Notes under the pieces: generated by a model | Seen by the model: the letters and a program-made list of their open reading frames with translations, nothing else | What the model was told of the DNA's origin: nothing | Databases searched by the model: none | Program-made: the position numbers and the translations under genes | Virus record (IMG/VR): IMGVR_UViG_2703718788_000009 | From: a virus | Taxonomy: Duplodnaviria; Heunggongvirae; Uroviricota; Caudoviricetes | Length of the DNA stretch: 13,879 nt | Strand: one strand, 5' to 3' | Part shown: in pieces, positions 1-13,879 of the stretch | How the letters are laid out: each line of letters opens with the position of its first letter | Position numbering within the stretch: position 1 is the first letter of the stretch

Positions 1-120
1 AGCAAGCGCCATTATATTTTTGTGTGGTCTGTGGGGGATAAGTGCCCACTACATGGGAGTCCTTCCAGGACCTTAGCTAAAGCTAAGCCCGTTGGGTCTA
101 TGAAGCGTAAAGGTAAATGA
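1..120 (+). CDS. 3' part of a junction-spanning ORF (joins 13565..13858 if circular; 137 aa total); acidic N-terminal half, basic C-terminal tail; function unknown
   Basis: Frame of the 13565 ORF continues without a stop through positions 1..117 to TGA at 118..120, 1 nt before the ATG at 122. Not in the ORF track because it crosses the window edge. Confidence 0.4.
   Translation, partial: SKRHYIFVWSVGDKCPLHGSPSRTLAKAKPVGSMKRKGK
57..103. repeat. 47-bp repeat, copy A (two adjacent short palindromes: GTCCT-TCC-AGGAC and CTTAGCT-AA-AGCTAAG)
   Basis: About 44 of 47 nt identical to 4549..4595, including a 34-nt exact core 'gagtccttccaggaccttagctaaagctaagccc'. Confidence 0.85.
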
Positions 121-121
121 T

Positions 122-307
122 ATGAATACCTACGAAAAGATTTATCAAAAATTAAAAAGTGATAACAATGCTCCCGTCATCAAGGGCGGGGCTTCTTCCT
201 CTGGTGACCTCTCAATCGAAGAGCTTGCGGAGAAATATAATATTGATAAAGAGGCCCTGAAAAGGGCTATTTCATTATCAAAATCTTTAAGACAGGGCGA
301 GGTATAA
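122..307 (+). CDS. hypothetical 61-aa protein immediately upstream of the tape measure gene
   Basis: ORF with 'aaagg' 8 nt upstream of the ATG; its TAA stop is 1 nt before the ATG at 309, suggesting translational coupling. No recognisable motif. Confidence 0.5.
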   Translation: MNTYEKIYQKLKSDNNAPVIKGGASSSGDLSIEELAEKYNIDKEALKRAISLSKSLRQGEV

Positions 308-308
308 A

Positions 309-2438
309 ATGGCAATGAAGGAAGTCGCCAGACTAACAAACGTTATTTACTGGGATTCTGATAAATCCTCCTGGCGAAAAGAAGTTAAACGGCTTGAGGA
401 TTATAAAAAATCCTGGAAGAAAGCCACCGACGATATTGCTAAAGCTGATTTTAAGTCTAATCAGGCTGTGCTCAGAACACAAAGAACACGCGCTAAGGTG
501 GAAGAGCAGATCGCCAGAGCACAGAAGAAACAACGTGCTCAGGCTGTCAGCCGTCTGACCGGAGGCAATAATCCGGAGCTCTCCTCTATGCGCAAGTTCT
601 ATCAGCAGCAAGCCAGAGAAGCCGCCAGACAACAAAAACTGTTAGATCGTAGTGTTGGAGATGTTCAGCACAGAAAAGCACGTGTAGGGGCCAACAGTGC
701 ACGAATCAGCAGCATGTTTGATGGCTCTCTGGTTGCTCAGTTCCAATCCAGAATTCAGAGAGTTAATGCTGATTATGCTAAAGGGGCTATCAACCTGCAG
801 ACCTATAATCAGAAAATGGCCCGACTCAGAGCTGAAATGAAGATGGCATCTAGAGATGCCACCACCTTTCAAGGCAAGCTAGATAAACTGGCAGCAGGTG
901 CGAGCAAGGTGCATAACAATATCGGCAAGCTTAACAGTGCTTTAGGCAAGATAGCCATTGGCCTGACCGCTGCGGGATGGGGTATTCAGAGAGCTGTCAG
1001 CAGTGCTATGAGCGCTCAATCTGACCATAACTCAGCCTATTATGGTTTGCTTGCTCAGAACAAGGATGATAAAGCCAAGACTGACCAACAGATGGCTTTT
1101 ATCGACAGAATCTCTAACGATTATGGGATGGATCAGCGTGAGGCTGAAGGCGGCTTTATGCGCTTTGCTGCAGCCACACCGAACGTAAAAGAGGGTGATA
1201 AACAGGCTCTCTTTGAGGCTATGGCTATTAAAGGTCGCTCAGTGGGTGCTACTGCGGACCAACAGAACAGGGCTATCGTTGCACTAGGGCAGATCTATAG
1301 CAAGGGCGGTCGAGTGTATGCGGAAGAGCTTAAGGGCCAACTTTCTGAAGCCCTGGCAGGCTCTCAGGTAGATTTCACCCGTGCGGCTATCGATGCCGGA
1401 ATCATCAAGAAAGAGGAAGAATTTAATAAAGCCCTTGAAGATGGCAAGATCACCATGGACAAGCTTCTTCCCTCTCTGGTGAAAATTTGGGGTGCTGCAA
1501 AAGAAACTGACGCTTTTGCTAAATCCATGCAGCAGCCAGAGGTGGCACTGCAGAGAATGAGCAACCAGTTTTTTAAACTAAAGCAATCCTTTATGGGTGT
1601 TGTTGATCCAACTGATAACGTTATTACCCTTTCTGAATCCCTGATCTACATCTTCGAAGACTTATCATCAATTTTCAGCGGCTCAGGTGAAGATGCCAAA
1701 TCACTGGGGGTTATGCTGGGTGAGGCAATGGATACAGTTTACACCCGTGCAGTTTGGGCTATTTGGTGGATTAAGAAGATCGCTAAAGAAATCGGTGAGA
1801 TGTTCAATCTGACCGCACAGGATGCAGGAAGTTGGATAGGCACAATTGTTACCGCTATCATGGGCCTGAAGGTTGCTGGAAGCGTGGCAGGCATGGTGGG
1901 CGGCCTTATCTCTATGCTGTGGAAGCTTGGATCAGCGATCAAGGCTTTATTAGTTGGTGGCGGTGTTGGTGATATCAGCACTGGGGGCACACCAGGTAAG
2001 GGCAAACCAGGTAAAGGCGGTTTAATCGGGAAAGTAGGCAGACTGGGAAGGTTTGCAGGTCCGGCTGCAGTTATTGCTACCGGATTCGATATTGCTAATG
2101 GTCTGGATGCATACTGGCAGAATCCTGATAATCAGCGACAGGAAGGAGTTAAACACCCGGAATGGCTAACCAGCATAGTTAATGGTGCTTCTAGCTTCCT
2201 CGGCCTTGATTATCGTCTCGATGCAGGACGCTACATTACCAGACCAACACCGACGGGTGGAATGGCTATTCAGAATGGTGGCTATCAACCAGTTCAGGTA
2301 AATGTAGTTCCACAAGGTGAGATTTCCGGCAAATGGGAGATAACCATTGATGAGGGTGGAATTGCCAGGGTGATCCAGAAGGAAGTCAGCGATCAGTTGG
2401 ATTGGAAAGCCACACAGGAATCTAATCAGCTTTTCTAA
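309..2438 (+). CDS. phage tail tape measure protein (lambda gpH-like)
   Basis: 709-aa ORF with SD 'gaggt'. Charged, Ala/Gln/Lys-rich N-terminal half, two hydrophobic helices (WIGTIVTAIMGLKVAGSVAGMVGGLISMLW), then a Gly-rich segment (GGGVGDISTGGTPGKGKPGKGG). The segment EEFNKALEDGKIT resembles lambda gpH 'EELNKALKDGKIL', recalled from memory and not verified. Confidence 0.75.
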   Translation: MAMKEVARLTNVIYWDSDKSSWRKEVKRLEDYKKSWKKATDDIAKADFKSNQAVLRTQRTRAKVEEQIARAQKKQRAQAVSRLTGGNNPELSSMRKFYQQQAREAARQQKLLDRSVGDVQHRKARVGANSARISSMFDGSLVAQFQSRIQRVNADYAKGAINLQTYNQKMARLRAEMKMASRDATTFQGKLDKLAAGASKVHNNIGKLNSALGKIAIGLTAAGWGIQRAVSSAMSAQSDHNSAYYGLLAQNKDDKAKTDQQMAFIDRISNDYGMDQREAEGGFMRFAAATPNVKEGDKQALFEAMAIKGRSVGATADQQNRAIVALGQIYSKGGRVYAEELKGQLSEALAGSQVDFTRAAIDAGIIKKEEEFNKALEDGKITMDKLLPSLVKIWGAAKETDAFAKSMQQPEVALQRMSNQFFKLKQSFMGVVDPTDNVITLSESLIYIFEDLSSIFSGSGEDAKSLGVMLGEAMDTVYTRAVWAIWWIKKIAKEIGEMFNLTAQDAGSWIGTIVTAIMGLKVAGSVAGMVGGLISMLWKLGSAIKALLVGGGVGDISTGGTPGKGKPGKGGLIGKVGRLGRFAGPAAVIATGFDIANGLDAYWQNPDNQRQEGVKHPEWLTSIVNGASSFLGLDYRLDAGRYITRPTPTGGMAIQNGGYQPVQVNVVPQGEISGKWEITIDEGGIARVIQKEVSDQLDWKATQESNQLF

Positions 2439-2448
2439 TATTGTGATC

Positions 2449-2469
2449 TAAATCAATAAGTTAGCCTAA
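2449..2469. repeat. copy 1 of 20-bp repeat 'aaatcaataagttagcYtaa'
   Basis: Matches 8341..8360 at 19 of 20 positions; both copies lie downstream of the stop of a plus-strand gene. Confidence 0.7.
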
Positions 2470-2485
2470 CCGGATAAACTCCAGG

Positions 2486-2521
2486 CAAGAAAAAAGCCCC
2501 TAAGTGTTAACAAAGGGGCTC
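2486..2521. terminator. intrinsic terminator-like hairpin, strong on the minus strand, weaker on the plus strand
   Basis: Perfect 7-bp stem agcccct (2495..2501) / aggggct (2514..2520) with a 12-nt loop. The minus strand reads a U5 run after the stem; the plus strand is followed by a pyrimidine-rich 'cttctccggtatcctttt'. Confidence 0.5.
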
Positions 2522-2550
2522 TTCTCCGGTATCCTTTTGATGCGGGGCAA

Positions 2551-2598
2551 AACCTGCTAACAAAAATCAACCTCTCGCGAGACTAATGTTAGCAGGTT
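2551..2598. other. perfect 12-bp inverted repeat (aacctgctaaca / tgttagcaggtt) around a 24-nt loop that carries the 'caacctctcgc' motif
   Basis: Direct reverse-complement match within the ORF-free region between the convergent operons. Confidence 0.6.
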
Positions 2599-2939
2599 GC
2601 CGGAAGGTAAGTCAACTCCGGCCTATAAACCTTAAAGCGACTATAAAATTGCCCCGCCAATTGTGATGATCCGACCTTTGAGGCGGGTCCGGTGCCCAGG
2701 GGGTGCAGTGATGCACAAACCAGGCAACGATAAACAGGCTAACAGTGATAGCGGCGCTCAATCAGCGCACTAAATCCTAACCAGTCCGGGAAAGAGGCTG
2801 GCTCTATCGACCGCTCATGCACGGGACAATGCATACCTGATAAAGGATTCTCACAAGGGACCAATCGCGAGAAAAGAAGTGGAAAGGGGCTGATTTGTGG
2901 TGTATCACTACGGCCTCAAAAGAACACTATTGTCTTTTT

Positions 2940-3392
2940 TCAGCCTCTCCCAACATTTGACCAGTATTTGATTGCACCGATCAAATCATCATAGTGGCGC
3001 ATTGCATCATTGAAGCCTTTATAGCTTGCCCATTGTGGTGAAACTTTGTTATTGCTGAATTGCCCACTAATCAGGATAGTCTCCAAAATGTCGGCGTATC
3101 GCTTGCCAATTCGCTTTCTGACGGCCTCAGAGCTCCCACCCTTTACGATTGCATTAATCAGGGCTTTTGTGTGTCTCAGGCTCTCATAGAGCATTGCAGC
3201 GTGGGCAGATTCCATAAAGGAGCGCTTAGGCAGATCACCCCACCCCTCAGAATGGATAGCCGCCAGTGTGGCGTAATTCAGGCCGCTATAGTGTTTCCCG
3301 TCATCCCAGCCAACCGCTACACCTTCCATCTGTGAGAGCTCTTTATGCAGCTTATCCATCATGCGCTTGTCTATGGTGCAACGGACTTTCAT
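2940..3392 (-). CDS. hypothetical protein, possibly virion morphogenesis or head-tail joining
   Basis: 150-aa ORF whose ATG overlaps the upstream gene's stop in an ATGA arrangement (translational coupling). It is the last gene of the minus-strand structural operon. The functional guess rests on context only. Confidence 0.5.
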   Translation of the reverse strand: MKVRCTIDKRMMDKLHKELSQMEGVAVGWDDGKHYSGLNYATLAAIHSEGWGDLPKRSFMESAHAAMLYESLRHTKALINAIVKGGSSEAVRKRIGKRYADILETILISGQFSNNKVSPQWASYKGFNDAMRHYDDLIGAIKYWSNVGRG

Positions 3393-4168
3393 TTTGTAGC
3401 ATCCTTGGCAAACTTGGCCTGCCTTTGCTGTTTCCAGGCGCTATCAGCTGCGTCATAGTTGCCGCCGTTTTCCTCTAACAACGTGTTAAAATCTTTAGTC
3501 TTAGCCGATGGGGTGTTGGTTGAGTTCCCTACGTTGCTATTCTTCTCAGCACTGTTAACAGCACCCTTTTGCTGTGTTTTGTTCACCTTCTTGCTGTTAG
3601 TGAAGACTCCGGCATTTTCGACCATCTTCACCTTGAAGGTGCGGAATTCTTCAAAGGTGCAATCAATAGTGATGCAGTCACCAGAGGAAGAGCTACGCTT
3701 AACTTCACATTTCGTCATGATGAAGTTCTCAAGGAGTCCGGCATCTTCACTTACCAGGCTAACAAGCTGGCGCTTGTCTCTCATTTCCATAAGTGCCTGA
3801 ACAGCGGCGGCAGGGCGCATAGATTCACGGGGATTATCTGGATCAGTGTTCCGGTCAATGTAGTTCTCTTTCCGGATGATATGAGGAGAAGAGGTAACAA
3901 TACCCGTAAAGCTGACAGATTTATCTTTAATGACGGCATGGTCTGACATGGTGGTGCCATCCTCGACCGCATAGCTCGATTTCTCAACAGGGAACGAATA
4001 GCTGACATCAGAGATAGAGTCAAAGAAGATAGCCACGTTATCGGTATAGTTGAAGCCATCCATTATATTTTTGTTTTGTGAATATCCCCCACACATAACA
4101 GTGAATGCAGGAGATCTCGATTCAGCTTGTTTTGCAGCTGTCAGAGCATCACTAGCCATATTAAACAT
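3389..4168 (-). CDS. hypothetical protein, possibly a virion structural component
   Basis: 259-aa ORF. A GGAGG sits 1 nt before the first ATG and about 10 nt before the second ATG (4159), so the true start is probably 4159 (MASDALT...). Ser/Thr/Asn-rich, with a Lys/Asn-rich low-complexity C-terminus. Confidence 0.55.
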   Translation of the reverse strand: MFNMASDALTAAKQAESRSPAFTVMCGGYSQNKNIMDGFNYTDNVAIFFDSISDVSYSFPVEKSSYAVEDGTTMSDHAVIKDKSVSFTGIVTSSPHIIRKENYIDRNTDPDNPRESMRPAAAVQALMEMRDKRQLVSLVSEDAGLLENFIMTKCEVKRSSSSGDCITIDCTFEEFRTFKVKMVENAGVFTNSKKVNKTQQKGAVNSAEKNSNVGNSTNTPSAKTKDFNTLLEENGGNYDAADSAWKQQRQAKFAKDATK

Positions 4169-4264
4169 GCCTCCAAAATGAATCTTTTCGTTGCCCTGCT
4201 TAAAATCTGCAGAAAATACAGGGCAGTTATTCGTTAGAATCGCTTATAGCTCTTCCCGAGAGCG

Positions 4265-4525
4265 TTATTTTGCAAAACGATTATGGGCATTCAGGGCTTT
4301 TTTGCGGTCCTGGGCTTGTTTGCGTGCAATAAAATGTTCGAAAGTCTCGGCCCAGGTGCATTTATTATATTCACGGTATTTATGCATAGCCTGGCGGCTA
4401 ACGTCATAGCAGGCGGAAAATGTGGAGATACGCAGGAATTCCGGCAGATCCTCGTCATCGATATGGATAATATCAAAAGGCACGTCGTCACGGTCGCCGT
4501 ATAAAACAATTTTCATAAAAGACAC
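4265..4525 (-). CDS. hypothetical small acidic protein (about 83 aa from the ATG at 4516)
   Basis: The track start at 4525 is GTG; the ATG at 4516 has SD 'gaggtg' 6 nt upstream. First gene downstream of repeat copy B. Confidence 0.5.
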   Translation of the reverse strand: MSFMKIVLYGDRDDVPFDIIHIDDEDLPEFLRISTFSACYDVSRQAMHKYREYNKCTWAETFEHFIARKQAQDRKKALNAHNRFAK

Positions 4526-4548
4526 CTCAAAAACTTAAGACGGGGATT

Positions 4549-4595
4549 ATGAGTCCTTCCAGGACCTTAGCTAAAGCTAAGCCCTTTGGGTCTGT
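4549..4595. repeat. 47-bp repeat, copy B
   Basis: See copy A (57..103). Lies between the capsid-gene terminator and the next minus-strand gene. Confidence 0.85.
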
Positions 4596-4602
4596 GGATA
4601 AT

Positions 4603-4663
4603 AAAAAAGGGAAGAGGGAAAGACCTATCCCCGATCTCTCACCTCTTCCCTTTGCTTTTATTT
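4603..4663. terminator. bidirectional rho-independent terminator downstream of the capsid gene
   Basis: 9-bp stem gggaagagg (4609..4617) / cctcttccc (4642..4650) with a 24-nt loop; flanked by A6 (4603..4608, a U6 run on the minus strand) and 'tttgcttttattt' (4651..4663). Confidence 0.65.
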
Positions 4664-4679
4664 GGCCTTCGAAGAAGGT

Positions 4680-5729
4680 TTATTTAGCCTTGGCTTTTGC
4701 CAGAGCAGCGGCGGCGGCGTTTTTAACACTCACTTTAACCACAACTTCGGGCATCATGTTCATGAAAGCATAAGAGGATTCAACGAAGATTTCTCGTTTG
4801 GCTCTGGACTCTTCCATATACATGAAAGCTTCACGTGCAGCGCCGTTTGCAAGCTTCAGGTTGCGAGCGCAAGGGCCGAAAAATTGAGTATAAACGCCCA
4901 CCATATCGCCTAACGCATGCGGCTGGAACTGTGGGACCAGATAAGCAGTATTCTCTGGCAGACTATCCATTTGCACCACACGCAGAGCTAAGCCTGGAAT
5001 GCGGAAAGTCGGGAAGCCCGGCAGAATATCCTCAGGGAACATCAGACCTTTATCAGTGATATTCTGATTGCCGAACAACAGCACTTTTCGCAACAGTTCA
5101 TCAGTCTGAATTGCAGCAAAGAGCTCAGCACGGCAGAACAGGGTGAAACCACGCAGAGCGCGAACGACACCACGCTGTTTAACCTTGCTCAGCGCAACCA
5201 GGTCCTGCAGCTGTTTAAGGATATCTTTAGCTAAATCCACTTCTGAGGTGGTTTGCTGTGCGCCCAGCAGTTCGCACACATTCAGTTCTTTACCCTTGGT
5301 GAGGATAATTTTGTTCTCAAAGAGAGCAAGCTGGCGTGCTTCTTCATGGGTCTGGCGTAAGCCTTCACCAAGCTGAATAACACGACGAGCGGTTACAGAC
5401 TCTAAATTCTCTTCGGAATCTTTGCCCGGAACACGGATACCCTGCCAGTCAGAAGGATAAATAGCACTTGATGCGGCAGTGAATGCCATATCACCCGTGC
5501 CCGTTTCACGCTCATCTGCGGTAATGGTAGCCATCTGTTCACCGTAGCGCGGATACTGACCGAAAGCGGTTTGTTTCACCTGGCGAACTTTGTCATATTC
5601 AAATTTAAAGGTATTGCACAGAGCAGTAGTGTTGAAGATATCCATTGCTGAAATAATCTGGTTATCCAGCGGGATGTCTTTAATCAAGCCACACAGATCG
5701 CGGACTTCGAATTCTTTTTTCATCTCCAA
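4680..5729 (-). CDS. major capsid protein (lambda gpE-like)
   Basis: The likely start is the ATG at 5723 with AAGGAGG 6 nt upstream; the track start at 5729 is TTG. The segment SLPENTAYLV and the C-terminal 'REIFVESSYAFMNMMPEVVVKVSV' resemble lambda gpE 'FLPDNTMVLG' and 'REFTMIQSAPLMLLADPDEFVSV', recalled from memory. About 347 aa, preceded by a small beta-rich protein. Confidence 0.7.
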   Translation of the reverse strand: MEMKKEFEVRDLCGLIKDIPLDNQIISAMDIFNTTALCNTFKFEYDKVRQVKQTAFGQYPRYGEQMATITADERETGTGDMAFTAASSAIYPSDWQGIRVPGKDSEENLESVTARRVIQLGEGLRQTHEEARQLALFENKIILTKGKELNVCELLGAQQTTSEVDLAKDILKQLQDLVALSKVKQRGVVRALRGFTLFCRAELFAAIQTDELLRKVLLFGNQNITDKGLMFPEDILPGFPTFRIPGLALRVVQMDSLPENTAYLVPQFQPHALGDMVGVYTQFFGPCARNLKLANGAAREAFMYMEESRAKREIFVESSYAFMNMMPEVVVKVSVKNAAAAALAKAKAK

Positions 5730-5734
5730 CCTCC

Positions 5735-6070
5735 TTATTGTGCAACACGCAAATCGCCATTGCTGGCAGCGATAACAGCGGCTAAGCCTTCTTTATCCAC
5801 GTAGGCCGGATTGATATAACAGCCCTTGTTGGCAACAACGATAAAAGCATCACCAACCTCAGCACGTTCTACAACCAGCAGCGGAGTTTTACCGGTGTGC
5901 GTTGCTTTAACGAAGGTCTCAACCTCGCCAGCCTCAGTCACCACAACAACAGTGCCAGCCGGAATCTCAGCTTTAACTTTGTTTTTAATTTCAACGTCGC
6001 GAATACTAAATTGCTCATCTGCGGCGTATGAAATGATGTGTCCGCGTGTGCGGATAGTCATATCTCTCAT
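5735..6070 (-). CDS. putative head decoration or auxiliary capsid protein (by position)
   Basis: 111-aa ORF whose TAA stop overlaps the capsid gene's SD. Val/Thr/Gly-rich and beta-like. The assignment is positional (lambda D-E order), not from sequence identity. Confidence 0.45.
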   Translation of the reverse strand: MRDMTIRTRGHIISYAADEQFSIRDVEIKNKVKAEIPAGTVVVVTEAGEVETFVKATHTGKTPLLVVERAEVGDAFIVVANKGCYINPAYVDKEGLAAVIAASNGDLRVAQ

Positions 6071-6195
6071 TTGATCACCTGCGATTTAAATTAACTCCCC
6101 TCAAAGAGTTCCGGTATAACCTCTCAAACCACGACAGGCTCGGGCCGAAAAGTTATGCCGGAAATCTAAAGGGAAATTGATACAAGGAGAGGGAG

Positions 6196-6225
6196 ATAGC
6201 CCCGCACCGTCCAAGCGGGGGCTAT
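6196..6225. other. GC-rich stem-loop in the capsid-operon leader
   Basis: atagccccgc / gcgggggctat pairs as a roughly 10-bp stem with one bulge and a 9-nt loop. No U-tract on either strand, so not a classic terminator. Confidence 0.35.
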
Positions 6226-6548
6226 TCCACATGGGGAAACCGACAACAGTCGGATGATAGTTCACAGTATGGGTTACGGTTACTAGAGAGCACTATCACG
6301 AAAGGCACTCCCCCGAATCAGTTCAGGCTGCGGTCACATCAGCGGGGAAATACCTTTCGGGATAGCTACCCACACAGAAAACCCGCAAAAGAAAACTGTG
6401 TGGATAACTAGCCCAATAGGAGAATTAATCGACCACTCAACGATGATCAGGGTAGTGTTATTTATAAGGCGGCACCGCTACCTGGTCGCCTTTACTTTGG
6501 AGGAAAATACGGCAAATCACTTTCACCATTGATTTACGGTATATGTAT

Positions 6549-6577
6549 ATTATATCAGTATTCTCTCAAATTGTCAA
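6549..6577 (-). promoter_or_regulatory. perfect-consensus sigma70 promoter (TTGACA-N17-TATAAT) on the minus strand, directed at the capsid operon
   Basis: The reverse complement of 6549..6577 reads TTGACA atttgagagaatactga TATAAT, with an AT-rich stretch upstream. Predicted start near 6540, about 470 nt before the ATG at 6070. Confidence 0.6.
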
Positions 6578-6841
6578 CACCCTGATTATATAAATTCTAA
6601 TAATTAGCGTAGTAACGGTATTTTCAGACTGCTATCAATCCCATCAATACGTCACCCCCACCCTTTAGATGCATACATCCGACCTACTTTGTAGGCTTGG
6701 CGTACTGCCAAGGTCGAAGCTATGCGACTCATATCTATCACCACTTTATAAAGCTTGATAGATATCTTTTGATCAATATCAATGTTTTCCGGGGATTTAC
6801 CCGGCTATAGTTCGAATCAAGGAAGGGGAGCATTGATAGAG

Positions 6842-6890
6842 ACACCCAAAGGGGTGACTGAAAGTCACCTGGCATAGCCAGTGAAAGCAC
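6842..6890. repeat. 50-bp repeat, copy A (palindromes GGTGAC-N5-GTCACC and CTGGC-N3-GCCAG)
   Basis: About 42 of 49 positions match 12072..12120; lies about 45 bp upstream of the ATG at 6934. Confidence 0.8.
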
Positions 6891-6933
6891 CCAACCGAAC
6901 AAACAAATCAACTTCTCGCAAAAGGTGATAGTT

Positions 6934-7056
6934 ATGGGTATCAAGAACAGTGCCAGCGCATGGCAAAAGGCCAGGTTTCATCACCCACACATTGTTAAGG
7001 CAATTGAGGTGGTTGGAGTGTTAGCCCTGATGTTAGCTCTGTGTGTGGAGGTGTGA
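6934..7056 (+). CDS. small hydrophobic peptide (41 aa), first ORF of a plus-strand module
   Basis: ATG at 6934 with SD 'aaggtga'; MGIKNSASAWQKARFHHPHIVKAIEVVGVLALMLALCVEV, with a C-terminal transmembrane-like helix. A second 26-aa peptide (7058..7138) follows with SD GGAGG. Below the ORF-track threshold. Confidence 0.3.
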   Translation: MGIKNSASAWQKARFHHPHIVKAIEVVGVLALMLALCVEV

Positions 7057-7157
7057 GATGGGCAAAGGAGGCAAAGCATTTTTAATAGGTCTGGCAGTCT
7101 TAGATTTTGTATTAATCATCATTGAGCGGAGTTTATGAACAGCATTGAGAGGAGTTT

Positions 7158-7418
7158 ATGACGGGGGCTAAAGATATCAGGAGATTGAGGGAAGAGCTGA
7201 TAGCTGAAATTAAAGCTAAGGCAAAGCAAATGGAGATAGCCGCACAAATGGATGTAGCGGAACAGATGTACAAGATGGTTGAAGAGGGAACACCACGGCA
7301 GGTTATAGCAAAAACATTTGGTGTGGGGATCGCCACCGTGCACAGAAGGCTGAAAGCCTATGCCGACTACCACAATATCGAGAGAAAGGAGGATGGGAGA
7401 TTTAAGAAGAATAAATAG
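7158..7418 (+). CDS. small DNA-binding protein with a helix-turn-helix motif
   Basis: 86-aa ORF with SD 'gagagg'. The motif TPRQVIAKTFGVGIATVHRRLK looks like an HTH of the resolvase or IS3 OrfA type; the N-terminus looks coiled-coil. Confidence 0.6.
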   Translation: MTGAKDIRRLREELIAEIKAKAKQMEIAAQMDVAEQMYKMVEEGTPRQVIAKTFGVGIATVHRRLKAYADYHNIERKEDGRFKKNK

Positions 7419-7475
7419 TAGGAACAGTCCAACAGGTTATTAACTAAATTCAACTTCTCGCAAAGAGGTACCATT

Positions 7476-8162
7476 ATGTTTAAAGGTCTTGTTGTTACGC
7501 TATTGGCTTGCATTGTATTTGGTCCATGGGTGTTAGTAATTGCTTTACCTATATTGCTGATCATGAGCTTAGGGAATGATATTAAAAAGCTGCAAAAGCT
7601 GCATGCACAATATAAGGAGAATCCCGGCGCGTTCATGGTAAGTCTGGTTATAGTCGCGGGGCTTATTGGATGGGTGTATTTCTCCCTCCCCACAGGAAAT
7701 ACAACTGCAAATGTAGAAGAGGCCGCAGTGGTAGAGGAAAAAGCCAACAAAGGATTCAGATTTATTGTTGGTGTGGATAGCCCAGTATATGGCCCTGAAG
7801 CTGTGGATCCTGCAATGGTGCATGCCTGGTTATGGAACAGAACGGAGAAAGGTAGCTGCAATCAACTAAAAGCGAGCGCCAACATAGAAGAGGAAGGAGA
7901 TACATTTTTCGCATGGTGTAAAGATATCAAAGGCAATGATAGGTGGTTTACCATTACCAATATTGTAGGTGTTTCCCGTTCACTAATGAATCACCCTGAG
8001 GCTAAGAATCCGCTAACAGGTGTCCGATTAAAAGATGGCCCAATATGGATCGATTTATACGGAACACAAATCACTGAGGGCGTGAACAGCGATATCCAGG
8101 ATAAGCTGAAAGACATAAATAATCAGTATGGTGCGATTGTTGAAACCTCTCCTATGAAATAA
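7476..8162 (+). CDS. membrane protein with two N-terminal transmembrane helices and a roughly 150-aa C-terminal domain, possibly superinfection exclusion
   Basis: 228-aa ORF with SD 'agagg'. Hydrophobic segments at about residues 5..30 and 53..70, separated by a Lys-rich loop. Function is a hypothesis. Confidence 0.6.
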   Translation: MFKGLVVTLLACIVFGPWVLVIALPILLIMSLGNDIKKLQKLHAQYKENPGAFMVSLVIVAGLIGWVYFSLPTGNTTANVEEAAVVEEKANKGFRFIVGVDSPVYGPEAVDPAMVHAWLWNRTEKGSCNQLKASANIEEEGDTFFAWCKDIKGNDRWFTITNIVGVSRSLMNHPEAKNPLTGVRLKDGPIWIDLYGTQITEGVNSDIQDKLKDINNQYGAIVETSPMK

Positions 8163-8182
8163 CCACACCTACCCAACCTACC

Positions 8183-8216
8183 AGGGCCACCACTTAGGAT
8201 GGCCCTTTTTATTTAT
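8183..8216 (+). terminator. rho-independent terminator of the 6934..8162 module
   Basis: 7-bp stem agggcca / tggccct with a 10-nt loop, followed by 'ttttatttat', 21 nt after the stop codon. Confidence 0.7.
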
Positions 8217-8220
8217 GTGC

Positions 8221-8280
8221 TATTTAATACCCATTTATCCCCTATTTAATGCCTATTTATTGATTTAATCCGTTTTATGC
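8221..8280. repeat. phased TATTTA(A/T) repeats at roughly 11-bp spacing; possibly bent DNA or an architectural-protein site
   Basis: tatttaatacc / atttatcccc / tatttaatgcc / tatttattgat / ttaatccg / ttttatgcc in succession. Confidence 0.4.
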
Positions 8281-8340
8281 CACAACCGCCCGGTTGACAG
8301 AGTAAGAGAGAGGGTGTAACCCTTTTTCGTAATACTAATA

Positions 8341-8360
8341 AAATCAATAAGTTAGCTTAA
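8341..8360. repeat. copy 2 of 20-bp repeat 'aaatcaataagttagcYtaa'
   Basis: See 2449..2469. Confidence 0.7.
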
Positions 8361-9368
8361 TAAGCCTTTTCTCTATTTTTGTCAAATTTAACATACCCTA
8401 AAAAACTGCAAAATCTGACTGCAAGATTATCTGCAGCTGGATTTCTTACACCTCAATTTGTGGTATCACCCTGACTAGTTTGTGCATAAAATGAACAGTT
8501 TTTAACATTTCCTATTCACCTGGTAACCACACAAAAAGCTAAAAACGAGGCACAGATAATCTTAGAGGCCTGTTTTCTTGTTATCACTATGGGAACGTCG
8601 TAGAAGTGATTTTGATGAAAGATGACCTACCCTATTACACCCCCATTTTTTGTTATCACAATTGCATCCTGTGCGGTATATGGCTGTGTGCTGAAAGCGG
8701 TCTTGGGTGTGGGTGTCAGAAATATCCATTAGCGGTATTAATACCCGTCAGATGTTCGTCTGAGGTGCCAGGCAGGCGCTCCCCCACCTCCCTTTTTTCT
8801 TCTAACAATTCTCAAATATCACACCACTGCCCACCACGTTGCTATTATGTTAATTCTTAAGCTTTGCTGTATGTTGTGCACATTATTTATTCAGGTGCGT
8901 GTACGTAAATTCTGGGCCTCCTTATCATGATTTTTAAATCAGATTTTGTAGTGCGCTTTATTAGTGTAGATAAGATCTATTATGTTAAATGCAATTTTCC
9001 CAACCCTTCAAATCAATGACTTACATGTAAGCATGCACTAACACCCCACACAGCACATTAGACGTGTAGATGTCTATATCCCACATTTTTGATTGTTTTG
9101 TAGTCATTCCCCTGATCATTTAACCAGTATAGTTTGCTATCTGCAGACCACAAAATCGGAATTTACATCTGATTAACATAATCTGTTAGCATGATCACCA
9201 TTACCCACACAACAATAACCCCATGCAAGCCTCTTTAGGCAATTTATCGGCGTGTTGGTGTGAACAGTCTTTCATGTTCTTTATGTATTCATGACTGCAA
9301 GGAATGTATTCATTGGCCTGTGTGGGGGAAGGATGGACTGCCCCAGGGGCCATACTTATGATGCCCGG

Positions 9369-9404
9369 TCAACATAAGTGTTGATAAAATCAAGGGGTGT
9401 TGAT
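9369..9404. promoter_or_regulatory. pair of adjacent inverted repeats (TCAACA-N4-TGTTGA and ATCAA-N6-TTGAT); candidate operator
   Basis: Both have perfect arms; they sit just upstream of the iteron cluster. Confidence 0.4.
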
Positions 9405-9426
9405 CTGCATATTTCCCACACATGAG

Positions 9427-9456
9427 AGGAAATCAGAGCAAAGAGAGAGGAGAGAG
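9427..9456. repeat. polypurine (GA-rich) tract
   Basis: A 30-nt run of almost only A and G on the plus strand. Confidence 0.5.
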
Positions 9457-9465
9457 GTTTGTTAG

Positions 9466-9520
9466 TCAAAATCAAGTCACATTAGAGTCAAATCAAGTCA
9501 AATCAGATGCAATCAATCCC
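9466..9520. repeat. cluster of 'aatcaagtca'-type direct repeats
   Basis: gtcaaaatcaagtca, gtcaaatcaagtca, aatcagatgca, aatcaatccc in tandem. Confidence 0.6.
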
Positions 9521-9521
9521 C

Positions 9522-9586
9522 CACCTGTTGGGATTTCCCACATGTTCAACCATACACAGGAGCTAACCTGTTGGGATTTCCTACAC
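9522..9586. repeat. two copies of 'acctgttgggatttccYaca', 45 bp apart
   Basis: 9522..9541 and 9567..9586 are near-identical. Confidence 0.7.
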
Positions 9587-9639
9587 CTCTTGCACATACC
9601 CCGGAAGATTTTTCCGGTGTGCCATCTTTGCAGGCTCCA

Positions 9640-9807
9640 ACCTGTGAAGAATTTTCACACCTGTAAATCCATACAGCACGGTAAAAACTACCGCACCACC
9701 TGTCAAAATATTTTACTACCCCACCAATAATACGGCCCATACCTGTAAAATATTTTTACTACTACCTGTCAAAATCTTTTACTACTACCTGTAAAAATAT
9801 TTGACAC
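9640..9807. repeat. iteron array with ACCTGT core (part of the candidate replication origin)
   Basis: ACCTGT occurs at 9640, 9659, 9698, 9741, 9764 and 9787, plus 9523 and 9566 in the preceding repeat. The last four sit in units of about 23 bp, 'acctgt(c)aaaatattttactac', three of them directly tandem. Confidence 0.7.
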
Positions 9808-9839
9808 TAATAGATAAAGTAACAGACCACACAATAGAT

Positions 9840-9865
9840 CCCCCCCTAACCCCCCCCCCAGGGGG
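9840..9865. repeat. homopolymer tracts C7-TAA-C10-A-G5, bracketed by GATC sites
   Basis: Read directly: gatcccccccctaacccccccccaggggg, with GATC at 9837..9840 and 9876..9879. Confidence 0.8.
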
Positions 9866-9902
9866 AATGGGGAGGGATCAGAGAGTGGGGAAGGTTTATC
9901 AA

Positions 9903-10027
9903 TATATCAAATTGATATACTTAGCTAGATGTATCAATTAATACACTTAAAGGTGAGCAATGCTTAGCTAGATGTATCAATCCGATACACTTAGAATATT
10001 CTAGATGTATCAATTAATACACTTAAA
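9903..10027. repeat. 17-bp perfect palindrome followed by three direct repeats of about 30 bp
   Basis: Palindrome tatatcaa-a-ttgatata at 9903..9919; repeats 'ctagatgtatcaat..atacactta' at 9920..9951, 9963..9994 and 9999..10027. Confidence 0.75.
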
Positions 10028-10906
10028 TCACGTAACTTATTGTATTTATTAAGAAAAGTCATCTACCTATATATACTACTGATTCGCCTCCGCTCATCAT
10101 TAGTATGGTGTAACTGATTCATGCTTCGCTTACGCTCACATTCATCTACTTACACCCCCTTATCTGAATTGAACATTCCCGTCCAATCCAGCTAAGAGAA
10201 TTGATTGAACATTACCTAACATCCGTTAGCTAACATTCTAATCAATTAACTACTTAAACACTTCCACACCTTCCGGTGGTGCCAAGTAACCTGGCATGGT
10301 GGGAAAAGATTCTGCCGTTTTAGGTAGAATTGATTTCCCACAAATAGTAAGTGTCGGCCCTTCAATGTCACTCTCCTATGAGGGGAGAGATGACGGGCCT
10401 CCTGTGTGGGTGAGTATCGGAGCAGTCTGTGAAGTATGAGCAGGCTGTGAGATACGCTACTGTATATCTGCGTAGAACAGCCTCCGCTGTTTACGCTCTT
10501 TGTGTGGTCCGGCGAATGCGTCAGCATGAGGCCCACATGTGGACCGCTGCCGAAAGCTTGCCAGCGCCGGAAGGAGGCAGCAAAGAGTCTCCCGCGCTCA
10601 TGTGTGGGCGTATACGTAAGATATACATTCATAAATCCAATCCTAGGCCCCTAAATGGCCTTCTGGCTGCATTAACCTGTGTGAGTAGTGCAATTGCATT
10701 ACCTGATGCTTAAATCGCGTTGTAGGGCCTCTCATAGAGAATTTAACTATCAAGATAAAAATTGCAGATCGGTCTATTGACAATCTTATTGCATAAATGC
10801 TATAAGTTATTCTGGTTTTGACACGGTAGGGGCCATTAATAATGCTTACCCCCTTTGCTGTGGACTTGCTTGCACCTATAGCACACCTAAATGATAATAA
10901 TTCTCA

Positions 10907-10935
10907 TTGACAATTGGTTGACAATATGATAAGAT
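10907..10935 (+). promoter_or_regulatory. candidate sigma70 promoter (TTGACA-N17-TAAGAT) upstream of a small ORF
   Basis: Consensus -35 at 10907..10912, a 4-of-6 -10 at 10930..10935, and a second overlapping TTGACA at 10918. Confidence 0.35.
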
Positions 10936-10970
10936 TATAAATAGGGGGAGAAACAGATCCGGAGGTCAAT

Positions 10971-11120
10971 GTGGAAATTACTGATGCAATAGCGATCATC
11001 AACCTGGCTGTACTGTGGTGCGGTGTTGCCTACATAGCCGGAGTAACTGCAATAGACAATCTTGAAGAAAAAATGATAGATAAATACAAAAAGATTGTTG
11101 ACAATTTGACGAATGTTTGA
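10971..11120 (+). CDS. small membrane protein (49 aa, GTG start), possibly holin-like or toxin-like
   Basis: GGAGG 5 nt upstream of the GTG; VEITDAIAIINLAVLWCGVAYIAGVTAIDNLEEKMIDKYKKIVDNLTNV has one transmembrane-like helix and a charged C-terminal tail. Absent from the ORF track. Confidence 0.3.
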   Translation: MEITDAIAIINLAVLWCGVAYIAGVTAIDNLEEKMIDKYKKIVDNLTNV

Positions 11121-11126
11121 TAAAAT
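11098..11126 (+). promoter_or_regulatory. strong sigma70 promoter (TTGACA-N17-TAAAAT) for the leader and Rep operon
   Basis: -35 at 11098..11103, a 17-nt spacer, -10 at 11121..11126. Confidence 0.6.
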
Positions 11127-11176
11127 ATAAAGCATAGGGTAATTCTCAGCATGTGAATTTTCCTTAAACAGACTAG

Positions 11177-11206
11177 CGGGGCTTGTCTTGAGTCCCGTTT
11201 CTTTTT
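11177..11206 (+). terminator. intrinsic terminator or attenuator in the leader between the promoter and the first operon gene
   Basis: Stem cggggc / gtcccg (one G-U pair) with a 9-nt loop, followed by 'tttcttttt'. It lies about 45 nt after the predicted start and 44 nt before the ATG at 11250. Confidence 0.55.
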
Positions 11207-11249
11207 AAACCTACATCGCACAGGCGATGAGCTGACAGGAGATTGAATC

Positions 11250-11459
11250 ATGGCTAAAACCGGACCGATAAGCCAGCTGGTAAACTGGACTACTGACGAA
11301 ATCGTCGAGAACGTGCTTAAAGGTAACTTTCGCAAAACTTCCGTTTATGCATTTATTCGAAAACACAAAGGAGAATATCCACACATTGAAGCGGCAATAG
11401 AAAAATTAAACTTTATTAAACTTGAGCGCCAGCTTGAAAGATATAAACACCTACTTTAA
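11250..11459 (+). CDS. hypothetical small basic protein, possibly a regulator; first gene of the Rep operon
   Basis: 69-aa ORF with SD 'aggag' 8 nt upstream. Confidence 0.55.
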   Translation: MAKTGPISQLVNWTTDEIVENVLKGNFRKTSVYAFIRKHKGEYPHIEAAIEKLNFIKLERQLERYKHLL

Positions 11460-11495
11460 TAAAAGGTAACCGTAACCCGGTAAGAGGTAAACATT

Positions 11496-12410
11496 ATGAA
11501 TATTGAGTCTGTTTTTAATATAACTTTAAATGATGATCCTAGTATCCTTTTGCTGCCAATGCTCATAAATAAATCTGGACTATTAAAAAGAGGCGACGCA
11601 AGGGATATCTATATTTACATGTGGAATACTTACTATCTCCACGCTAAAAAAGAGGCCGCCAAGGTGTTCAGCAAGAAGACTAAAGGAAGAAGCCTCAGCC
11701 AGGATATGAAAAACTCCATCAGAAAAGAGTGTTTTGCTATTAAAGATAAAGATTCCTGTGTGGAGATCTCTTATAAGGATATAGAGGAAAGAATTGGAAT
11801 ACTGCGACCAAATGCAGTAAGGGCAATTAAAAAGCTGGAATCTGAAGGAATTATCACCTGCCTTAAAAAAGGCAATAAGCATAACCCTTATGCATCATGG
11901 CAAATTAATGTCGGAATCTTTGAAATGATGGAAAGAGTAGGGATTGAAAACCTCATTGGGTGGGATCTCTTAAAACCATATTGGAAGAAAGAACAGGAAG
12001 CAGCCGGAAGAGGGGAGGGGGCCAAAGCTCCACAGGAAGCTCCAAAACAAGCCGCACAGCAGCCTGAAGACACACCCGAAGGGGTGACCGTAGGTCACCT
12101 GGCTAAGCCAGCGAAAGAGTCCAAAGTGGTGCAATTCCCTTCTGTGAAAGATAAAGACGTTAGCGTAGAGCACAACTCTTATTCCGAAAGTGTGACAACG
12201 TCACCTGTTAAGGCAAACAAGAAGGAGGCATCTAAAGTGATAGATATTTCTTCTTTTATGGCAGATGAAGATGATACGCAAGATGTGTGGTATACACCTT
12301 CAGAAAATGATTATAGTGGTAGTGGTGGTTATGATCCTTATGGCTATGATGAGGATGAATACAACCCATTTGAAGATGAATATACAAATGATTCCGCTAT
12401 CCCTTATTAA
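11496..12410 (+). CDS. putative replication initiator (winged-helix, lambda-O/RepA-like N-terminal domain) with a long disordered acidic C-terminal tail
   Basis: 304-aa ORF with SD 'agagg'. The segment 'VEISYKDIEERIGILRPNAVRAIKKLESEGIITC' resembles the winged-helix DNA-binding domain of lambda O 'RITDSQLSEITKLPVKRCNEAKLELVRMNII', recalled from memory. The C-terminal 140 aa are low-complexity and end in ...EDEYTNDSAIPY. Confidence 0.55.
   Translation: MNIESVFNITLNDDPSILLLPMLINKSGLLKRGDARDIYIYMWNTYYLHAKKEAAKVFSKKTKGRSLSQDMKNSIRKECFAIKDKDSCVEISYKDIEERIGILRPNAVRAIKKLESEGIITCLKKGNKHNPYASWQINVGIFEMMERVGIENLIGWDLLKPYWKKEQEAAGRGEGAKAPQEAPKQAAQQPEDTPEGVTVGHLAKPAKESKVVQFPSVKDKDVSVEHNSYSESVTTSPVKANKKEASKVIDISSFMADEDDTQDVWYTPSENDYSGSGGYDPYGYDEDEYNPFEDEYTNDSAIPY
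12072..12120. repeat. 50-bp repeat, copy B, embedded in the Rep-like coding sequence
   Basis: Matches 6842..6890; encodes ...TPEGVTVGHLAKPAKE... in the disordered tail. Confidence 0.8.
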
Positions 12411-12498
12411 TACCCCCAAATAAACTAAATAAACTAAACATAGAATTACTAGAACTAGATTGATTGCCCTGATCTTTTAAACGTTCGGAGAATTAATC

Positions 12499-12987
12499 AT
12501 GTTCAAATCTGATCTTTCTGATTCCCAATTTGAAAAACTGGTAGCACTGCAGAAATATCTCCCCAGTGATGATCAACCAACACGACAGGCTAAACACTTA
12601 TTAGTCGAGGGCTTTACCCCTGAATTCGTGGCGGAATACACAGGCGTTAAACTTGAGAAAGTCCAAAAACTATATAATGAGTCCTGGAATCCACGGTGTC
12701 GAGTTCCCCTCAGTGTCTACAACGAAATAGACAGAGATAGAAATGTCTTCGAAGATCGCCGCCGCAAATCTCTTTTAATGTGGAATTGTGGGATGAATAT
12801 TGAAGAGATAGCAAAAGAATTAAAAGTAACCTGCTTTCATATCTGGGGCTTGTTGAGTGAAATCCTGCCACGTAAGGAGCTTAATCAACGTTTGCCTAAG
12901 CCCGGCAGTCGTGCTTATCGCGAATTTATATTCATCTACCGCCGCCATAGCAATAAAGTCCGGAAAGCAATGGCCCAGAAAGCCTAA
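12499..12987 (+). CDS. DNA-binding protein with two predicted helix-turn-helix motifs (regulator or small-terminase-like; unresolved)
   Basis: 162-aa ORF with SD 'ggag'. HTH-like segments FTPEFVAEYTGVKLEKVQKL and MNIEEIAKELKVTCFHIWGLL; basic C-terminus. Confidence 0.55.
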   Translation: MFKSDLSDSQFEKLVALQKYLPSDDQPTRQAKHLLVEGFTPEFVAEYTGVKLEKVQKLYNESWNPRCRVPLSVYNEIDRDRNVFEDRRRKSLLMWNCGMNIEEIAKELKVTCFHIWGLLSEILPRKELNQRLPKPGSRAYREFIFIYRRHSNKVRKAMAQKA

Positions 12988-13060
12988 GTTTTATCTCTTC
13001 GATTTATTTATTTTCGACTCACTTTAACCCCTTCCGGGGCTCTAATTTAAGGAATTCCAA

Positions 13061-13504
13061 ATGTCTCAAATCGCTAAATTACTATCCCAGGTTATCAAAG
13101 CTTTCGACGCTGAAGATTCAAAAGTTCGCCAGGATCTTTTAGATGGCAAGTTTACCAACACCCTGGCATTTACCCGTGACAAAGAGCACTTCTTAAAACA
13201 CAGACACCACGCTTTTGCTGAATGCAAGTCCGCTAATGGTGATGTTTTCTATGTCGATTTGGTGGTTATGGCATGTAGGCTGTGGATGATTCAGGACCTT
13301 ATGCGCCAACACGGTGATGATCCTCTTATCAGCATGTGGAACAGCGCCCAGGATGGCTTTGTGATTGCTGCCTTATCCAAATCAATGATTGAGGCAGAAG
13401 GGGCAAGCCTTCAGAACATGGCAGATCTCTTTGAAATAAGCGTAGGAATGATGCAGACCATGCTCCAAGCTGTCAAACCTCTCAAACTGGTTAATCTTGA
13501 TTAA
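13061..13504 (+). CDS. hypothetical protein (147 aa), probably alpha-helical
   Basis: ORF with SD 'aagga' 7 nt upstream; no recognisable motif. Confidence 0.5.
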   Translation: MSQIAKLLSQVIKAFDAEDSKVRQDLLDGKFTNTLAFTRDKEHFLKHRHHAFAECKSANGDVFYVDLVVMACRLWMIQDLMRQHGDDPLISMWNSAQDGFVIAALSKSMIEAEGASLQNMADLFEISVGMMQTMLQAVKPLKLVNLD

Positions 13505-13564
13505 GCTATTGATAAATAAGCACTCCCCATTTTTTGGGGGGTGCATCAATGAGAGGATATGCCT

Positions 13565-13879
13565 ATGAATATTGAAGAAATGATAGTTGAATTCGAAGAG
13601 GGTGATTTCCTGGAAGATGGGGAGTTTAAATACTCCCGTTTTAAACAGGCGTTATTTAGCAGCGATGATAAACCCCACGTTAGTGATCTTAATGACGATG
13701 ATTTATGTCGTTGGGTATGCACCCGCTTATATGAGGATGGAAAATATACAGGCCAAAACTTTCCAAATCTCTATTTCAAAGCACAAACATTTGAGGAAGG
13801 GCAAAGAGTGAAAAACCTGATCGATAAAATGCTTTCAGCCGGATATTTGCATGCTGAAAGCAAGCGCCATTATATTTTT
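13565..13879 (+). CDS. 5' part of the junction-spanning ORF (acidic protein; continues at 1..120 if circular)
   Basis: ATG at 13565 with SD 'gagagga' 7 nt upstream; open to the window end. The overlapping track ORF 13587..13811 is in another frame and looks spurious. Confidence 0.5.
   Translation, partial: MNIEEMIVEFEEGDFLEDGEFKYSRFKQALFSSDDKPHVSDLNDDDLCRWVCTRLYEDGKYTGQNFPNLYFKAQTFEEGQRVKNLIDKMLSAGYLHAESKRHYIF
13859..13879. other. 21-nt terminal redundancy identical to 1..21, marking a circular junction or assembly overlap
   Basis: 'agcaagcgccattatattttt' occurs at both ends of the window. Confidence 0.9.

What the first reader, a model, noticed from the sequence alone, without database searches (positions are those of the whole stretch)
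1..13879. Window appears to be a closed circular replicon of about 13,858 bp
The first and last 21 nt are identical. An ORF with a good SD at 13565 stays in frame across that junction and stops at 118..120, 1 nt before the next gene's ATG. Gene order is also coherent around the circle: the Rep operon runs through the junction into the tape measure gene and converges on the minus-strand capsid operon at 2440..2940. The alternative is a 21-bp direct repeat flanking an integrated island.
Basis: seen in the sequence. Interest (0 to 1): 0.6.

Follow-up and report, generated by a model that had tools for sequence, protein, structure and literature searches.

The report
Small E. coli plasmid carrying phage-particle genes
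The window is a complete 13.9-kb circular E. coli plasmid that carries only four or five virus-particle genes, all related to the large lytic rV5-type phages, so it is probably an undescribed plasmid-borne parasite (satellite) of those phages, though this has not been shown.

Summary
Bases 1-21 equal 13859-13879, and the ORF from 13565 reads through the joined ends to TGA 118-120. Seven closed circular E. coli plasmids of 13.2-13.7 kb (90-95% identical) carry the joined sequence unbroken with one copy of the 21-mer. None of 5,426 complete E. coli chromosomes has a copy.

The element is an iteron/Rep plasmid. It encodes a major capsid protein, tape measure protein, tail-tube initiator and tail-completion protein, but no terminase, portal, sheath, tube or integrase was found. 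The closest phage homologues of all four are in rV5-like Vequintavirinae (24-50% aa). Two structured non-coding blocks beside the plasmid iterons match the origin-like region of those phages at 84-87% nt, with five compensatory base-pair changes. A 25-nt motif matches the phage terminal repeat.

All genes are under purifying selection (dN/dS 0-0.2). The same gene order persists in relatives whose capsid protein is only 30-40% identical.

Best reading: a helper-dependent plasmid satellite, or an interference element, of lytic rV5-like phages. That part is inferred, not shown. I found no paper describing this family.

The parts
1..21 (.). Terminal overlap, copy 1. It is identical to 13859-13879, and the true circle has one copy.
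13859..13879 (.). Terminal overlap, copy 2. It is redundant.
13565..13879 (+). Junction ORF, 5' part. The whole ORF is 137 aa, of unknown function, and sits where rV5-like phages have the tail assembly chaperone upstream of the TMP.
   Evidence: dN/dS 0.16. No family match.
22..120 (+). Junction ORF, 3' part, ending at TGA 118-120. It includes a 17-codon in-frame mini-insertion.
57..111 (+). Three-hairpin mini-insertion, copy 1. It is absent from L009, L010 and L012.
122..307 (+). 61-aa ORF immediately upstream of the TMP.
   Evidence: dN/dS 0.00.
309..2438 (+). Tape measure protein, 709 aa. The C-terminal third (about 1700-2299) is hypervariable within the family.
   Evidence: PF20155 3.5e-13 and phrog_5255 6e-131. 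PDB 9cuy_W, the phiTE TMP, 4.6e-19. 24% identical to FV3 ORF49 over the full length. Variability.
2439..2939 (.). Convergent intergenic region, the most conserved part of the plasmid (99-100% identity). A hairpin at about 2490-2525 (AAAAAAGCCCC...GGGGCTCTTCT), which I read as a two-way terminator, lies at its start. The minus strand of 2526-2850 folds strongly.
   Evidence: The hairpin is read from the sequence printed; the scan did not list it. Fold -122 kcal/mol, z -4.76. No cer/XerCD core. Only a weak sub-threshold Rfam hit.
2940..3392 (-). Tail completion / Neck1 protein, 150 aa.
   Evidence: phrog_222 1e-28. 44% identical to FV3 ORF56.
3389..4168 (-). Tail-tube initiator (Dit-like), 259 aa.
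   Evidence: PF21821 1.5e-25 and phrog_5197 7e-100. PDB 9cuy_K 'tube initiator' 4.5e-34 and Phi92 gp135. 49-51% identical to Vequintavirus.
4265..4525 (-). Conserved small ORF, 83-86 aa, of unknown function.
   Evidence: 32% identical homologue in L018.
4551..4605 (+). Three-hairpin mini-insertion, copy 2.
4680..5729 (-). Major capsid protein, about 346-349 aa, lambda gpE / HK97 type.
   Evidence: phrog_29 3e-22. 24% identical to the FV3 MCP over the full length. PDB 9cul_G. Relatives carry PF03864.
5735..6070 (-). 111-aa ORF upstream of the MCP, in the position of a head decoration protein. Its function is unproven.
   Evidence: Conserved at 47% and 24% identity in L018 and L019. hhalign to the FV3 decoration protein is not significant. 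The AF2 model is poor.
6549..6577 (-). Perfect sigma-70 consensus promoter facing the capsid operon.
   Evidence: 12/12 match with an extended -10. It shares a 46-nt similar sequence with the promoter at 11098-11126 (I1).
7158..7418 (+). 86-aa HTH_7 DNA-binding protein.
   Evidence: PF02796 3.4e-6
7476..8162 (+). 228-aa predicted membrane protein. Other family members carry non-homologous alleles here.
   Evidence: No family match.
8163..9421 (.). Gene-free region that is 96% conserved across the family.
   Evidence: No CDS is annotated here in any relative.
8797..8821 (+). 25-nt motif that matches 24/25 with positions 27-51 of the 459-bp terminal repeat of Vequintavirus HdK5, and also matches FV3. 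It is a candidate packaging signal and a lead only.
   Evidence: The 19-nt core is exact in 11 of 12 family members.
9695..9808 (+). Four 23-nt iterons. Their sequence changes with the Rep allele in relatives while the spacing is kept.
10344..10403 (+). Structured block 1, shared with the origin-like intergenic region of rV5-like phages (87% nt).
   Evidence: Two compensatory pair changes.
10537..10597 (+). Structured block 2, shared with the same phage region (84-85% nt).
   Evidence: Three compensatory pair changes. Found nowhere else in the plasmid or E. coli collections.
10971..11120 (+). 49-aa hydrophobic ORF, annotated in all relatives.
11098..11126 (+). Near-consensus promoter (11/12). 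A terminator-like hairpin follows at 11175-11199, upstream of the Rep operon.
11250..11459 (+). 69-aa ORF, first gene of the Rep operon.
   Evidence: dN/dS 0.10.
11496..12410 (+). Rep initiator, 304 aa, with a winged-helix domain and weak similarity to lambda O-like initiators. Alleles differ by about 55% nt within the family.
   Evidence: phrog_678 4e-5, phrog_391 and MarR/CodY HTH matches. Allele exchange.
12499..12987 (+). 162-aa protein, the most conserved gene (98-99% nt). The model shows two helix-turn-helix units.
   Evidence: AF2 pLDDT 78.5. No significant fold match.
13061..13504 (+). 147-aa protein of unknown function.

Best explanation
Shown: the window is one complete copy of a circular, extrachromosomal E. 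coli plasmid of 13,858 bp. The 21-nt end repeat is an assembly overlap. The plasmid replicates from an iteron origin (9695-9808) with its own Rep (11496-12410).

Shown: besides regulators and unknown genes, it carries a fixed subset of virion genes. These are a major capsid protein with a small upstream partner, a tape measure protein with two small upstream ORFs, the tail-tube initiator, and the tail-completion protein. It has no terminase, portal, protease, sheath, tube, baseplate wedge, fibres, lysis genes or integrase, so it cannot build or fill a particle by itself.

Inferred: it is a helper-dependent satellite of lytic rV5-like (Vequintavirus) myophages that waits in the cell as a plasmid. 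On infection, its structural operons are switched on. They are driven by two near-consensus promoters that share a 46-nt sequence, which probably acts as a common operator. Its capsid protein builds a shell sized for about 14 kb instead of about 137 kb. Its tube initiator, TMP and completion protein start, measure and cap a tail made from helper tube, sheath and baseplate. Helper replication and packaging enzymes act on cis elements that the plasmid shares with the phage: the two structured blocks at 10344-10597 next to its iterons, and possibly the 25-nt terminal-repeat motif at 8797-8821.

My confidence is about 0.95 that it is a circular plasmid of this family, about 0.8 that it has a specific evolutionary and ecological tie to Vequintavirus, and about 0.45 that it is a transmissible satellite.
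For: Circle:
- The terminal repeat and the in-frame junction ORF are present.
- The junction is contiguous, with one copy of the 21-mer, in 7 closed circular plasmids.
- An independent metagenome contig closes through its own 55-nt overlap.
- None of the 9 places in 5,426 complete E. coli genomes is chromosomal.

Replicon:
- Iterons lie next to Rep.
- Three Rep alleles each come with a different iteron sequence at the same 43/44-23-23 spacing.

Gene content.

Tie to Vequintavirus:
- The best phage homologues of the tube initiator (49-51%), Neck1 (44%), TMP (24%, full length) and MCP (24%, full length) are all in rV5-like phages.
- The pairings of small protein with MCP, and of two small ORFs with TMP, mirror FV3 ORF60-59 and ORF51-50-49.
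- Non-coding blocks 10344-10403 and 10537-10597 match 120 rV5-like phage records at 84-87% nt. In the phage, the matching region has 3-4 iterons plus an AT-rich stretch next to a gene annotated as a replication initiator.
- There are 5 compensatory pair changes and none broken in the stems that vary.
- A 24/25-nt match lies inside the 459-bp terminal repeat of HdK5, and its core is exact in 11 of 12 family plasmids.

Functional, not decaying:
- dN/dS is 0.00-0.20 for every gene.
- The gene order of about 110 aa, MCP, small ORF, Dit-like and, in L018, a Neck1-like protein is kept where the MCP is only 40% (L018) and 29% (L019) identical. No Neck1 homologue was detected in L019.
- The plasmid occurs in isolates from humans, cattle, pig and chicken on five continents.
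- A head-to-tail trimer record exists.
Against: - There is no evidence that the plasmid is ever encapsidated. It is absent from the phage collection by megablast and from IMG/VR by both a protein-pattern scan and an exact-DNA scan.
- No small terminase, capsid-size redirector or anti-repressor was recognised. Six proteins have no assignable function.
- The MCP is only 24% identical to the phage MCP, so it is unclear how it would use the helper's portal, scaffold and protease.
- The 25-nt terminal-repeat match is statistically borderline (E about 0.003-0.009).
- Block 1 is present in only 2 of 8 aligned plasmids and block 2 in 5 of 8, so neither is universal in the family.
- One natural derivative carries a resistance transposon inside the TMP gene and still persists, so the TMP is not needed for maintenance.
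- Why a satellite would need its own TMP is unexplained.
Confidence: 0.5

Rival explanations
1. It is an anti-phage interference plasmid. The diverged capsid protein, TMP, tube initiator and tail-completion protein act as poison subunits or decoys that derail assembly of infecting rV5-like phages. The plasmid itself is not packaged. The variable membrane protein may add exclusion.
For: The gene subset consists of proteins that nucleate, measure or cap assemblies, which is where a few foreign subunits can do most damage. The TMP C-terminal third and the membrane protein are hypervariable, while the MCP is 95-99% identical across the family, a pattern expected in an arms race. There is no sign of encapsidation.
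Against: There is no match to any PADLOC defence model. At 24% identity the MCP and TMP are unlikely to co-assemble with the phage proteins. The shared non-coding elements are not needed for a pure decoy. In known satellites, interference and satellite spread are not exclusive.
Confidence: 0.2
2. It is a cryptic plasmid descended from a phage or phage-plasmid. The structural genes are leftovers with no present role, and the plasmid spreads only vertically or by chance transduction or mobilisation.
For: PLSDB types it as non-mobilizable. It is rare, found in 7 of 5,426 complete genomes. A derivative with a disrupted TMP exists.
Against: Every gene has dN/dS of 0.00-0.20. The same minimal gene set and order is retained at 29-40% MCP identity. 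About 500 near-identical MCP sequences sit on contigs of plasmid size. The hosts are diverse and come from five continents.
Confidence: 0.15
3. It is one segment of a split (multipartite) phage or phage-plasmid genome, with the missing virion and packaging genes on another replicon in the same cell.
For: The gene set is complementary to what a full virion needs. Host strains carry other plasmids of 95-120 kb.
Against: The MCP has no relatives on any other plasmid in PLSDB. I did not find a shared partner replicon, though I inspected co-resident plasmids only superficially.
Confidence: 0.05
4. It is an integrated island or prophage fragment bounded by a 21-bp direct repeat, or a linear molecule with a 21-bp terminal redundancy.
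For: Only the bare fact of a 21-nt direct repeat at the ends.
Against: The repeat lies inside an ORF that is contiguous in all closed relatives. There are no chromosomal copies. No integrase or tRNA was found.
Confidence: 0.02

Closest known systems
Closed E. coli plasmids NZ_CP020521.1 (strain 190 unnamed4), NZ_CP035869.1 (pE275a_13), NZ_CP074841.1, NZ_AP045055.1, NZ_CP178698.1, NZ_JBUCKS010000006.1, CP148565.1, CP134895.1 and NZ_CP043822.1 (a trimer)
   Same: They have the same gene order and the same size (13.2-13.7 kb). They are 90-95% nt identical over 69-86% of the window, and the MCP is 95-99% aa identical. All are circular and typed non-mobilizable.
   Different: They are mosaic relative to the window: different Rep/iteron alleles, a different membrane-protein allele, a TMP only 65-76% aa identical, and presence or absence of the mini-insertions and of phage-like block 1. 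None is functionally characterised. I found no paper that describes them.
PLE of Vibrio cholerae (satellite of the lytic myophage ICP1)
   Same: Both would be small elements that lie dormant in the host and exploit a strictly lytic myovirus, with their own replication initiator and origin. A much smaller genome than the helper's implies small capsids (established knowledge; PMC10002752 as listed).
   Different: PLE is integrated, uses the helper's coat protein remodelled by TcaP, and encodes no MCP or TMP. This element is a plasmid with its own MCP, TMP, tube initiator and tail-completion protein. No sequence relationship was found.
Capsid-forming PICIs (cf-PICIs)
   Same: They are satellites that encode their own HK97-fold capsid protein rather than stealing the helper's.
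   Different: cf-PICIs are integrated, encode a full head and packaging module (portal, protease, connectors, terminase subunits), and take only tails from the helper. This element has only the MCP plus one small partner, has tail-measuring genes, and has no integrase.
P4 (satellite of P2), which can persist as a plasmid
   Same: Both have an extrachromosomal maintenance state, a size of 11.6 versus 13.9 kb, dependence on a myovirus for virion parts, and helper cis packaging sequences on the satellite.
   Different: P4 encodes no capsid or tail structural proteins. It has Sid, Psu, an alpha primase-helicase and an integrase. None of these was detected here.
rV5-like phages (Vequintavirinae: rV5, FV3, FFH2, HdK5, phiTE, phi92)
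   Same: They are the source, or the closest relatives, of the four structural genes and of the structured origin-side blocks. The G+C content is the same, 44%.
   Different: These phages have 121-150 kb genomes (Vequintavirus about 138 kb; PMC6563267), a T=13 capsid solved for phiTE (PMC11972413) and a full virion and replication gene set. The plasmid holds about one tenth of that DNA, and its MCP and TMP are only 24% identical.
pDolos (rolling-circle plasmid satellite of an inovirus)
   Same: According to the 2025 review PMC12282955, it is the only phage satellite shown to be a plasmid.
   Different: Its helper is a filamentous phage, it replicates by rolling circle, and it carries no structural genes. 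It is unrelated to this element.

Membership tests
Iteron-type theta plasmid replicon | Closed circular extrachromosomal molecule | tested here: met
   There are seven closed circular relatives, the junction is contiguous in them, and no copy is chromosomal. The window itself closes only through a 21-nt overlap. No reads were available.
Iteron-type theta plasmid replicon | Directly repeated iterons next to the initiator gene, with specificity matched to the initiator | tested here: met
   The window has 4 x 23-nt iterons at 9695-9808. Three Rep alleles pair with three iteron sequences at the same spacing.
Iteron-type theta plasmid replicon | Rep protein belonging to a recognised initiator family | tested here: inconclusive
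   There are only weak matches: phrog_678/391 'replication initiation O-like' at 4e-5 and 2e-4, and winged-helix HTH below the Pfam cut-offs.
Phage satellite (general) | Lacks the genes needed to make and fill a virion on its own | tested here: met
   No terminase, portal, protease, sheath, tube, baseplate, fibre or lysis family appears in the Pfam or PHROGs scans of the ORFs. The largest unassigned ORF is 228 aa.
Phage satellite (general) | Is packaged into particles and transferred only with a helper phage | not testable with these tools
   This needs infection and transduction experiments. Sequence searches of phage and virome collections found no copy.
Phage satellite (general) | Carries cis sequences recognised by helper replication or packaging machinery | tested here: inconclusive
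   The structured blocks are shared only with Vequintavirus. There is also a 24/25-nt match inside the phage terminal repeat. The function of either is unknown.
cf-PICI | Integrase and chromosomal attachment site | tested here: not met
   No integrase family was found, and all copies are on plasmids.
cf-PICI | Complete head and packaging module (MCP, portal, protease, connectors, terminase) | tested here: not met
   Only the MCP and a 111-aa partner are present.
P4-like satellite | Sid/Psu/Delta, alpha primase-helicase, integrase and a P2-type cos site | tested here: not met
   There are no such Pfam, PHROGs or PADLOC matches. A cos site was not searched for specifically.
Phage-plasmid (autonomous temperate phage kept as a plasmid) | Full complement of virion, packaging and lysis genes together with plasmid replication | tested here: not met
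   The element is 13.9 kb and has 4-5 structural genes only.
Vequintavirinae structural gene families | TMP, tube initiator, tail completion and MCP homologous to the rV5/phiTE virion proteins | tested here: met
   Identity to FV3 proteins is 24-49%. PDB chains matched: 9cuy_K 4.5e-34, 9cuy_W 4.6e-19, 9cul_G 2e-4. This shows homology of the parts, not membership of the phage taxon.

The most novel reading that the evidence does not exclude
This would be a new class of phage satellite: a self-replicating plasmid in E. coli that parasitises strictly lytic, roughly 137-kb rV5-like myophages. It would supply its own size-setting virion parts (capsid shell protein, tape measure, tube initiator, tail terminator) and borrow everything else. 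It would use origin-side structured elements and a terminal-repeat motif copied from the helper to be replicated and packaged into miniature particles. It can also carry resistance genes: one natural derivative has strAB/tet cargo.
Probability: 0.35. Interest if true: 0.85.

Novelty: new variant of a known kind. Interest (0 to 1): 0.62.

Why it matters
The known satellites of tailed phages are chromosomal islands. A 2025 review states that only one plasmid satellite, of a filamentous phage, has been shown and that many more may exist (PMC12282955). This family would be a concrete, culturable E. coli candidate, with closed reference sequences and named host strains.

Its part list is unlike any described satellite: own capsid protein, tape measure, tube initiator and tail terminator, but no portal or terminase. 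Its helper would be a lytic phage group used for O157 typing and biocontrol. If the family interferes with or hitch-hikes on those phages, that matters for phage therapy and biocontrol outcomes and for the transfer of resistance genes by 'non-mobilizable' plasmids.

Even if the satellite idea fails, two things remain to be explained. One is a structured non-coding element shared exclusively between a plasmid origin and the origin-like region of a phage. The other is a 500-bp region that is 99-100% conserved.

Tried and rejected
- Integrated-island reading: rejected.
- tRNA/tmRNA scan and Rfam at gathering threshold found nothing. At the E-value threshold there was only a weak ctRNA_p42d hit at 2485-2525 (23.6 bits against a cut-off of 50), which is probably just the terminator hairpin.
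- Megablast of the whole window against phages gave no match.
- MCP against phages by tblastn at 1e-5 gave no match. The homology to the FV3 MCP appeared only in a small local database and through PHROGs and PDB.
- PADLOC gave no defence-system match.
- A cer/XerCD core search in the conserved 2439-2939 region found none.
- Pattern scans for MCP relatives found none in IMG/VR or in GTDB species representatives. One alignment was too diverse to use. An exact 35-mer from the conserved region is also absent from IMG/VR.
- The 111-aa protein as a decoration protein: profile comparison with FV3 ORF60 was not significant, there was no PDB match, and the AF2 model was poor at pLDDT 44, so no fold search was run.
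- The 162-aa protein: the AF2 model (pLDDT 78.5) shows two HTH units, but Foldseek found nothing with E below 0.3. It is not demonstrably a small terminase.
- nhmmer searches for further copies of the hairpin mini-elements returned nothing usable.
- One search was a mis-specified alignment and carries no information.
- Co-resident replicons were only sampled, so the multipartite idea was not properly tested.

Full report
**1. The observation**

The first and last 21 nt of the window are identical (AGCAAGCGCCATTATATTTTT). No longer terminal overlap exists, so removing one copy leaves 13,858 bp.

The ORF that starts at ATG 13565 has GAGAGGA about 9 nt upstream. It reads across the joined ends for 137 codons to TGA at 118-120. 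One base later, ATG 122 opens a 61-aa ORF, and this ORF abuts the 709-aa gene at 309-2438.

The plus-strand genes run from about 11250 through the junction to 2438. There they meet the minus-strand genes 6070-2940 at a 500-bp gap.

**2. Is it a circle?**

Seven records in the complete-genome E. coli collection, and five in PLSDB, match the window at 90-95% identity. Three are in both collections, so there are nine distinct accessions. They are deposited as complete circular plasmids of 13,238-13,697 bp, each opened at a different position.

All nine matching places in 5,426 complete genomes are on plasmids and none is on a chromosome.

A 400-nt probe made by joining the window's ends aligns straight through the join in every relative. 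Each has a single copy of the 21-mer, and RefSeq annotates the junction ORF there as an uninterrupted gene of 127-144 aa.

A SPAdes metagenome contig of the same family (L020, 13,895 bp) closes on itself through its own 55-nt overlap.

The 21-nt repeat is therefore an assembly overlap inside a gene, not an attachment-site duplication. What I could not do is look at reads for this particular molecule.

**3. What the plasmid encodes**

Replication:
- Four 23-nt iterons lie at 9695-9808.
- A 304-aa initiator has a winged-helix signature and weak similarity to lambda O-type initiators.
- In relatives, Rep is replaced by alleles that share only about 45% nt identity. The iteron sequence changes with Rep while the spacing of 43/44-23-23 nt is kept. 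This is the behaviour of matched initiator/origin modules.

Virion genes:
- Tape measure protein: PF20155; phrog_5255 at 6e-131; PDB 9cuy_W at 4.6e-19.
- Tail-tube initiator: PF21821; PDB 9cuy_K 'tube initiator protein' at 4.5e-34.
- Tail-completion/Neck1 protein: phrog_222 at 1e-28.
- Major capsid protein: phrog_29 at 3e-22; PDB 9cul_G.
- A 111-aa ORF precedes the capsid gene, and 137-aa and 61-aa ORFs precede the TMP. These are the positions of the decoration protein and the tail chaperones in phage FV3. I could not show homology for them.

Everything else consists of small DNA-binding proteins (an 86-aa HTH_7 protein, and a 162-aa protein whose model has two HTH units), a hypervariable 228-aa membrane protein, and unknowns.

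No terminase, portal, protease, sheath, tube, baseplate, fibre, lysis or integrase family was found. The element cannot make or fill a particle alone.

**4. Link to rV5-like phages**

The best phage homologues of all four structural proteins are in Vequintavirinae, lytic myophages of about 121-150 kb:
- tube initiator, 49-51% aa;
- Neck1, 44%;
- TMP, 24% over the full length;
- MCP, 24% over the full length.

Non-coding DNA adds a stronger link. Window 10344-10403 and 10537-10597 match 120 rV5-like phage records at 84-87% nt. This is far higher than the coding similarity.

In the phages, the matching blocks sit in a 640-bp intergenic region. That region lies next to a gene annotated as a replication initiator or transcriptional regulator. 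It begins with three or four roughly 21-nt iterons and an AT-rich stretch. In the plasmid, the blocks sit on the same side of its own iterons.

Both blocks form hairpins. Between the plasmid and phage versions there are five compensatory base-pair changes, and none is broken in the stems that vary.

Block 1 is in 2 of 8 aligned plasmids and block 2 in 5 of 8. This suggests exchange with the phage rather than ancient inheritance.

Vequintavirus HdK5 has an exact 459-bp terminal repeat inside a gene-free region (458 bp in PMC6563267). Window 8797-8821, in the plasmid's own conserved gene-free region, matches positions 27-51 of that repeat at 24 of 25 nt. The 19-nt core is exact in 11 of 12 family members. 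The E-value is only about 0.003-0.009, so I treat this as a lead. The phage gene-free region is also the top window for shared 11- and 12-mers (z about 3.5-4), though base composition may contribute to that.

**5. Is the gene set functional?**

Pairwise dN/dS against nine relatives is 0.00-0.20 for every gene: MCP 0.09, tube initiator 0.12, Neck1 0.00, TMP N-terminal part 0.20.

A search of 1.84 billion representative proteins finds only 29 clusters related to the MCP. The two nearest are about 40% and 29% identical to it. Both sit in the order of about 110 aa, MCP, small ORF, Dit-like protein. L018 then has a Neck1-like protein. L019 has no detectable Neck1 homologue and instead a long opposing ORF that runs off the contig. 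A minimal set kept intact over that distance is an evolved unit, not debris.

The close family comprises about 500 MCP sequences in 18 clusters. Eleven of the 18 have a longest contig of 13.4-14.3 kb. All source names given say E. coli. The isolates come from humans, cattle, pig and chicken on five continents.

**6. Mosaic structure**

In 200-nt bins, the most conserved stretches are:
- the 'empty' convergent region 2439-2939, at 99-100%;
- 6300-6500;
- 8358-9157;
- the 162-aa gene.

The most variable stretches are:
- the membrane protein;
- the iteron region;
- Rep;
- the C-terminal third of the TMP.

The TMP is 65-76% aa identical overall, against 95-99% for the MCP.

The minus strand of 2526-2850 folds at -122 kcal/mol, z -4.76. 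With no variation in the family, covariation cannot be tested.

Two near-perfect sigma-70 promoters face the capsid operon (6549-6577, 12/12) and the Rep operon (11098-11126, 11/12). They share a 46-nt sequence, which suggests joint control.

**7. Interpretation**

Shown:
- It is a circular iteron plasmid.
- It carries a conserved, selected subset of Vequintavirus-type virion genes.
- It shares cis elements exclusively with those phages.

Inferred: it is a plasmid-borne satellite of lytic rV5-like phages. Under this reading it supplies the size-setting parts (shell protein, tape measure, tube initiator, terminator) and borrows the rest. The genome is about one tenth of the helper's, whose capsid is T=13 in phiTE (PMC11972413). 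I put this at about 0.45.

Rivals:
- An assembly-interference plasmid (0.2), which is not exclusive of the satellite reading.
- A cryptic relic (0.15), which is disfavoured by selection and by the deep conservation of the architecture.
- One segment of a split phage genome (0.05), which I did not test properly.

Against the satellite idea:
- There is no sign of encapsidation in any collection.
- No terminase small subunit or capsid-size redirector was recognised.
- The capsid protein is very distant from the phage's.
- A derivative with a transposon in the TMP gene persists.

**8. Comparison with known systems**

It works most like PLE (a satellite of a lytic myophage) and like cf-PICIs (which have their own capsid protein). 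It fails the defining features of both, and of P4: no integrase, no full head module, no Sid/Psu.

It is not a phage-plasmid.

I found no paper on this family. A 2025 review says only one plasmid satellite, of an inovirus, is known.

**Verdict**

The finding itself, a closed circle, is correct but ordinary: near-identical plasmids are already in RefSeq. The biology behind it looks like a new variant of phage satellite and is testable with named strains and phages.

Noticed in passing
window 57-111 and 4551-4605; L002 (NZ_CP020521) origin region; window 6838-6894 and 12068-12124: The family carries short insertions of about 51-57 nt, each made of three small hairpins, that are present or absent between plasmids. 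One adds 17 in-frame codons to the junction ORF in the window and L002 but is missing in L009, L010 and L012. A copy in L002 sits between two GTGTGG motifs, and the stems covary between copies. A second type lies in the Rep linker. It has an 80% match inside a small ORF near the right end of phage HdK5, which may instead reflect a shared peptide motif.
   Followed up: partly
L003 = NZ_CP043822.1 (39,610 bp): This 'plasmid' record is a head-to-tail trimer of the 13.5-kb unit, with frameshifted copies. It is either a long-read assembly artefact or real multimers, which would matter if a large phage head packages concatemers.
   Followed up: partly
L016 (NTNY01000053.1, 30,105-bp contig), insertion near window position 2065-2112: A natural derivative carries about 16 kb of resistance cargo (aminoglycoside phosphotransferase genes that look like strA/strB, an IS transposase, a TetR-family regulator) inserted in the hypervariable end of the TMP gene. 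The plasmid can therefore carry resistance genes and survive without an intact TMP.
   Followed up: partly
window 13852/13853, 6 nt upstream of the terminal 21-mer: The window lacks 21 nt (AAAGAATTATTAAATCCTAAA, 7 codons KELLNPK) that all five relatives in alignment A8 have. It is in frame, so it may be a real polymorphism. Its length equals the terminal overlap, so an assembly effect near the contig end cannot be excluded.
   Followed up: no
window 1700-2299 (TMP C-terminal third) and 7558-8157 (membrane protein): These two segments are replaced by very divergent or non-homologous alleles between otherwise 95-99% identical plasmids. The pattern fits host-range or exclusion determinants under diversifying exchange.
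   Followed up: partly
window 2439-2939: This is the most conserved 500 bp of the plasmid (99-100% across the seven aligned relatives), yet it has no ORF. The minus strand folds with z -4.76. It could be an RNA, a packaging site or a resolution site. No cer-like XerCD core was found.
   Followed up: partly
window 6925-7056, about 7058-7138, and 10971-11120: Small hydrophobic ORFs of 26-49 aa with plausible ribosome-binding sites lie upstream of the HTH_7 gene and upstream of the Rep operon. The 49-aa ORF is annotated in all relatives. They could be membrane peptides or toxins, but nothing was tested.
   Followed up: no
window 8213-8275 and 9523-9585: Two further repeat arrays lie here: TATTTA-type repeats with about 11-nt phasing just after the membrane gene, and two copies of ACCTGTTGGGATTTCCCACA spaced 43 nt apart. 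The second array is kept even in plasmids whose main iterons differ; in L010 this sequence is itself the iteron. They may be binding sites for the other DNA-binding proteins.
   Followed up: no
FV3 (NC_019517) 104328-106594; HdK5 (MK373780) 1-1505 and 137890-139328: rV5-like phages have a gene-free region of their own, 2.3 kb in FV3 and about 2.5 kb in HdK5, which in HdK5 holds the physical genome ends (459-bp direct terminal repeat). The plasmid's gene-free stretch (8163 to about 10970) is of similar length.
   Followed up: partly
PLSDB CP057073.1 (137,565 bp); GenBank MG0656xx 'Campylobacter phage' records: An rV5-like phage genome is filed as an E. coli plasmid. About 16-22 records labelled Campylobacter phage also match like rV5-type E. 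coli phages. These labels look unreliable.
   Followed up: no

Follow-up and report, generated by a model that had tools for sequence, protein, structure and literature searches.

All PLEs, the phage-inducible chromosomal island-like elements known from Vibrio cholerae, encode homologues of their helper's tail assembly chaperone (TAC), of its tape measure protein (TMP) and of its baseplate hub, 19–41% identical to those of ICP1, and they build chimeric tails (PMC11838301). Work on EPIPs has shown that these too encode a TMP, together with a major capsid protein (MCP) (bioRxiv 10.64898/2025.12.02.691453). Since both kinds of satellite carry a TMP, the premise of an earlier note on the DNA considered here, that no known satellite has one, is outdated.

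The window, meaning the whole stretch of 13,879 nt that was analysed, is a complete iteron-type E. coli plasmid belonging to a family of 13–15-kb plasmids. It carries diverged, selectively maintained homologues of four virion genes of Vequintavirus, a genus of rV5-like, lytic myoviruses of about 137 kb. Judged from its sequence, the window is probably, though far from certainly, a plasmid-borne satellite (a hitcher) of these virulent phages. The searchable literature yielded no description of the element, in keeping with the earlier note.

A family of circular plasmids

A repeat search of the window revealed a 21-nt terminal overlap, giving a closed circle with a 13,858-bp unit (Table 1). The same architecture is found in nine complete circular E. 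coli plasmids of 13.2–13.7 kb (one a trimeric assembly), which cover 69–86% of the window sequence at 90–95% identity, and in two metagenome contigs of 13,870 and 13,895 nt. A second subfamily, of 14.6 kb, retains the whole architecture with proteins 33–59% identical to those of the window, and unit size across all family records is 13.2–14.7 kb. When the whole window was searched against 5,426 complete E. coli genomes, seven carried the element, each time on a plasmid, and no chromosomal copy was found. The earlier view of an episome that is not part of a larger phage is thus borne out by relatives that are themselves complete circular plasmids. An integrated relative with an integrase (L016) is present in another bacterium.

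Near-identical plasmids come from hosts on four continents and from several animal species, a distribution that suggests horizontal spread; the plasmid has been typed as non-mobilizable. One family member has acquired a resistance transposon and measures at least 30 kb. A protein pattern and a 37-nt DNA pattern gave no family match among IMG/VR viral contigs.

The largest ORFs of the window encode 709, 349, 304, 259 and 228 aa. Searches of its proteins with Pfam, PHROGs, NCBIfam and PADLOC returned no terminase, portal, protease, integrase or lysin, as the earlier note had read from the letters. The gene set is without terminase, portal, scaffold/protease, sheath, tube, baseplate wedge, fibre and lysis genes, and no terminase small subunit, pac site or cos site was identified in the window. 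All 13 genes tested are under purifying selection (dN/dS 0.00–0.34), which argues that the element is not a decaying remnant.

Table 1. Coordinates of the features of the window
Feature	Position	Strand	Remarks
Assembly overlap	1–21		Same as 13859–13879; closes the circle
g61, 61 aa	122–307	+	Immediately upstream of TMP; position of rV5-like ORF50
TMP, 709 aa	309–2438	+	Pfam TMP_3, TIGR02675, PHROG 5255
GC-rich hairpin between A-run and T-run	2485–2525	-	Looks like intrinsic terminator of minus-strand structural operon
Conserved structured non-coding region	2545–2945		Between convergent TMP and neck genes
g150, neck protein	2940–3392	-	PHROG 222 'tail completion or Neck1'
Tail-tube initiator, 259 aa	3389–4168	-	Dit_like domain
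g86a, 86 aa	4265–4525	-	Conserved; between MCP and tube initiator
MCP, 349 aa	4680–5729	-	Remote member of lambda gpE / Phage_cap_E family
g111, 111 aa, candidate decoration protein	5735–6070	-	By position, directly upstream of MCP
Sigma-70 promoter	6549–6577	-	Perfect consensus TTGACA-17-TATAAT with TG; faces structural operon
Two-hairpin motif (52–57 nt), copy 1	6838–6894		88–90% in rV5-like phages
HTH86, small HTH DNA-binding protein	7158–7418	+	Resolvase-type HTH only, without catalytic domain
g228, membrane protein	7476–8162	+	Variable single-gene cargo locus
ORF-poor region with origin, about 3 kb	8162–11250		Holds iterons, promoters, leader terminator, structured element
Iterons, 23-bp	9695–9808; 9917–10027		Repeat search; 4 copies at 23-bp spacing in the first cluster
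Structured-RNA-like element	10344–10597	+	Two 60-nt blocks, 85–87% to rV5-like intergenic region
Promoters in ORF-poor region	10907–10935; 11098–11126		From sequence
Hydrophobic peptide, 49 aa	10971–11120	+	Conserved; GGAGG ribosome-binding site; WP_157794903.1 in relatives
Leader terminator	11175–11199		From sequence
g69, small protein	11250–11459	+	First gene of plus-strand operon
Rep-type initiator, 304 aa	11496–12410	+	Winged-HTH matches
Two-hairpin motif, copy 2	12068–12124		In frame inside Rep gene; also in rV5-like phages
g162	12499–12987	+	Conserved; two HTH modules; also in integrated relative L016
g147	13061–13504	+	Conserved ORF
g139, 139 aa, acidic	13559–13879, continuing at 22–120	+	Across circle junction; two genes upstream of TMP

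Structural genes and the link to rV5-like phages

In tblastn searches against phage PDX, with the identity of the matched genes taken from the FFH2 annotation, the MCP was 23% identical to the rV5-like MCP (1e-7), the TMP 25% (4e-19), g150 44% to the ORF56 homologue (1e-34) and the tube initiator 49% (9e-61). The likeness of the MCP to lambda gpE, proposed in the earlier note, is upheld by a match to PHROG 29 'major head protein' (3e-22) and by remote relatives: the MCP alone falls below Pfam detection, but Phage_cap_E, Pfam's family for lambda gpE, is matched by 23 of 26 such relatives. A profile of the MCP family, for which 1.84 billion proteins yielded only 29 representatives, finds myophage capsid proteins of solved structure with E values up to 8e-49. 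Of the decoration-like protein announced earlier, size and position hold, with rV5-like phages and lambda both having a head decoration gene at the place of g111, but neither sequence nor profile searches linked g111 to any decoration protein. Every relative, however remote, has the small g86a. The order of decoration-like gene, MCP, small ORF and Dit-like gene is retained in remote relatives at 42% and 30% MCP identity; a neck gene of about 150 aa comes next in one of them (L013), not in the other (L014).

The TMP matches Pfam TMP_3 (3.5e-13), TIGR02675 and PHROG 5255 (6e-131). Vequintavirus FFH2 has a TMP of 778 aa, and the two proteins align colinearly over their whole length at 25% identity; the earlier note was right to call the window's protein a TMP, while 'gpH-like', as well as 'decoration-like' for g111, is a functional analogy and not demonstrated homology. 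The C-terminal third of the window's TMP (about 1650–2250) is an allelic cassette that varies between family members. The earlier note had overlooked both the tube initiator and the neck protein. The former matches the phiTE tube initiator 9cuy_K (4.5e-34), and its identity declines from 49–51% in E. coli Vequintavirus to 40–46% in other Vequintavirinae and 24% in phi92-like phages; no gene of the element is under tighter constraint than the latter, g150 (dN/dS 0.00–0.02). For three proteins, the best solved-structure matches all come from phiTE, a Vequintavirinae phage. By position only, g139 is a candidate tail assembly chaperone, since rV5-like phages have theirs there; it is constrained (dN/dS 0.04–0.24), and no family match was found for it.

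A second line of evidence comes from DNA. Three short non-coding segments, one of them the structured-RNA-like element, are 82–90% identical to rV5-like phage DNA, with matches in 125 phage records to 10344–10403 and 10537–10597 (85–87%) and to 6836–6887 and 12068–12118 (88–90%). Such identity to E. coli Vequintavirus genomes indicates recent contact with exactly those phages. Structural genes and DNA segments thus point to virulent rV5-like myoviruses, and the co-resident lambdoid helper envisaged before is not supported.

Replication, control and non-coding DNA

The Rep-like initiator and iteron cluster of the earlier note are both present; besides its winged-HTH matches, Rep has weak matches to PHROG 'replication initiation O-like' families. 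Rep allele and iteron sequence co-vary, in that relatives with other Rep alleles have other 22–23-bp iterons, and the window's Rep allele is paired with its own. Within the subfamily, 8250–9500 is conserved non-coding DNA (88–98%).

A similar context of 46 nt, including TTGACAAT, is common to the promoter of the structural operon and a plus-strand promoter. HTH86, which is strongly constrained (dN/dS 0.02–0.08), is a candidate regulator. At the cargo locus, other members have unrelated genes of 173–236 aa, and among the fetched relatives L001–L012 only L012 gave a match to g228, a partial one (33%, aa 64–136).

The structured-RNA-like element has six compensatory pairs and matched no Rfam family. 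It is an accessory module that cannot be essential, since only three of about 11 members have it whole: the window, L001 and L010. This weighs against the satellite reading set out below. The non-coding region between the TMP and neck genes, with many compensatory pairs and 76% DNA identity to the second subfamily (vs 33–50% for the flanking proteins), is a candidate ncRNA or packaging/recognition site. The adjacent terminator may act in both directions; a weak ctRNA-like match there is just terminator shape.

Possible lifestyles and comparison with known systems

The satellite reading is favoured because the element has its own diverged head, neck and tail-core copies of rV5-like genes and no packaging genes. 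In an uninfected cell it would replicate as a plasmid, with two near-consensus promoters in a common operator-like context held in check, conceivably by its HTH proteins and, for the plus-strand operon, additionally by the leader terminator. Upon rV5-like infection, the MCP and the adjacent 111-aa protein would form a small shell for about 14 kb, with portal and scaffold provided by the helper; whether these would fit is uncertain, given only 23% identity between the MCPs of element and helper. The TMP and tube initiator, probably with the two small upstream proteins as chaperones, would nucleate a chimeric tail of the kind demonstrated for PLE and ICP1, slightly shorter than the helper's (TMP of 709 vs 778 aa), whose tube, sheath and baseplate come from the helper and which the element's neck protein would connect to the head. 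The helper terminase would then pack the plasmid DNA, the 2545–2945 region and the phage-shared motifs being candidate signals. Diversion of assembly nucleators could also cut helper yield, and the plasmid would thereby protect the host population. Against this reading stand the absence of the family from IMG/VR viral contigs, the failure to identify a pac site, cos site or small terminase, and the transposon-bearing member, which at 30 kb or more would be too large for a 14-kb capsid.

These same points suit a plasmid given over to defence, in which MCP, TMP, tube initiator and neck protein would be dominant-negative decoys that poison rV5-like assembly, the plasmid itself going unpackaged and spreading vertically or unspecifically. 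The homology to Vequintavirus assembly nucleators applies equally here, variation at the cargo locus and divergence among TMP alleles would suit an arms race, and interference with tail assembly is a known defence strategy (PMC11364771). However, a decoy would hardly need a complete, strongly constrained MCP and a partner kept down to 30% identity, no PADLOC defence family was matched, the known carriers of helper-like structural genes (PLE, cfPICI and EPIP) travel in particles, and near-identical plasmids on four continents suggest that a plasmid of non-mobilizable type spreads horizontally. We consider this explanation unlikely.

Less probable again is a satellite or segment of an unsequenced or unrecognised temperate phage or phage-plasmid distantly related to Vequintavirinae, with rV5-like phages mere relatives of the helper. 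The modest protein identities (23–51%), the rarity of the MCP family and the integrated relative with an integrase would fit. Yet those identities equal the range of PLE against ICP1 tail proteins, the shared DNA speaks for recent contact with E. coli Vequintavirus, among complete E. coli genomes the window's DNA was matched only on the family's own plasmids, and tblastn of MCP and TMP against 72,556 plasmids yielded no candidate helper.

The phage-plasmid remnant raised earlier as an alternative, taken here to include any phage-plasmid or defective phage in decay whose replicon and few structural genes were left by chance, would account for the minority of virion genes but is scarcely credible given intact frames under purifying selection, a unit size that stays within 13.2–14.7 kb, and a gene set and order that recur in the second subfamily, with the head/tube-initiator block recurring even in remote relatives.

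Read as a satellite, the element can be set beside several known systems. Phage-plasmids (P1, N15, SSU5) also combine plasmid replication with phage structural genes, but each of those is a complete phage, of 40–120 kb or more and equipped with genes for terminase, portal, tail and lysis, whereas the element has only 4–7 virion-related genes. P4-like satellites share with it enterobacterial hosts, a similar size (P4 11.6 kb vs 13.9 kb) and a possible plasmid state; P4 also remodels its helper's capsid, as is only proposed here. In contrast, P4 has an integrase, alpha primase-helicase, Sid, Psu and Delta, families that Pfam and PHROGs did not find in the window, and it lacks MCP and tail genes and depends on a temperate P2 helper.

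The capsid-forming PICIs (cfPICIs), at about 12–15 kb, likewise have their own MCP and head–tail joining function and take the remainder from a helper. They are integrative, and their head module is complete, comprising portal, protease, adaptors and small terminase, but they have no tail genes, whereas the element is without portal, protease and terminase but has tail-core genes. EPIPs, the Extracellular Prophage-Inducing Particles of Mycolicibacterium, also fit MCP and TMP into a satellite-sized genome; they differ in their serine integrase, small terminase, scaffold and adaptors, in their Mycobacteriaceae hosts and in a temperate siphovirus helper, the element being an E. coli plasmid related to a lytic myovirus.

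No sequence similarity was seen between PLE proteins and the element's, and PLE is integrated via a serine recombinase, while the element, an iteron plasmid, has no recombinase at all. PLE relies on the capsid protein of ICP1 and on TcaP, an external scaffold, in place of an own MCP and adjacent small head protein, and its host and helper are Vibrio cholerae and ICP1 rather than E. coli and, presumably, Vequintavirus. Both nevertheless have a Rep-type initiator and lack terminase large subunit and portal, both encode a TMP and a baseplate-core protein diverged from the helper's (19–41% for PLE, which also has a tail assembly chaperone; 25–51% here), and the helper, inferred in our case, is a virulent myovirus in each.

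Replicon, relatives and gene exchange

The first and last 21 bases of the window are identical and so close the stretch into a circle of 13,858 bp. Its genes fall into two sets in divergent arrangement (see the table of features). The operon on the minus strand encodes, in order, a 111-aa protein, a major capsid protein (MCP) of 349 aa, an 86-aa protein, a 259-aa Dit_like protein (the tube initiator) and a 150-aa neck protein. The operon on the plus strand encodes a 69-aa protein, a 304-aa winged-HTH Rep-like protein, proteins of 162, 147, 139 and 61 aa, and a tape measure protein (TMP) of 709 aa, with the ORF of the 139-aa protein spanning the circle junction. The two sets are separated by genes for an 86-aa small HTH protein and a 228-aa membrane protein, together with about 3 kb that lacks a convincing ORF and holds the iterons. 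The succession of a promoter and a terminator-like hairpin ahead of the plus-strand genes suggests that expression from Rep to TMP may be controlled by attenuation or antitermination. Just upstream, a conserved hydrophobic peptide of 49 aa is flanked by two strong promoters. Several relatives have it under the identical annotation WP_157794903.1, and it may act as a membrane peptide of the toxin or holin type.

Positions of the features discussed, in window coordinates unless another record is named
Feature	Position	Strand	Remark
55-nt direct repeat	57-111 and 4551-4605		89% identical, with short palindromes; first copy falls within the gene two positions ahead of TMP, at its 3' end, second lies between MCP and the next gene, in the opposite operon
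TMP gene	309-2438	+	most variable in 1650-2250
Conserved region between convergent TMP and neck genes	2545-2945		about 400 nt
Minus-strand operon promoter	6577-6549	-	perfect sigma-70 consensus
Two-hairpin motif	6838-6894 and 12068-12124		first copy non-coding, second in frame within Rep
Two-hairpin motif, phage PDX	53649-53701 and 55767-55820		inverted pair around a nearly ORF-free 2-kb region
Cargo gene	7476-8162	+	228-aa membrane protein
Iterons, first set	9695-9808		four at 23-bp spacing
Iterons, second set	9917-10027
60-nt blocks	10344-10403 and 10537-10597		85-87% identical to rV5-like phages
Structured-RNA-like element	10344-10597	+	two hairpins
Same element, phage FFH2 (NC_024134.1)	64771-64980
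Same element, record L018	3001-3210
CCACACA heptamers	sites include 6370, 6397, 8527, 9046, 9205, 9319, 9416, 9827, 10403, 10501 and 10601		copy at 6397 makes a DnaA box on the minus strand
49-aa peptide gene	10971-11120	+	GTG start, GGAGG ribosome-binding site
Plus-strand operon promoter	11098-11126	+	near-consensus
Terminator-like hairpin	11175-11199	+	about 50-75 nt past the plus-strand operon promoter, ahead of the operon's first gene
Insertion in the 30-kb contig L010 (NTNY01000053.1)	13452-21041		between neck gene and TMP
Chromosomal island L016 (GCA_044011355.1, DAZZAK010000015.1)	1500-11700		in another bacterium

Iteron theta plasmids are recognised by a gene for a Rep initiator together with tandem direct sites of about 22 bp, the specificities of Rep and iterons being matched. 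In the window, HMM scans of Rep returned a winged HTH and weak matches to O-like PHROGs, and the gene is accompanied by tandem direct repeats. Moreover, the other Rep alleles carried by relatives (24-33% identical to the window Rep or without a match to it) come with different iterons of 22-23 bp, and such pairing of each allele with its own iterons is as expected for a working iteron replicon. Judged from its sequence, then, the window is an iteron plasmid. The terminal overlap, the nine complete circular relatives described next and the lack of a chromosomal match in 5,426 genomes characterise it as an autonomous circular replicon.

Megablast recovered nine E. coli plasmids, complete, circular and 13.2-13.7 kb long, that are 90-95% identical to the window. 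All of them are typed as non-mobilizable; their hosts were humans, cattle, a pig and a chicken, and four continents are represented. Among the 5,426 complete E. coli genomes, 7 have the element, every time as a plasmid. Protein-database clusters of the MCP are located on contigs of 13.4-14.3 kb, and two metagenome contigs with the element measure 13,870 and 13,895 nt. A second subfamily, also in E. coli (represented by L025, circular, about 14.6 kb), has the identical gene order at only 33-59% amino-acid identity. The concern in the earlier note that the stretch might belong to a larger phage genome is thus answered by complete relatives of 13-15 kb, by this subfamily and by the absence of chromosomal copies.

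Two longer records deserve separate mention. A 39,610-bp RefSeq 'plasmid' (L005, NZ_CP043822.1) consists of three tandem 13.2-kb units, one of them with frameshifted genes, and was rejected as a larger element; the trimer is probably an artefact of long-read assembly or multimerisation, a real multimer being the alternative. The other record is a family member on a contig of 30 kb, into which genes for aminoglycoside phosphotransferases of the strA/strB type, an IS, tetR and tet-region genes have been inserted; the family backbone is thus able to carry resistance genes.

More remote relatives, found in short-read assemblies with MCPs 42% and 30% identical, keep the order small protein, MCP, small protein, Dit-like protein. 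In one of them (L013) a protein of about 150 aa comes next after the Dit-like protein, and one has a convergent long gene, as does the window. In yet another bacterium, a chromosomal island adjoining a tyrosine integrase (L016) holds genes for a Rep-like protein, a counterpart of the 162-aa protein, a phiTE_211-domain protein, a 709-aa TMP-like protein, a counterpart of the 111-aa protein and an MCP (26% identical), and has neither tube initiator nor neck gene. It is an integrated cousin of the plasmid family.

All 13 genes tested have dN/dS values of 0.00-0.34 (pairwise Nei-Gojobori comparisons with nine relatives), the lowest being those of the neck protein (0.00-0.02) and the MCP (0.06-0.16). 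The family is a mosaic in which conserved blocks (92-98% DNA identity) alternate with swapped cassettes, namely the C-terminal third of TMP, Rep together with its iterons, and a cargo locus that holds one gene and follows the small HTH gene. TMP alleles share 63-87% amino-acid identity among members and reach dS values of 0.4-0.9, against 0.1-0.2 for the backbone, which indicates exchange of cassettes encoding the C-terminal, putatively membrane-active part rather than decay. The cargo slot is occupied across plasmids (L001-L010 and L025) by unrelated genes of 162-236 aa. These had no match in Pfam or PADLOC, and PADLOC found no defence family among core or cargo proteins; the slot is similar to the hotspots for accessory or defence genes in P4 and PICIs.

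Structural proteins and their rV5-like homologues

The earlier note had described a gene set of capsid, tape measure and Rep with iterons, devoid of packaging and integration genes, and this was borne out by the ORF list and by HMM scans against Pfam, PHROGs, NCBIfam and PADLOC. With these four libraries the window shows neither terminase nor portal, nor a protease, integrase, lysin or known defence protein, and the genes for a self-made particle (terminase, portal, most of the tail, lysis) are absent from it. The capsid and tape measure genes that the note had listed stand, the profile matches supporting the structural homology of the capsid-like and tape measure proteins; it had overlooked the tube initiator and the neck protein. 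In all, the 13.9-kb unit holds between four and seven virion-related genes.

Matches of the four structural proteins
Protein	HMM scan	Best PDB-sequence match (phmmer)	FFH2 counterpart of the PDX match	Identity	E-value
Tube initiator, 259 aa	Dit_like domain, 1.5e-25	9cuy_K, 4.5e-34	ORF48, adjoining TMP	49%	9e-61
150-aa neck protein	PHROG 222 'tail completion or Neck1'		ORF56 'tail completion or Neck1'	44%	1e-34
TMP, 709 aa	Pfam TMP_3, TIGR02675, PHROG 5255 at 6e-131	9cuy_W, 4.6e-19	ORF49	25%	4e-19
MCP, 349 aa	PHROG 29 'major head protein'	9cul, 2e-4	ORF59	23%	1e-7

The MCP has no match at 1e-5 in 50,697 phage genomes and none in Pfam, and matches only 29 representatives among 1.84 billion proteins. 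Nevertheless, it is by transitive homology a putative remote member of Phage_cap_E (PF03864; lambda gpE-like), because that family is matched by 23 of 26 aligned MCP relatives (best E 1.4e-58) and by the subfamily-2 orthologue, and because the MCP family profile matches solved myophage capsid proteins at 8e-49. An AlphaFold2 model of the MCP as a single sequence was unusable (pLDDT 32).

The best matches of three proteins among PDB sequences all come from phage phiTE, a lytic Vequintavirinae myovirus with a 142-kb genome and a T=13 head (PMC11972413). The window proteins were then compared locally with E. coli Vequintavirus PDX, whose genome is complete, gene identities being taken from the annotated phage FFH2, and four of them found counterparts. 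The alignment of TMP to the rV5-like TMP is colinear from end to end (709 versus 778 aa). Across all phage genomes, the identity of the tube initiator is highest in E. coli Vequintavirus (49-51%), with 40-46% in subfamily members of Klebsiella, Salmonella, Cronobacter and Pectobacterium and 24% in phi92-like phages.

Three further assignments are positional only, since similarity is undetectable. The 111-aa gene occupies the place of the head decoration gene of rV5-like phages, and the 139-aa and 61-aa genes those of the tail assembly chaperone and a small ORF; the family profile of the 111-aa protein had no match among PDB sequences or PHROGs. The 162-aa protein was considered as a small terminase and this was unsupported, its predicted structure consisting of two HTH modules (pLDDT 78) for which Foldseek against the PDB gave nothing significant (best E 0.48, to sigma factors).

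Conserved non-coding DNA

Megablast of the window against phage genomes gave no match. A sensitive blastn search with the non-coding part returned 125 phage records, essentially all of them rV5-like, and two 60-nt blocks account for the similarity to an intergenic region of 640 nt located in the phages near genes for RNA ligase, polynucleotide kinase (PNK) and tRNAs. Together these blocks delimit an element resembling a structured RNA, with a plus-strand fold z-score of -3.9. Of its 34 predicted pairs, six are compensatory; substitutions in the stems between plasmid and phage copies keep the pairing, with one exception in which an otherwise invariant pair is broken. Neither the window nor the intergenic regions of the phages matched an Rfam family, and the element may be an undescribed phage ncRNA. 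It must be accessory to the plasmids, because it is complete in only three family members.

Another kind of shared segment is a two-hairpin motif of 52 nt, ACACCCrAAGGGGTGAC-N5-GTCACCTGGC-N3-GCCAGyGAAAG, which is found twice in the window and twice in PDX. In other plasmids it sits elsewhere, including in frame within a small ORF upstream of TMP, and its behaviour is that of a very small mobile module or of a site for protein binding. In all, four structural homologues and three DNA segments are common to the window and Vequintavirus. The segments testify to recent recombination between the plasmids and rV5-like phages, both of which therefore meet in the same cells.

Where the TMP and neck genes converge, the region that separates them is 76% identical between the subfamilies, as against 33-50% for the flanking proteins. 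RNAalifold predicted 110 pairs on its plus strand, 18 of them with compensatory changes, and a long-range helix of 10-12 bp keeps its pairing in subfamily 2 although both of its sides differ at most positions. Using nhmmer, weak counterparts were detected at the corresponding location of remote relatives, and an rV5-like phage had none. The region, on one strand or the other, is a candidate ncRNA or packaging site. The heptamer CCACACA is the most frequent 7-mer, with 20 copies in the window versus 1.4 expected, mostly in non-coding DNA; every family member has 14-19 copies and subfamily 2 has 12. One copy makes a perfect DnaA box, TTATCCACA. Finally, a TTGACAAT context is common to the two main promoters. 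Each of these three features, the intergenic region, the heptamer and the promoter context, could serve in regulation, helper sensing or packaging.

A satellite reading and its place among known systems

The element encodes private, diverged and selectively maintained versions of rV5-like proteins for the head shell (MCP), for starting and measuring the tail (tube initiator and TMP) and for joining head and tail (neck protein), and it lacks the enzymes and the bulk of the tail and baseplate parts. By sequence, it answers to the definition of an iteron plasmid and has the genomic features of a satellite, being devoid of the genes for a particle of its own and tied to a presumed helper by homologous genes and common DNA segments. 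We therefore regard it, with moderate confidence, as probably a satellite of rV5-like phages. A fuller proposal is quite possible and is offered tentatively: an unrecognised satellite class, in which a low-cost E. coli iteron plasmid would exploit large virulent rV5-like myoviruses and build its own small capsid by placing a private MCP on the helper portal, with the tail re-nucleated by the private TMP, tube initiator and neck protein, and with structured non-coding DNA, swapped with the helper, used for sensing or packaging. Under the main satellite reading, the plasmid proteins would, upon rV5-like infection, redirect assembly to small heads and chimeric tails; these would carry plasmid DNA packaged by the helper terminase, and their assembly would come at a cost to the helper.

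An alternative, which we consider unlikely, is that the plasmid is a decoy serving defence only. Such a role would suit an element without a packaging function whose family is absent from viromes: MCP peptide patterns revealed no relatives in IMG/VR or among GTDB species representatives, a 37-nt DNA pattern had no match in IMG/VR, and the absence from IMG/VR is weak negative evidence against packaging in particles. A decoy would leave unexplained the deep conservation of a complete MCP and its partner protein. That the helper is instead some temperate phage seems quite improbable, as searches of plasmids and E. coli genomes brought up no candidate. The co-resident lambdoid helper suggested in the earlier note was dropped, there being no similarity to lambdoid phages and the homologues and DNA segments being those of Vequintavirus; a phage-plasmid helper of the SSU5 or P1 type was likewise dropped after tblastn of MCP and TMP over 72,556 plasmids gave no match outside the family except one rV5-like record. 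The note's own alternative, a decaying phage-plasmid remnant, is disfavoured and very unlikely because dN/dS is low, Rep and iteron alleles are matched and TMP alleles have been exchanged rather than decayed.

If the satellite reading is true, a plasmid satellite of a tailed lytic phage would be seen here for the first time, and within the best-developed phage-host model system. Phages of the rV5-like type are frequent components of therapy cocktails and are represented in the BASEL collection, and host, phages and plasmids can all be obtained. The spread route is of practical interest because resistance genes (strAB/tet region) are already found in one member. For more than 10% of E. coli plasmids no transfer route is known (cited source), and the family would give this gap a concrete, testable example, a 'non-mobilizable' plasmid with genes pointing to transfer by, or interference with, rV5-like phages. 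Only one plasmid satellite is known, that of an inovirus (2025 review), and our search of the literature on Vequintavirus satellites, plasmid satellites with capsid or TMP genes, and the names of the family plasmids found no description. We rate the element as a new family of satellites whose lifestyle, helper and combination of genes are new as well, and not as a categorically new system.

The closest precedent is PLE and its helper ICP1. All PLEs encode homologues of the tail assembly chaperone (TAC), TMP and baseplate hub, 19-41% identical to those of ICP1 and selectively incorporated into PLE virions (PMC11838301), so the premise that known satellites lack a TMP does not hold. The range of structural-protein identity is similar here, and PLE-type rebuilding of the tail with a satellite's own TMP would, if true, be extended to E. 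coli. There are also clear differences. PLEs integrate into the chromosome by a large serine recombinase and excise on ICP1 infection, whereas the element has no recombinase and is always a plasmid; and PLEs use the helper MCP, whereas the element encodes its own. In the tail genes the comparison is mixed: TMP has its counterpart, a chaperone is assigned by position only, and where PLEs have the hub the element has the tube initiator. Its own MCP recalls the cfPICIs and the recently reported EPIPs. The cfPICIs, however, possess an integrase and a complete head module (MCP, portal, protease, adaptors, small terminase) without tail genes, while the element has only MCP and one neck protein, lacks portal, protease, terminase and integrase, and carries tail-core genes. 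The integrase, alpha primase-helicase, Sid, Psu and Delta of P4-like satellites were all absent from it in Pfam, PHROGs and NCBIfam scans. A phage-plasmid has a complete phage gene complement on a plasmid replicon, far from the few virion-related genes of this small circle. An own MCP without portal or terminase, joined to an own tail core, would be the novel combination.

Follow-up and report, generated by a model that had tools for sequence, protein, structure and literature searches.

What a 13.9-kb replicon does with a tape measure gene of its own, transcribed opposite to its capsid gene, is the question raised by this locus. The window (the whole stretch of DNA that was analysed, 13,879 nt) was found to be a complete circular E. 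coli plasmid of 13,858 bp once a 21-nt terminal overlap was removed; its GC content of 44% equals that of Vequintavirus phages. Its features are collected in Table 1.

Table 1. Features of the plasmid, in coordinates of the window.
Feature	Position	Strand	Remarks
orf61, small protein abutting the tape measure gene	122..307	+	stop at 307, tape measure ATG at 309
Tape measure protein (TMP)	309..2438	+	ATG start, 709 aa; Pfam, TIGRFAM, PHROG and structure matches
Convergent intergenic region	2439..2939		terminator-like hairpin and conserved block
phrog_222 family protein ('tail completion or Neck1'), 150 aa	2940..3392	-	homologue of Vequintavirus bas57_0011
Dit-like tail tube initiator/baseplate hub protein, 259 aa	3389..4168	-	Pfam Dit_like, phage homology
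orf86, small conserved protein between capsid and tail genes	4265..4525	-	L010 homologue, 34% identity
Major capsid protein, 349 aa	4680..5729	-	phrog_29, E 3e-22
111-aa protein just upstream of the capsid gene	5735..6070	-	head decoration slot; putative role, by position
Sigma-70-type promoter	6549..6577	-	perfect (12/12), extended -10; faces capsid/tail operon
Iteron-like direct repeats	9695..10014		4 x 23 nt and 3 x 22 nt
Near-consensus promoter	11098..11126	+	11/12, extended -10; faces orf69, Rep and onward to TMP
Rep-like winged-HTH protein, 304 aa	11496..12410	+	PHROG 'replication initiation O-like', E 4e-5
Two conserved genes, 162 and 147 aa	12499..13504	+	between Rep and TMP
5' part of orf139 (full product 139 aa)	13559..13879	+	spans the circular junction, ends at position 120

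Identity of the tape measure gene

The preliminary description had named the open reading frame a tape measure gene and proposed HMM searches as a check. The searches were positive: the product is a genuine TMP on the agreement of Pfam PF20155 TMP_3 (E 3.5e-13; 50.2 bits, cutoff 41), TIGR02675 tape_meas_nterm (35.1 bits, cutoff 21.35), PHROG 5255 'tail length tape measure protein' (phrog_5255, E 6e-131) and the solved TMP of phage phiTE (9cuy_W, E 4.6e-19, residues 104-683 covered). It was collinear with the Vequintavirus TMP, residues 4-706 aligning with 5-771 of the MaxTheCat protein at 24% identity, and was 69 aa shorter (709 vs 778 aa in Vequintavirus and 811 aa in phiTE). TMPs of the core plasmid family were shorter than that of the putative helper discussed below by 62-80 aa. 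The lambdoid context to which the gene had been compared was rejected, every phage relative detected being a Vequintavirinae myophage.

Residues 1-150 and 651-709 were near-invariant across the plasmid family. Residues 451-650 formed an exchangeable cassette, hydrophobic and Gly-rich, which occurred in distinct types while the overall length was kept. Over residues 1-450 the dN/dS ratio was approximately 0.2; over residues 651-709 it was 0.03-0.12.

Plasmid family and distribution

The TMP search for related plasmids gave 409 matches with more than 100 TMP variants, and the ORFs were intact in more than 100 variants of the family. TMP identity was 67-100% among the best 120 of the 409 matches. 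Family members were contigs of 13.2-14.3 kb with TMPs of 698-716 aa, and gene order and size were conserved down to 31% TMP identity in the distant members L010, L011 and L012; members at 31-38% TMP identity had sizes of 13.3 and 13.9 kb and retained the convergent layout. Among 5426 complete E. coli genomes, seven (0.13%) carried the element, on a plasmid in every case. Isolates bearing the plasmid include E. coli 190, E275a, RM10740 and JNE25-003. No chromosomal homologue of its tail genes was present in the 5426 genomes, so a resident prophage was rejected as helper. The replicon had no integrase. A second family of approximately 20 kb carried the same tail trio; no capsid gene was recognisable in it.

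Neither the viral contigs of IMG/VR (where two matches to a 22-nt motif were dismissed as chance) nor the GTDB species representatives contained a family member, and phage records had no near-identical DNA. Literature searches for an rV5/Vequintavirus satellite or for these plasmids returned nothing; the family is large and, with no paper found, apparently without published description. The window contained no tRNA genes and no known RNA families at gathering score, sub-threshold matches falling in conserved non-coding regions. The conserved non-coding blocks had no similarity to phage genomes.

Operon layout and regulatory sequences

Two statements of the preliminary description about layout held. 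The TMP gene runs opposite to the capsid gene, converging from the plus strand on the minus-strand operon that contains it, and it is the last gene of the Rep operon: the same-strand run from the plus-strand promoter through the Rep-like gene ends at TMP, and is unbroken because the contig is circular. No further gene follows TMP on the plus strand. Contrary to the preliminary description, distal tail genes are present: the convergent operon ends with the Dit-like and phrog_222 genes, 500 bp from the TMP stop codon. In a Vequintavirus-type myophage fragment (L013) the TMP and Dit genes were co-directional, so the convergent layout is a trait of the plasmid family.

Between the two operons, a terminator-like hairpin was located at approximately 2495-2520, about 57 nt past the TMP stop codon. 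It was followed by a block (approximately 2640-2935) that was conserved above its flanking genes: nucleotide identity with L011 was 74% over 305 nt, whereas the flanking proteins were merely 35-49% identical. Fold z-scores of this block were unremarkable. L010, L011 and L012 likewise had a gap of approximately 550 nt (547-664 nt) between TMP and the next gene called on the other strand. The promoters of the two operons were inverted relatives of each other (I1).

Replication and accessory genes

The Rep-like protein had weak matches to MarR/CodY HTH domains and varied among plasmids jointly with the iteron region; the iteron-like repeats are probably an origin or a partition site. The 162- and 147-aa proteins had no significant family match, and the former had a homologue in L010 (39% identity). 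The small protein orf61 matched Pfam UPF0122 and a GntR-type HTH at E values of 8e-4 to 8e-3, under the cutoffs, and its counterpart in L004 was named an HTH protein by RefSeq. The next gene upstream, orf139, was not conserved in L010 or L012. As a candidate tail assembly chaperone (TAC) it was rejected, with an hhalign probability of 0.06% against the Vequintavirus TAC and no Pfam match. No Pfam or PHROG signal for such a chaperone was detected in orf139 or orf61, upstream of TMP; in L013, Phage_TAC_15 precedes TMP. Defence-system models gave nothing meaningful with the genes lacking an assigned function, and no Rta-like inhibitor was identified on the element.

Capsid and distal tail genes

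The tube initiator matched Pfam Dit_like (E 1.5e-25) and phiTE chain 9cuy_K (E 4.5e-34), had 50% identity with the protein annotated as 'tail tube initiator' in Vequintavirus, and was named 'phage baseplate protein' in RefSeq. The phrog_222 protein (PHROG E 1.1e-28) was 43% identical over its full length to MaxTheCat bas57_0011, with dN/dS of approximately 0.01 and an AF2 model at pLDDT 87.6. It gave no informative PDB fold or sequence match, the complete phiTE virion included. As it had no counterpart among the phiTE virion model chains, it may not be part of the virion.

The capsid protein was 24% identical over its full length to the Vequintavirus major capsid protein (MCP); Pfam Phage_cap_E was present in its homologues in L010 and L012, and dN/dS was 0.11-0.16. 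The 111-aa neighbour was kept in L010 (48%) and L012. A decoration role for it was not upheld by hhalign, which found no link to the Vequintavirus decoration protein, and its single-sequence AF2 model (pLDDT 41) was unusable. No family match was obtained for orf86 with Pfam, PHROG or further profile searches.

Across the analysed genes dN/dS was 0.01-0.5, and the five capsid/tail genes, four recognisable and one assigned by position, are under purifying selection. Pfam, PHROGs and NCBIfam gave no match to a portal, protease or terminase, and genes for sheath, tube, baseplate wedges, fibres and lysis likewise went undetected. Nor was a small terminase or a pac or cos site recognised; such a site might lie in one of the conserved blocks at 2640-2935 and 8250-9500. 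The element encodes divergent copies of four Vequintavirus structural proteins (TMP, 24%; MCP, 24%; tube initiator, 50%; phrog_222 protein, 43%), no other virion-gene paralogues of these phages, and nothing further that a virion requires.

A proposed plasmid-borne satellite

The preliminary description had called the element a satellite. By gene content it looks like one, a 13.9-kb plasmid with only five capsid/tail genes and no genes for terminase, portal, sheath, tube or lysis. With moderate confidence, and from sequence comparison, we take the TMP to be the ruler for the tail core of a phage satellite that resides on a plasmid. Its helper would be an rV5-like (Vequintavirus/Vequintavirinae) lytic myophage, an assignment drawn from identities of 24-50%. 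In favour of this reading are the TMP collinear with that of Vequintavirus, the size and layout kept by distant members, the purifying selection, and the experimental precedent of satellite TMPs with shorter chimeric tails (PMC12987554). Counting against it are the failure to recognise a small terminase or a pac or cos site, the missing TAC, the absence of the family from IMG/VR viral contigs, the lack of a phiTE virion counterpart for the phrog_222 protein, and the purely positional case for the 111-aa protein as decoration.

During phage infection, the plasmid TMP, tube initiator and phrog_222 protein would replace the helper versions in the baseplate hub, and helper tube and sheath would polymerise along the 709-aa ruler. 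The predicted product is a chimeric contractile tail that falls short of the helper's by approximately 9-10 nm, or about two tube rings. The plasmid capsid protein would form a small shell fitting approximately 13.9 kb of DNA, with portal, terminase, sheath, tube, wedges, fibres and lysis contributed by the helper. By analogy with the PLE satellites of Vibrio cholerae, an own tail core probably hinders TMP-dependent tail assembly of the helper or evades TMP-directed inhibitors, and the element would meanwhile retain tails for its own use. The exchangeable cassette at 451-650 may be the trace of an arms race over tail assembly.

Alternative explanations

The strongest alternative, though an unlikely one, is a plasmid that serves defence and never enters particles. 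Its divergent capsid protein, TMP, tube initiator and phrog_222 copies would be poison subunits that join Vequintavirus parts during assembly and abort it, so protecting the bacterial population. Interfering with assembly is an established means of defence (PMC11364771; Rta, PMC12987554), a hypervariable TMP cassette is typical of an arms race, and the family has no recognised packaging genes or sites and is absent from IMG/VR viral contigs. Poisoning, however, requires neither strong purifying selection on five structural genes of full length nor a TMP length kept at 698-716 aa. It also leaves unexplained the constant size of 13.2-14.3 kb across TMP identities of 31-100%, which resembles a packaging limit. 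Since PLE combines defence with parasitism, a defensive role may be only half of the truth.

Also unlikely, and a shade less probable than the defence plasmid, is a satellite whose TMP serves entry into cells that block the helper TMP through superinfection exclusion or TMP-sensing immunity, with length being incidental. The TMP leaves the particle first and opens a way through the envelope, the variable part is the hydrophobic, Gly-rich 451-650 stretch with both ends and the total length kept, and HK97 provides documented cases of exclusion directed at the TMP and of entry that depends on it (works cited in PMC11364771). Satellite TMPs are nevertheless shorter than those of the helper in both systems, by 62-80 aa here and by 95 aa in PLE11, which suggests a common constraint.

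A cryptic plasmid with decaying remnants of a phage or phage-plasmid, its tail gene now functionless, would fit the incomplete virion gene set and the rarity of the family (0.13% of complete genomes). It is very improbable given ORFs intact in more than 100 variants at dN/dS of 0.01-0.5, gene order and size retained down to 31% TMP identity, and consensus promoters on both operons. Least credible of all is a self-sufficient, helper-free particle-former (GTA-like, tailocin-like or encapsulin-like), which the element's own capsid protein and tail core might suggest, but portal, terminase, tube, sheath, wedge, fibre and lysis genes were not found in the 13.9 kb, and neither a TMP nor a tube initiator has any use where tube and hub proteins are lacking.

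Significance

Extending the satellite reading from this plasmid to its relatives is a tentative step, and we hold the wider claim to be somewhat less than evenly probable. The 13-14 kb plasmids would form a widespread and apparently undescribed class of E. coli and Shigella satellites that exist as free plasmids, parasitise strictly lytic Vequintavirus phages, supply the shell and the whole tail core, and diversify a length-preserving TMP cassette under an arms race over tail assembly; the approximately 20-kb family would be a sister class. If the satellite reading is true, tail-core replacement would be a general satellite strategy, beyond the one Vibrio system in which it was demonstrated in 2026, and the plasmids would be a rare instance of a satellite of virulent coliphages. 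They would also offer a tractable E. coli model, because the BASEL collection supplies helpers. The rV5-like phages are used in biocontrol and therapy, and plasmids of this kind could blunt or ride on them. The length-preserving cassette provides a natural experiment for asking where in a ruler protein variation is tolerated.

Comparison with known systems

Phage-plasmids of the P1, N15 and SSU5 types have a complete virion and lysis set, which the 13.9-kb element does not. The cf-PICIs make their own capsid shell and need helper tails, as the plasmid would. They are integrated, however, and bring a complete module for head formation and packaging (terminase, portal, protease, head-tail connectors), whereas the plasmid has a capsid protein and one small neighbour gene only. 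P4, the satellite of P2, is another small replicon (11.6 kb) able to maintain itself as a plasmid, and its DNA goes into a small capsid fitted with tails of the helper; it differs in encoding no capsid or tail structural protein and in resizing P2 capsids by Sid. The EPIPs of Mycolicibacterium are small satellites with both a TMP and a capsid protein, and form particles with small heads and altered tail length (PMC12822802). In contrast to the plasmid, they are actinobacterial, have a siphophage prophage as helper, encode a serine integrase as well as a small terminase, and give longer tails (PMC12822802), where shorter ones are predicted for the plasmid.

The only detectable homologues of the plasmid TMP, tube initiator, phrog_222 protein and capsid protein were in Vequintavirus/Vequintavirinae phages (rV5, MaxTheCat Bas57, phiTE), with which the plasmid shares the E. 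coli host and, for Vequintavirus, the GC content. These phages are 130-145 kb long, have a complete virion set and carry TMP and tube initiator genes co-directionally; the plasmid retains four paralogues, split over two convergent operons.

The closest parallel is PLE of V. cholerae, for which chimeric tail assembly with the helper ICP1 was shown experimentally (Nature 2026; PMC12987554); the authors noted only putative tmp genes in satellites beyond PLE (PMC12987554). PLE are integrated islands that excise on infection and have an integrase, whereas the plasmid is a free replicon with Rep and iterons. PLE build their capsids from the helper coat protein by means of a scaffold and encode a TAC; the plasmid has its own capsid protein, neither a TAC nor an Rta-like inhibitor was identified on it, and it adds the phrog_222 tail/neck protein. 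Both leave tube, sheath and fibres to the helper, a strictly lytic myophage (for the plasmid, as suggested by the 24-50% identities). Both have their own TMP and baseplate hub protein (tube initiator), strongly diverged from those of the helper: identities between PLE and ICP1 are 20%, 20% and 41%, with 20% for TMP in PLE11 (PMC12987554), against 24% (TMP) and 50% (hub) for the plasmid. The TMP of PLE11 is 95 aa shorter than that of ICP1 and its tails are 10 nm shorter, tail length being a by-product of the tail-core swap (PMC12987554), which speaks against tail length as the purpose of the gene, a purpose that the preliminary description had implied. The plasmid TMP, at 69 aa shorter in a comparison of genes, matches PLE11 in this respect.

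Tape measure gene and operon organization

ORF 309-2438 was identified as a tape measure protein (TMP) gene because several independent searches agreed. Its product matched Pfam TMP_3 (E 3.5e-13, over the gathering score), TIGR02675 tape_meas_nterm (over cutoff), PHROG 5255 'tail length tape measure protein' (E 6e-131) and the solved TMP of the Pectobacterium phage phiTE (chain 9cuy_W, E 4.6e-19; PDB entry 9cuy is linked to PMC11972413). The HMM check (TMP_3, TIGR02675, PHROG 5255) was thus positive, confirming the identity proposed in the preliminary description.

The window ends shared an exact 21-nt overlap, so the contig closes into a circle of 13,858 bp. From its promoter, the + strand run passed through orf69, a Rep-like HTH protein, two unknown genes, orf139 (which spans the circular junction) and a 61-aa ORF to TMP, with a terminator-like hairpin 3' of the TMP stop codon. 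The earlier statement that TMP is the last gene of a Rep-side unit, predicted from sequence, and converges on the capsid operon was therefore correct. The - strand operon encoded, in order, a 111-aa protein, the major capsid protein, an 86-aa protein, a Dit-like tube initiator and a phrog_222 protein; head decoration is a candidate label for the 111-aa protein, taken from position only. The Dit-like and phrog_222 genes ended 500 bp from the TMP stop, indicating that the distal tail and baseplate functions first described as missing are present on the other strand. The phrog_222 protein had a confident predicted model, yet no structure or sequence match was obtained in the PDB, the complete phiTE virion included.

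Features of the plasmid and identity to Vequintavirus MaxTheCat proteins
Feature	Position (nt)	Strand	Evidence or content	Identity to MaxTheCat
TMP gene	309-2438	+	709 aa; Pfam, NCBIfam, PHROG and PDB-chain matches	24%, end to end (709 vs 778 aa)
150-aa 'tail completion or Neck1' protein		-	Last gene of operon; phrog_222	43%, full length (bas57_0011)
Dit-like tail tube initiator		-	Fourth gene; Pfam Dit_like E 1.5e-25; phiTE tube initiator 9cuy_K E 4.5e-34	50%, most of length (aa 8-219 of 259)
Major capsid protein		-	Second gene; phrog_29, E 3e-22	24%, full length
Perfect sigma-70-type promoter	6577-6549	-	Faces capsid/tail operon	
Near-consensus promoter	11098-11126	+	Start of same-strand run ending at TMP	
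Replaced segment	7476-8162		228-aa membrane-like protein	
Replaced segment	9500-10500		Iteron region	
Replaced segment	11500-12250		Rep gene	

The two strongest promoter-like sites, 6546-6591 and 11084-11129, were inverted relatives (46 nt, 72% complementary), a sequence relationship which suggests common control of the capsid/tail and Rep-to-TMP operons. A direct repeat of 55 nt, 89% identical between its copies and containing a hairpin, occurred at 57-111, as the 3' end of orf139, and at 4551-4605, between the capsid gene and orf86. The orf139 copy looks like an insertion, since sister plasmids L004 and L006 have no repeat there.

Conservation in a family of small plasmids

Small non-mobilizable E. 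coli plasmids matched the window at 90-95% identity, and the element was found in 7 of 5426 complete E. coli genomes, each time as a plasmid. At the DNA level, the tail genes had no homologue on the chromosomes of complete E. coli genomes, which counts against a resident prophage as helper. The protein database held 409 TMP relatives; the best 120, at 67-100% identity and with TMP lengths of 698-716 aa, came without exception from E. coli or Shigella, almost all on contigs of 13.2-14.3 kb. An exhaustive search of cluster representatives added five more distant full-length TMPs (31-38% identity). Two of these had contigs 13,268 and 13,861 bp long, on which capsid and Dit genes faced TMP, and on the short 4.7-kb contig of a third, phrog_222 and Dit genes likewise converged on TMP. 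In a true myophage fragment (L013), by contrast, the tail assembly chaperone (TAC), TMP, Dit and baseplate genes were co-directional. Taken together, these comparisons make convergence and genome size conserved family traits. No plasmid family members were found in IMG/VR.

Purifying selection acts on the capsid and tail genes: dN/dS was 0.11-0.16 (capsid protein), ~0.01 (phrog_222 protein), 0.4-0.5 (Dit), ~0.2 (TMP residues 1-450) and 0.03-0.12 (TMP C-terminus). TMP residues 1-150 and 651-709 were ~98% conserved within the family. Residues 451-650 (window 1659-2258) were hydrophobic and Gly-rich and fell into seven cassette types among 119 family TMPs, with 18-24% identity between the most distant types and flanks that remained 83-100% identical. 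DNA similarity in this segment was undetectable between plasmids otherwise 85-97% identical. The types differ yet are all 191-200 aa, showing that the segment is swapped in sequence and kept in length.

Three other segments (see table) were swapped for unrelated sequence in sister plasmids. Rep and iterons co-varied, as incompatibility switching would predict. The slot of the 228-aa protein, which adjoins a resolvase-type HTH gene, looks like an accessory-cargo site; PADLOC gave no match there. Plasmid record L002 (NZ_CP043822.1, 39,610 bp) was a head-to-tail trimer of the 13.2-kb unit, which could reflect either a genuine multimer or misassembly; in one altered copy TMP was 693 aa vs 718 aa, and capsid and tail genes were broken.

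A second family of small elements carrying the tail trio (L015 and L016 from E. coli, ~20 kb; L007-L009, L019) encoded on a single strand, in this order, a Dit-like protein (287-299 aa), TMP (746-773 aa) and a phrog_222-type protein (161-162 aa), together with an HNH gene and, in some copies, an IS605/TnpB insertion. Neither tblastn with the plasmid capsid protein against L007 and L008 nor PHROGs on ten other L015 proteins (excluding the Dit-like, TMP and 161-aa genes) picked out a capsid gene.

Non-coding blocks and motifs

Conservation within the plasmid family peaked over ~1.25 kb at 8250-9500 (92-97.5% identity). This stretch had no ORF >102 aa, three-base periodicity was absent from its substitutions, and it matched neither Rfam nor phage genomes; it could serve as a cis-acting packaging or replication site or encode an untranslated RNA. 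Block 2640-2935, in the gap between TMP and phrog_222, was 74% identical over 305 nt to 2841-3138 of the distant relative L011, where flanking proteins were just 35-49% identical to their plasmid counterparts. In the convergent relatives L010, L011 and L012, TMP was followed by about 550 nt (547-664 nt) of non-coding sequence. Fold z-scores of the block were unremarkable, and it held a possible micro-ORF of 20-22 codons (MHKPGNDKQAN...) with synonymous differences. The heptamer CCCACAC occurred 11 times vs 1.2 expected (6369-7327, 8707-10608; 0 of 200 shuffles reached 11), with 8 copies in long stretches without annotated genes, and is a candidate protein-binding motif. At 9840-9870, between the two iteron sets, lie long homopolymer tracts of C and G (CCCCCCCTAACCCCCCCCCCAGGGGG); these are slippage-prone and may mark an assembly-sensitive spot.

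Relationship to Vequintavirinae phages

The closest phage homologues of the plasmid proteins were all rV5-like myophages of the Vequintavirinae, and not lambdoid phages, with which TMP had first been compared. When the well-annotated Vequintavirus MaxTheCat was used as reference, only the four plasmid proteins in the table had counterparts. No terminase, portal, protease, scaffold, sheath, tube, wedge, fibre or lysis gene was found on the plasmid, nor was a TAC, and no packaging gene or site was recognised. GC content was 44% in both plasmid and phage region; that of E. coli is ~51%. At 13.2-14.3 kb, the unit has close to a tenth of the length of a Vequintavirus genome (about 135-137 kb). A concatemer of ten units would be long enough to fill a helper-sized head, although the ratio may be a coincidence.

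Comparison with known satellites

The best model for the plasmid, by analogy, is the PLE satellites of the lytic Vibrio myophage ICP1. In PLEs, a TMP, a TAC and a baseplate hub protein are encoded by the satellite itself; they share 20%, 20% and 41% identity with their ICP1 counterparts and supplant these in virions. Because its TMP is smaller by 95 aa, PLE11 yields tails shortened by 10 nm, and the PLE11 protein Rta blocks tail assembly dependent on phage TMP (PMC12987554). By the same logic, a Vequintavirus-like helper would have its tail core replaced by that of the plasmid, whose capsid protein would build a small capsid. The 69-aa difference in TMP would shorten the tail by ~10 nm (106 vs 117 nm) at a generic 0.15 nm per residue, or by ~9 nm (~89 vs 98 nm) when calibrated on phiTE (tail ~102 nm, TMP chain 811 aa, ~0.126 nm per residue). 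A pure defence plasmid, with the structural copies acting as poison subunits, is an unlikely alternative; defence and parasitism could coexist in the plasmid, as in PLE. Homology, absent genes, plasmid state, conservation across the family and purifying selection were thus observed directly, whereas the helper, packaging, entry of the plasmid proteins into tails, tail shortening and a cause for the cassette variation are inferred.

A satellite with its own ruler and hub protein is a kind of system already published in 2026 (PMC12987554), where putative tmp genes in other satellites are also mentioned, and TMP-encoding satellites of Mycolicibacterium (EPIPs) were reported in a 2025 preprint (PMC12822802). 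No literature on this E. coli plasmid family or any Vequintavirus satellite was found, with most subscription journals outside the search. Compared with PLE, the element lacks a TAC; it is a free plasmid, has its own capsid protein and adds the phrog_222 protein.

Follow-up and report, generated by a model that had tools for sequence, protein, structure and literature searches.

The window analysed here (13,879 nucleotides) is the whole of a circular, complete E. coli "plasmid" of 13.86 kb (about 13.9 kb) that has phage capsid and tail genes aboard. Two operons converge in it, the TMP operon on the plus strand and the capsid/Dit/Neck1 operon on the minus strand. Between the stop of the TMP gene at 2438 and the end of a 150-aa Neck1-like gene at 2940 lies an ORF-free gap (2439..2939), which carries no annotation in RefSeq. 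A gap of 500 to 780 nt is present in all the 13-15 kb relatives that we found, even at 42 % Dit protein identity. Behind the rV5-like homologue of the 150-aa gene, other genes follow at once and there is no comparable gap. Strains carrying such an element include E. coli 190 (NZ_CP020521) and E275a (pE275a_13).

Exact-pattern scanning of JGI metagenomes yielded two additional full-length elements, and the same type of scan over IMG/VR and the GTDB representative genomes gave no match. The 150-aa protein returned nothing when used as a query for related loci in viral contigs, and when the gap was compared by blastn with 50,697 phage records, chance matches alone came up. Searching the literature under accessions and under topics brought up no account of this 13-15 kb plasmid family.

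Conservation and coding content of the gap

The core of the gap is a block of 448 nt on the minus strand (2487..2934), running from GACAAUAG to the U-tract of a terminator. It is the most conserved long stretch of the element, with 98.3-99.8 % identity per 100 nt compared to about 95 % in the flanking genes; divergence is about 1 % in 2501-2900 and 4-5 % in the neighbouring genes. Conservation falls off right past the terminator and, at the other end, just before GACAATAG. The block begins 6 nt past the stop codon at 2940 and no consistent promoter precedes it. The sequence-only reading had set its proposals for this region against the case of an unconserved and unstructured stretch; the analysis found a region that is conserved and predicted to be structured.

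The same reading had described an ORF-free convergence zone of about 500 bp, and this description holds: all ORFs in the gap are at most 49 aa long with TTG or GTG starts, and none is kept in frame among 15 relatives. Reassigning stops under an alternative genetic code opened no long ORF in the gap and did not raise the coding density. We nonetheless considered hidden small protein genes, for example a 49-aa ORF on the minus strand (2612-2761), which has a hydrophobic N-terminus, or a 26-aa ORF on the plus strand (2586-2666). In the L019/L024 clade a real-looking 49-aa gene with a promoter and a Shine-Dalgarno sequence (SD) does fill the 3' part of the gap. In the window, however, the TTG/GTG starts have no SD, the start of the 49-aa ORF is lost through a TT to GA change in five relatives, and the 26-aa ORF shows solely non-synonymous changes plus a frameshift in L013. 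Indels of 1 nt in relatives, at about 2549, 2699 and 2872, shift every reading frame of the gap. On the indels and lost starts we rejected small proteins in the gap, which we hold to be a very improbable explanation of its conservation.

Searching the whole window against Rfam 15 gave no match at the gathering threshold and none that was convincing at E up to 10. The best sub-threshold score, to ctRNA_p42d (RF00489; 23.6 bits against a gathering threshold of 50), spans the terminator part only and reflects a terminator-like hairpin followed by a U-run, not membership of that family. Scans of the window for tRNA and tmRNA found none.

RNA structure and covariation on the minus strand

The minus-strand fold of 2439-2939 has a free energy of -176 kcal/mol (z = -5.4), compared to z = -3.8 for the plus strand. 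In an alignment of 11 sequences from five clades, partly inspected by hand, compensatory changes occur in 18 of the 81 predicted pairs versus 6.4 +/- 1.3 in shuffles (the observed count was reached in 0 of 500) and 1-5 in slid controls; the clades behind this covariation that are independent of one another number only about five. Applied to just the close family, RNAalifold was uninformative for long-range pairs because those sequences are too similar. The alignment holds 157 G.U cells versus 11 A.C cells, and 96.2 % of cells pair on the minus strand versus 79.2 % on the plus strand. The G.U pairs favour the minus strand.

The larger part of the block is a 5' structured module, from 2934 to about 2668 on the minus strand, that is found in all five clades. 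Near its start, the strand UUUGAGGC (2913..2920) is predicted to pair, as a pseudoknot or switch, with the loop CGCCUCAAA of hairpin Hd (2674..2690, stem GACC/GGUC). All 11 sequences can form these 8 bp, and from clade to clade the pairing covaries (G-C to U-A). The stem of Hd occurs as GACC/GGUC, UCCC/GGGA, GGAC/GUCC and GGGC/GCCC around an unchanged loop. Hairpin Ha (2779..2805; CCAGCC...GGACUGG, loop UCUUUCCC) shows compensatory changes in three pairs, CG to UA/AU, AU to UA and GC to AU (helix 6). The neighbouring hairpin Hb (2754..2768; GCGCU/AGCGC) is missing in some clades; it has a CG to UA compensatory change in three sequences and a variable loop (AA to TC; helix 7). In the window the structural operon's stop codon immediately precedes the 5' module, which is therefore probably made as the 3' UTR of that operon. 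Its covariation argues that it is an RNA conserved separately, beyond a passive 3' extension. In the L019/L024 clade the module is inverted, on the strand opposite to the Dit operon, and the 49-aa ORF stands in place of the predicted small RNA described below.

At the other end of the block is an intrinsic terminator hairpin with a U-tract on the minus strand (2489..2526; arms 2489-2501/2514-2526), visible on the plus strand as an A-run at 2490-2495. Its G+C-rich stem of 13-14 bp is followed by UUUUUUCUU on the minus strand, is kept in all clades and shows G.U to A-U variation among relatives (helix 15). A simple terminator scan did not list this hairpin, as its loop exceeds 8 nt, and the minus-strand fold shows it as a 14-bp stem. 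The structure had been proposed to terminate in both directions. Only in the minus-strand direction does the hairpin have the features of a good intrinsic terminator; the bidirectional description is no more than weakly true, the plus-strand tail being CUCUUCUCC. As to the suggested cis element coupling the two convergent operons, the shared hairpin may help end TMP transcription in the window, but many relatives have an additional 49-nt hairpin insert after TMP. Terminator scan and fold agree with the earlier claim that the minus-strand operon has no terminator between its stop at 2940 and 2526.

Also as claimed, the gap contains a perfect 12-bp inverted repeat, AACCTGCTAACA/TGTTAGCAGGTT (2551-2562/2587-2598), complementary at 12 of 12 positions across a 24-nt spacer; when the gap was dinucleotide-shuffled 300 times, perfect inverted repeats reached 10 bp at most. 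On the minus strand the repeat forms the stem of a predicted hairpin (2551..2598), and its 24-nt loop contains the 'caacctctcgc' motif (2567-2578). The arms are swapped in the L016 clade (GCUGUUAG/CUAACAGC) with the loop CGCGAGAGGUU retained (helix 13), an exchange that fits RNA pairing and does not fit a double-stranded DNA operator. A 9-bp G+C-rich stem (2542-2550/2649-2657) would close a 3' multibranch in the long transcript; its U-A, U.G and C-G haplotypes all pair on the minus strand, with A.C mismatches on the plus strand.

A predicted trans-acting small RNA and its targets

The last 90 nt or so of the block (2487..2578, minus strand) have the layout of a small RNA (sRNA): a seed, a central stem-loop and the terminator. 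In the predicted fold the 5' end is free and the terminator stem is 14 bp (z = -3.7), and L021 and L025 share this layout. A sigma-70-like promoter is predicted directly upstream (2586..2615, minus strand; TTGACT-18-(TGc)TAACAT), and consensus matches occur at the homologous place in L021 (TTGACT-16-TGtTAGTAT) and in L025 (TTGCCG-17-TATACT). The seed GCGAGAGGUUGAUUU (2564..2578, minus strand), complement of the 'caacctctcgc' motif, would form the 5' end of the sRNA; it is unpaired in the predicted fold and the similarity to the targets stops at the predicted +1.

The seed is complementary to TCAACTTCTCGC, which two plus-strand genes have just ahead of their ribosome-binding sites (6908 and 7450). 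Predicted target 1, AAATCAACTTCTCGC (6905..6919, plus strand), ends 14 nt before the ATG at 6934 of a 40-aa membrane-peptide ORF, the first of the plus-strand regulatory operon, with a hydrophobic C-terminus and a length of about 30 aa in L021. The match is 15 nt long with one G.U pair and is the top-ranked duplex (z = -5.2). Predicted target 2, AATTCAACTTCTCGC (7447..7461, plus strand), lies in the conserved leader of a variable cargo gene, with a 12-nt match ending 14 nt before the ATG at 7476 (z = -4.8). The two targets rank first and third among all duplex partners. The motif TCAACYTCTCGC occurs three times in the window against 0 expected, and each full-length close relative has exactly three copies, all on one strand; apart from this motif, exact 11-mers that the core shares with the remainder of the element, repeated or complementary, do not rise above chance. 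The leader copy at 7450 is invariant ahead of at least four different, unrelated cargo genes.

If seed and leaders pair, they would be expected to change together in relatives, and comparison of the clades bears this out for L025/L026 and more weakly for L016/L021. The L025/L026 clade has a different seed (CUCUGCUAAGGAAUUA), whose perfect complement of 16 nt in L025 and 14 nt in L026 abuts the SD. These complements belong to two different cargo genes, and the L025 duplex reaches z = -8.8. The L016/L023 seed GCGAGAGGUU matches AACCUCUCGC ahead of the first small ORF; in L023 a further site precedes the cargo gene. Complementarity in the L016/L021 clade is short (10 nt) and unremarkable when duplexes are ranked; of the site in the cargo leader, L021 has a degraded form (CTCCCGC) and L016 none.

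We propose an sRNA of about 90 nt whose transcription starts at a sigma-70-type promoter of its own (2615-2586) and stops at the intrinsic terminator (2526-2489). The unpaired 5' end of this sRNA would pair in trans with the two plus-strand leaders 4.3-4.9 kb away, and the most likely effect would be a block of translation initiation, keeping the regulatory and cargo operon quiet while the element is a plasmid. In the long transcript the seed would instead sit in the loop of the 12-bp hairpin. An sRNA started at the internal promoter would be without the 5' arm of that hairpin, and thus the conservation of the hairpin would need the long transcript too.

Among the options offered by the sequence-only reading, a small RNA derived from a 3' UTR comes closest. 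The part that stands concerns the window, where the last 90 nt or so, with their promoter-like site, seed and complements, lie downstream of a coding sequence and use the common terminator, and where the upstream 330 nt or so adjoin the operon stop. The part that does not stand concerns these upstream nucleotides, which form a separate covarying module on the other strand in the L019/L024 clade, so that the 3'-UTR arrangement is not found there. MicL and DapZ are 3'-UTR-derived sRNAs with an internal promoter that lies inside the coding sequence. They resemble the predicted sRNA in sharing the terminator of the upstream operon, in having their own promoter in the 3' region and in carrying the seed at the 5' end; here, in contrast, stop codon and promoter are some 330 nt apart, and this interval is a structured RNA with a conservation of its own.

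Alternative explanations and known systems

Taken together, we think it probable that the gap is a strongly conserved, unannotated non-coding RNA locus of two modules on the minus strand, the 3' module being a trans-acting sRNA. A simpler account would have the gap as a mere long structured 3' UTR and terminator stabilising the structural-operon mRNA, and the 12-nt motif as a shared plus-strand cis signal, such as an anti-SD or a duplicated leader element, and not an antisense seed. The position of the block just past the stop codon with no consistent promoter before it would fit, as would the ability of the leader motif to pair in cis with its own SD and the similarity of the three motif copies, which reaches about 10 nt upstream of the core. 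Stabilising hairpins, however, do not need a divergence as low as about 1 % over 440 nt. This account also sits poorly with the joint change of seed and leader in L025/L026, with promoter-like sites conserved directly upstream of the seed in three clades, and with the L019/L024 strand arrangement, and we judge it unlikely.

It is also conceivable that selection acts on DNA, with the motif copies as operators for an element-encoded regulator and/or the block as a pac/cos site, a single-strand origin or a priming signal in the form of folded single-stranded DNA. Searches of the element turned up neither a terminase nor a recognisable pac site, the 5' module is found both ways round, the motif covers +1 to +15 of the predicted promoter, a possible operator place, and Watson-Crick covariation is strand-symmetric, all of which would suit such a role. 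The swapped arms of the 12-bp repeat are nevertheless an exchange that a dimeric DNA-binding protein would not tolerate, and the many G.U pairs, with series from G.U to A-U or G-C, are mismatches on the other strand. Iteron-like repeats and a likely origin lie elsewhere (9470-10030), and the block has no similarity to any phage among the 50,697 records; a DNA-level element therefore appears quite unlikely. A highly improbable option is the attachment or recombination site that had been suggested earlier. Some clades encode a serine resolvase, one element record is a head-to-tail trimer, and the 5' module is inverted in one clade. Yet the core sequence is confined to these small circular replicons, and 5,426 complete E. 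coli genomes contain it at no chromosomal place and show no junction; no recombinase was found in the window, whose clade is without one; and no dif/cer-like core was seen. Attachment and res sites are not known for covarying stems over 440 nt, and the compensatory changes in the stems indicate pairing within an RNA, not a site in double-stranded DNA.

The proposed two-module RNA locus has partial parallels in known systems. The CI RNA of satellite P4 and the C4 RNA of P1/P7 (Rfam C4) are immunity antisense RNAs of a satellite and a plasmid-prophage. A stem-loop in them shows a short sequence complementary to two leader sites of the regulatory operon, which is kept off; the RNAs are processed out of the target transcript and act by premature termination or a block of ant translation. 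The predicted sRNA shares with them the small size, the short stem-loop sequence and the two complementary leader sites, and differs in that its gene is on the opposite strand, about 4.3 kb from the targets. We rejected membership of the P4 CI/P1 C4 group on these opposite-strand targets and on the missing Rfam match to C4. Type I toxin-antitoxin systems with a trans-encoded antitoxin RNA (tisB/istR-1, zorO/orzO, shoB/ohsC) offer another likeness, as one of the predicted targets is a leader in front of a small hydrophobic peptide ORF, where 10-15 nt ahead of the SD are complementary. Type I antitoxin genes normally adjoin the toxin gene, whereas here the predicted RNA is not beside the 40-aa putative-toxin ORF, a variable cargo gene is the other target, and the search of Pfam gave no toxin family for the 40-aa ORF.

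The closest functional parallel may be SviR, a trans-acting sRNA of the Vibrio cholerae phage satellite PLE (Dunham, Angermeyer & Seed, bioRxiv 10.1101/2022.04.08.487710). SviR is reported to be an sRNA of a phage-parasitic element that is conserved in all members and pairs in trans with the element's own transcripts. It has no sequence or Rfam relation to the gap locus. PLE is chromosomal, in contrast to the 13.9-kb circular replicon here, and SviR also targets helper-phage mRNAs and is not known to have a counterpart of the large 5' structured module. For the present element, a scan of the initial 50 kb of the Vequintavirinae phage A7_1 showed no excess of seed complements. If our reading is correct, this would be a second case, after PLE SviR, of a phage-satellite-like element ruling its own regulatory and cargo genes by a trans-acting sRNA, here with an E. 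coli host and a tiny extrachromosomal replicon. The conserved leader before an exchangeable cargo gene, together with a clade-specific seed, suggests a general design in which any gene inserted in the cargo slot would fall under RNA control by the element. Such control bears on the silencing of defence or anti-phage cargo until it is needed.

The sRNA model leaves unexplained the constraint on the 330 upstream nt and the L019/L024 inversion. More tentatively, we hypothesize that the 5' module is a new autonomous structured RNA class of about 270-400 nt, specific to the 13-15 kb plasmid-borne phage-satellite-like family, which, being inverted in one clade, would work independently of the genes around it. 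It might detect helper-phage infection or act on it, and the adjacent sRNA would then be its output arm; this is a possibility to which we give limited credence. The 5' strand of the module, UUUGAKGC, covaries with a local P1 strand and also with the Hd loop, which suggests that it forms a pseudoknot, switches conformation or joins molecules head to tail. With its strong constraint, clear covariation and no Rfam family, the 5' module is a concrete candidate for a new RNA family.

A constrained interval between converging operons

The gap at 2439-2939, between the converging tape measure protein (TMP) operon (plus strand) and capsid/Dit/Neck1 operon (minus strand), holds a feature that is real, unannotated and strongly constrained. 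The only ORFs in it are of at most 49 aa with TTG or GTG starts, and the RefSeq annotation places nothing there. The sequence-only reading had described a perfect 12-bp inverted repeat and a bidirectional terminator. The repeat is present at 2551-2562/2587-2598, and the longest perfect inverted repeat across shuffles of the gap is 10 bp. The terminator hairpin is found at 2489-2526 and is an intrinsic terminator on the minus strand (tail UUUUUUCUU), but the plus-strand tail (CUCUUCUCC) makes 'bidirectional' only weakly justified. The gap folds at -176 kcal/mol on the minus strand (z = -5.4), compared with z = -3.8 on the plus strand.

Among nine close relatives compared in 100-nt bins, identity is 98.3-99.8 % over 2501-2900, against about 95-96 % in the neighbouring genes, with much greater divergence in several segments. 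Across 15 aligned sequences variability jumps immediately beyond the terminator (below ~2475) and immediately ahead of GACAATAG (2934), and this rise at both edges delimits the conserved block to 2487-2934. The same alignment has 1-nt indels within the block at ~2549, 2699 and 2872. We considered and rejected a coding function or hidden small proteins, since each small ORF is without a start or frame in some relatives.

Searching with the Dit-like protein gave dozens of relatives (39-93 % identity), of which many are on 13-15 kb contigs. Related contigs L016, L017 and L019-L026 have a common layout, all with a 516-782-nt gap between converging operons, and the gap sequences of relatives are homologous to that of the window. 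L016, L021 and L023 are 77-80 % identical to the window across most of the 5' 300-330 nt of the gap; L017 and L025 have fewer blocks in common with it. In a 19-kb relative (L027/L028) Dit and TMP lie on the same strand without an intervening gap.

A predicted small RNA and its putative leader targets

The motif singled out by the sequence-only reading sits within the 24-nt loop of the 12-bp hairpin. Its core, TCAACYTCTCGC, has three plus-strand copies in the window (2567, 6908 and 7450; expected 0), and every full-length close relative likewise has exactly three. The two distant copies (6908 and 7450) stop 14 nt before ATGs with good Shine-Dalgarno (SD) sequences. The ATG at 6934 (plus strand) starts a 40-aa ORF with a hydrophobic C-terminus, the first of an operon that includes an 86-aa HTH protein, and the ATG at 7476 (plus strand) starts a 228-aa gene with at least three unrelated replacements in relatives, the leader being unchanged. 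The complement carried by the putative minus-strand RNA is GCGAGAGGUUGAUUU, and when duplexes were ranked across the element the two predicted target sites came first and third (z = -5.2 and -4.8). A predicted sigma-70-like promoter, TTGACT-18-(TGc)TAACAT at 2615-2586 (minus strand), places the start at ~2578-2579, the exact end of the similarity to the targets. Both L021 (TTGACT-16-TGtTAGTAT) and L025 (TTGCCG-17-TATACT) carry a homologous promoter-like site, and the predicted ~90-105-nt RNAs of the clades are built alike, with a free 5' end, a single stem-loop and a strong terminator. Comparison among relatives gives good support for reading this 3' module (~2578-2487, minus strand) as a predicted trans-acting sRNA.

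The free 5' end, or seed (2564-2578, minus strand), changes between clades together with its putative targets. The seed of L025 and L026, CUCUGCUAAGGAAUUA, is unrelated to that of the window. In L025 a perfect 16-nt seed complement abuts the SD of a cargo gene encoding a T5orf172-domain protein, and this seed-leader duplex is the outstanding one on that element (z = -8.8); L026, with the same seed, has a 14-nt complement ahead of a different cargo gene. The seed of L016, L021 and L023, GCGAGAGGUU, matches AACCUCUCGC ahead of the first small hydrophobic ORF. The second site, in the cargo leader, is present in L023, degraded in L021 and absent in L016, so the evidence in this clade is weaker.

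Repression by occlusion of the ribosome-binding region is the favoured mode of action; the L025 duplex overlaps the SD. Alternatively, as the window leader motif is also able to pair with its own SD, the sRNA could activate by freeing it.

Several observations concern these predicted target regions. The cargo slot (7476-8162) has a conserved leader and SD, and holds at least four unrelated genes in elements that are otherwise 92-97 % identical; the L025 cargo protein gives weak PADLOC PDC-S57 matches. A 20-nt repeat, AAATCAATAAGTTAGCYTAA, lies just outside the sRNA terminator (2450-2469) and again downstream of the cargo gene (8341-8360), a resembling sequence precedes the cargo leader in L021 and L023 (L021 ~2950-2965), and the repeat may be a cassette boundary. 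The tiny overlapping ORFs at 6934-7162 begin with the 40-aa peptide, followed by short peptides joined by ATGA overlaps; they include a 22-nt tandem repeat (7117-7161) and precede the 86-aa HTH_7 gene (7158-7418).

Predicted RNA structure and the 5' module

RNAalifold predicts 81 pairs on structure alignment A2 (11 sequences, five clades), with compensatory double changes in 18. Column shuffles give 6.4 +/- 1.3 such pairs and 0 of 500 reach 18, a control that is not a probability; sliding partners by 1-3 columns gives 1-5. The alignment represents only about five independent lineages. The best supported helices are hairpins Ha and Hb, the seed hairpin and the terminator. Ha (2805-2779) varies from CCAGCC/GGACUGG to CCUAUC/GAUAGG, CUUAUC/GAUAAG and CUUAAC/GUUAAG, and Hb from GCGC to GUGC/GCAC.

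The minus strand of the window is the one indicated, since G.U cells (157) outnumber A.C cells (11); paired cells are 96.2 % on this strand versus 79.2 % on the plus strand, a count biased by prediction of the structure on the minus strand. Support independent of this bias comes from the stem 2542-2550/2649-2657, whose haplotypes pair as U-A, U.G and C-G on the minus strand and leave A.C mismatches on the plus strand.

The 5' module (2934-~2668, minus strand) is a candidate new structured RNA. Invariant in all clades are GACAAUA, GAKGCCGU, UUAUCAGGUA, GCCUGUUUAUC and CGCMUCAA. Hairpin Hd (2690-2674) keeps its loop on a 4-bp stem of four forms (GACC/GGUC, UCCC/GGGA, GGAC/GUCC and GGGC/GCCC). 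An 8-bp pairing of the 5' strand UUUGAKGC (2920-2913) with the Hd loop GCMUCAAA is possible in 11 of 11 sequences and shows a G-C to U-A exchange between clades; the local partner of that strand, GCMUC ("P1"), also covaries. These covarying partners suggest a pseudoknot, a two-partner switch or intermolecular pairing. In related contigs L019 and L024 the whole 5' module is inverted with respect to Dit and TMP. In place of the sRNA module these contigs have a strong promoter (TTGTCT-17-TATAAT) with a basic 49-aa ORF (L019 4860-5051, L024 8620-8817), and they lack the 150-aa Neck1-like gene; this inversion and replacement point to the 5' module as an autonomous unit. It matched no Rfam family and no phage sequence and, the seed aside, no stretch of 11 nt or longer is complementary to other parts of the element. 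Within the sRNA body (2530-2555, minus strand), GCCCCGCAUCAAAAGG nearly repeats the Hd loop region seen in other clades (CCCCGCAUCAAAGGG in L025). Pairing of this stretch with bases 2913-2927, at the 5' end of the long RNA, is feasible, and it may have arisen by internal duplication or offer the 5' strand a third partner.

Other readings and the carrier element

A 3' UTR serving purely for stabilisation would leave unexplained the level of constraint, the conserved predicted promoter and the co-variation of seed and leader. A DNA-level site, such as an operator, pac site or single-strand origin, is disfavoured, and may yet apply to the 5' module. Between clades the arms of the seed hairpin are swapped (AACCUGCUAACA/UGUUAGCAGGUU versus GCUGUUAG/CUAACAGC) and the loop CGCGAGAGGUU is kept, an exchange that leaves RNA pairing intact, whereas the half-sites of a DNA operator would be reversed. 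The G.U pattern is likewise contrary to a DNA-level site, and the likely replication origin lies elsewhere (~9470-10030). The suggestion of an attachment site found no support: by megablast the element is never chromosomal in 5,426 complete E. coli genomes.

Judged by its predicted function, the 3' module resembles four known kinds of RNA. Three of them are the immunity RNAs CI (P4) and C4 (P1), 3'-UTR sRNAs with internal promoters and, as to the small-peptide target, Type I antitoxin RNAs. The fourth is SviR of the PLE satellite (10.1101/2022.04.08.487710). By sequence the 3' module belongs to none of the four.

Bases 1-21 are identical to 13859-13879, so the window represents a complete circular element of 13,858 bp. 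By megablast it occurs only as circular "plasmids" of small size (13.2-13.7 kb), found in 7 of the 5,426 genomes and in a few PLSDB records; one of these, RefSeq NZ_CP043822 (39.6 kb), is a head-to-tail trimer. The recognisable genes are phage structural genes: the tape measure protein (309-2438, plus strand), a 150-aa Neck1/tail-completion-like protein (2940-3392, minus), a Dit-like "baseplate" protein (3389-4168, minus) and an HK97-type major capsid protein (4680-5729, minus). Among phages, their closest counterparts are in Vequintavirinae and phiTE-like myoviruses (identity at most 49 % for the 150-aa protein), and neither portal nor terminase was detected on the element. That it is a plasmid-borne phage satellite is a reasonable guess only. 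We found no paper on this plasmid family.

The window and related loci L001-L009 and L011-L026 make up a family of circular E. coli/gut elements, 13-15 kb long and so far undescribed, that encode major capsid, tape measure, Dit-like and Neck1-like proteins (Vequintavirinae/phiTE-like) plus a Rep/HTH module; across the family, too, neither portal nor terminase was detected. Iteron-like direct repeats at 23-nt spacing lie at 9695-9808, with more at 9917-10027. Fold z-scores over 9469-10030 (structure signal to ~10560) reach -7.7, stronger than anywhere else on the element, in sequence variable among relatives; the repeats and fold scores probably mark a replication origin at ~9470-10030. In 6070-6591 (minus strand) a consensus promoter, TTGACA-17-TATAAT (reverse complement of 6546-6591), would give the capsid operon a ~475-nt leader, which at 6300-6500 is 99.2-99.6 % conserved and structured (z ~ -4) and may be a second constrained RNA. 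A near-identical promoter/operator sequence at 11084-11129 (plus strand) faces the Rep operon. Finally, a 55-nt direct repeat (57-111 and 4551-4605, 89 % identical, with palindromes inside) has one copy that precedes the TMP-side genes and a second that falls between an 84-aa gene and the capsid gene.

Follow-up and report, generated by a model that had tools for sequence, protein, structure and literature searches.

The stretch of DNA analyzed here, referred to below as the window (13,879 nt), is a whole circular plasmid of E. coli, of ~13.9 kb, and it could be matched from end to end with complete circular plasmids of 13.2-13.7 kb. The plasmid family was carried by 7 of the 5,426 complete genomes searched, was present as a plasmid every time, and was typed as non-mobilizable; E. 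coli 190 (NZ_CP020521) and E275a (NZ_CP035869) are among the strains with a family member. Its genes fall into a minus-strand operon of capsid and tail functions and a group of plus-strand genes, as follows.

2940..6070, minus strand: capsid/tail operon, located downstream of the promoter P1 described below, with the assignments Phage_cap_E and HDPD made via relatives
6070..5735, minus strand: gpD-like gene of 111 aa, whose relatives match the lambda head-decoration protein D
5729..4680, minus strand: gpE-like/HK97-type major capsid gene of 349 aa (PHROG 29), whose relatives match Pfam Phage_cap_E
Between the capsid and Dit-like genes, minus strand: small ORF
4168..3389, minus strand: Dit-like gene
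3392..2940, minus strand: tail-completion-like gene
Plus strand, ATG at 12499: protein of 162 aa with two HTH motifs
Plus strand: HTH protein of 86 aa
Plus strand: variable gene of 228 aa
Plus strand: O-like Rep protein with an HTH motif
Plus strand: small tail-type ORFs
Plus strand: tape measure of 709 aa

With capsid and tail genes present, and no terminase or portal family detected in any plasmid protein scanned, the gene content suggests either a phage satellite borne on a plasmid or a mini-phage that is defective. Relatives were obtained at several distances from the window. L026 and L027 carry a somewhat diverged form of the window-type version, while in the lineage made up of L010 and L015-L024 (the L010 lineage) the capsid protein is 81% and the 111-aa protein 65-69% identical to that of the window. 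A distant clade, L031-L035, was reached via the 162-aa protein at 39-48% identity, and L038 is a very remote relative at 27% identity. A search of the literature found no description of this plasmid family. Searches of the INPHARED phages by blastn and tblastn recovered no homologue of the capsid or the 111-aa protein, and gave a single match of 52 nt to rV5-like phages. Nothing was returned from IMG/VR with the capsid protein or with a motif from the RNA described below, or from the GTDB genomes with the capsid and 162-aa alignments, and a scan of metagenomes yielded near-identical copies only.

Ahead of the capsid operon, the minus strand holds the promoter P1 and a long leader, whose features are given here in the direction of transcription.

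6578..6612, minus strand: AT-rich block 5' of the -35 hexamer, 35 nt, 71% A+T, with a small palindrome CTAATTATTAG, kept in close relatives
6549..6577, minus strand: promoter P1, with the -35 hexamer TTGACA at 6577..6572, a 17-nt spacer, TG at 6557..6556, and the -10 hexamer TATAAT at 6554..6549
6507..6542, minus strand: predicted transcription start at ~6542, placed from spacing only, and a variable 5' hairpin predicted by folding
6467..6491, minus strand: hairpin with the invariant loop CCAGGUAGCGGUG, one stem pair of which changes from G-C to C-G in the L010 lineage
6450..6465, minus strand: invariant single-stranded AUAAAUAACACU, then CUACCC, which pairs at long range with GGGUAG at 6371..6366
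6419..6430, minus strand: unpaired segment GAUUAAUUCUCC (RNA nt 113-124), a candidate antisense segment, suggestive only
6399..6407, minus strand: DnaA-box-like TTATCCACA, lying in one arm of a predicted 15-bp RNA helix (6410..6396 with 6377..6363)
6293..6365, minus strand: long-range helix of 17 bp, joining CUAUCCCGAAAGGUAUUU (6365..6348) with GAGUGCCUUUCGUGAUAG (6310..6293)
6240..6253, minus strand: small hairpin CCGAC-UGUU-GUCGG, with a pair swap from G-C to A-U in close copies (CCAAC/GUUGG) that was read directly from the alignment
6192..6228, core 6196..6225, minus strand: GC-rich 3' hairpin of the RNA, GGAAUAGCCCCCGC-UUGGA-CGGUGCGGGGCUAUCUCC
6064..6191, minus strand: spacer hairpin, the second part of the leader, whose base is formed by a CU-rich tail

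Read on the minus strand from 6577 to 6549, P1 is TTGACA-ATTTGAGAGAATACTGA-TATAAT, exactly the consensus, and it is preceded by A+T-rich DNA, just as an earlier note on this sequence had stated. P1 alone matched sigma-70 hexamers at 12/12 positions in the window. Sites with no more than one mismatch numbered 2 in the window compared to 0.10 expected, a count of 2 being reached by 1 of 200 shuffles. A TG two bases ahead of the -10 hexamer completes an extended -10 element, such that P1 combines the features of a sigma-70 promoter of this type (12/12 matches, 17-nt spacer, TG, and A+T-rich upstream DNA). The hexamers, the TG, and the upstream AT-rich block showed no differences across 9 complete relatives. 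At the equivalent site, the L010 lineage has TTGACA-N17-TG-TAAAAT (11/12) and the distant clade TTGACT-N17-TATAAT (11/12), and L038 has a promoter-like site, TTGCAA-N17-TG-TAAAAT, at the equivalent place. The AT-rich block upstream of the -35 hexamer is possibly an UP element or an operator.

The predicted start at ~6542 was set 7 nt past the -10 hexamer by spacing alone and, with the ATG of the first gene at 6070, gives a leader of ~470 nt, the length that the earlier note had reported. Close relatives show two or three alleles over the first ~40 transcribed bases. A -10-like repeat lies in the sequence transcribed initially, ATAC-n-TATA, a motif common to the window clade and the distant clade. 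A scan for further sigma-70-like promoters between P1 and the capsid operon found none. Because of the high quality of the promoter, we infer that P1 would be strong, independent of an activator, and constitutive. We also observed a divergently placed HTH gene at 7158..7418 whose product could repress P1; if it does, then the label constitutive would be wrong.

The DNA transcribed from P1 is highly conserved, with 99.2-99.6% identity at 6301-6500 across 9 relatives compared to ~95% for most coding regions. The predicted fold of the 361-nt minus-strand RNA (6542..6182) had an energy of -124.8 kcal/mol (z = -4.1), equalled by none of 100 shuffles, and that of the opposite strand had z = -2.2. 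From 20 unique sequences representing three lineages, a consensus fold of 46 pairs was obtained. With this fold in register, 99.9% of the cells were paired, as compared to 42-46% when the partners were slid by 1-3 columns. Compensatory changes were found in 8 pairs in register versus 0-2 when slid, and the covariation score was 0.220 versus at most 0.082; these counts are inflated and overstate the number of evolutionary events, since the sample represents about three independent lineages in the window clade together with four distant-clade sequences, and ancestry is shared. In the 17-bp long-range helix, four pairs were compensatory and 100% of the cells were paired, while the insert that the helix encloses is unrelated between lineages. 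Several invariant G-U pairs of the fold would turn into A-C mismatches if the other strand were the RNA, which identifies the strand transcribed from P1 as the functional one.

No ORF conserved in position or frame was found inside the RNA. The region thus shows the compensatory helices, the strand-specific folding, and the lack of a conserved ORF looked for in a structured non-coding RNA, within few independent lineages. P1 is predicted to produce such an RNA, of ~360 nt and extending from about 6542 to 6182 on the minus strand. Rfam searches of the whole window at E <= 1, and of 6050-6650 at E <= 10, gave no meaningful match, and the best matches to Rfam 15 families in the region had E = 2.2-3.9 and 14-17 bits compared to gathering scores of 36-71. 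No tRNA or tmRNA was found in the window. A primer of the ColE1 RNA II type was considered and rejected: the Rfam scan held no RNAI match, nothing is encoded antisense, and the Rep gene and iterons lie elsewhere. An identity of 13 nt between the RNA and the 5' UTR of rep (11466..11478) was judged to be due to chance, as it occurs in one lineage only and is an identity rather than a complementarity.

In the distant clade, the equivalent place is taken by an RNA of ~315-360 nt for which 70 pairs were predicted, 12 with compensatory changes; this RNA has a terminator of its own. An nhmmer profile of the window-clade RNA did not match the distant clade, and the link between the RNAs of the two clades is therefore one of position and architecture only. 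By eye, the 5' module of the distant-clade RNA, ACCGAC-CAGCGGCAGGU-GUCGGU followed by AACAACAGCCGCC, resembles that of the window clade. Since the fold is conserved more tightly than the neighboring proteins, the core of the RNA probably has a regulatory role of its own.

At its 3' end, the RNA closes with the strong GC hairpin that had been noted earlier at 6196..6225, which proved real, with a predicted energy of -20.5 kcal/mol and a full extent of 6228..6192. A hairpin stands at the equivalent position in every window-clade lineage, and the changes in its stem are compensatory. What follows the hairpin differs between lineages. In the window the tail is CUCUCCUUGU, and therefore the window's lineage has no proper U-tract. 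By the measure of an intrinsic terminator, the window tail (CUCUCCUUG) falls short, with only 4 U among 9 nt, and this hairpin was absent from the output of the terminator scan. Counted over the first 9 nt past the hairpin, the window's lineage and L026 have 4-5 U, indicative of a poor terminator, compared to 8-9 in the L010 lineage and 7-8 in the distant clade, both of which have canonical terminators. In L038, the order is a promoter, a long non-coding stretch, hairpin-plus-T-run terminators, a gpD-like gene, and a gpE-like gene. With a canonical terminator present in most lineages, the main product there would be a discrete RNA.

The remainder of the leader in the window's lineage is occupied by the spacer hairpin. 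The fold of 6232..6040, which contains this hairpin, had z = -5.4, and 0 of 200 shuffles were as good. At its base, CUCUC (6191..6187) is predicted to pair with the G of the AUG and the following AGAG (6068..6064), and AUCA (6181..6178) with UGAU (6077..6074), the latter forming the 3' edge of the Shine-Dalgarno sequence AGGUGA (6080..6075). Across 11 variants, 36 pairs of the spacer hairpin were kept, 4 of them with compensatory changes, and 97% of the positions were paired versus 32-55% when slid; in 3 of the 11, C faces A at one closing pair. L009 and L026 carry insertions of 80-100 nt, which are tolerated exactly at the apex of the hairpin. In this predicted structure, the first capsid gene would have both its ribosome-binding site and its start codon sequestered in the spacer hairpin.

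On balance, we favor as probably correct, if not securely so, a model in which P1 feeds a structured RNA of ~360 nt and then a default-off gate ahead of the capsid operon. Direct observations comprise the quality of the promoter and its conservation, the conservation of the sequence, covariation, whether a terminator is present, and the lack of a conserved ORF. From sequence and predicted structure we infer the start site, termination or read-through, translational repression, and every functional role. In the model, P1 would transcribe, with no activator needed, the ~360-nt structured RNA that heads the capsid/tail operon. In most lineages, the 3' hairpin would then terminate transcription, and the capsid genes would be reached by read-through only. 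In the window's lineage, the U-tract appears to have been replaced by the CU-rich tail that forms the base of the second long hairpin, which would engage the first capsid gene at its start codon and at the edge of its Shine-Dalgarno sequence. The gate would thus act at the level of transcription in most lineages and at that of translation in the window's lineage. Rho-dependent polarity on the untranslated leader may add to the gate in the latter. C exceeds G in the spacer by 19 to 10 in 60 nt, and as this excess is modest, we make no claim of a Rho loading site there. As to what might open the gate, a factor from a helper phage or from the plasmid would be the obvious guess.

Other readings of the leader were weighed against this gate model. 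P1 might simply transcribe the capsid operon at a high and constitutive level from a plain long 5' UTR, with the structure serving mRNA stability or folding and with neither a discrete RNA nor a gate. The window-lineage 3' hairpin, having no U-tract, and the standing of P1 as the sole sigma-70-like promoter upstream of the operon would be in keeping with such a leader. However, canonical terminators are found at the equivalent position in the L010 lineage, the distant clade, and L038, and the core of the RNA is conserved beyond the proteins. The multi-helix fold backed by covariation, together with the sequestration of the ribosome-binding site, also exceeds what stability would need, and a plasmid would bear a heavy cost if its capsid genes were always highly expressed. 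We therefore regard a plain 5' UTR as unlikely. It is very improbable that the conserved block acts instead as DNA, either as a DnaA-box origin or as a packaging site, with the promoter incidental. Very high DNA conservation, and the consensus DnaA box to which the earlier note had drawn attention (a single TTATCCACA at 6407..6399, indeed present on the minus strand), could be taken in its favor. Yet L026 and L028-30 have TTATCCATA or TTATCCATG at this position, and the L010 lineage has ATATCTACC, such that, instead of the conserved cluster of boxes looked for in a DnaA-dependent origin, there is one box, altered in other lineages and lying inside a predicted RNA helix. The compensatory changes and strand-specific G-U pairs moreover indicate an RNA from the P1 strand. 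Iteron-like arrays at 9464-10027, which precede the O-like Rep gene by ~1.5 kb, are better suited to an origin and are the likelier site of replication initiation, and the DnaA box in the leader is probably incidental.

An antitermination mechanism sensing a helper, of the lambda PR'-6S RNA-tR' type, was also considered, by which a Q-like or other antiterminator from the helper or the plasmid would let polymerase from P1 read into the capsid genes. In the lambda late operon, a strong promoter is followed by a terminated short RNA and then by the late structural genes. The plasmid is similar in having a strong, putatively constitutive promoter, an RNA that would be terminated by default, and capsid genes (here gpD-like and gpE-like) downstream, and this order of promoter, terminator, and late genes holds in the L010 lineage, the distant clade, and L038, the window terminator being without a U-tract. 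The -10-like repeat in the initially transcribed region (TATAcc, TATAAA, or TATAAT), present in both clades, sits where lambda has its sigma-dependent pause element and would fit such a pause. Another promoter, P2, also has TTGACAATTTGA-N8-TGATAwAAT, with a hairpin and a T-run after it. Against the lambda-type reading, Pfam, PHROG, and NCBIfam scans of the plasmid proteins found no Q-like family, no Q-binding element was found, and blastn showed no similarity to known phage late-promoter regions. A module of the Q type needs no conserved fold of 350 nt, and the plasmid RNA, with its conserved multi-helix fold, is about twice as long as the lambda 6S RNA. The window's lineage further differs from lambda tR' in lacking the terminator U-tract, with the predicted sequestration of the ribosome-binding site in its place. 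Taken together, these points make a lambda-type arrangement rather improbable. The put elements of HK022, comprising two stem-loops in ~70 nt, are cis-acting antitermination RNAs. As with put, the plasmid RNA is structured, lies just past a promoter, and could act on its own polymerase to pass terminators; it has no sequence or Rfam similarity to put.

The RNA could alternatively, or in addition to its place in the gate, act in trans as an antisense regulator, in the manner of the immunity RNAs of P1, P4, and N15, with the segment 6430..6419 pairing with the ribosome-binding site of the 162-aa gene and blocking its translation. The candidate target is

12487..12498, plus strand: GGAGAATTAATC, made up of the Shine-Dalgarno sequence and the spacer that runs up to the ATG (12499) of the 162-aa gene

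In the window, the complement over these 12 nt is perfect, and the RNA segment is predicted to be unpaired. L026 differs from the window on both sides, and 12 of the 12 positions still pair, as read directly from the sequences. The independent L010 lineage has another 12-bp duplex, between the homologous part of its RNA and the Shine-Dalgarno region of the 162-aa gene, and this site ranks best on both strands of that plasmid. A precedent exists in the PLE satellite of Vibrio cholerae, which produces an abundant non-coding transcript, IIR, from an ORF-free region with antisense matches to gene leaders (PMC7567579). The plasmid RNA is likewise an RNA from an ORF-free region of a putative satellite with complementarity to a gene leader sequence; it differs in that neither its host nor its element is related to those of PLE, in that the PLE RNA is flanked by inverted repeats, and in that expression of the plasmid RNA is predicted only. 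Standing against the antisense reading, helices of 12 bp including G-U pairs are common, at 10-15 per plasmid, and the 162-aa target ranks about 6th in the window and is not among the best 11 listed in L026. L029 pairs a window-type RNA with a changed target, leaving 5+5 bp. In the distant clade, the target ranks 7, 36, 39, and >40, with a segment that was picked after seeing the matches and lies within a predicted helix.

Further comparison was made with the P4 CI RNA, the P1/P7 c4 RNA, and the N15 CA RNA (Rfam C4, RF01695). These resemble what is proposed for the plasmid RNA in the constitutive promoter and long untranslated leader that give rise to a regulatory RNA, in the plasmid or satellite lifestyle, and in the candidate complementarity to a ribosome-binding site. 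C4 was not matched at E <= 1 in the window or at E <= 10 in 6050-6650. The plasmid RNA is 4-5 times larger, and its candidate target lies in another operon rather than downstream in its own transcript. A scan of the minus-strand operon for exact complements that might serve as target sites of the RNA found one 9-mer only and no repeated sites. The 162-aa protein itself gave only sub-threshold matches to HTH, sigma-region-4, and KorA models, and comparison of its AlphaFold model (pLDDT 78.5) with the PDB gave nothing significant. The neighborhood of the 162-aa gene in L038 is the same module, with no terminase adjacent. We view silencing of the 162-aa gene in trans as a tentative possibility, open to considerable doubt.

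The earlier note had offered two readings, either a capsid operon that is strongly transcribed and controlled in its leader or a promoter for a separate non-coding RNA. What the data support is a mixture of the two. The conserved structured RNA, with its canonical terminator in other lineages, speaks for the second reading; the missing U-tract in the window's lineage, the hairpin predicted to sequester the ribosome-binding site, and the lack of another sigma-70-like promoter ahead of the operon speak for the first. A much broader reading would make this RNA the founding member of a class of ~350 nt belonging to an undescribed family of plasmid-borne satellites with their own gpD/gpE-type capsid and tail-length genes, in which a cis gate opened by a helper-phage signal and trans silencing of the 162-aa regulator or packaging protein together set the decision between plasmid and particle. 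We consider that scenario, taken as a whole, a long shot.

The RNA family is described by no database, and its regulatory logic, with leader RNAs and terminators, is already known in P1, P4, N15, and lambda. Until a helper phage or an inducing signal arrives, the structural genes of phage satellites and phage-plasmids have to be kept silent. In this plasmid family, sister lineages seem to have come to differ in the mechanism of the gate that would do so, with an intrinsic terminator exchanged for sequestration of the ribosome-binding site. If confirmed, the leader would represent a new structured RNA family and a tractable case of regulatory rewiring, and a strong promoter with a defined gate would offer a handle with which to find the helper phage and to understand what may be a new type of satellite.

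The window (1..13879) is a complete circular E. coli plasmid of ~13.9 kb. The members of its family, with relatives L001-L009, L015-L024, and L031-L035, carry gpD-like and gpE-like capsid genes of the lambda type, together with genes for a tape measure, a Dit-like protein, and a tail-completion-like protein. No terminase or portal gene was detectable in the family. A member was present in 7 out of 5,426 complete genomes of E. coli.

Two coding portions of the plasmid stood out as variable. The centre (~800..2300) of the tape-measure gene, located at 309..2438, is far more divergent than the remaining plasmid, with an identity of 72-86% among relatives, and from ~1700 to 2200 only a single relative could be aligned. 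The other is the following gene:

7476..8162, plus strand: 228-aa gene, product with a hydrophobic N-terminus

This gene was alignable to almost none of nine relatives, in which the slot was filled by different genes encoding 173-236 aa. The differing gene contents suggest that this slot is an accessory position or one for variable cargo.

Certain non-coding portions were, by comparison of relatives, highly conserved. The region 2440..2940, which separates the convergent tape-measure and tail-completion genes, was 98-99.8% identical across relatives, a conservation equal to that of the core of the predicted structured RNA transcribed from P1, the sigma-70 promoter ahead of the capsid operon. 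Within the region is a terminator-like hairpin that weakly resembles ctRNA_p42d (2485-2525, E = 0.25); the region may serve as a packaging site or specify a further RNA. The ~3 kb between 8162 and 11098 is without a convincing ORF, an absence conserved in all relatives, and the part from 8400-9200 is 95-97% conserved. This stretch contains several iteron-like arrays:

9695-9808: four ~23-nt repeats at a spacing of 23 nt
9464-9510, 9523-9585, and 9917-10027: further repeat sets

These arrays probably mark the origin or a partition region.

Promoter-like elements and an octamer were found at the following positions:

11098..11126, plus strand: promoter P2, near-consensus TTGACAATTTGAcgaatgttTGATAAAAT (11/12)
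11175..11199, plus strand: hairpin and T-run, ~50 nt past P2
10777, 10907, and 10918, plus strand: octamer TTGACAAT

P2 faces the replication/tape-measure operon and has a template in common with P1, TTGACAATTTGA-N8-TGATAwAAT. Each of the three lineages in the window's clade retains it, and nothing equivalent was seen in the distant clade (L031-L035). The octamer occurs in five copies in the window versus 0.69 expected; two of these, 11 nt apart, lie within a third promoter-like site (10901..10935) having a 49-aa hydrophobic ORF downstream. The octamer could represent a shared operator or the product of promoter duplication.

The RNA (nt 260-272; 6283..6271, minus strand) shares an identical 13-nt sequence, GUAACCGUAACCC, with the 5' UTR (11466..11478, plus strand) of the gene for Rep, the O-like replication protein. 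The identity is confined to the window's lineage and is probably due to chance.

A 52-nt piece at 6836..6887, comprising three small hairpins, shares ~90% identity with AT-rich intergenic DNA, unannotated, from rV5-like phages (Vequintavirinae). Within the plasmid family the piece is an insertion/deletion, carried by the window, L004, and L005 alone. Another indel of ~67 nt, distinct from this piece, is located at about 6660-6730.

A very remote version of the plasmid module is embedded in L038, a 62-kb IMG/VR contig, at 9074..15071, in the order O-like Rep, homologue of the 162-aa two-HTH protein, tape measure, gap, gpD-like, and gpE-like, with all genes on one strand. This arrangement suggests that a larger and possibly integrated element also carries the module. 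We found no description of the plasmid family in the literature, and it may represent an undescribed plasmid-borne phage satellite.

Follow-up and report, generated by a model that had tools for sequence, protein, structure and literature searches.

The stretch of DNA analysed here (the window; 13,879 nucleotides) contains a direct repeat of 57 nt with 81% identity, which a repeat search of the window placed at 6838–6894 and 12068–12124. As a sequence-only reading of the same DNA had described, one copy lies in the leader of a module encoding a small peptide, an HTH protein and a membrane protein, and the other lies inside a Rep-like open reading frame (ORF). That reading had counted about 42 matches over 49 positions; the similarity stands, but the count between 6842–6890 and 12072–12120 is 39 of 49. 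Both palindromes that it had noted in each copy are captured by one composite pattern, GGTGAC-N5-GTCACC-TGGC-N3-GCCAG, which occurs exactly twice in the window (6853–6881 and 12083–12111) and in none of 200 dinucleotide-preserving shuffles. The best 49-mer match in shuffled versions of the window (n = 30 shuffles) was 31. Together, these shuffles rule out chance similarity of the two copies.

Junction analysis placed the true borders of the repeated unit, which we named E1, at 6840–6887 and 12070–12117, giving two plus-strand copies of 48 nt each that are identical at 40 of 48 positions. In both copies an additional smaller hairpin, CCC-RAA-GGG, lies 5′ of the two palindromes. The hairpins of copy 1 are CCC-AAA-GGG (6845–6853), GGTGAC-N5-GTCACC (6853–6869) and CTGGC-ATA-GCCAG (6869–6881). 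This copy follows GATAG^ (the caret marks the junction) and has the 3′ end GAAAG. About 50 nt downstream of it the small-peptide ORF starts (ATG at 6937), after which come the HTH gene (7158–7418; 86 amino acids) and the membrane-protein gene (7476–8162). The corresponding hairpins of copy 2 are CCC-GAA-GGG (12075–12083), GGTGAC-N5-GTCACC (12083–12099) and CTGGC-TAA-GCCAG (12099–12111). Copy 2 follows CCTGAAG^ and is an in-frame insertion in the linker of the Rep-like winged-helix ORF (plus strand, 11496–12410; 304 amino acids), to which it adds 16 residues within ...PEDTPEGVTVGHLAKPAKE.... The Rep-like ORF weakly matches PHROGs of O-like replication-initiation proteins as well as winged-helix HTH families of Pfam (MarR/CodY). 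Its gene is a mosaic in which a conserved island of about 30 nt (12033–12062) lies between highly divergent N- and C-terminal modules, and copy 2 begins 7 nt after this island.

Comparison among 22 plasmids of the window's family revealed clean pairs of filled and empty alleles. Together with a phage site described below, such pairs, which differ by exactly 48 nt, were found at four unrelated places: the leader, a small ORF, the Rep-like ORF and a phage non-coding region. No right-flank homology is common to these four insertion sites. At the leader, the empty allele reads TTGATAG^CACCCAACC, and the filled allele has 48 additional bases, AGACACCC...GTGAAAG. The leader copy is present in the window, L003, L012, L023, L037, L043 and L045 (7 of 22 plasmids); the site alignment shows a clean 48-nt gap in L001, L002, L004 and L005, and no match to E1 was found at the leader site in the remaining plasmids among the 22. 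The small ORF, a homologue of window 122–307, is empty in L005 (TCCGAAG^AGGGATCC); with E1 it is 48 nt longer and its product has 78 instead of 61 amino acids, as in 12 of the 22 plasmids. The Rep-like copy occurs only in the window and L001 (2 of 22), with no match to E1 at this site in the other 20. All ten Rep-like genes first aligned share QEAPKQA(A/T)QQ and then (A/P)(K/E)K..., and only the window and L001 have the 16 extra residues between these motifs. At the DNA level, the empty site of L012 reads CCTGAAGAG^GCTAAG, with similar sequence in other aligned Rep-like genes, and the filled site of L001 reads CCTGAAGAC-[E1]-GAAAGAG^GCTAAAG. In the window's Rep-like ORF, the insertion splits a codon and the frame is kept.

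A fifth place for E1 is another intergenic site in L002 and L010, where the surrounding segment has been replaced and the insertion is not clean. Among the 22 plasmids, a divergent opposite-strand intergenic copy is present in two, a hybrid cassette alone in one and no E1 at all in four; for these counts L036 was re-read by eye, and the classes sum to more than 22 because some plasmids hold two copies. Plasmids without E1 include pMB4926_4 (CP134895) and the L011 type. Copy number is thus very low, at 0–2 per replicon. Read directly on the coding strand, E1 has one stop-free frame; TGA, and usually TAA as well, interrupts the other two. This accounts for the common frame of all three coding copies. 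These comparisons bear on the suggestion that the in-ORF copy reflects selection on nucleic acid rather than protein. The suggestion was borne out in so far as the same sequence also occurs in non-coding, opposite-strand and phage intergenic DNA, with stems kept and loops varying. The motif inside the ORF is not conserved among relatives, however, and the whole 16-residue segment is missing with it, so that the expected contrast between relatives keeping the protein and losing the motif did not arise. E1 is an insertion that a site may have or lack, rather than a regulatory site kept by conservation.

We found E1 in phages as well. A BLAST search with a 61-nt query against 50,697 phage records gave 53 matching records, all Vequintavirinae or rV5-like, with 81–92% identity; some are labelled 'Campylobacter phage' and have a taxonomy line of Vequintavirus. 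BLAST-detectable E1 is present in 53 of the approximately 120 rV5-like records that hold the relevant non-coding region, a stretch of about 1.7–2.5 kb between convergent gene blocks that contains the intact phage copy together with a dif-like site and repeats. In an alignment of 8 of these approximately 120 records, the site is empty in BP9, FFH2 and ECP2303 (GTCATAG^ATTATTAAC), is filled by an insertion of exactly 48 nt in Murica and rV5, and contains another filler, of 19 nt, in slur12, Alma and inoa. All intact phage copies that we fetched lie at this single site and differ mainly in their loops; the hairpin-2 loop is 2 nt shorter in some, with the stem kept. A decayed copy lies, inverted, about 2.2 kb from the intact one within a small ORF, and in two old copies in the phage ORF the stems have decayed. 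Each window copy is about 90–92% identical to the phage copy, compared with 40 of 48 positions to the other window copy. Megablast of the window against phages found no shared DNA besides E1; further short non-coding segments are common to the plasmids and rV5-like phages. A packaging or genome-end signal was also considered. The linear ends of several phage records do fall near the non-coding region, but we rejected the idea because E1 is optional and because the 'repeat_region' features of phage isim are 31- and 41-nt repeats, not terminal repeats.

No E1 was found on the chromosomes of 5,426 complete E. coli genomes or in a pattern scan of GTDB species genomes (one per species), and pattern scans of IMG/VR gave nothing relevant. 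A metagenome scan yielded one rV5-like phage contig and three plasmids, as well as L022, a chance match in high-GC actinobacterial DNA. These searches show that E1 is confined to the window's plasmid family and rV5-like phages.

The window is all of contig LOFY01000001.1 (assembly GCA_001608235.1), and its family consists of circular E. coli plasmids of 13.3–14.3 kb. Five are in PLSDB, and 7 of the 5,426 complete E. coli genomes contain such a plasmid, which is never chromosomal. In a large protein collection the plasmid capsid protein fell into 19 clusters, most of them on contigs of about 13.5–14 kb, and every cluster with a named source came from E. coli; an IMG/VR search with the capsid gene gave no match. 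The plasmid encodes a major capsid protein, a 709-amino-acid tape measure protein, a Dit-like tail protein, a neck or tail-completion-like protein, several HTH proteins and the Rep-like protein, and comparison with Pfam and PHROGs revealed no terminase or portal gene. In the rV5-like phage DrSchubert, the 'tail tube initiator' shares about 50–55% identity with the plasmid's Dit-like protein, and the product of gene bas50_0012 shares 48% with the neck-like protein. The plasmid would appear to be a satellite, of plasmid type, of rV5-like (Vequintavirinae) phages. Nothing relevant on satellites or hairpin repeats of rV5 emerged from literature searches, and a satellite with its own capsid, tape-measure and tail-initiator genes is apparently undescribed so far. 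Iteron-like repeats proper are located at 9695–9808 and 9917–10027 of the window.

The substitution pattern of E1 points to constraint on its hairpins. From 5′ to 3′, the element reads (A/G)NAC(A/G)CCC-RAA-GGG, GTGAC-loop-GTCAC, CTG(G/C)C-loop-G(C/G)CAG and YGAAAG. Across 20 distinct copies, 97.5% of the stem cells are paired, and hairpin 3 shows one compensatory change from G-C to C-G. With the decayed phage-ORF copies left out, 11 of 12 loop columns are variable, compared with 5 of 27 stem columns (Fisher p = 2.6e-5). The hairpin-2 loop is 5, 4 or 3 nt long, in every case with an intact stem. Because loop length varies and the stems are fixed, a folded hairpin is favoured over a duplex site for a dimeric protein. 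Each strand is computed to fold as single-stranded DNA with about −9 to −10 kcal/mol (z −2.1 to −3.8); CACCC/GGGTG is an alternative pairing that competes with hairpin 2. Cassettes occur in either orientation with respect to local transcription, and this speaks for DNA rather than RNA. We also looked for an RNA from strand-specific wobble and discarded it, as the five one-sided changes towards G-T on the E1 strand and two towards A-C did not differ significantly. The Rfam 15 covariance models found nothing at either E1 copy. Far from E1, at 2485–2525, they gave their sole match to the window with E ≤ 1, a weak one to ctRNA. The E1 stem CTGCC/GGCAG is similar to a type I-F CRISPR repeat, but differs from it in loop size and flanks.

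The left flanks of E1 are CATAG^, GATAG^, AATAG^, TATAG^ and, three times, GAAG^, with ATAG^ at non-coding and GAAG^ at coding sites. As all of them end in AG and E1 itself ends in AAAG, the simplest description is that AG either is duplicated on insertion, over 2 nt, or is preferred as a target. The duplication could equally be target preference without duplication; counted without a duplicated AG, E1 would measure 46 rather than 48 nt. E1 has no terminal inverted repeats: its ends, AGACACCC... and ...GYGAAAG, are not reverse complements, and the palindromes are internal.

The geometry of E1 recurs in other cassettes. A second notable repeat in the window, D2 (57–111 and 4551–4605), has on the minus strand the same layout as E1, in which hairpins of 3 bp (CCC/GGG), 6 bp and 5 bp follow one another with zero spacers. 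D2a (52–102, minus strand; 51 nt) consists of CCC-AAC-GGG, CTTAGC-TTTA-GCTAAG and GTCCT-GGA-AGGAC. The window, L001 and L002 carry it, and nine relatives have the empty site. D2b (4548–4599, minus strand; 52 nt, with borders ambiguous by 4 nt owing to a GGAT flank) lies between the capsid-gene terminator and the next gene. It is filled only in the window and L004, and in L004 an extra 33-nt hairpin is nested in the hairpin-2 loop. A three-hairpin descriptor matched the window four times, at the two E1 and the two D2 copies, compared with 0.015 matches per shuffle, and a looser two-hairpin descriptor matched five times, compared with 0.23 in shuffles. The looser descriptor also matched the tandem hairpins CCTAC-TTT-GTAGG and CTTGGC-GTACT-GCCAAG at 6683–6712 (plus strand). 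These lie in an optional block of about 67 nt (approximately 6668–6734) that is present in the window, L003, L004 and L012 and missing in six relatives, and that is probably a further, more divergent cassette.

Two other positions in the window are empty target sites on the plus strand. At TTTTCTA^ATATTG (2437–2442), just after the tape-measure stop codon, relatives carry a 51-nt three-hairpin cassette, of one type in L003, L011, L012 and L013 and of another type in L005. At TGTGTGG (10501–10507), which emerged from comparison with relatives, L001 has a 51-nt three-hairpin cassette flanked by a TGTGTGG repeat; the same cassette sequence is also found in L003 and L021. In pairwise plasmid comparison, the sister cassettes are presence/absence polymorphisms of 51–52 nt, so that the E1-like set spans 48–52 nt. 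Their flank repeats measure 2–7 nt, and many cassettes are flanked by CACACAG...CCCACAC. L036 has a hybrid that follows AATAG, with hairpins 1 and 3 and the tail from E1 and a D2-like middle hairpin. In a cross-family alignment of ten core sequences, pair counting found 99% of cells paired and 9 of 14 pairs changed on both sides, although this covariation is inflated and the pairing partly built in because the members were chosen with a descriptor that demanded perfect stems. Independent evidence for the set comes from the common geometry, the common CCC-GAA-GGG module and the common indel behaviour. No sister cassette was found in the 50,697 phage records or in other plasmids, and a scan of the complete DrSchubert genome for hairpin cassettes gave E1 alone plus background. 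The plasmids thus look like the main home of this superfamily, and among the sequences compared E1 is its sole member common to plasmid and phage.

Among known systems, the closest analogues of E1 appear to be the yeast mitochondrial GC42 cluster and the double-hairpin elements (DHEs). GC42 has a hairpin-forming structure, AG target nucleotides and loop-biased substitutions, and its mechanism of movement is unresolved (PMC4478555, which also lists an Allomyces DHE paper among its references). Mitochondrial GC clusters and DHEs resemble E1 in being short units of 40–50 nt with adjacent, tandem hairpins that are optional at each site, in their AG target, in their loop-biased changes and in hairpin shuffling (PMC4478555). 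They differ in that they reside in organelle genomes in tens to hundreds of copies, whereas E1 resides in phages and plasmids in 0–2 copies, has three hairpins, forms no GC island in AT-rich DNA and has no sequence in common with them. Given the lack of sequence similarity and the non-organelle host, E1 behaves like a GC cluster but cannot be a member by descent. GC clusters and DHEs occur in frame inside coding regions as well (var1), and Paquin et al. reportedly found DHEs in frame within coding regions in 2000.

Several bacterial and phage elements share individual features with E1. The IS200/IS605-derived palindrome elements and REP/BIME sequences (Y1/HUH, RAYTs) likewise have hairpins near their ends without terminal inverted repeats; the sequence beside which they insert is short and fixed, and is duplicated slightly if at all. 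Many loops on one strand of E1 are triloops of the GNA type (GAA, GTA, GGA), which is unusually stable in DNA mini-hairpins; they would fit a single-stranded DNA form. For E1, in contrast to these systems, no Y1/HUH gene was found in the window and no copy on E. coli chromosomes. The hairpins at IS608-type ends are nearly identical, whereas the two main hairpins of E1 differ from each other, and E. coli REP sequences (PU/BIME) have a conserved GTAG box and many chromosomal copies, whereas E1 has neither a GTAG box at the hairpin foot nor a chromosomal copy. MITEs have terminal inverted repeats, which E1 lacks. Rickettsia palindromic elements (RPEs), which are about 100–150 nt long and numerous per genome, are also palindromic, insert in frame into genes and are translated as an extra peptide; E1 differs in being 48 nt long and rare, and has no sequence relationship to them. 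The T4-type PeSLs and the 50-nt insert of T4 gene 60 are stem-loop cassettes of about 50–70 nt that are polymorphic between related phages, as E1 is, and show that such inserts can sit in phage coding DNA. However, PeSLs carry an early promoter and spread by homologous recombination, whereas E1 has no predicted promoter, and ribosomes skip the gene 60 insert, which is linked to a homing endonuclease, but translate E1 in the ordinary way.

We think it probable that E1 is a miniature, non-autonomous, hairpin-forming mobile insertion element, a form of selfish DNA. In support of mobility, E1 has defined borders, is optional at each site, targets AG, has constrained stems and survives in frame in ORFs, and several sequence families share one geometry and shuffle hairpins. 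Against mobility stands the very low copy number; the insertions compared are those already present in sequenced replicons, and some empty sites could stem from precise deletion between the GAAGAG...GAAAGAG direct repeats. The best explanation of the two window copies is independent insertion, once in a 5′ leader and once in frame in a tolerant linker of the Rep-like protein. The reaction may be of a copy- or cut-and-paste kind that recognises folded single-stranded DNA and joins E1 3′ of AG, on lines similar to IS200/IS605 and REP/RAYT elements or to mitochondrial GC clusters. The enzyme would be supplied in trans, most likely during co-replication of an rV5-like phage and the plasmid in one cell, which would also account for the crossing of E1 between them. 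The variable orientation and the many GNA-type triloops on the E1-sense strand favour a DNA-level, probably single-stranded, intermediate, although transposition through a specific single-strand hairpin step is a tentative proposal that we hold to be possible rather than likely. No transposase or HUH/Y1 domain was detected in the ten window ORFs (Pfam E ≤ 0.01, PHROGs E ≤ 0.001), and at the level of annotation the rV5-like phage lists only 'homing endonucleases' and EndoVII. More speculative still is the idea that the three-hairpin cassettes are an unrecognised mobile class that moves as folded single-stranded DNA, is native to the satellite, is exchanged with the helper and depends on an enzyme without a recognisable transposase domain, or that the hairpins are a signal plugging the satellite into helper replication or packaging.

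Other readings of E1 place its function or its spread elsewhere. It may be a functional cis-acting signal common to helper phage and satellite, acting in priming, packaging, transcription or helper sensing and copied because it is useful. The constrained stems would be expected of such a signal, as would the position of the phage copy in a 2.5-kb non-coding region beside a dif-like site and repeats. It is also the only cassette that the phages share, the sister cassettes being in none of the 50,697 records, and its phage and plasmid copies are 88–92% identical in the face of no other megablast-detectable shared DNA, with other short non-coding segments in common. We nevertheless regard a shared signal as rather improbable, because E1 is optional in both partners (missing in 4 of 22 plasmids and in BP9, FFH2, ECP2303 and other phages), its positions are scattered, in both orientations and sometimes inside ORFs, and the stems of the two old phage-ORF copies have decayed. 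A slightly smaller chance falls to spread by illegitimate or microhomology-mediated recombination during mosaic exchange, with E1 as a junction or hotspot and no dedicated transposition. Each 5′ flank is similar to the 3′ end of the element (GAAGAG/GAAAGAG, GGGGAT/GTGGAT and TGTGTGG/TGTGTGG), and sister-cassette flank repeats of 4–7 nt would also fit microhomology-mediated insertion. The L002/L010 copy in its replaced segment and the hairpin exchange in the L036 hybrid point the same way. The sequence-only reading had offered a recombination hotspot among its suggestions, and the Rep-like copy does abut the conserved island that joins divergent gene modules. Recombination of this kind does not readily account, however, for why the same 48-nt borders recur at four unrelated sites without right-flank homology, and the window copies, at 81% identity with short exact runs, are poor substrates for homologous recombination.

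The regulatory functions proposed in the earlier reading, an autoregulatory Rep site or a promoter internal to the ORF that would drive the operon from 12499, fared worse, and we consider it very unlikely that E1 is either of these or an operator of the Rep-like or HTH protein. Operators are typically palindromic, and copy 1 lies just upstream of the HTH gene and copy 2 inside the Rep-like gene. Presence and position, which an operator or iteron would conserve, are not conserved: the Rep-like copy is missing in 20 and the leader copy in 15 of 22 plasmids, and the four plasmids without any copy mean that E1 cannot be a required Rep or HTH operator. A loop, or spacer, of 3–5 nt is a poor fit to a fixed dimer site, and E1 is also found in a virulent phage without a DNA match to the Rep-like or HTH genes. 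As for a promoter, prediction over 11900–12550 found no sigma-70-like site at or near 12120, and no predicted promoter-like or terminator-like site overlaps either E1 copy. Selection on the encoded 16-residue peptide, TPEGVT[VI]GHL..., as a short motif shuffled between proteins, seems the least credible reading of all. The three coding insertions do share a frame and yield similar hydrophilic peptides, but the same frame is expected anyway given the stops in the other two, the best-preserved copies are non-coding, one copy is on the opposite strand, and conservation tracks stems, not codons.

The interpretation of E1 as a mobile mini-element recasts a suspected regulatory site as a very small selfish DNA that inserts in frame into genes. 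It also advises caution in annotation, as nucleotide repeats inside the ORFs of mobile elements may be passenger insertions rather than operators. Elements of this kind are already known, and what we rate as new is the setting of a hairpin mini-element in a phage and its plasmid satellite. With E. coli, a lytic phage and a 14-kb plasmid as the system, E1 would give the GC clusters and DHEs of mitochondria a counterpart in bacteria that is open to experiment. E1 also led to its host replicon, apparently an undescribed plasmid-type satellite of rV5-like phages, and its crossing between a virulent phage and a plasmid is sequence evidence that both replicate in the same cells.

Two stretches of the window, 10350-10403 and 10537-10597, matched rV5-like phages (Vequintavirinae) at 85-89% identity, in DNA that is non-coding or part of small ORFs there (DrSchubert 134764-134967), and when we searched with the DNA of this part of the window (10340-10615), 119 phage records were matched. 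The plus strand of 10340-10615 was predicted to fold at -116 kcal/mol (z = -3.7), and this region is therefore a candidate for a structured RNA or regulatory region shared by plasmid and phage. In related plasmids, it is also a place in which hairpin cassettes, the 48-52-nt three-hairpin insertion polymorphisms of this family, have been inserted. Elsewhere, 24 nt at window 8797-8820, which include TAACAATTCTCAAATATC, matched the phage non-coding region at 96% (DrSchubert 93919-93942). We also noted that records MG065644-MG065690, which carry an rV5-type non-coding region, are named 'Campylobacter phage' and marked UNVERIFIED, and have Vequintavirus in the taxonomy line; the host label of these records should not be relied on at face value.

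The plasmid and the phage are both enriched in the heptamer CCACACA, often found as CCCACACAG. We counted 20 copies in the window, against 1.4 expected (for example, at 21, 2410, 4089, 6370, 6397, 9046, 9205, 9319, 9416, 10403, 10501 and 10601), and 54 in DrSchubert, against 13.7 expected, where copies cluster within the 2.5-kb non-coding region and between 132 and 135 kb. Many cassettes are flanked by this heptamer. CCACACA may be a protein-binding or target motif common to the plasmid and the phage. The phage non-coding region also contains GGTGCGCATAATGGGTATTATGTTAAAT, at 3547-3574 in phage Murica and at 93772-93799 in DrSchubert. Save for two substitutions, which by our reading are located in the central spacer, this matches the E. 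coli dif (XerCD) site that served as the search pattern; allowing up to six mismatches, we found no dif-like site in the window.

A second repeat family, D2, is present at window 52-102 and 4548-4599 (55 nt at 89% identity). D2 is a three-hairpin sister cassette, in the opposite orientation, of E1, the 48-nt optional insertion found, among other sites, in the Rep-like gene; each D2 copy is a 51-52-nt insertion that most relatives do not have. In one related plasmid (L004), a 33-nt hairpin is nested within one loop of the D2 cassette. In another, L005 (CP134895.1, 1195-1480), the small ORF homologous to window 122-307 carries an insertion other than E1, about 54 nt long and with the hairpins CCTTC-GGA-GAAGG and TTAGCTG-AA-CAGCTAA, at the spot that E1 occupies in other plasmids. 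This suggests either a hotspot for insertion or one more type of cassette.

Iteron-like direct repeats were found at window 9695-9808 and 9917-10027: four copies at a spacing of about 23 nt, and another set in which the repeats are 22-27 nt long. The plasmid origin probably lies here, and these repeats are the more likely candidates for binding sites of the Rep-like protein. The Rep-like genes of the plasmid family are mosaics with highly divergent N- and C-terminal parts, and an island of about 30 nt (window 12033-12062; CAGGAAGC.CCAAAACAAGCC.CACAGCA; peptide QEAPKQAxQQ) is near-identical across all of them. This island looks like a recombination joint, and the E1 copy in the Rep-like gene lies 7 nt downstream of it.

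The replicon encodes a capsid protein of its own (4680-5729, minus strand), for which tblastn gave no match among 50,697 phage records. A predicted promoter with a perfect sigma-70 consensus (6549-6577, minus strand; TTGACA-17-TATAAT, with TG upstream) faces the capsid operon. The window also encodes a tape measure protein (309-2438), a Dit-like 'tail tube initiator' (3389-4168, minus strand; about 50-55% amino acid identity to DrSchubert bas50_0020) and a neck-like protein (2940-3392, minus strand; 48% to DrSchubert bas50_0012), and neither a terminase nor a portal gene turned up when ten of its ORFs were compared with Pfam and PHROGs. The family was present in 7 of 5,426 complete E. coli genomes, as a plasmid in every case; NZ_CP043822.1 is a 39.6-kb multimer in which the capsid region occurs three times. 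One family member (L045; NTNY01000053.1, 13450-21041) lies inside a 30-kb contig. Because it adjoins aminoglycoside phosphotransferase genes, a DDE transposase gene and a TetR-family regulator gene, the plasmid may carry resistance genes. Overall, the replicon (window 1-13879, the whole contig) appears to be a satellite of virulent rV5-like phages (Vequintavirinae) that is carried as a plasmid and has apparently not been described.

What the first reader, a model, noticed from the sequence alone, without database searches (positions are those of the whole stretch)
6905..7478. Conserved 5' leader 'aaatYcaacttctcgcaaaRgRgt' precedes two consecutive start codons at identical spacing
At 6905..6936 and 7445..7478 the motif 'caacttctcgcaaa' is followed by the SD and an ATG exactly 14 nt after 'ctcgc'. 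A third, diverged copy (2564..2584, 'caacctctcgcgag') sits in the loop of a perfect 12-bp inverted repeat. This looks like a duplicated promoter-proximal or translational-operator element, or an RNA processing site that generates matching 5' ends.
Basis: seen in the sequence. Interest (0 to 1): 0.5.

Follow-up and report, generated by a model that had tools for sequence, protein, structure and literature searches.

The report
Shared mRNA leader with antisense partner
A 12-15 base sequence just ahead of the ribosome-binding sites of two genes on a small E. coli plasmid that carries phage capsid and tail genes is real and strictly conserved. Its third copy most likely encodes, on the opposite strand, a small antisense RNA that pairs with both leaders to control their translation.

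Summary
AAATYCAACTTCTCGC occurs at 6905 and 7447, each with an ATG 14 nt after CTCGC. A third copy at 2564 lies in the 24-nt loop of a perfect 12-bp hairpin. Three matches are found where none is expected by chance.

The window is a circular element of about 13.86 kb. It resembles a plasmid-borne phage satellite: it has capsid, tape-measure, Dit-like and tail-completion genes but no terminase or portal match.

Among relatives, 41 of 42 full-size contigs carry exactly three copies of the core TCAACYTCTCGC, all on one strand. Copies 1 and 2 always sit 0-3 nt from a Shine-Dalgarno sequence while their flanks diverge. That points to control of translation, not a promoter.

Copy 3 always lies next to an intrinsic terminator that reads on the minus strand. 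One sublineage has replaced its flanks entirely yet kept the 12-nt core, with no start codon after it.

Best model (about 0.5): a minus-strand RNA, either the 3'UTR of the capsid/tail operon or a small RNA, displays the anti-motif and pairs with both leaders. Transcription and any regulatory effect are untested.

The rivals are a purely cis-acting leader and a protein operator. The kind of control is known, but the architecture is new.

The parts
6903..6932 (+). Leader copy 1. The block ACAAATCAACTTCTCGCAAAAGGTGATAGT holds the motif (6905-6919) and the Shine-Dalgarno sequence AGGTGAT, ahead of the 40-aa ORF.
   Evidence: This is the longest perfectly conserved block in the alignment of the 860-nt intergenic region between clades A and B. 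It is essentially invariant in all relatives examined.
6934..7056 (+). Target gene 1: a 40-aa protein with a hydrophobic C-terminal segment.
   Evidence: It is 40 aa long in every relative and carries amino-acid substitutions, so it is a real gene. It has no Pfam or PHROG match.
7447..7470 (+). Leader copy 2: AATTCAACTTCTCGC, then AAA, then the Shine-Dalgarno sequence GAGGT. It is intercistronic, after the HTH gene stop at 7418.
   Evidence: Found. The core is conserved in clades A, B and D although the flanks cannot be aligned.
7476..8162 (+). Target gene 2: a 228-aa protein with N-terminal transmembrane or signal segments. It behaves as a swappable cassette that begins exactly at the ATG.
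   Evidence: At least 3 different genes follow copy 2 in relatives. Similarity to other elements breaks at about 7480 and resumes at about 8203-8243.
8183..8210 (+). Intrinsic terminator that ends the rightward operon (AGGGCCA..TGGCCCTTTTT).
   Evidence: Read directly from the sequence.
6806..6811 (+). Candidate -10 element (TATAGT) of the rightward operon. The inverted repeat CCGGGG..CCCGG lies in the spacer upstream.
   Evidence: This is a conserved island between clades A and B. It is an inference: the consensus scan did not call it.
2564..2578 (-). Copy 3. On the minus strand it reads GCGAGAGGUUGAUUU, the anti-motif. This is complementary to 6905-6919 (15 bp including one G.U pair) and to 7450-7461 (12 bp including one G.U pair).
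   Evidence: Found. Clade D keeps the 12-nt core in a completely different context.
2551..2598 (-). Hairpin B: a perfect 12-bp stem with a 24-nt loop that displays the anti-motif.
   Evidence: Found. It is invariant in clades A and B.
2600..2621 (-). Hairpin A (CCGGA..TCCGG). Its loop contains GUUGACUU, which is complementary to the UCAAC half of the motif.
   Evidence: Found. Clade D has a hairpin with a different stem whose loop reads AGUUGA, and the shared stretch AAGTCAACTC spans that loop and the adjoining stem bases.
2542..2657 (-). Outer stem enclosing hairpins A and B: GCGGGGCAA at 2542-2550 pairs with TTGCCCCGC at 2649-2657.
   Evidence: One base pair covaries: A-U in 15 elements, G.U in 5, G-C in 9 and A.C in 1.
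2487..2526 (-). Intrinsic terminator that reads on the minus strand (GAGCCCCU..AGGGGCUUUUUUCUU). It lies about 25 nt 3' of hairpin B.
   Evidence: Found. It gives a weak, sub-threshold Rfam match to ctRNA_p42d. The plus strand has no run of T after the stem.
2940..6070 (-). Leftward structural operon: a 111-aa gene, the major capsid protein, an 86-aa gene, the Dit-like gene and the tail-completion gene. Its 3'UTR (2939 down to 2487) would carry the anti-motif.
   Evidence: Gene calls and family matches. No strong terminator lies between 2940 and 2526.

Best explanation
The motif is an mRNA-level element that controls translation of two cistrons of one rightward operon. These are the first cistron (a 40-aa membrane peptide) and the last (a variable 228-aa exported or membrane protein).

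Its partner is encoded by 'copy 3' on the opposite strand. Minus-strand RNA running out of the capsid/tail operon, or a small RNA made or processed from its 3' end, carries the anti-motif GCGAG(A/G)GUUGA(UUU). The anti-motif sits in a hairpin loop, or directly before the terminator hairpin in clade D, and the RNA ends at an intrinsic terminator.

This RNA pairs with 12-15 nt of the C/A-rich stretch that abuts the Shine-Dalgarno sequence, at -29 to -15 from the AUG for copy 1 and -26 to -15 for copy 2. The most likely result is masking of a standby or enhancer region so that the 30S subunit cannot bind, which represses both genes when the structural operon is expressed. Activation by opening the weak motif:SD fold-back is the alternative direction.

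Shown: the three copies, their conservation, their geometry relative to the SD and to the terminator, and the complementarity. Inferred: minus-strand transcription, pairing in vivo, and the sign of the effect.
For: 1. Three copies are found where none is expected. 41 of 42 full-size relatives have exactly three core copies, always on one strand.
2. Copies 1 and 2 lie 0-3 nt from the SD in clades A, B and D. Meanwhile the upstream sequence, the leader length (about 60-115 nt) and the downstream gene all change. The 30-nt block around copy 1 is the longest perfectly conserved stretch of the 860-nt intergenic region.
3. In clade D (L173, L174) the flanks of copy 3 are replaced, yet TCAACTTCTCGC survives at the same convergent junction and on the same strand, 1 nt from the terminator stem. 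No SD or ATG follows it on the + strand, so it is not a relic start site.
4. In both contexts the adjacent G+C hairpin has its run of U only on the minus strand. The minus-strand operon ends at 2940 with no strong terminator before 2526.
5. Every natural variant keeps pairing. The anti-motif has G in clades A and B, where the leaders have U or C. It has A in clade D, where both leaders have U. L013 has a C-to-U change opposite a G.
6. The two leaders are the best + strand duplex sites for the loop in the whole window apart from copy 3's own, fully complementary locus (-41.1): -23.4 and -22.1 kcal/mol, against a background of -10.7 +/- 3.2.
7. No other complementary or identical sequence exists in 5,426 E. 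coli complete genomes or in the phage collections. If the motif pairs with an RNA, the element's own copy 3 is the only partner found in those collections.
Against: There are no expression data, so minus-strand transcription through copy 3 is inferred.

No convincing promoter for a separate small RNA was found. The best site in the window scores 9 of 12 (2667 to 2640) and lies inside the outer stem. None was found in clade D, where a plus-strand 49-aa ORF lies between the late operon and the anti-motif.

Duplex energy alone does not discriminate: several unrelated sites reach -21 to -22.9 kcal/mol, partly because the loop contains the palindrome UCUCGCGAGA.

The anti-motif is only about 30-50% unpaired in predicted ensembles.

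Only about three variable positions or events bear on covariation, and all are transitions. The family is narrow and recombining.

G.U analysis of the flanking helices does not settle the strand. Pair 166-193 favours the minus strand clearly (0 versus 9 non-pairs) and pair 37-138 only slightly (3 versus 5). Pair 65-88 favours the plus strand.

All three copies are direct repeats, which is equally what a sense-strand protein site would look like.
Confidence: 0.5

Rival explanations
1. The motif is only a cis-acting leader module that tunes translation initiation. It would combine an unstructured C/A-rich standby or enhancer stretch with a pyrimidine tract that folds weakly onto the SD. It would have been duplicated when gene cassettes were inserted. 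Copy 3 would then serve some unrelated function of the highly conserved 450-nt junction, for example a packaging or terminator structure.
For: In 7 of 7 leader variants the motif's CUUCUC tract is predicted to pair with the SD purines. Duplicated start regions occur elsewhere in this family: a tandem CATTGAG(C/A)GGAGTTTATGA at 7120-7160, and an 18-nt duplicate of the Dit start region in L011. The cassette after copy 2 is exchanged exactly at the ATG.
Against: The fold-back hairpins are weak (-2.7 to -5.2 kcal/mol) and no better than shuffled sequence, with z from -1.1 to +0.4. This model does not explain why the same 12-nt core is kept at the convergent junction in two unrelated sequence contexts, with no SD or ATG after it in clade D.
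Confidence: 0.2
2. All three sense copies are binding sites for one protein. The site could be RNA (a translational repressor that also binds the 3' region of the tape-measure mRNA) or double-stranded DNA (for example the 86-aa HTH_7 protein encoded between copies 1 and 2, acting as a roadblock or autoregulator).
For: The three copies are direct repeats on one strand and share an invariant 12-nt core. An HTH_7 protein is encoded in the same operon. In clades A and B copy 3 is presented single-stranded in a loop on either strand.
Against: The site is asymmetric with no dyad partner. Its fixed position against the SD has no rationale for a DNA roadblock. The T/C variation matches what G.U pairing tolerates. 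No RNA-binding domain was detected in the ORFs scanned against Pfam and PHROGs.
Confidence: 0.2
3. The motif is an RNA processing site for a host or helper-phage RNase. Cleavage would give the two cistrons matching 5' ends and would trim the tape-measure transcript.
For: The conserved single-stranded motif lies immediately 5' of the SD, and copy 2 is intercistronic.
Against: No recognisable cleavage consensus or adjacent structure is shared by the three sites. Nothing tested here bears on it directly.
Confidence: 0.06
4. The motif is a self-contained promoter for a helper-phage RNA polymerase or an alternative sigma factor. Transcripts would start at the purine run that doubles as the SD.
For: It is a 15-18-nt conserved block followed by a purine-rich stretch, superficially like the promoters of phage single-subunit RNA polymerases. 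That comparison is from my own knowledge, not a test.
Against: No sigma-70 match was found. The motif is absent from the phage records, from IMG/VR except for single chance hits, and from all other E. coli replicons. At copy 3 such a promoter would fire antisense into the tail genes. Transcripts would have leaders of only about 12 nt.
Confidence: 0.04

Closest known systems
P1/P7 c4 antisense RNA acting on the icd-ant mRNA, and the P4 CI RNA (seqB pairing with seqA and seqC); described here from my own knowledge
   Same: A small structured RNA of a plasmid prophage or satellite carries a short sequence complementary to two separate sites in an early transcript of the same replicon. That RNA controls expression of the transcript.
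   Different: In those systems regulator and targets are on the same strand and in the same transcription unit, so they appear as inverted repeats in the DNA. Here the copies are direct repeats, so the regulator must come from the opposite strand, at a convergent junction 4.3 kb away. There is no sequence or Rfam similarity. P4 CI acts by transcription termination, not at ribosome-binding sites.
3'UTR-derived and Hfq-type small RNAs that mask C/A-rich enhancer or standby sites upstream of the SD (GcvB with gltI; IstR-1 with tisB; CpxQ-type 3'UTR small RNAs); from my own knowledge
   Same: A G/U-rich seed lies next to an intrinsic terminator with a U tail. The target is a C/A-rich unstructured stretch just 5' of the SD, not the SD or AUG itself. 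One target is a small hydrophobic peptide gene, as with tisB.
   Different: Those are chromosomal and their dependence on Hfq is established. Here nothing is known about chaperones. In clades A and B the seed sits in an unusually large 24-nt loop closed by a 12-bp stem.
Type I toxin-antitoxin loci of plasmids (hok/sok)
   Same: A small membrane peptide gene on a plasmid has an RNA complementary to its leader.
   Different: The antisense is not overlapping or adjacent. The same seed also targets a 228-aa gene. There is no Pfam or PHROG family match, and toxicity is untested.
T7 gene 10 'epsilon' translational enhancer (UUAACUUUA upstream of the SD); from my own knowledge
   Same: A short motif containing AACUU lies immediately 5' of the SD.
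   Different: Only 6 of 9 positions match. Complementarity to 16S rRNA was not tested here. The enhancer model does not explain copy 3.

Membership tests
Trans-acting antisense RNA control of translation (functional class) | Contiguous complementarity between the regulator and the target near the start region | tested here: met
   15 bp to leader 1 and 12 bp to leader 2, each with one G.U pair. In clade D both are 12 bp of Watson-Crick pairs.
Trans-acting antisense RNA control of translation (functional class) | The regulator strand has its own 3' end signal (an intrinsic terminator in the correct orientation) | tested here: met
   A G+C hairpin followed by UUUUUUCUU on the minus strand only. 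It lies about 25 nt 3' of hairpin B (about 38 nt from the anti-motif) in clades A and B, and 1 nt from the anti-motif in clade D.
Trans-acting antisense RNA control of translation (functional class) | Complementarity is maintained through evolution (covariation) | tested here: inconclusive
   All variants observed in 54 elements keep pairing. However, only three informative changes exist, and all are transitions tolerated as G.U pairs.
Trans-acting antisense RNA control of translation (functional class) | The regulator RNA is expressed and changes target expression | not testable with these tools
   No transcriptome or reporter data are available. Promoter prediction is weak.
Known antisense or small-RNA families in Rfam (c4, CI, ctRNA and others) | A match to a curated covariance model at its gathering score | tested here: not met
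   The only hit is ctRNA_p42d at 23.6 bits against a gathering score of 50 (E = 0.25), and it lies on the terminator hairpin.
Sigma-70 promoter | -35 and -10 hexamers with 16-18 nt spacing at the motif | tested here: not met
   No + strand site at 6905 or 7447. The only strong site in the region is on the minus strand, 6577 to 6549.
Helper-phage-specific promoter | The same motif recurs in a phage genome | tested here: not met
   No E. coli phage and no multi-copy contig was found in 50,697 phage records or IMG/VR. In E. coli complete genomes the motif occurs only on this plasmid family. An unsampled helper cannot be excluded.
Type I toxin-antitoxin | A small hydrophobic ORF, with the antisense RNA encoded overlapping or adjacent to it | tested here: not met
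   The 40-aa ORF with a hydrophobic tail is present. The complementary sequence lies 4.3 kb away. No family match was found.
SD-sequestering leader hairpin (cis translational attenuator) | A stable, conserved structure that occludes the SD | tested here: inconclusive
   The fold-back is predicted in 7 of 7 variants but is weak and no better than shuffled sequence.

The most novel reading that the evidence does not exclude
The window is a member of an undescribed family of autonomously replicating, plasmid-borne phage satellites of E. coli. These encode their own major capsid protein, tape-measure protein, Dit-like protein and tail-completion protein, but no terminase or portal match was found. 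Their structural (late) operon would use its own 3'UTR as a trans-antisense RNA to switch off, or on, two genes of the maintenance operon. That would be an RNA link between convergent operons that sets the element's state when a helper phage arrives.
Probability: 0.25. Interest if true: 0.7.

Novelty: new variant of a known kind. Interest (0 to 1): 0.45.

Why it matters
If the model holds, it gives a compact, testable case of a mobile element wiring its late (structural) operon to its early or maintenance genes through a 3'UTR-borne antisense seed that hits two start regions at once. One of those regions fronts a hot-swappable cargo gene, so any new cassette inserted at that ATG would come under the same control.

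It also draws attention to the host element. This is a 13-14 kb E. coli 'non-mobilizable plasmid' family with capsid and tail genes. A 2025 review notes that only one plasmid phage satellite has been shown experimentally and that many others may exist (PMC12282955).

If the model is wrong, the motif is still a well-defined cis element of 12 invariant bases, suitable for mutational study of translation control.

Tried and rejected
1. Helper phage or shared promoter. The motif, the capsid protein and the 506-nt junction were searched against the phage collection, and the motif and the junction also against E. coli genomes. The capsid protein and the motif were also searched in IMG/VR. No phage or other outside relative was found, and the 120 IMG/VR hits to the 15-mer are single chance matches unrelated to the window. 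The tape-measure protein has only about 24% identity to rV5-like myoviruses.

2. Distant relatives for covariation. The capsid family is very narrow: clusters are at least 81% identical, and the next relatives are at 42% and 30%. L010, L011 and L050 lack the motif. L010 also lacks the hairpin A/B segment. So there are no intermediate forms.

3. Strand assignment from G.U pairs in the helices around copy 3. The result is ambiguous: two pairs favour the minus strand and one favours the plus strand.

4. Duplex energy as a discriminator. The leaders rank first among + strand sites other than copy 3's own locus, but background sites come within 1-2 kcal/mol.

5. The 55-nt repeat at 57-111 and 4551-4605 as a second sense/antisense pair. 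Rejected: it is a palindrome-rich element that is present or absent sporadically among relatives.

6. Copy 3 as a cryptic start site for a 26-aa ORF (ATG at 2586). Disfavoured because clade D keeps the core without any SD or ATG.

7. Literature searches for this plasmid family found no description.
Full report
OBSERVATION. CAACTTCTCGCAAA occurs exactly at 6909-6922 and 7451-7464. In both places CTCGC is followed by 14 nt and then an ATG, at 6934 and 7476. The third copy, AAATCAACCTCTCGC at 2564-2578, lies in the 24-nt loop of a perfect 12-bp inverted repeat with arms 2551-2562 and 2587-2598. Searching the 15-mer with at most one mismatch finds these three sites, all on the + strand. None of 200 dinucleotide-preserving shuffles gave any match. 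Two details need correcting. The two ATGs are not consecutive genes, because a 26-aa ORF and an 86-aa HTH_7 gene lie between them. The equal spacing is also not conserved in relatives, where it ranges from 13 to 17 nt.

CONTEXT. Bases 1-21 repeat at 13859-13879, so the window is a circular element of about 13,858 bp. It is 90-94% identical to a handful of E. coli 'non-mobilizable' plasmids of 13.2-13.7 kb, found in 7 of 5,426 complete genomes.
- It encodes a tape-measure protein (309-2438, + strand).
- On the minus strand it encodes a tail-completion protein (2940-3392), a Dit-like protein (3389-4168), a major capsid protein (4680-5729) and two small proteins.
- It also has a replication initiator similar to lambda O (11496-12410) and iteron-like repeats.
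- No terminase or portal match was found among the ORFs scanned.
It therefore looks like a plasmid-borne phage satellite. I found no description of this family in the literature. This classification is an inference.

OPERON ANATOMY. The two leaders belong to one rightward operon. A conserved island with the -10-like TATAGT (6806-6811) precedes it. Then come leader 1 with the motif, the 40-aa ORF, the 26-aa ORF, the HTH_7 gene, leader 2 with the motif, and the 228-aa ORF. An intrinsic terminator at 8183-8210 ends it. The gene after leader 2 is a cassette. Relatives carry at least three different genes there, and similarity breaks exactly at the ATG and resumes after the terminator.

CONSERVATION. 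I collected 54 related elements, 42 of them full-size contigs.
- Clade A is the window type.
- Clade B has a capsid protein 81% identical to the window's.
- Clade D is a sublineage with a diverged HTH gene.
41 of the 42 full-size contigs have exactly three copies of the core TCAACYTCTCGC, always on one strand. The exception is a truncated locus. In the alignment of the 860-nt intergenic region between clades A and B, most of the sequence cannot be aligned. The 30-nt block ACAAATCAACTTCTCGCAAAAGGTGATAGT (6903-6932) is its longest perfect stretch. At copy 2 the flanks differ completely between clades, yet the core persists. In every case the motif ends 0-3 nt before the SD: CGC-AAA-AGGTGA, CGC-AAA-GGGGT, CGC-AA-AGGAGA, CGC-AGGAG. 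A 49-nt insertion or deletion 11 nt upstream of copy 1 is tolerated. This geometry ties the motif to translation. It does not fit a promoter, and no + strand sigma-70 site is present.

COPY 3. In clades A and B it sits in hairpin B. Hairpin B, hairpin A (2600-2621) and an outer stem (2542-2550 paired with 2649-2657) form a compact structure. It is followed, on the minus strand only, by a canonical intrinsic terminator (2526 down to 2487, AGGGGCUUUUUUCUU). The whole 450-nt non-coding junction is about 97% identical between clades, whereas the capsid genes are about 72% identical at the DNA level. One pair of the outer stem covaries: A-U, G.U and G-C forms all occur.

The most informative case is clade D (L173, L174). 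There hairpin B and its flanks are gone. TCAACTTCTCGC is still present at the same convergent junction, on the same strand, one base from a G+C hairpin whose run of U is again on the minus strand. No SD or ATG follows it on the plus strand. So copy 3 is not a decayed start site. Its constant neighbour is a minus-strand terminator.

MECHANISM. Read on the minus strand, copy 3 is GCGAGAGGUUGAUUU in clades A and B, and GCGAGAAGUUGA in clade D. This is complementary to leader 1 over 15 bp and to leader 2 over 12 bp, each with one G.U pair in the window, and with Watson-Crick pairs only in clade D.
- The minus-strand capsid/tail operon ends at 2940 with no strong terminator before 2526. Its transcripts should therefore carry the anti-motif as a 3'UTR.
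- All natural variants preserve pairing. Where the anti-motif has G, the leaders have U or C. Where it has A, both leaders have U. A C-to-U change in L013 lies opposite a G.
- The leaders are the best + strand duplex partners of the loop in the window apart from copy 3's own, fully complementary locus (-23.4 and -22.1 kcal/mol, against a background of -10.7 +/- 3.2). Several unrelated sites come close, however.
- The paired region (-29 to -15 from the AUG at leader 1, -26 to -15 at leader 2) is C/A-rich. Its 5' half is predicted to be unpaired and its 3' half to fold weakly onto the SD.
I therefore favour, at about 0.5, a trans-antisense RNA that masks this pre-SD region and represses both cistrons when the structural operon is on. 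Activation by opening the weak motif:SD fold-back is the alternative direction.

WEAKNESSES. There are no expression data. Promoter predictions for an independent small RNA are poor. The anti-motif is only 30-50% unpaired in predicted ensembles. Few substitutions are informative. The G.U test for strand is split.

RIVALS.
- A purely cis-acting leader module (0.2) is supported by the predicted fold-back in 7 of 7 variants. That fold-back is no better than shuffled sequence, and the model leaves copy 3 unexplained.
- A protein operator on sense RNA or on DNA (0.2) fits the direct-repeat arrangement and the nearby HTH_7 gene. It gives no reason for the position against the SD or for the variation that G.U pairing tolerates.
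- A processing site (0.06) is untested.
- A helper-specific promoter (0.04) is disfavoured. The motif is absent from 50,697 phage records, occurs in IMG/VR only as single chance hits, and occurs in E. coli only on this plasmid family.

COMPARISON WITH KNOWN SYSTEMS. In function this resembles P1 c4 with ant and the P4 CI RNA, where one structured RNA has two targets in the same replicon. It also resembles 3'UTR or Hfq-type small RNAs that mask C/A-rich regions upstream of the SD, such as GcvB and IstR-1 with tisB. These comparisons come from my own knowledge. It is not a member of any of those families. There is no Rfam match. The regulator is on the opposite strand 4.3 kb away, whereas c4 and CI lie in the same transcript as their targets. 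The 40-aa ORF matches no known toxin family.

VERDICT. The motif is real and under strong selection. It is a translation-linked leader element, not a promoter. It most probably works with an antisense partner encoded by its third copy. The kind of control is known, while the architecture and the host element are new. Interest is moderate, because the mechanism rests on comparative sequence evidence alone.

Noticed in passing
window 1-13879 (1-21 is identical to 13859-13879): The window is a complete circular element of about 13.86 kb. It carries capsid, tape-measure, Dit-like and tail-completion genes, a lambda O-like replication initiator and iteron-like repeats, but no terminase or portal match. 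Relatives are annotated as non-mobilizable E. coli plasmids (7 of 5,426 complete genomes, one apparently a trimer of 39.6 kb). It is probably an undescribed plasmid-type phage satellite, and no helper phage was identified.
   Followed up: partly
window 2480-2940: This 450-nt non-coding junction between the convergent operons is about 97% identical between clades whose capsid genes are only about 72% identical at the DNA level. It is the best-conserved part of the element. It has no match in phages or elsewhere in E. coli. A packaging (cos or pac) site or a larger structured RNA are both possible.
   Followed up: partly
window 6549-6577 (minus strand): A perfect consensus sigma-70 promoter (TTGACA, 17 nt, TATAAT, with an upstream TG) points towards the capsid operon. 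It lies about 480 nt upstream of the first gene (start at 6070), which implies a long and presumably regulatory leader.
   Followed up: no
window 7476-8243: The gene after leader 2, together with its terminator, is a hot-swapped cassette with at least three unrelated N-terminal versions among relatives. The versions compared (this window and clade B) share an internal HAWLWN..KG.CNQ(I/L)KA stretch and have signal- or transmembrane-like N-termini. The function is unknown.
   Followed up: partly
window 6838-6894 and 12068-12124: A 57-nt hairpin-rich repeat (81% identity between copies). One copy lies inside the replication initiator gene. The other lies 11 nt upstream of leader 1, where it is an insertion/deletion polymorphism flanked by CACCCAA. 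It is present in the window, L003 and L004 and absent from the other clade A relatives inspected at this site and from clade B.
   Followed up: partly
window 57-111 and 4551-4605: A 55-nt repeat (89% identity) made of two palindromes (GTCCTTCCAGGAC and TTAGCTAAAGCTAA). One copy lies ahead of the tape-measure operon and the other lies between the capsid gene and the next gene. Its presence is sporadic among relatives, so it behaves like a small mobile or operator-like element.
   Followed up: partly
window 7120-7160: A tandem duplication of the HTH gene's start region, CATTGAG(C/A)GGAGTTTATGA, flanks the 3' end of the 26-aa ORF. That ORF is absent from clade B. This suggests genes are inserted here by recombination that duplicates the start region.
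   Followed up: no
L011 1564-1581 and 3745-3762: A distant relative (capsid protein 30% identical) has a perfect 18-nt inverted duplicate of the Dit gene's SD and start codon region (AAGGGGAAAATGATGAAA) in its long intergenic region. It lacks the motif studied here.
   Followed up: no
window 9695-9808 and 9917-10027: Two arrays of direct repeats: four copies of about 23 nt (ACYACCTGTMAAAATMTTT...) and three copies of CTAGATGTATCAAT. They are probably origin iterons or partition sites.
   Followed up: no

What the first reader, a model, noticed from the sequence alone, without database searches (positions are those of the whole stretch)
6934..8162. Small-peptide, HTH and 2-TM membrane-protein module: candidate superinfection-exclusion or abortive-infection system
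The module encodes two translationally coupled short hydrophobic peptides (41 and 26 aa, both starting MG.K), an 86-aa HTH protein and a 228-aa protein with two N-terminal transmembrane helices and a soluble C-terminal domain predicted to face the periplasm. It ends in a clean terminator. It is unrelated to virion or replication functions and sits where accessory cargo is expected. No component resembles a family I can name.
Basis: inference. Interest (0 to 1): 0.55.

Follow-up and report, generated by a model that had tools for sequence, protein, structure and literature searches.

The report
Envelope-protein cargo slot, satellite plasmid operon
The four small genes are real and form one operon on a 13.9-kb E. 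coli plasmid that looks like a phage satellite, but only the last gene is swappable cargo; it encodes a membrane-anchored periplasmic protein of a tiny uncharacterised family that may block phage entry, which is unproven.

Summary
Window 6934-8162 carries four same-strand ORFs: pep1 (40 aa, not 41), pep2 (26 aa), an 86-aa HTH and a 228-aa 2-TM protein, closed by a -15 kcal/mol terminator.

The window is a complete circular 13,858-bp element. It has a Rep gene, iterons, capsid and tail genes, but no terminase or portal. It belongs to a rare family of E. coli/Shigella satellite-like plasmids.

Across 30 family loci, pep1, pep2 and the HTH are backbone genes under purifying selection (pN/pS 0.1-0.4). 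The HTH is a Hin/resolvase-type domain (HTH_7).

Only the fourth gene is cargo. It lies between an invariant 15-nt leader box and a conserved terminator. The slot holds three allele kinds, all envelope proteins: 2-TM plus periplasmic domain, Sec-secreted with the same core domain, and polytopic. In the window's kind, the periplasmic domain has been swapped behind a constant anchor.

Superinfection exclusion is the best reading of the cargo gene (about 0.4). A four-gene Abi system is unlikely. Nothing has been tested experimentally.

The parts
6731..6765 (.). Perfect 10-nt inverted repeat ATATCTATCA-N15-TGATAGATAT. Candidate operator of the rightward operon.
   Evidence: chance expectation 0.01. 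The arms are conserved and the spacer varies across the family. TGATAG/CTATCA hexamers cluster in 6600-6950: 5 of 19 in the window, P about 9e-5.
6755..6782 (+). Best but weak sigma70-like promoter candidate, TTGATA-16-TATCAA, overlapping the right arm of the repeat.
   Evidence: 9 of 12 matches, lacking the final T of the -10. The standard scan does not call it and it is only partly conserved. Inference only.
6908..6922 (+). Leader box 1, TCAACTTCTCGCAAA, 11 nt upstream of the pep1 ATG.
   Evidence: Two exact copies in the window. Invariant at both positions in all 28 loci checked.
6934..7056 (+). pep1: 40-aa tail-anchored membrane peptide with a basic His-rich N-terminus and a C-terminal TM. 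Backbone gene.
   Evidence: The exact sequence is in public collections as 'hypothetical protein'.
7058..7138 (+). pep2: 26-aa single-TM peptide, 1 nt after the pep1 stop. Backbone gene, frameshifted in 6 of 28 relatives.
7158..7418 (+). 86-aa protein with an N-terminal helical region and a C-terminal Hin/resolvase-type HTH. Backbone gene and likely the element's regulator.
   Evidence: Pfam HTH_7 above cut-off. Hin DNA-binding domain E 3.5e-4. Relatives are at least 86% identical and found only in this family.
7450..7464 (+). Leader box 2, TCAACTTCTCGCAAA. Left boundary of the cassette slot.
   Evidence: The sequence is conserved up to the ATG whichever gene follows.
7476..7709 (+). Cassette gene, residues 1-78: two-helix inner-membrane anchor. 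This is the constant part of allele (a).
   Evidence: It is 94-99% identical to L005 and L009 at pS 0.09, while the rest of the gene is saturated.
7710..8162 (+). Cassette gene, residues 79-228: exchangeable periplasmic domain. Core motif HAW..N..C(N/D)..(A/F)(W/F)CKD..(G/D)N(D/E)R(W/F) with two invariant Cys. Cystatin/PepSY-like alpha+beta fold.
8183..8215 (+). Intrinsic terminator (hairpin 8183-8206 plus T tract). Right boundary of the cassette slot.
   Evidence: An equivalent GGGGGCC-ATCA-CGGCCCC terminator follows every allele.

Best explanation
Region 6934-8162 is one operon of a circular, plasmid-borne, phage-satellite-like element.

Genes 1-3 are backbone. They are two tiny membrane peptides and a Hin-type HTH protein, chained by a 1-nt and a 19-nt gap. 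The HTH probably binds the TGATAG/CTATCA sites clustered upstream, including a perfect inverted repeat over the best promoter candidate. That would make it an autoregulator of the operon (inferred).

Gene 4 occupies a cassette slot. The slot is bounded by an invariant 15-nt leader box and a conserved terminator, and recombination between elements swaps the gene. The window's allele inserts into the inner membrane through two helices (N-out/C-out). It exposes a roughly 150-aa, probably disulfide-bonded, cystatin/PepSY-like binding domain in the periplasm. This domain is itself exchanged as a unit behind the constant anchor.

The inferred function is superinfection exclusion. The protein would be made while the element is carried. 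It would bind either part of an incoming phage's or rival satellite's DNA-delivery apparatus (tape measure or tail tip) or an inner-membrane entry factor, and so block genome entry without killing the cell.

What is shown: the anatomy, the conservation, the swapping and the envelope targeting. What is inferred: the timing of expression, the binding target and the exclusion phenotype.
For: - The ORFs, their coupling and the terminator are real.
- Backbone versus cargo: pep1, pep2 and the HTH are in all loci under purifying selection.
- The slot holds three allele kinds between conserved flanks.
- All alleles are envelope proteins: 2-TM plus domain; Sec signal peptide plus homologous core (BLASTP 7e-5); polytopic.
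- There is a sharp mosaic boundary at about residue 79. pS is 0.09 in the anchor and 0.75-0.99 in the domain, with strong purifying selection within each subtype, ratio 0.03-0.10.
- There is no enzyme-like fold, only inhibitor or scaffold-type alpha+beta rolls.
- Only the cassette gene is shared with the unrelated 97-kb phage contig. There it sits among signal-peptide and TM genes beside the tail-fibre gene.
- Co-transcription with the regulator and absence of an own promoter resemble carrier-state genes such as lambda rexAB downstream of cI (general knowledge).
- Characterised exclusion proteins such as P22 SieA are likewise small inner-membrane proteins with several unrelated sequence types (PMC10883804).
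- The HTH is Hin-like and candidate sites cluster upstream.
Against: - No similarity to any characterised exclusion or defence protein. Pfam, PHROGs, NCBIfam and PADLOC are empty. The SieA motif is absent. BFVD gives nothing.
- No convincing promoter was found, so the time of expression is unknown.
- Allele (c) has little periplasmic mass, so 'periplasmic binder' does not cover all alleles.
- The roles of pep1 and pep2 are unexplained.
- Satellites also carry envelope-active genes aimed at their helper.
- There are no experimental data.
Confidence: 0.4

Rival explanations
1. Helper-directed life-cycle function. The membrane peptides and/or the cassette protein act after helper infection. They might alter lysis timing, as the small membrane protein LidI of Vibrio PLE satellites does (recalled from memory), or otherwise modify the envelope for satellite release or entry.
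For: pep1 and pep2 are conserved backbone genes of a satellite-like element that has no lysis genes of its own. No sigma70 promoter is evident, so the operon could depend on an activator. The cassette homologue also occurs in a lytic-looking 97-kb phage contig, followed by two small TM ORFs.
Against: Swapping between unrelated envelope proteins, including a soluble secreted one, is hard to square with one fixed life-cycle step. There is no holin, endolysin or spanin signature. A 228-aa protein with a large periplasmic domain is not holin-like.
Confidence: 0.15
2. Phage-unrelated host benefit or immunity. The periplasmic domain would be an inhibitor or immunity protein against a periplasm-acting toxin (colicin-like, T6SS or CDI) or a protease, carried as lysogenic-conversion cargo.
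For: Membrane-anchored or secreted periplasmic domain with conserved Cys and a cystatin/PepSY/latexin-like inhibitor fold. Allele diversity with domain swapping is also typical of immunity genes. From memory, colicin M immunity protein Cmi is likewise an N-terminally anchored periplasmic alpha+beta protein with a disulfide.
Confidence: 0.12
3. One reading: the four genes form one abortive-infection or toxin-based defence system. The hydrophobic peptides would be membrane-depolarising effectors, the HTH their regulator and the 2-TM protein a sensor.
For: Two short hydrophobic peptides resemble type I toxins in size and composition. The genes are tightly coupled. Satellites commonly carry defence cargo (PMC13586616 abstract).
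Against: The genes are not co-inherited as a unit: the fourth gene swaps freely while the first three stay. No PADLOC, Pfam or NCBIfam match to toxin peptides, and no Rfam antitoxin RNA. No antisense promoter or terminator pair was found. pep2 is frameshifted in 6 elements without loss of the rest.
Confidence: 0.1
4. Plasmid-maintenance (addiction) module. pep1 and pep2 would be toxic membrane peptides held in check by the HTH protein through transcriptional autoregulation, stabilising a low-copy satellite plasmid. The cassette would be unrelated cargo riding on the same transcript.
For: No recognisable partition or toxin-antitoxin genes exist elsewhere on the element. The three genes are universally conserved and coupled. 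A decayed copy inside an IncFII plasmid has lost an intact HTH.
Against: The architecture matches no described toxin-antitoxin type. An HTH protein neutralising a TM peptide has no precedent I can cite. No family match was found.
Confidence: 0.08

Closest known systems
P22 SieA (and HK97 gp15, TP-J34 Ltp): prophage-encoded blocks to DNA injection
   Same: A small protein expressed from a resident mobile element and located in the inner membrane. Extant alleles fall into several barely related sequence types. It acts, or is proposed to act, on the trans-periplasmic DNA-delivery conduit or the tape measure (PMC10883804).
   Different: No sequence relationship. The SieA motif FxRYPxEAxxFNK is absent. 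This protein has 2 TM plus a 150-aa periplasmic domain, whereas SieA has 3 TM in 162-164 aa. It sits on a satellite-like plasmid, not a prophage. No exclusion phenotype has been shown.
[quoted passage not shown]
   Same: A fixed slot with conserved flanks where unrelated cargo genes are exchanged between related elements, ending in its own terminator. The concept is described in PMC13586616 and PMC3594210 (abstracts seen).
   Different: The cargo is a single small envelope protein rather than a recognisable cytoplasmic defence system. No own promoter was found, so it rides on the regulator's transcript. The left boundary is an invariant 15-nt leader box that is duplicated in front of pep1. I know of no counterpart to that box.
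Hin / serine-recombinase C-terminal DNA-binding domain (Pfam HTH_7)
   Same: The HTH of the 86-aa protein scores above the Pfam cut-off and matches the Hin DNA-binding domain (1HCR) at E 3.5e-4. The candidate sites contain TTGATA, the core of the hixL half-site as I recall it (from memory).
   Different: There is no recombinase catalytic domain. It is a stand-alone 86-aa protein with an N-terminal helical region. A regulator role is inferred, not shown.
lambda cI-rexA-rexB and similar carrier-state operons
   Same: Cargo co-transcribed downstream of the element's DNA-binding regulator and closed by a terminator (general knowledge; anatomy).
   Different: RexAB is an abortive-infection pair with a cytoplasmic sensor. 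Here the cargo faces the periplasm, and the regulator is preceded by two micro-membrane-protein genes.

Membership tests
Pfam HTH_7 (resolvase/Hin-type helix-turn-helix) | Profile score above the curated gathering threshold | tested here: met
   27.5 bits against a cut-off of 23.8, E 3.4e-6, residues 30-65. Hin DNA-binding domain E 3.5e-4.
Serine recombinase / DNA invertase | N-terminal catalytic resolvase domain joined to the HTH | tested here: not met
   The protein is only 86 aa and has no resolvase-domain hit. No recombinase gene was found anywhere on the element.
P22 SieA-type superinfection exclusion proteins | Sequence similarity including the motif FxRYPxEAxxFNK, with three or four TM helices (PMC10883804) | tested here: not met
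   The motif is absent from all three cassette allele kinds. The window's allele has two hydrophobic segments. No Pfam or PHROG hit.
Superinfection exclusion (functional class) | Expression from the resident element blocks adsorption or DNA entry of incoming phage without cell death | not testable with these tools
   Needs plating, adsorption and DNA-entry assays.
Known anti-phage defence systems (PADLOC-DB v2) | HMM match of a component to a catalogued system | tested here: not met
   Only sub-threshold noise: best 0.043 for the 228-aa protein, and 4e-4 for a generic HTH stretch.
Type I toxin peptides (Hok, Ldr, TisB, Ibs, ShoB and similar) with antisense RNA | Family match of the peptide, or of an antitoxin RNA on the opposite strand | tested here: not met
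   No Pfam or NCBIfam hit for pep1 or pep2. No Rfam hit in the region at E up to 1. No antisense promoter was found.
Accessory-gene hotspot / moron | Different, unrelated genes at the same position between conserved flanks in related elements | tested here: met
   Three allele kinds plus domain-swapped subtypes in 30 loci. The flanks are invariant.
Accessory-gene hotspot / moron | Independent transcription unit with its own promoter and terminator | tested here: inconclusive
   The terminator is present. No sigma70-like promoter lies between the HTH stop and the cassette ATG.
Holin / lysis proteins | Small TM protein with a charged C-terminal tail, next to an endolysin | tested here: not met
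   The 228-aa protein has a 150-aa folded extracytoplasmic domain. There is no endolysin on the element.
Phage satellite (context of the module) | Lacks essential virion or packaging genes and depends on a helper phage | tested here: inconclusive
   No terminase, portal or protease was detectable although MCP, TMP, Dit-like and tail-completion genes are present. Helper dependence and packaging cannot be tested here.

The most novel reading that the evidence does not exclude
The operon is the immunity and exclusion region of a previously undescribed class of plasmid-borne tailed-phage satellites. A constant two-helix anchor carries interchangeable periplasmic 'specificity' domains that recognise the tape-measure or tail-tip proteins of particular helpers or rival satellites. 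The two micro-membrane proteins and the Hin-like HTH would couple events at the membrane to the element's transcription switch. The invariant 15-nt leader box, present in front of both pep1 and the cassette, would be a shared post-transcriptional control site.
Probability: 0.15. Interest if true: 0.75.

Novelty: new variant of a known kind. Interest (0 to 1): 0.5.

Why it matters
If the cargo gene is an entry-exclusion determinant, it would define a new protein family. Only a handful of relatives were found among about 1.8 billion representative proteins. It would also show that exclusion specificity can be re-programmed by swapping a periplasmic domain on a fixed membrane anchor.

The carrier matters as well. 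The family resembles a plasmid-resident satellite of tailed phages that encodes its own capsid and tail parts. A 2025 review states that only one plasmid satellite, of an inovirus, had been shown (PMC12282955). The operon is the obvious place to start dissecting how such an element regulates itself and competes with other phages. The practical value is modest: about 0.1% of complete E. coli genomes carry the family.

Tried and rejected
- Megablast of the whole window against GenBank phages gave nothing.
- tblastn of the MCP, the HTH and all three cassette kinds against phages gave nothing.
- Pfam, PHROGs, NCBIfam and PADLOC gave nothing for pep1, pep2 or the cassette alleles.
- The exhaustive profile search returned one 1959-aa repeat protein (P0007, 15 stretches). 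I rejected it as a repeat-driven match to a C...W.KD..GN strand motif, not a relative.
- Full-length AF2 model: pLDDT 54.6, unusable.
- Homology between the TM anchors of alleles (a) and (c), suggested by a shared GPW motif, is not significant (E 0.075).
- A lipoprotein reading of MFKGLVVTLLAC was rejected. The -2 residue is atypical, hydrophobic sequence continues after the Cys, and the phage homologue lacks a basic n-region (reading).
- The box as a helper-phage promoter or widespread motif: 106 single hits in IMG/VR, which is chance level.
- The box as an antisense target: no complementary 9-mer or longer in the window.
- Box-SD hairpins are no more stable than shuffles.
- tRNA-like TTCGAATC at 6811: no tRNA found.
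- My earlier conclusion that pep2 is replaced in the divergent lineages was wrong and was corrected. Those lineages carry an extra 35-aa ORF, and pep2 follows it.
- Searches for HTH relatives in IMG/VR and GTDB genomes found none. JGI metagenomes gave two more members of the same family.
- Literature searches found no description of these plasmids.

Full report
**What is there**

- pep1: 6934-7056.
- pep2: 7058-7138, 26 aa. Its ATG lies one base after the pep1 stop.
- HTH: 7158-7418, 86 aa, 19 nt after pep2.
- 228-aa ORF: 7476-8162.

The region ends in a hairpin at 8183-8206 (-15.1 kcal/mol, z -2.97) followed by a T-run. The simple terminator scan missed it, probably because of its interrupted stem.

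Hydropathy gives one hydrophobic segment in each peptide and two in the 228-aa protein (about residues 5-31 and 53-70). The connecting loop has net charge +2 and the following region is acidic. This fits N-out/C-out topology.

**Context**

The window is a complete circle. Its ends overlap by 21 identical bases, giving 13,858 bp. It is 90-94% identical, in pieces, to circular 13.2-13.7-kb E. coli 'plasmids'.

It encodes:
- an O-like winged-helix Rep with iterons;
- a tape measure protein;
- a Dit-like protein;
- a tail-completion protein;
- a major capsid protein.

There is no terminase, portal or protease, and no ORF large enough to be one. It therefore looks like a plasmid-resident phage satellite.

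The family is rare. It is in 7 of 5426 complete E. coli genomes, always on plasmids, but recurs in a few hundred assemblies. I found no description of it in the literature. A 2025 review says only one plasmid satellite, of an inovirus, had been demonstrated.

**Core versus cargo**

I extracted the module from 30 family loci.

pep1 is present in all of them. At synonymous divergence of about 0.5 its pN/pS is 0.16-0.39, the same range as the HTH.

pep2 is also conserved, including in the most divergent lineages. There an extra 35-aa acidic ORF lies between pep1 and pep2, and pep2 overlaps the HTH start by 8 nt. Its pN/pS is 0.12-0.33. Homopolymer frameshifts disrupt it in six loci, from two independent events. 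All six carry the secreted cassette allele.

The HTH is at least 86% identical throughout. I found no relative outside the family in the 5.8-billion-protein index, IMG/VR or GTDB genomes. JGI metagenomes gave only two further family members.

So the first three genes are backbone, not cargo.

**The cassette slot**

The fourth position is different. The sequence is invariant up to the ATG, including the 15-nt box TCAACTTCTCGCAAA. It is conserved again from the terminator onward. Between these flanks the gene differs.

| Allele | Size | Description | Abundance |
|---|---|---|---|
| (a) | 225-239 aa | Two-helix anchor plus periplasmic domain; the window's kind | P0001 cluster has 9 members |
| (b) | 195 aa | Cleavable Sec signal peptide plus the same core domain (BLASTP 7e-5) | Commonest; clusters of 164, 41 and 21 members |
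| (c) | 172-179 aa | Polytopic membrane protein with a basic Gly-rich tail | 106 members |

Within kind (a), residues 1-78 are 94-99% identical between the window and L005 or L009, with pS 0.09. The periplasmic part is only 42-46% identical, with saturated pS of 0.75-0.99. Within each subtype the ratio is 0.03-0.10. The periplasmic domain has therefore been replaced as a unit behind a constant anchor, and each version is functional.

**What the cargo protein is**

There is no hit in Pfam, PHROGs, NCBIfam or PADLOC.

An exhaustive profile search of 1.84 billion representatives found only the family itself, plus:
- two proteins of 257-260 aa from one phage lineage;
- a 222-aa protein on a 2-kb contig;
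- a repeat protein that I discount.

The phage homologue P0004 lies on a 97-kb contig otherwise unrelated to the element. Upstream are a 405-aa signal-peptide coiled-coil protein and a 182-aa signal-peptide protein. Downstream are two small TM ORFs and then a 1932-aa tail-fibre-like gene. Known receptor-masking and injection-blocking genes often sit in this kind of neighbourhood (general knowledge).

**Regulation**

The HTH is a Hin/resolvase-type domain without a catalytic domain.

Upstream of pep1, TGATAG/CTATCA hexamers are strongly clustered (5 of 19 in the window, P about 9e-5). They include a perfect 10-nt inverted repeat at 6731-6765. Its arms are conserved and its spacer is not. It overlaps the best, though weak, promoter candidate. 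I infer autoregulation by the HTH.

No promoter separates the HTH from the cassette, so the cargo rides on the regulator's transcript.

The 15-nt box occurs exactly twice, before pep1 and before the cassette. It is invariant in all loci. Its CUUCU can pair with the Shine-Dalgarno sequence, but the hairpins are no better than shuffles. I found no complementary partner. Its role is unexplained.

**Mechanism and rivals**

The best-supported reading is that the cargo gene encodes an inner-membrane-anchored periplasmic binding protein that blocks genome entry of incoming phages or sibling satellites.

This fits:
- the envelope location of every allele;
- the swap of the exposed domain;
- the tail-fibre-side location of the phage homologue;
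- the precedent of P22 SieA, HK97 gp15 and Ltp.

It remains an inference (about 0.4).

A four-gene Abi or toxin system is unlikely (about 0.1). The genes are not inherited together, and nothing matches known toxins, antitoxin RNAs or defence systems.

Not excluded:
- a helper-directed role, for example lysis timing;
- a phage-unrelated periplasmic immunity or inhibitor role;
- an addiction role for pep1, pep2 and the HTH.

**Verdict**

The feature is a new variant of a known kind: an accessory-gene slot on a mobile element, whose cargo is a novel envelope-protein family. It sits in the core regulatory operon of what appears to be an undescribed satellite plasmid. Interest is moderate (0.5). 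Most of the upside lies in the carrier element and in the domain-swap architecture.

Noticed in passing
window 1-13879 (whole): The window is a complete circular element with a 21-nt terminal overlap, true length 13,858 bp. It has Rep and iterons plus major capsid, tape measure, Dit-like and tail-completion genes, but no terminase, portal or protease. It looks like an undescribed plasmid-borne satellite of a tailed phage. The best GenBank-phage hits for the TMP are rV5-like myophages at only 24% identity. Family members carry 'MAG Caudoviricetes' accessions.
   Followed up: partly
window 6075-6577, minus strand: A perfect sigma70 promoter (TTGACA-17-TATAAT with upstream TG, 6577..6549) points leftward at the capsid operon. 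It is followed by a conserved leader of about 470 nt. RNAalifold gives 87 pairs, 8 with compensatory changes, and several G-U pairs that exist only on the minus-strand RNA. No Rfam family matches. It may be a regulatory leader RNA controlling structural-gene expression.
   Followed up: partly
window 6908-6922 and 7450-7464: The 15-nt box TCAACTTCTCGCAAA is invariant, duplicated before pep1 and before the cassette gene in every family member. Its function is unknown.
   Followed up: partly
window 8163-11250: About 3 kb with almost no credible ORFs but dense repeats. These are phased CTATTTA-type repeats at 8215-8270, ACCTGT(C/A)AAAATATTTTACTACT iterons around 9690-9800, three copies of CTTAGCTAGATGTATCAATTAATACACTTA at 9920-10030, and three TTGACAAT-containing promoter-like sites at 10770-11110. 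These are probably origin, partition or packaging sites. An unannotated 84-aa ORF at 8606-8860 is 88-96% conserved in relatives.
   Followed up: no
window 11496-12410 and 309-2438, compared with L001-L009 and L131-L134: Rep is by far the most variable backbone gene (29-88% identity, or no match). The tape measure falls into two types (about 66% versus 85-100%). Capsid and tail-completion proteins stay at 94% or more in nearly all the elements compared. This suggests replicon swapping and diversification of the TMP.
   Followed up: no
L004 (GCA_028597965.1 JAQRGU010000003.1, 94.6 kb): A decayed copy of the element lies inside an IncFII plasmid between IS elements. Its HTH is frameshifted (82 aa), its cassette truncated (157 aa) and its TMP shortened. 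NZ_CP043822.1 (39.6 kb) appears to be a trimer of the element.
   Followed up: no
L131-L135, between pep1 and pep2: The divergent lineages carry an extra 35-aa strongly acidic helical ORF (MSQAEMIIKAEELLERLQKAMDDAWNLIEELHEED) between pep1 and pep2. In these lineages pep2 overlaps the HTH start codon.
   Followed up: partly
L003 6585-10118 (97-kb phage contig, Logan ERR14044746): A cluster of envelope-targeted genes surrounds the cassette homologue. It contains a 405-aa signal-peptide coiled-coil protein with a YadA-anchor-like C-terminus, a 182-aa secreted protein and two small TM ORFs, next to a 1932-aa tail-fibre-like gene. The contig has no close relative in GenBank phages apart from a 180-bp T5-like stretch.
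   Followed up: no

Follow-up and report, generated by a model that had tools for sequence, protein, structure and literature searches.

Stacked repeat arrays and a candidate replication origin in a small circular Escherichia coli plasmid resembling a satellite of rV5-type phages

The plasmid, its repeat-dense region and its initiator-like gene

The window, i.e., the whole stretch of 13,879 nucleotides that was analysed, is a complete circle of 13,858 bp and a member of a family of E. coli plasmids of about 13.3-14.3 kb. All complete records of this family are circular plasmids or circular contigs, none of the family plasmids encodes an integrase, and they carry capsid and tail genes related to those of rV5-like phages; the window plasmid looks like a satellite of rV5-type phages. 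Among 72,556 plasmids, a protein search with the class-A initiator described below and a DNA search with positions 9890-10350 revealed only one family member. Neither megablast of the whole plasmid against phages nor an exact-pattern scan of one genome per species gave a match, literature searches returned no paper describing the plasmid family, and ARAGORN detected no tRNA. The features of the locus are summarized in Table 1.

Table 1. Features of the repeat-dense region, its right flank and the initiator-like gene.
Feature	Position	Strand	Remarks
Purine-rich tract	9424-9458	.	31/35 purines; conserved family-wide
Short AAATCAAGTC-type repeats	9464-9516	+	period 21, two copies; differ among relatives
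Two 20-bp units ACCTGTTGGGATTTCC(C/T)ACA	9523-9585	+	dyad core TGGGAtTTCCCA
Single unit ACCCCGGAAGATTTTTCCGGTG	9598-9619	+	dyad CCGGAA/TTCCGG; resembles arrays of B7-type plasmids
Unit ACCTGTGAAGAATTTTCACA then ACCTGTAAATCCATACAG	9640-9676	+	dyad TGTGAA/TTCACA
Four units ACCTGT(C/A)AAAATATTTTACTAC	9695-9808	+	starts 9695, 9738, 9761, 9784; last three in 23-bp tandem
AT-rich spacer CTAATAGATAAAG...	9807-9839	.	candidate unwinding element of class-B origin
C7/C10 runs then G runs	9840-9896	.	
One beta-type unit TATCAATATATCAAATTGATATACTTAG	9897-9925	+	contains 17-bp palindrome (9903-9919)
Three alpha-type 27-bp units CTAGATGTATCAAT(TA/CC)(A/G)ATACACTTA(A/G)	9925-10027	+	starts 9925, 9968, 10001
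AT-rich block	10028-10085	.	25% GC; predicted unwinding element
Right part of class-A origin module	10086-10343	.	in all class-A relatives, in no class-B relative; holds skew minimum (10274)
Structured non-coding block	10344-10597	+	about 86% identical over about 210 bp to rV5-like phages
Two strong sigma-70-like promoters	10907-10935 and 11098-11126	+	
Terminator-like hairpin	11175-11199		
Gene of 304-aa class-A initiator-like protein	11496-12410	+	

A sequence-only reading had described positions 9420-10030 as a hub of iterons and palindromes without a credible ORF. The density of repeats in this hub is real and far beyond chance, and nearly all of the elements named were found in place. Eight ACCTGT cores, representing eight of the ten plus-strand copies in the window, start at 9523, 9566, 9640, 9659, 9698, 9741, 9764, and 9787, compared to about 0.1 expected in 9420-10030 (Poisson P about 1e-13). 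The pair of 20-bp repeats (9523-9542 and 9566-9585, 95% identical), the run of short AAATCAAGTC repeats, the homopolymeric C and G tracts and the perfect 17-bp palindrome TATATCAAATTGATATA (arrangement 8+1+8) were all confirmed, whereas other items needed correction. Of the supposed four tandem 23-bp units all four exist, but only three are in strict tandem, the unit at 9695 lying 43 bp upstream. The reported 30-nt polypurine tract is purine-rich, but its longest pure run is 18 nt. The three 30-bp direct repeats are present in three copies, but with a unit length of 27 bp; the units at 9925-9951 and 10001-10027 are identical, while that at 9968-9994 differs at its centre and 3′ end. The stretch from 10030 to 10260, which had been called AT-rich, has a GC content of 35.5% versus 44% overall, but is truly AT-rich only up to 10085. 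A coding function of the hub was rejected because its counterparts in the relatives carry no CDS annotation and because substitutions in the conserved block adjoining the hub lacked codon periodicity.

The hub is a stack of arrays with different specificities rather than one composite origin. Plasmids with a B1-type initiator have proximal arrays of the type seen in the units at 9523-9585, the left one of which was found in nearly all relatives. The unit at 9640-9676 is kept in many relatives regardless of their initiator type. The C/G tract is kept in class-B and in some class-A relatives and is deleted in L012-L017.

In the 304-aa protein, a winged helix spanning approximately residues 69-147 is followed by a Pro/Gln linker and by a disordered acidic C-terminal half that ends in the invariant tail ...NDSAIPY. 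Its gene is predicted to be expressed from the two strong promoters together with a 49-aa membrane ORF (10971-11120) and a 69-aa ORF. For the 162-aa and 147-aa proteins encoded downstream, no family match was obtained. The class-A protein is homologous to the class-B proteins (hhalign: 98.4%, E 1e-14), which pass Pfam HTH_36 and match the PHROG families “replication initiation protein,” “O-like,” and “DnaD-like helicase loader” at E-values as low as 2e-12. With the PHROG O-like families, the window protein gave an E-value of 4e-5, and the class-B proteins gave 1e-7 to 1e-10; with the DnaD-like loader family of PHROG, class B reached 3e-9, and the E-value for Pfam DnaD_N was 0.13. In the source annotations, the initiator proteins are named MarR, GntR, or HTH regulators. 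The winged-helix domain, on which the protein evidence is based, is also typical of repressors. AlphaFold modelling with a shallow class-A alignment gave a pLDDT of 34; with an alignment of 42 sequences, the winged helix (69-147) was modelled, and the model was weak outside it. A Foldseek search of the PDB with this structure yielded only non-significant, generic winged-helix matches, all with an E-value of at least 0.008. The top chain, 4pql, bears no description beyond “N-Terminal domain of DNA binding protein,” and rank 29 is 5kbj, “Structure of Rep-DNA complex,” the pTZ RepA-iteron complex to which PMC7145576 refers. When the PDB was searched by sequence, only marginal winged-helix matches were obtained.

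Co-variation of repeat type and recognition helix

The comparison covered 30 relatives, and co-variation was assessed in 10 class-A elements (the window plasmid among them) and 19 class-B elements. In class A, three or four repeats adjoin a conserved AT-rich block, and three repeat types pair with three helix/wing types in 10 of 10 elements. The alpha type occurs in the window plasmid and L009 together with the helix/wing LRPNAVRA...KHNPYASW, the beta type in L001, L012, L013, and L015-L017 with LQPNIARA...RWNPAATY, and the gamma type in L011 and L014 with ARTDALKA...RWNPKATY. This pairing holds across recombinant C-terminal backgrounds. A scan of the whole plasmid revealed 135 type-diagnostic columns, 57 of them in 9801-10100 and 66 in 11501-12000, with a peak over the winged helix. 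Since only four diagnostic columns are located in the 1.4 kb between the two loci, simple linkage fails to explain the association.

In the 19 class-B elements, a four-unit array left of CTAATAGATAAA matches a 48-aa HTH segment, with eight HTH types versus seven array types. The Mantel correlation with the arrays was 0.82 for the HTH segment (p = 2e-4) compared to 0.42 for the remainder of the protein. Class-B pairs with an identity of at least 90% in the HTH segment have their arrays in common (0.86-1.0) even where the remainder of the protein is less than 60% identical, whereas pairs that are about 85% identical elsewhere and differ in the HTH segment do not (0.64). Altogether, at least three class-A and eight class-B HTH types are present in the 30 elements, and the protein clusters number more than 145.

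Taken as a proxy for initiator binding, this co-variation points to the three alpha units as the predicted binding sites of the resident initiator. Each unit contains a 16-bp imperfect dyad, TGTATCAATTAATACA, of which no further full copy is present in the window. The earlier proposal that the product of the rep-like gene about 1.5 kb downstream recognises the hub is thus supported, at the level of sequence, via the alpha repeats. The accompanying proposal that it binds the ACCTGT iterons was not borne out, as these arrays co-vary with the class-B initiator, which is not encoded here. The ACCTGT array, whose full 22-bp unit has no further copy in the window, is identical in type to the origin-proximal arrays of plasmids with a B2/B3-type class-B initiator, an example of which is NZ_CP178698. 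The spacer at 9807-9839 lies directly 3′ of the four-unit array in class-B plasmids and is therefore a candidate class-B unwinding element. Class-A relatives have class-B-type arrays of arbitrary type, with almost none in the complete circular L009. The beta unit is heterologous to the alpha-type protein of the window, beta being the cognate type in L001 and in the beta-type members of L012-L017.

These comparisons suggest that the ACCTGT arrays in the window plasmid are orphans. The arrays at 9523-9808, together with the AT-rich spacer and the C/G tract, would represent the origin used by the class-B initiators, a second class homologous to class A that is encoded by sister plasmids but not by the window plasmid. 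The orphan arrays would then be leftovers from a swap of the initiator/origin module, and they may titrate foreign initiators.

Candidate working origin and alternative readings

The alpha repeats at 9925-10027 are the best candidate for the working origin. They provide three directly repeated, helically phased sites with an adjacent AT-rich element, and they lie on one face of the helix because of their spacing of 43 and 33 bp. They border on the DNA with the lowest duplex stability in the circle, which was located at 9985-10085 with windows of 40, 60, and 100 bp. A GC-skew analysis, which the sequence-only reading had suggested as a check, agreed with this position: the detrended skew, which is confounded by gene orientation, has its minimum at 10274, about 250 bp from the alpha repeats, and its maximum roughly opposite at 2409. 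The minimum was found at the same place in 18 of 21 relatives, and in class-B relatives it lies near the C/G tract. Around the alpha repeats and the AT-rich block, no DnaA box with up to one mismatch was detected out to a distance of about 550 bp; in 9300-10500, the sole site with one mismatch is located at 9379, and no perfect box was present near the hub. The same interval contains no IHF consensus, and a scan for oriC 13-mers near the hub was negative. The motif TTTCCCACA, considered as a DnaA-like sequence, was not enriched (seven copies versus 3.9 expected) and was discarded.

The repeat-dense stretch is very probably a replication-control region of a small circular plasmid, and to this extent the proposal of an iteron-type origin stands, while the pairing of ACCTGT with the resident protein falls. 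We consider it probable that the hub forms the left and central part of this region, with the alpha module as working origin and the ACCTGT arrays as class-B orphans. According to this model, dimers of the resident winged-helix initiator would bind to the three alpha repeats and open the adjoining block at 10028-10085, and replication would then run bidirectionally.

Alternatively, the repeats and the winged-helix protein might serve only helper-induced (lytic) replication or copy control, with the maintenance origin located elsewhere in the 2.7-kb non-coding region. Candidates would be the 1-kb block at 8374-9420 beside the hub, which is non-coding, 90-96% conserved and could hold another origin, and the structured block at 10344-10597, which might supply an RNA primer. 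The latter corresponds to a non-coding stretch in 122 rV5-like phage genomes, i.e., phages of the helper type, and its hairpin shows compensatory changes. The missing DnaA box close to the repeats would fit such an arrangement, as would the precedent of PLE RepA, which fires only during helper infection (PMC7145576). However, Rfam searches of the whole window and of 8160-11260 gave weak sub-threshold matches only and no RNA I/II-type or other replication RNA, and the skew minimum and the least stable DNA coincide with the junction of repeats and AT-rich block rather than with 8374-9420. Moreover, initiator specificity is hypervariable, which is what a determinant of plasmid incompatibility would be expected to show. 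We therefore regard a purely helper-dependent role as unlikely.

A further alternative is an operator or immunity region, in which the 304-aa protein would be a repressor and the repeats cooperative operators like lambda OR1-3. A promoter in the AT-rich block would read rightwards into the structured block and the rep operon, and the co-variation would reflect immunity specificity. The sites are indeed palindromic, three or four in number and helix-phased, a weak promoter-like site is present at 10049-10077 (9/12 matches), databases call the proteins MarR or GntR regulators, and the phage homologue, located beside four similar repeats, is annotated as a regulator. But a gap of 22 bp separates the end of the last alpha site from the weak -35 hexamer downstream of it, and the strong promoters of the operon are 0.9-1.1 kb away and have no alpha site; none of the sites overlaps a predicted hexamer. 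Replication initiator or loader families account for almost all PHROG matches, and the plasmid, which must replicate, contains no replication gene other than that of the 304-aa protein. The tandem 23-bp class-B arrays show classic iteron geometry, and the skew and stability minima coincide at the hub. An operator function is in our view rather improbable. We consider it highly improbable that the arrays are a centromere for partition or a pac/cos site for packaging, to which a centromere-binding protein or the helper terminase would bind. Short phased arrays also occur at such sites, and the plasmid, which has no terminase gene, must contain a packaging signal somewhere. But no ParA/ParM-type partner is encoded, and the arrays co-vary with a plasmid-encoded protein. 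A signal read by the shared helper should be conserved, whereas no other DNA of the family varies as much as these arrays, which are partly deleted in complete relatives; on account of this variability, a packaging site was discarded as an explanation.

Beyond the assignment of the alpha module as working origin, a wider reading can be offered tentatively, in which diversifying selection on initiator/iteron specificity is combined with a role of the arrays as decoys or latent origins and with descent of the module from the helper phage. Selection might come from incompatibility among satellites sharing a cell or from origin-targeting nucleases of the helper, such as Odn in ICP1/PLE. The stacked arrays would not be inert remnants but decoys titrating the initiators of rivals, or latent origins fired by them. 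The module would descend from the HTH_36 protein, four repeats, AT-rich stretch and structured block of the helper, and the structured block would have been kept so that the helper replisome is recruited during infection. Independently of this wider reading, the family would offer a natural series, resolved at the sequence level, in which at least 11 recognition helices are matched with their binding sites while the plasmid backbone stays nearly constant. It would be a ready-made system for studying how plasmid incompatibility and the specificity of DNA binding evolve. Testable mechanisms of satellite-satellite and satellite-helper competition are suggested by the orphan arrays and by the module that the helper phage shares, and the rV5-like phages, the putative helpers, belong to a virulent phage group used in phage therapy.

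Comparison with known replicon systems

Iteron plasmids such as pSC101, R6K, RK2, F, and P1 possess three to seven phased direct repeats by an AT-rich unwinding element; the initiator is encoded by the plasmid, and the iterons are incompatibility determinants. The window plasmid shares the phased repeats beside an AT-rich element and the plasmid-encoded initiator, and a tandem period of 23 bp, as in the ACCTGT units, is typical of such plasmids. It differs in that it lacks a Rep_3-type (WH1-WH2) initiator, Pfam yielding no Rep_3 match but only generic winged-helix and HTH_36 matches. Moreover, no DnaA box or IHF site is found beside the repeats, no inverted half-iteron is present at the rep promoter, and the units themselves are dyads.

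Lambda O is a protein of about 300 aa in which a flexible linker connects the winged helix at the N-terminus to an interaction region at the C-terminus, and ori-lambda is composed of dyad-symmetric iterons in direct repeat followed by an AT-rich region. Initiator size and domain layout, the dyad iterons with the AT-rich region and the O-like PHROG matches resemble this system. In contrast, ori-lambda is located inside the O gene, whereas the proposed window origin lies 1.5 kb upstream of the initiator gene, and the window plasmid encodes no P-like helicase loader and its initiator does not match Pfam Phage_rep_O.

In rV5-like phages (Vequintavirus), the counterpart of the structured block is preceded by an HTH_36 gene, by four dyad repeats of 21-22 bp and by an AT-rich stretch, in the same order of parts as in the window. 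The 116-aa HTH_36 protein carries the annotation of a transcriptional regulator. An hhalign comparison aligned it to the N-domain of class-B initiators with an E-value of 1e-4 and a probability of 56%, but unlike the satellite initiators it has no C-terminal half, and the phage repeat CTGTCCGTGATACGGACAC occurs in 0 of the 30 satellites.

The closest precedent is the modular RepA/iteron replicon of the PLE satellites of Vibrio cholerae, whose helper is the virulent phage ICP1. The binding sites of PLE RepA are three semi-palindromic direct repeats, each about 30 bp long and located in non-coding DNA, and the DNA-binding domain of RepA co-varies with the origin, the module being swapped by recombination (PMC7145576; PMC8263062). 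In the same way, the window plasmid is a satellite-like element tied to a virulent phage group, its initiator is divided into a DNA-binding domain at the N-terminus and a distinct C-terminal part, its three 27-bp units each contain an imperfect dyad, and DNA-binding domain and origin co-vary as a swappable module, here in class A and class B. In contrast to PLE, the initiator has no match to Pfam RepA_N (PF06970), and no homologue of the phage-encoded origin-directed nuclease was found by tblastn in 50,697 phage genomes; because the class-A and class-B initiators matched nothing in these genomes, no Odn-like chimera could be identified in this way. PLE is integrated and replicates only on infection, whereas the window element is kept as a plasmid; PLE has two replicon types, compared to the many HTH types found here; and in the window, heterologous arrays are stacked beside the cognate one. 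If our interpretation is correct, the modular replicon swapping of Vibrio PLE would extend to E. coli satellites, and would go beyond that precedent in its many more specificity types, stacked heterologous arrays and maintenance as a plasmid.

A circular element with virion-type genes

The first 21 bases of the window are identical to its last 21 bases, indicating that it represents a closed circle of 13,858 bp. It is a member of a plasmid family in E. coli whose circles measure about 13.2-13.7 kb. Many more contigs, 13.3-14.4 kb long, were found in E. coli, Shigella and E. albertii, and contigs of 13-14 kb from these hosts carry more than 145 initiator clusters. A literature search for a description of this plasmid family found no paper. 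One record, NZ_CP043822.1 (39,610 bp), is about three times as long as the unit and matches the window in three places; it represents either a trimeric plasmid or an assembly-made concatemer.

The window encodes several virion-type proteins (see table), one of which, a Dit-like protein, shares about 50% identity with the 'tail tube initiator' found in rV5-like Vequintavirinae. Since none of its genes encodes a terminase, portal, integrase or recognisable replication enzyme, the element appears to be a plasmid-borne satellite of virulent rV5-like phages (Vequintavirus). The gene for a 228-aa predicted membrane protein is, with the initiator gene, among the few variable genes of the family; its counterparts encode 173-236 aa, their DNA is not alignable, and the variation does not follow the repeat types described below. 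In the gap that follows the tape measure gene, Rfam gave a weak match to ctRNA_p42d (23.6 bits, against a gathering score of 50; E 0.25), probably by chance.

Coordinates of features in the window
Feature	Position	Remark
Tape measure protein	309-2438
ctRNA_p42d match	2485-2525 (-)	weak
Tail-completion-like protein	2940-3392
Dit-like protein	3389-4168
Major head protein	4680-5729
Small HTH_7 protein	7158-7418
228-aa membrane protein	7476-8162	predicted
Stretch without credible gene	8163-10900	2.7 kb
Conserved non-coding block	8374-9420	~1 kb
Invariant run	8959-8989
Xer site candidate	8963-8990	dif/cer-like
Cassette motif flanking modules	9321/9412, 10336/10404
Conserved anchor	9404
Hypervariable block	9520-9810
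ACCTGT units	9695-9808	four repeats
C/G tract	9840-9896
Class-A-specific block	9897-10343
Alpha units	9925, 9968, 10001
Least stable duplex	9985-10085
AT-rich block	10028-10085
Block shared with phages	10344-10597
Hairpin-rich cassettes	10400-10720
Small SRP RNA match	10528-10615 (+)	not significant
Strong promoters	10907-10935, 11098-11126	initiator operon; both far from alpha sites
49-aa membrane ORF	10971-11120	GTG start
Terminator-like hairpin	11175-11199
Initiator-like protein, 304 aa	11496-12410
Acidic C-terminal tail	12320-12407

Repeats and block structure of the non-coding region

The repeat hub (9420-10030) lies in the middle of the gene-free stretch. All repeats that the sequence-only reading had listed there are present, and two independent tools found the same families and coordinates again. 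Eight of the ten plus-strand ACCTGT cores fall inside the hub, compared to about 0.1 expected. Three descriptions required correction: the '30-nt' polypurine tract holds 31 purines in 35 positions, the '30-bp' direct repeats have a unit length of 27 bp, and only three of the four 23-bp ACCTGT units are in strict tandem. Neither the 16-bp palindromic core nor the 22-bp ACCTGT unit has a further copy anywhere in the circle.

When 30 relatives were oriented on the conserved anchor and compared, their non-coding region resolved into blocks of very different behaviour. The leftmost is 90-96% conserved in about 30 relatives with no codon periodicity of substitutions, and it may serve as a packaging signal, as regulatory DNA or as the template of a non-coding RNA. 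It contains invariant runs of up to 42 bp, one of which largely covers a dif/cer-like Xer site candidate, AGTGTAGATAA-GATCTA-TTATGTTAAAT; compared to dif, its XerD arm matches at 11/11 and its XerC arm at 7/11 positions, and it may be a multimer-resolution site. The next block is hypervariable, each plasmid having its own set of ~20-bp units, which are small dyads with an A/T-rich centre (e.g., CCGGAAgatttTTCCGG, TGTGAAgaattTTCACA, GTAAAAtaTTTTAC, TGGGAttTCCCA). The C/G tract is kept in most relatives and deleted in some, and the block to its right occurs only in relatives sharing the window's version (class A) of the 304-aa protein.

Further right, the window and the equivalent region of relatives L002-L030 carry an array of hairpin-rich cassettes, each opening with (C)TGTGTGGG(G); the cassettes themselves are the same, and their order and combination vary. 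This motif and its complement CCCACACA also flank modules at 9321/9412 and 10336/10404. At 10528-10615, Rfam matched the full length of bacterial small SRP RNA, a weak match that is not significant (20.8 bits, against a gathering score of 40; E 0.54); ...CCGGAAGGAGGCAGC... in it resembles 4.5S RNA domain IV.

Over ~210 bp, the block shared with phages has about 86% identity with a non-coding stretch present in 122 rV5-like genomes (4001-4210 in L032, the record of rV5_ev147). Pairing of its two-tier hairpin (GTGTCGGCCC...GGGCC) is kept by compensatory changes between satellite and phage. In the phages (L032 3358-3865; also the rV5-like record L031), this stretch is preceded by a 116-aa HTH_36 gene, directly followed by four tandem 21-22-bp dyad repeats (TAACTGTCCGTGATACGGACAC), and then ~130 bp of AT-rich DNA. 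The parts of this phage module are arranged as in the satellite origin modules, and it could be either an origin or a regulatory region. The 116-aa protein is annotated as a transcriptional regulator; by hhalign it aligns (E 1e-4, probability 56%) with the N-domain of initiators of class B, a second class described below.

The probable initiator and its predicted cognate repeats

Proteins of the initiator locus fall into class A (45 clusters at 90% identity, including the window) and class B (more than 100 clusters), which are homologous over winged helix and linker (hhalign 98.4%, E 1e-14). Many PHROG families described as replication initiation proteins, O-like initiators or DnaD-like loaders are hit by class B (best E 2e-12), which also passes Pfam HTH_36; the window's protein matches O-like PHROGs with E 4e-5. 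An AlphaFold model based on a 42-sequence alignment places the winged helix at residues 69-147 (pLDDT 70-81), the remainder being disordered, and a fold search gave no significant match. Among 19 class-A proteins, the acidic tail, YDPYGYDEDEYNPFEDEY(T/I)NDSAIPY, varies only at the bracketed residue and at NPF, where the Asn differs. As a lead, its tip resembles the SSB C-terminal motif, DDDIPF, and the tail may be a handle for replisome recruitment. Upstream, the two strong promoters bracket the 49-aa ORF, and the terminator-like hairpin lies just before a 69-aa ORF and the initiator gene; this layout (10907-11260) suggests that expression of the initiator is under attenuated or tiered control.

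Class-A plasmids carry three or four ~27-bp palindromic units directly left of the conserved AT-rich block. These are of three types, alpha, beta and gamma; the window has three alpha units, and its 17-bp palindrome is one beta-type unit just distal to them. Each type goes with one recognition-helix and wing variant, regardless of the protein's C-terminal variant. A whole-plasmid scan for alignment columns fixed within and different between types found 135. Of these, 57 fall in 9801-10100 and 66 in 11501-12000, where the winged helix forms the peak, and only four in the 1.4 kb separating the two loci. In 19 class-B plasmids (eight HTH types, seven array types), the type of a 48-residue HTH segment corresponds to that of a tandem array of four units immediately left of CTAATAGATAAA. 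Array similarity correlated much better with HTH similarity (Mantel r 0.82, p 2e-4) than with similarity in the rest of the protein (r 0.42), and informative discordant pairs behaved as predicted. Together, this is strong comparative evidence for protein-site pairing.

The ACCTGT units had been proposed as sites of the resident 304-aa protein. This assignment was not supported: they are the array type of B2/B3 initiators (as in NZ_CP178698 and L020/L028-30), a protein that the window does not encode. The class-B-type arrays found in class-A plasmids are of arbitrary type: B2/3 in the window, B4 in L001, B7 in L011, two B6 units in L012-17, where spacer and C/G tract are absent, and almost none in L009, a complete circle with a 141-bp assembly overlap. 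These observations argue that the ACCTGT arrays are dispensable orphan sites in class-A plasmids; judged from sequence comparison, the palindromic repeats are the predicted cognate sites.

Candidate origin signals and related systems

In 40-, 60- and 100-bp windows alike, the lowest duplex stability anywhere in the circle was found at 9985-10085, which overlaps the AT-rich block. Cumulative GC skew, proposed as a check, has its detrended minimum at 10274 and its maximum roughly opposite at 2409. Of 21 relatives, 18 have the minimum at the corresponding position (in class-B plasmids, right behind the proximal array). Because gene orientation confounds skew, this can only serve as supporting evidence. 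No DnaA box or IHF site was found flanking the repeats. Searches of 72,556 plasmids with the class-A initiator (tblastn) and with the DNA of 9890-10350 (blastn) each matched a single record, the family member NZ_CP020521. The evidence for origin activity is circumstantial, and the reading of the hub as an origin is supported in part, with the palindromes taking the role given to the ACCTGT units.

In the mechanism we propose, initiator dimers would occupy the three alpha dyads on one helix face and open the AT-rich block, and the disordered acidic C-terminal half would recruit the replisome. By analogy with iteron plasmids, the alpha array might also set copy number and incompatibility. The left-hand arrays could be remains of a class-B origin, left by exchange of the initiator/origin module.

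The layout resembles lambda O/ori-lambda and classical iteron plasmids, but the features defining these families set the element apart, since its putative origin lies outside the initiator gene and a P-like loader, a Rep_3 initiator and DnaA boxes at the repeats are absent. The closest precedent are the PLE satellites of Vibrio cholerae, whose RepA binds three semi-palindromic iterons of ~30 bp and has a DNA-binding domain that co-varies with the origin, whose modules have been swapped repeatedly, and whose helper phage encodes a nuclease directed at the iterons (PMC7145576, PMC8263062). In contrast to PLE, the element is kept as a plasmid, its family has far more specificity types, heterologous arrays are stacked, and a RepA_N signature is not detectable.
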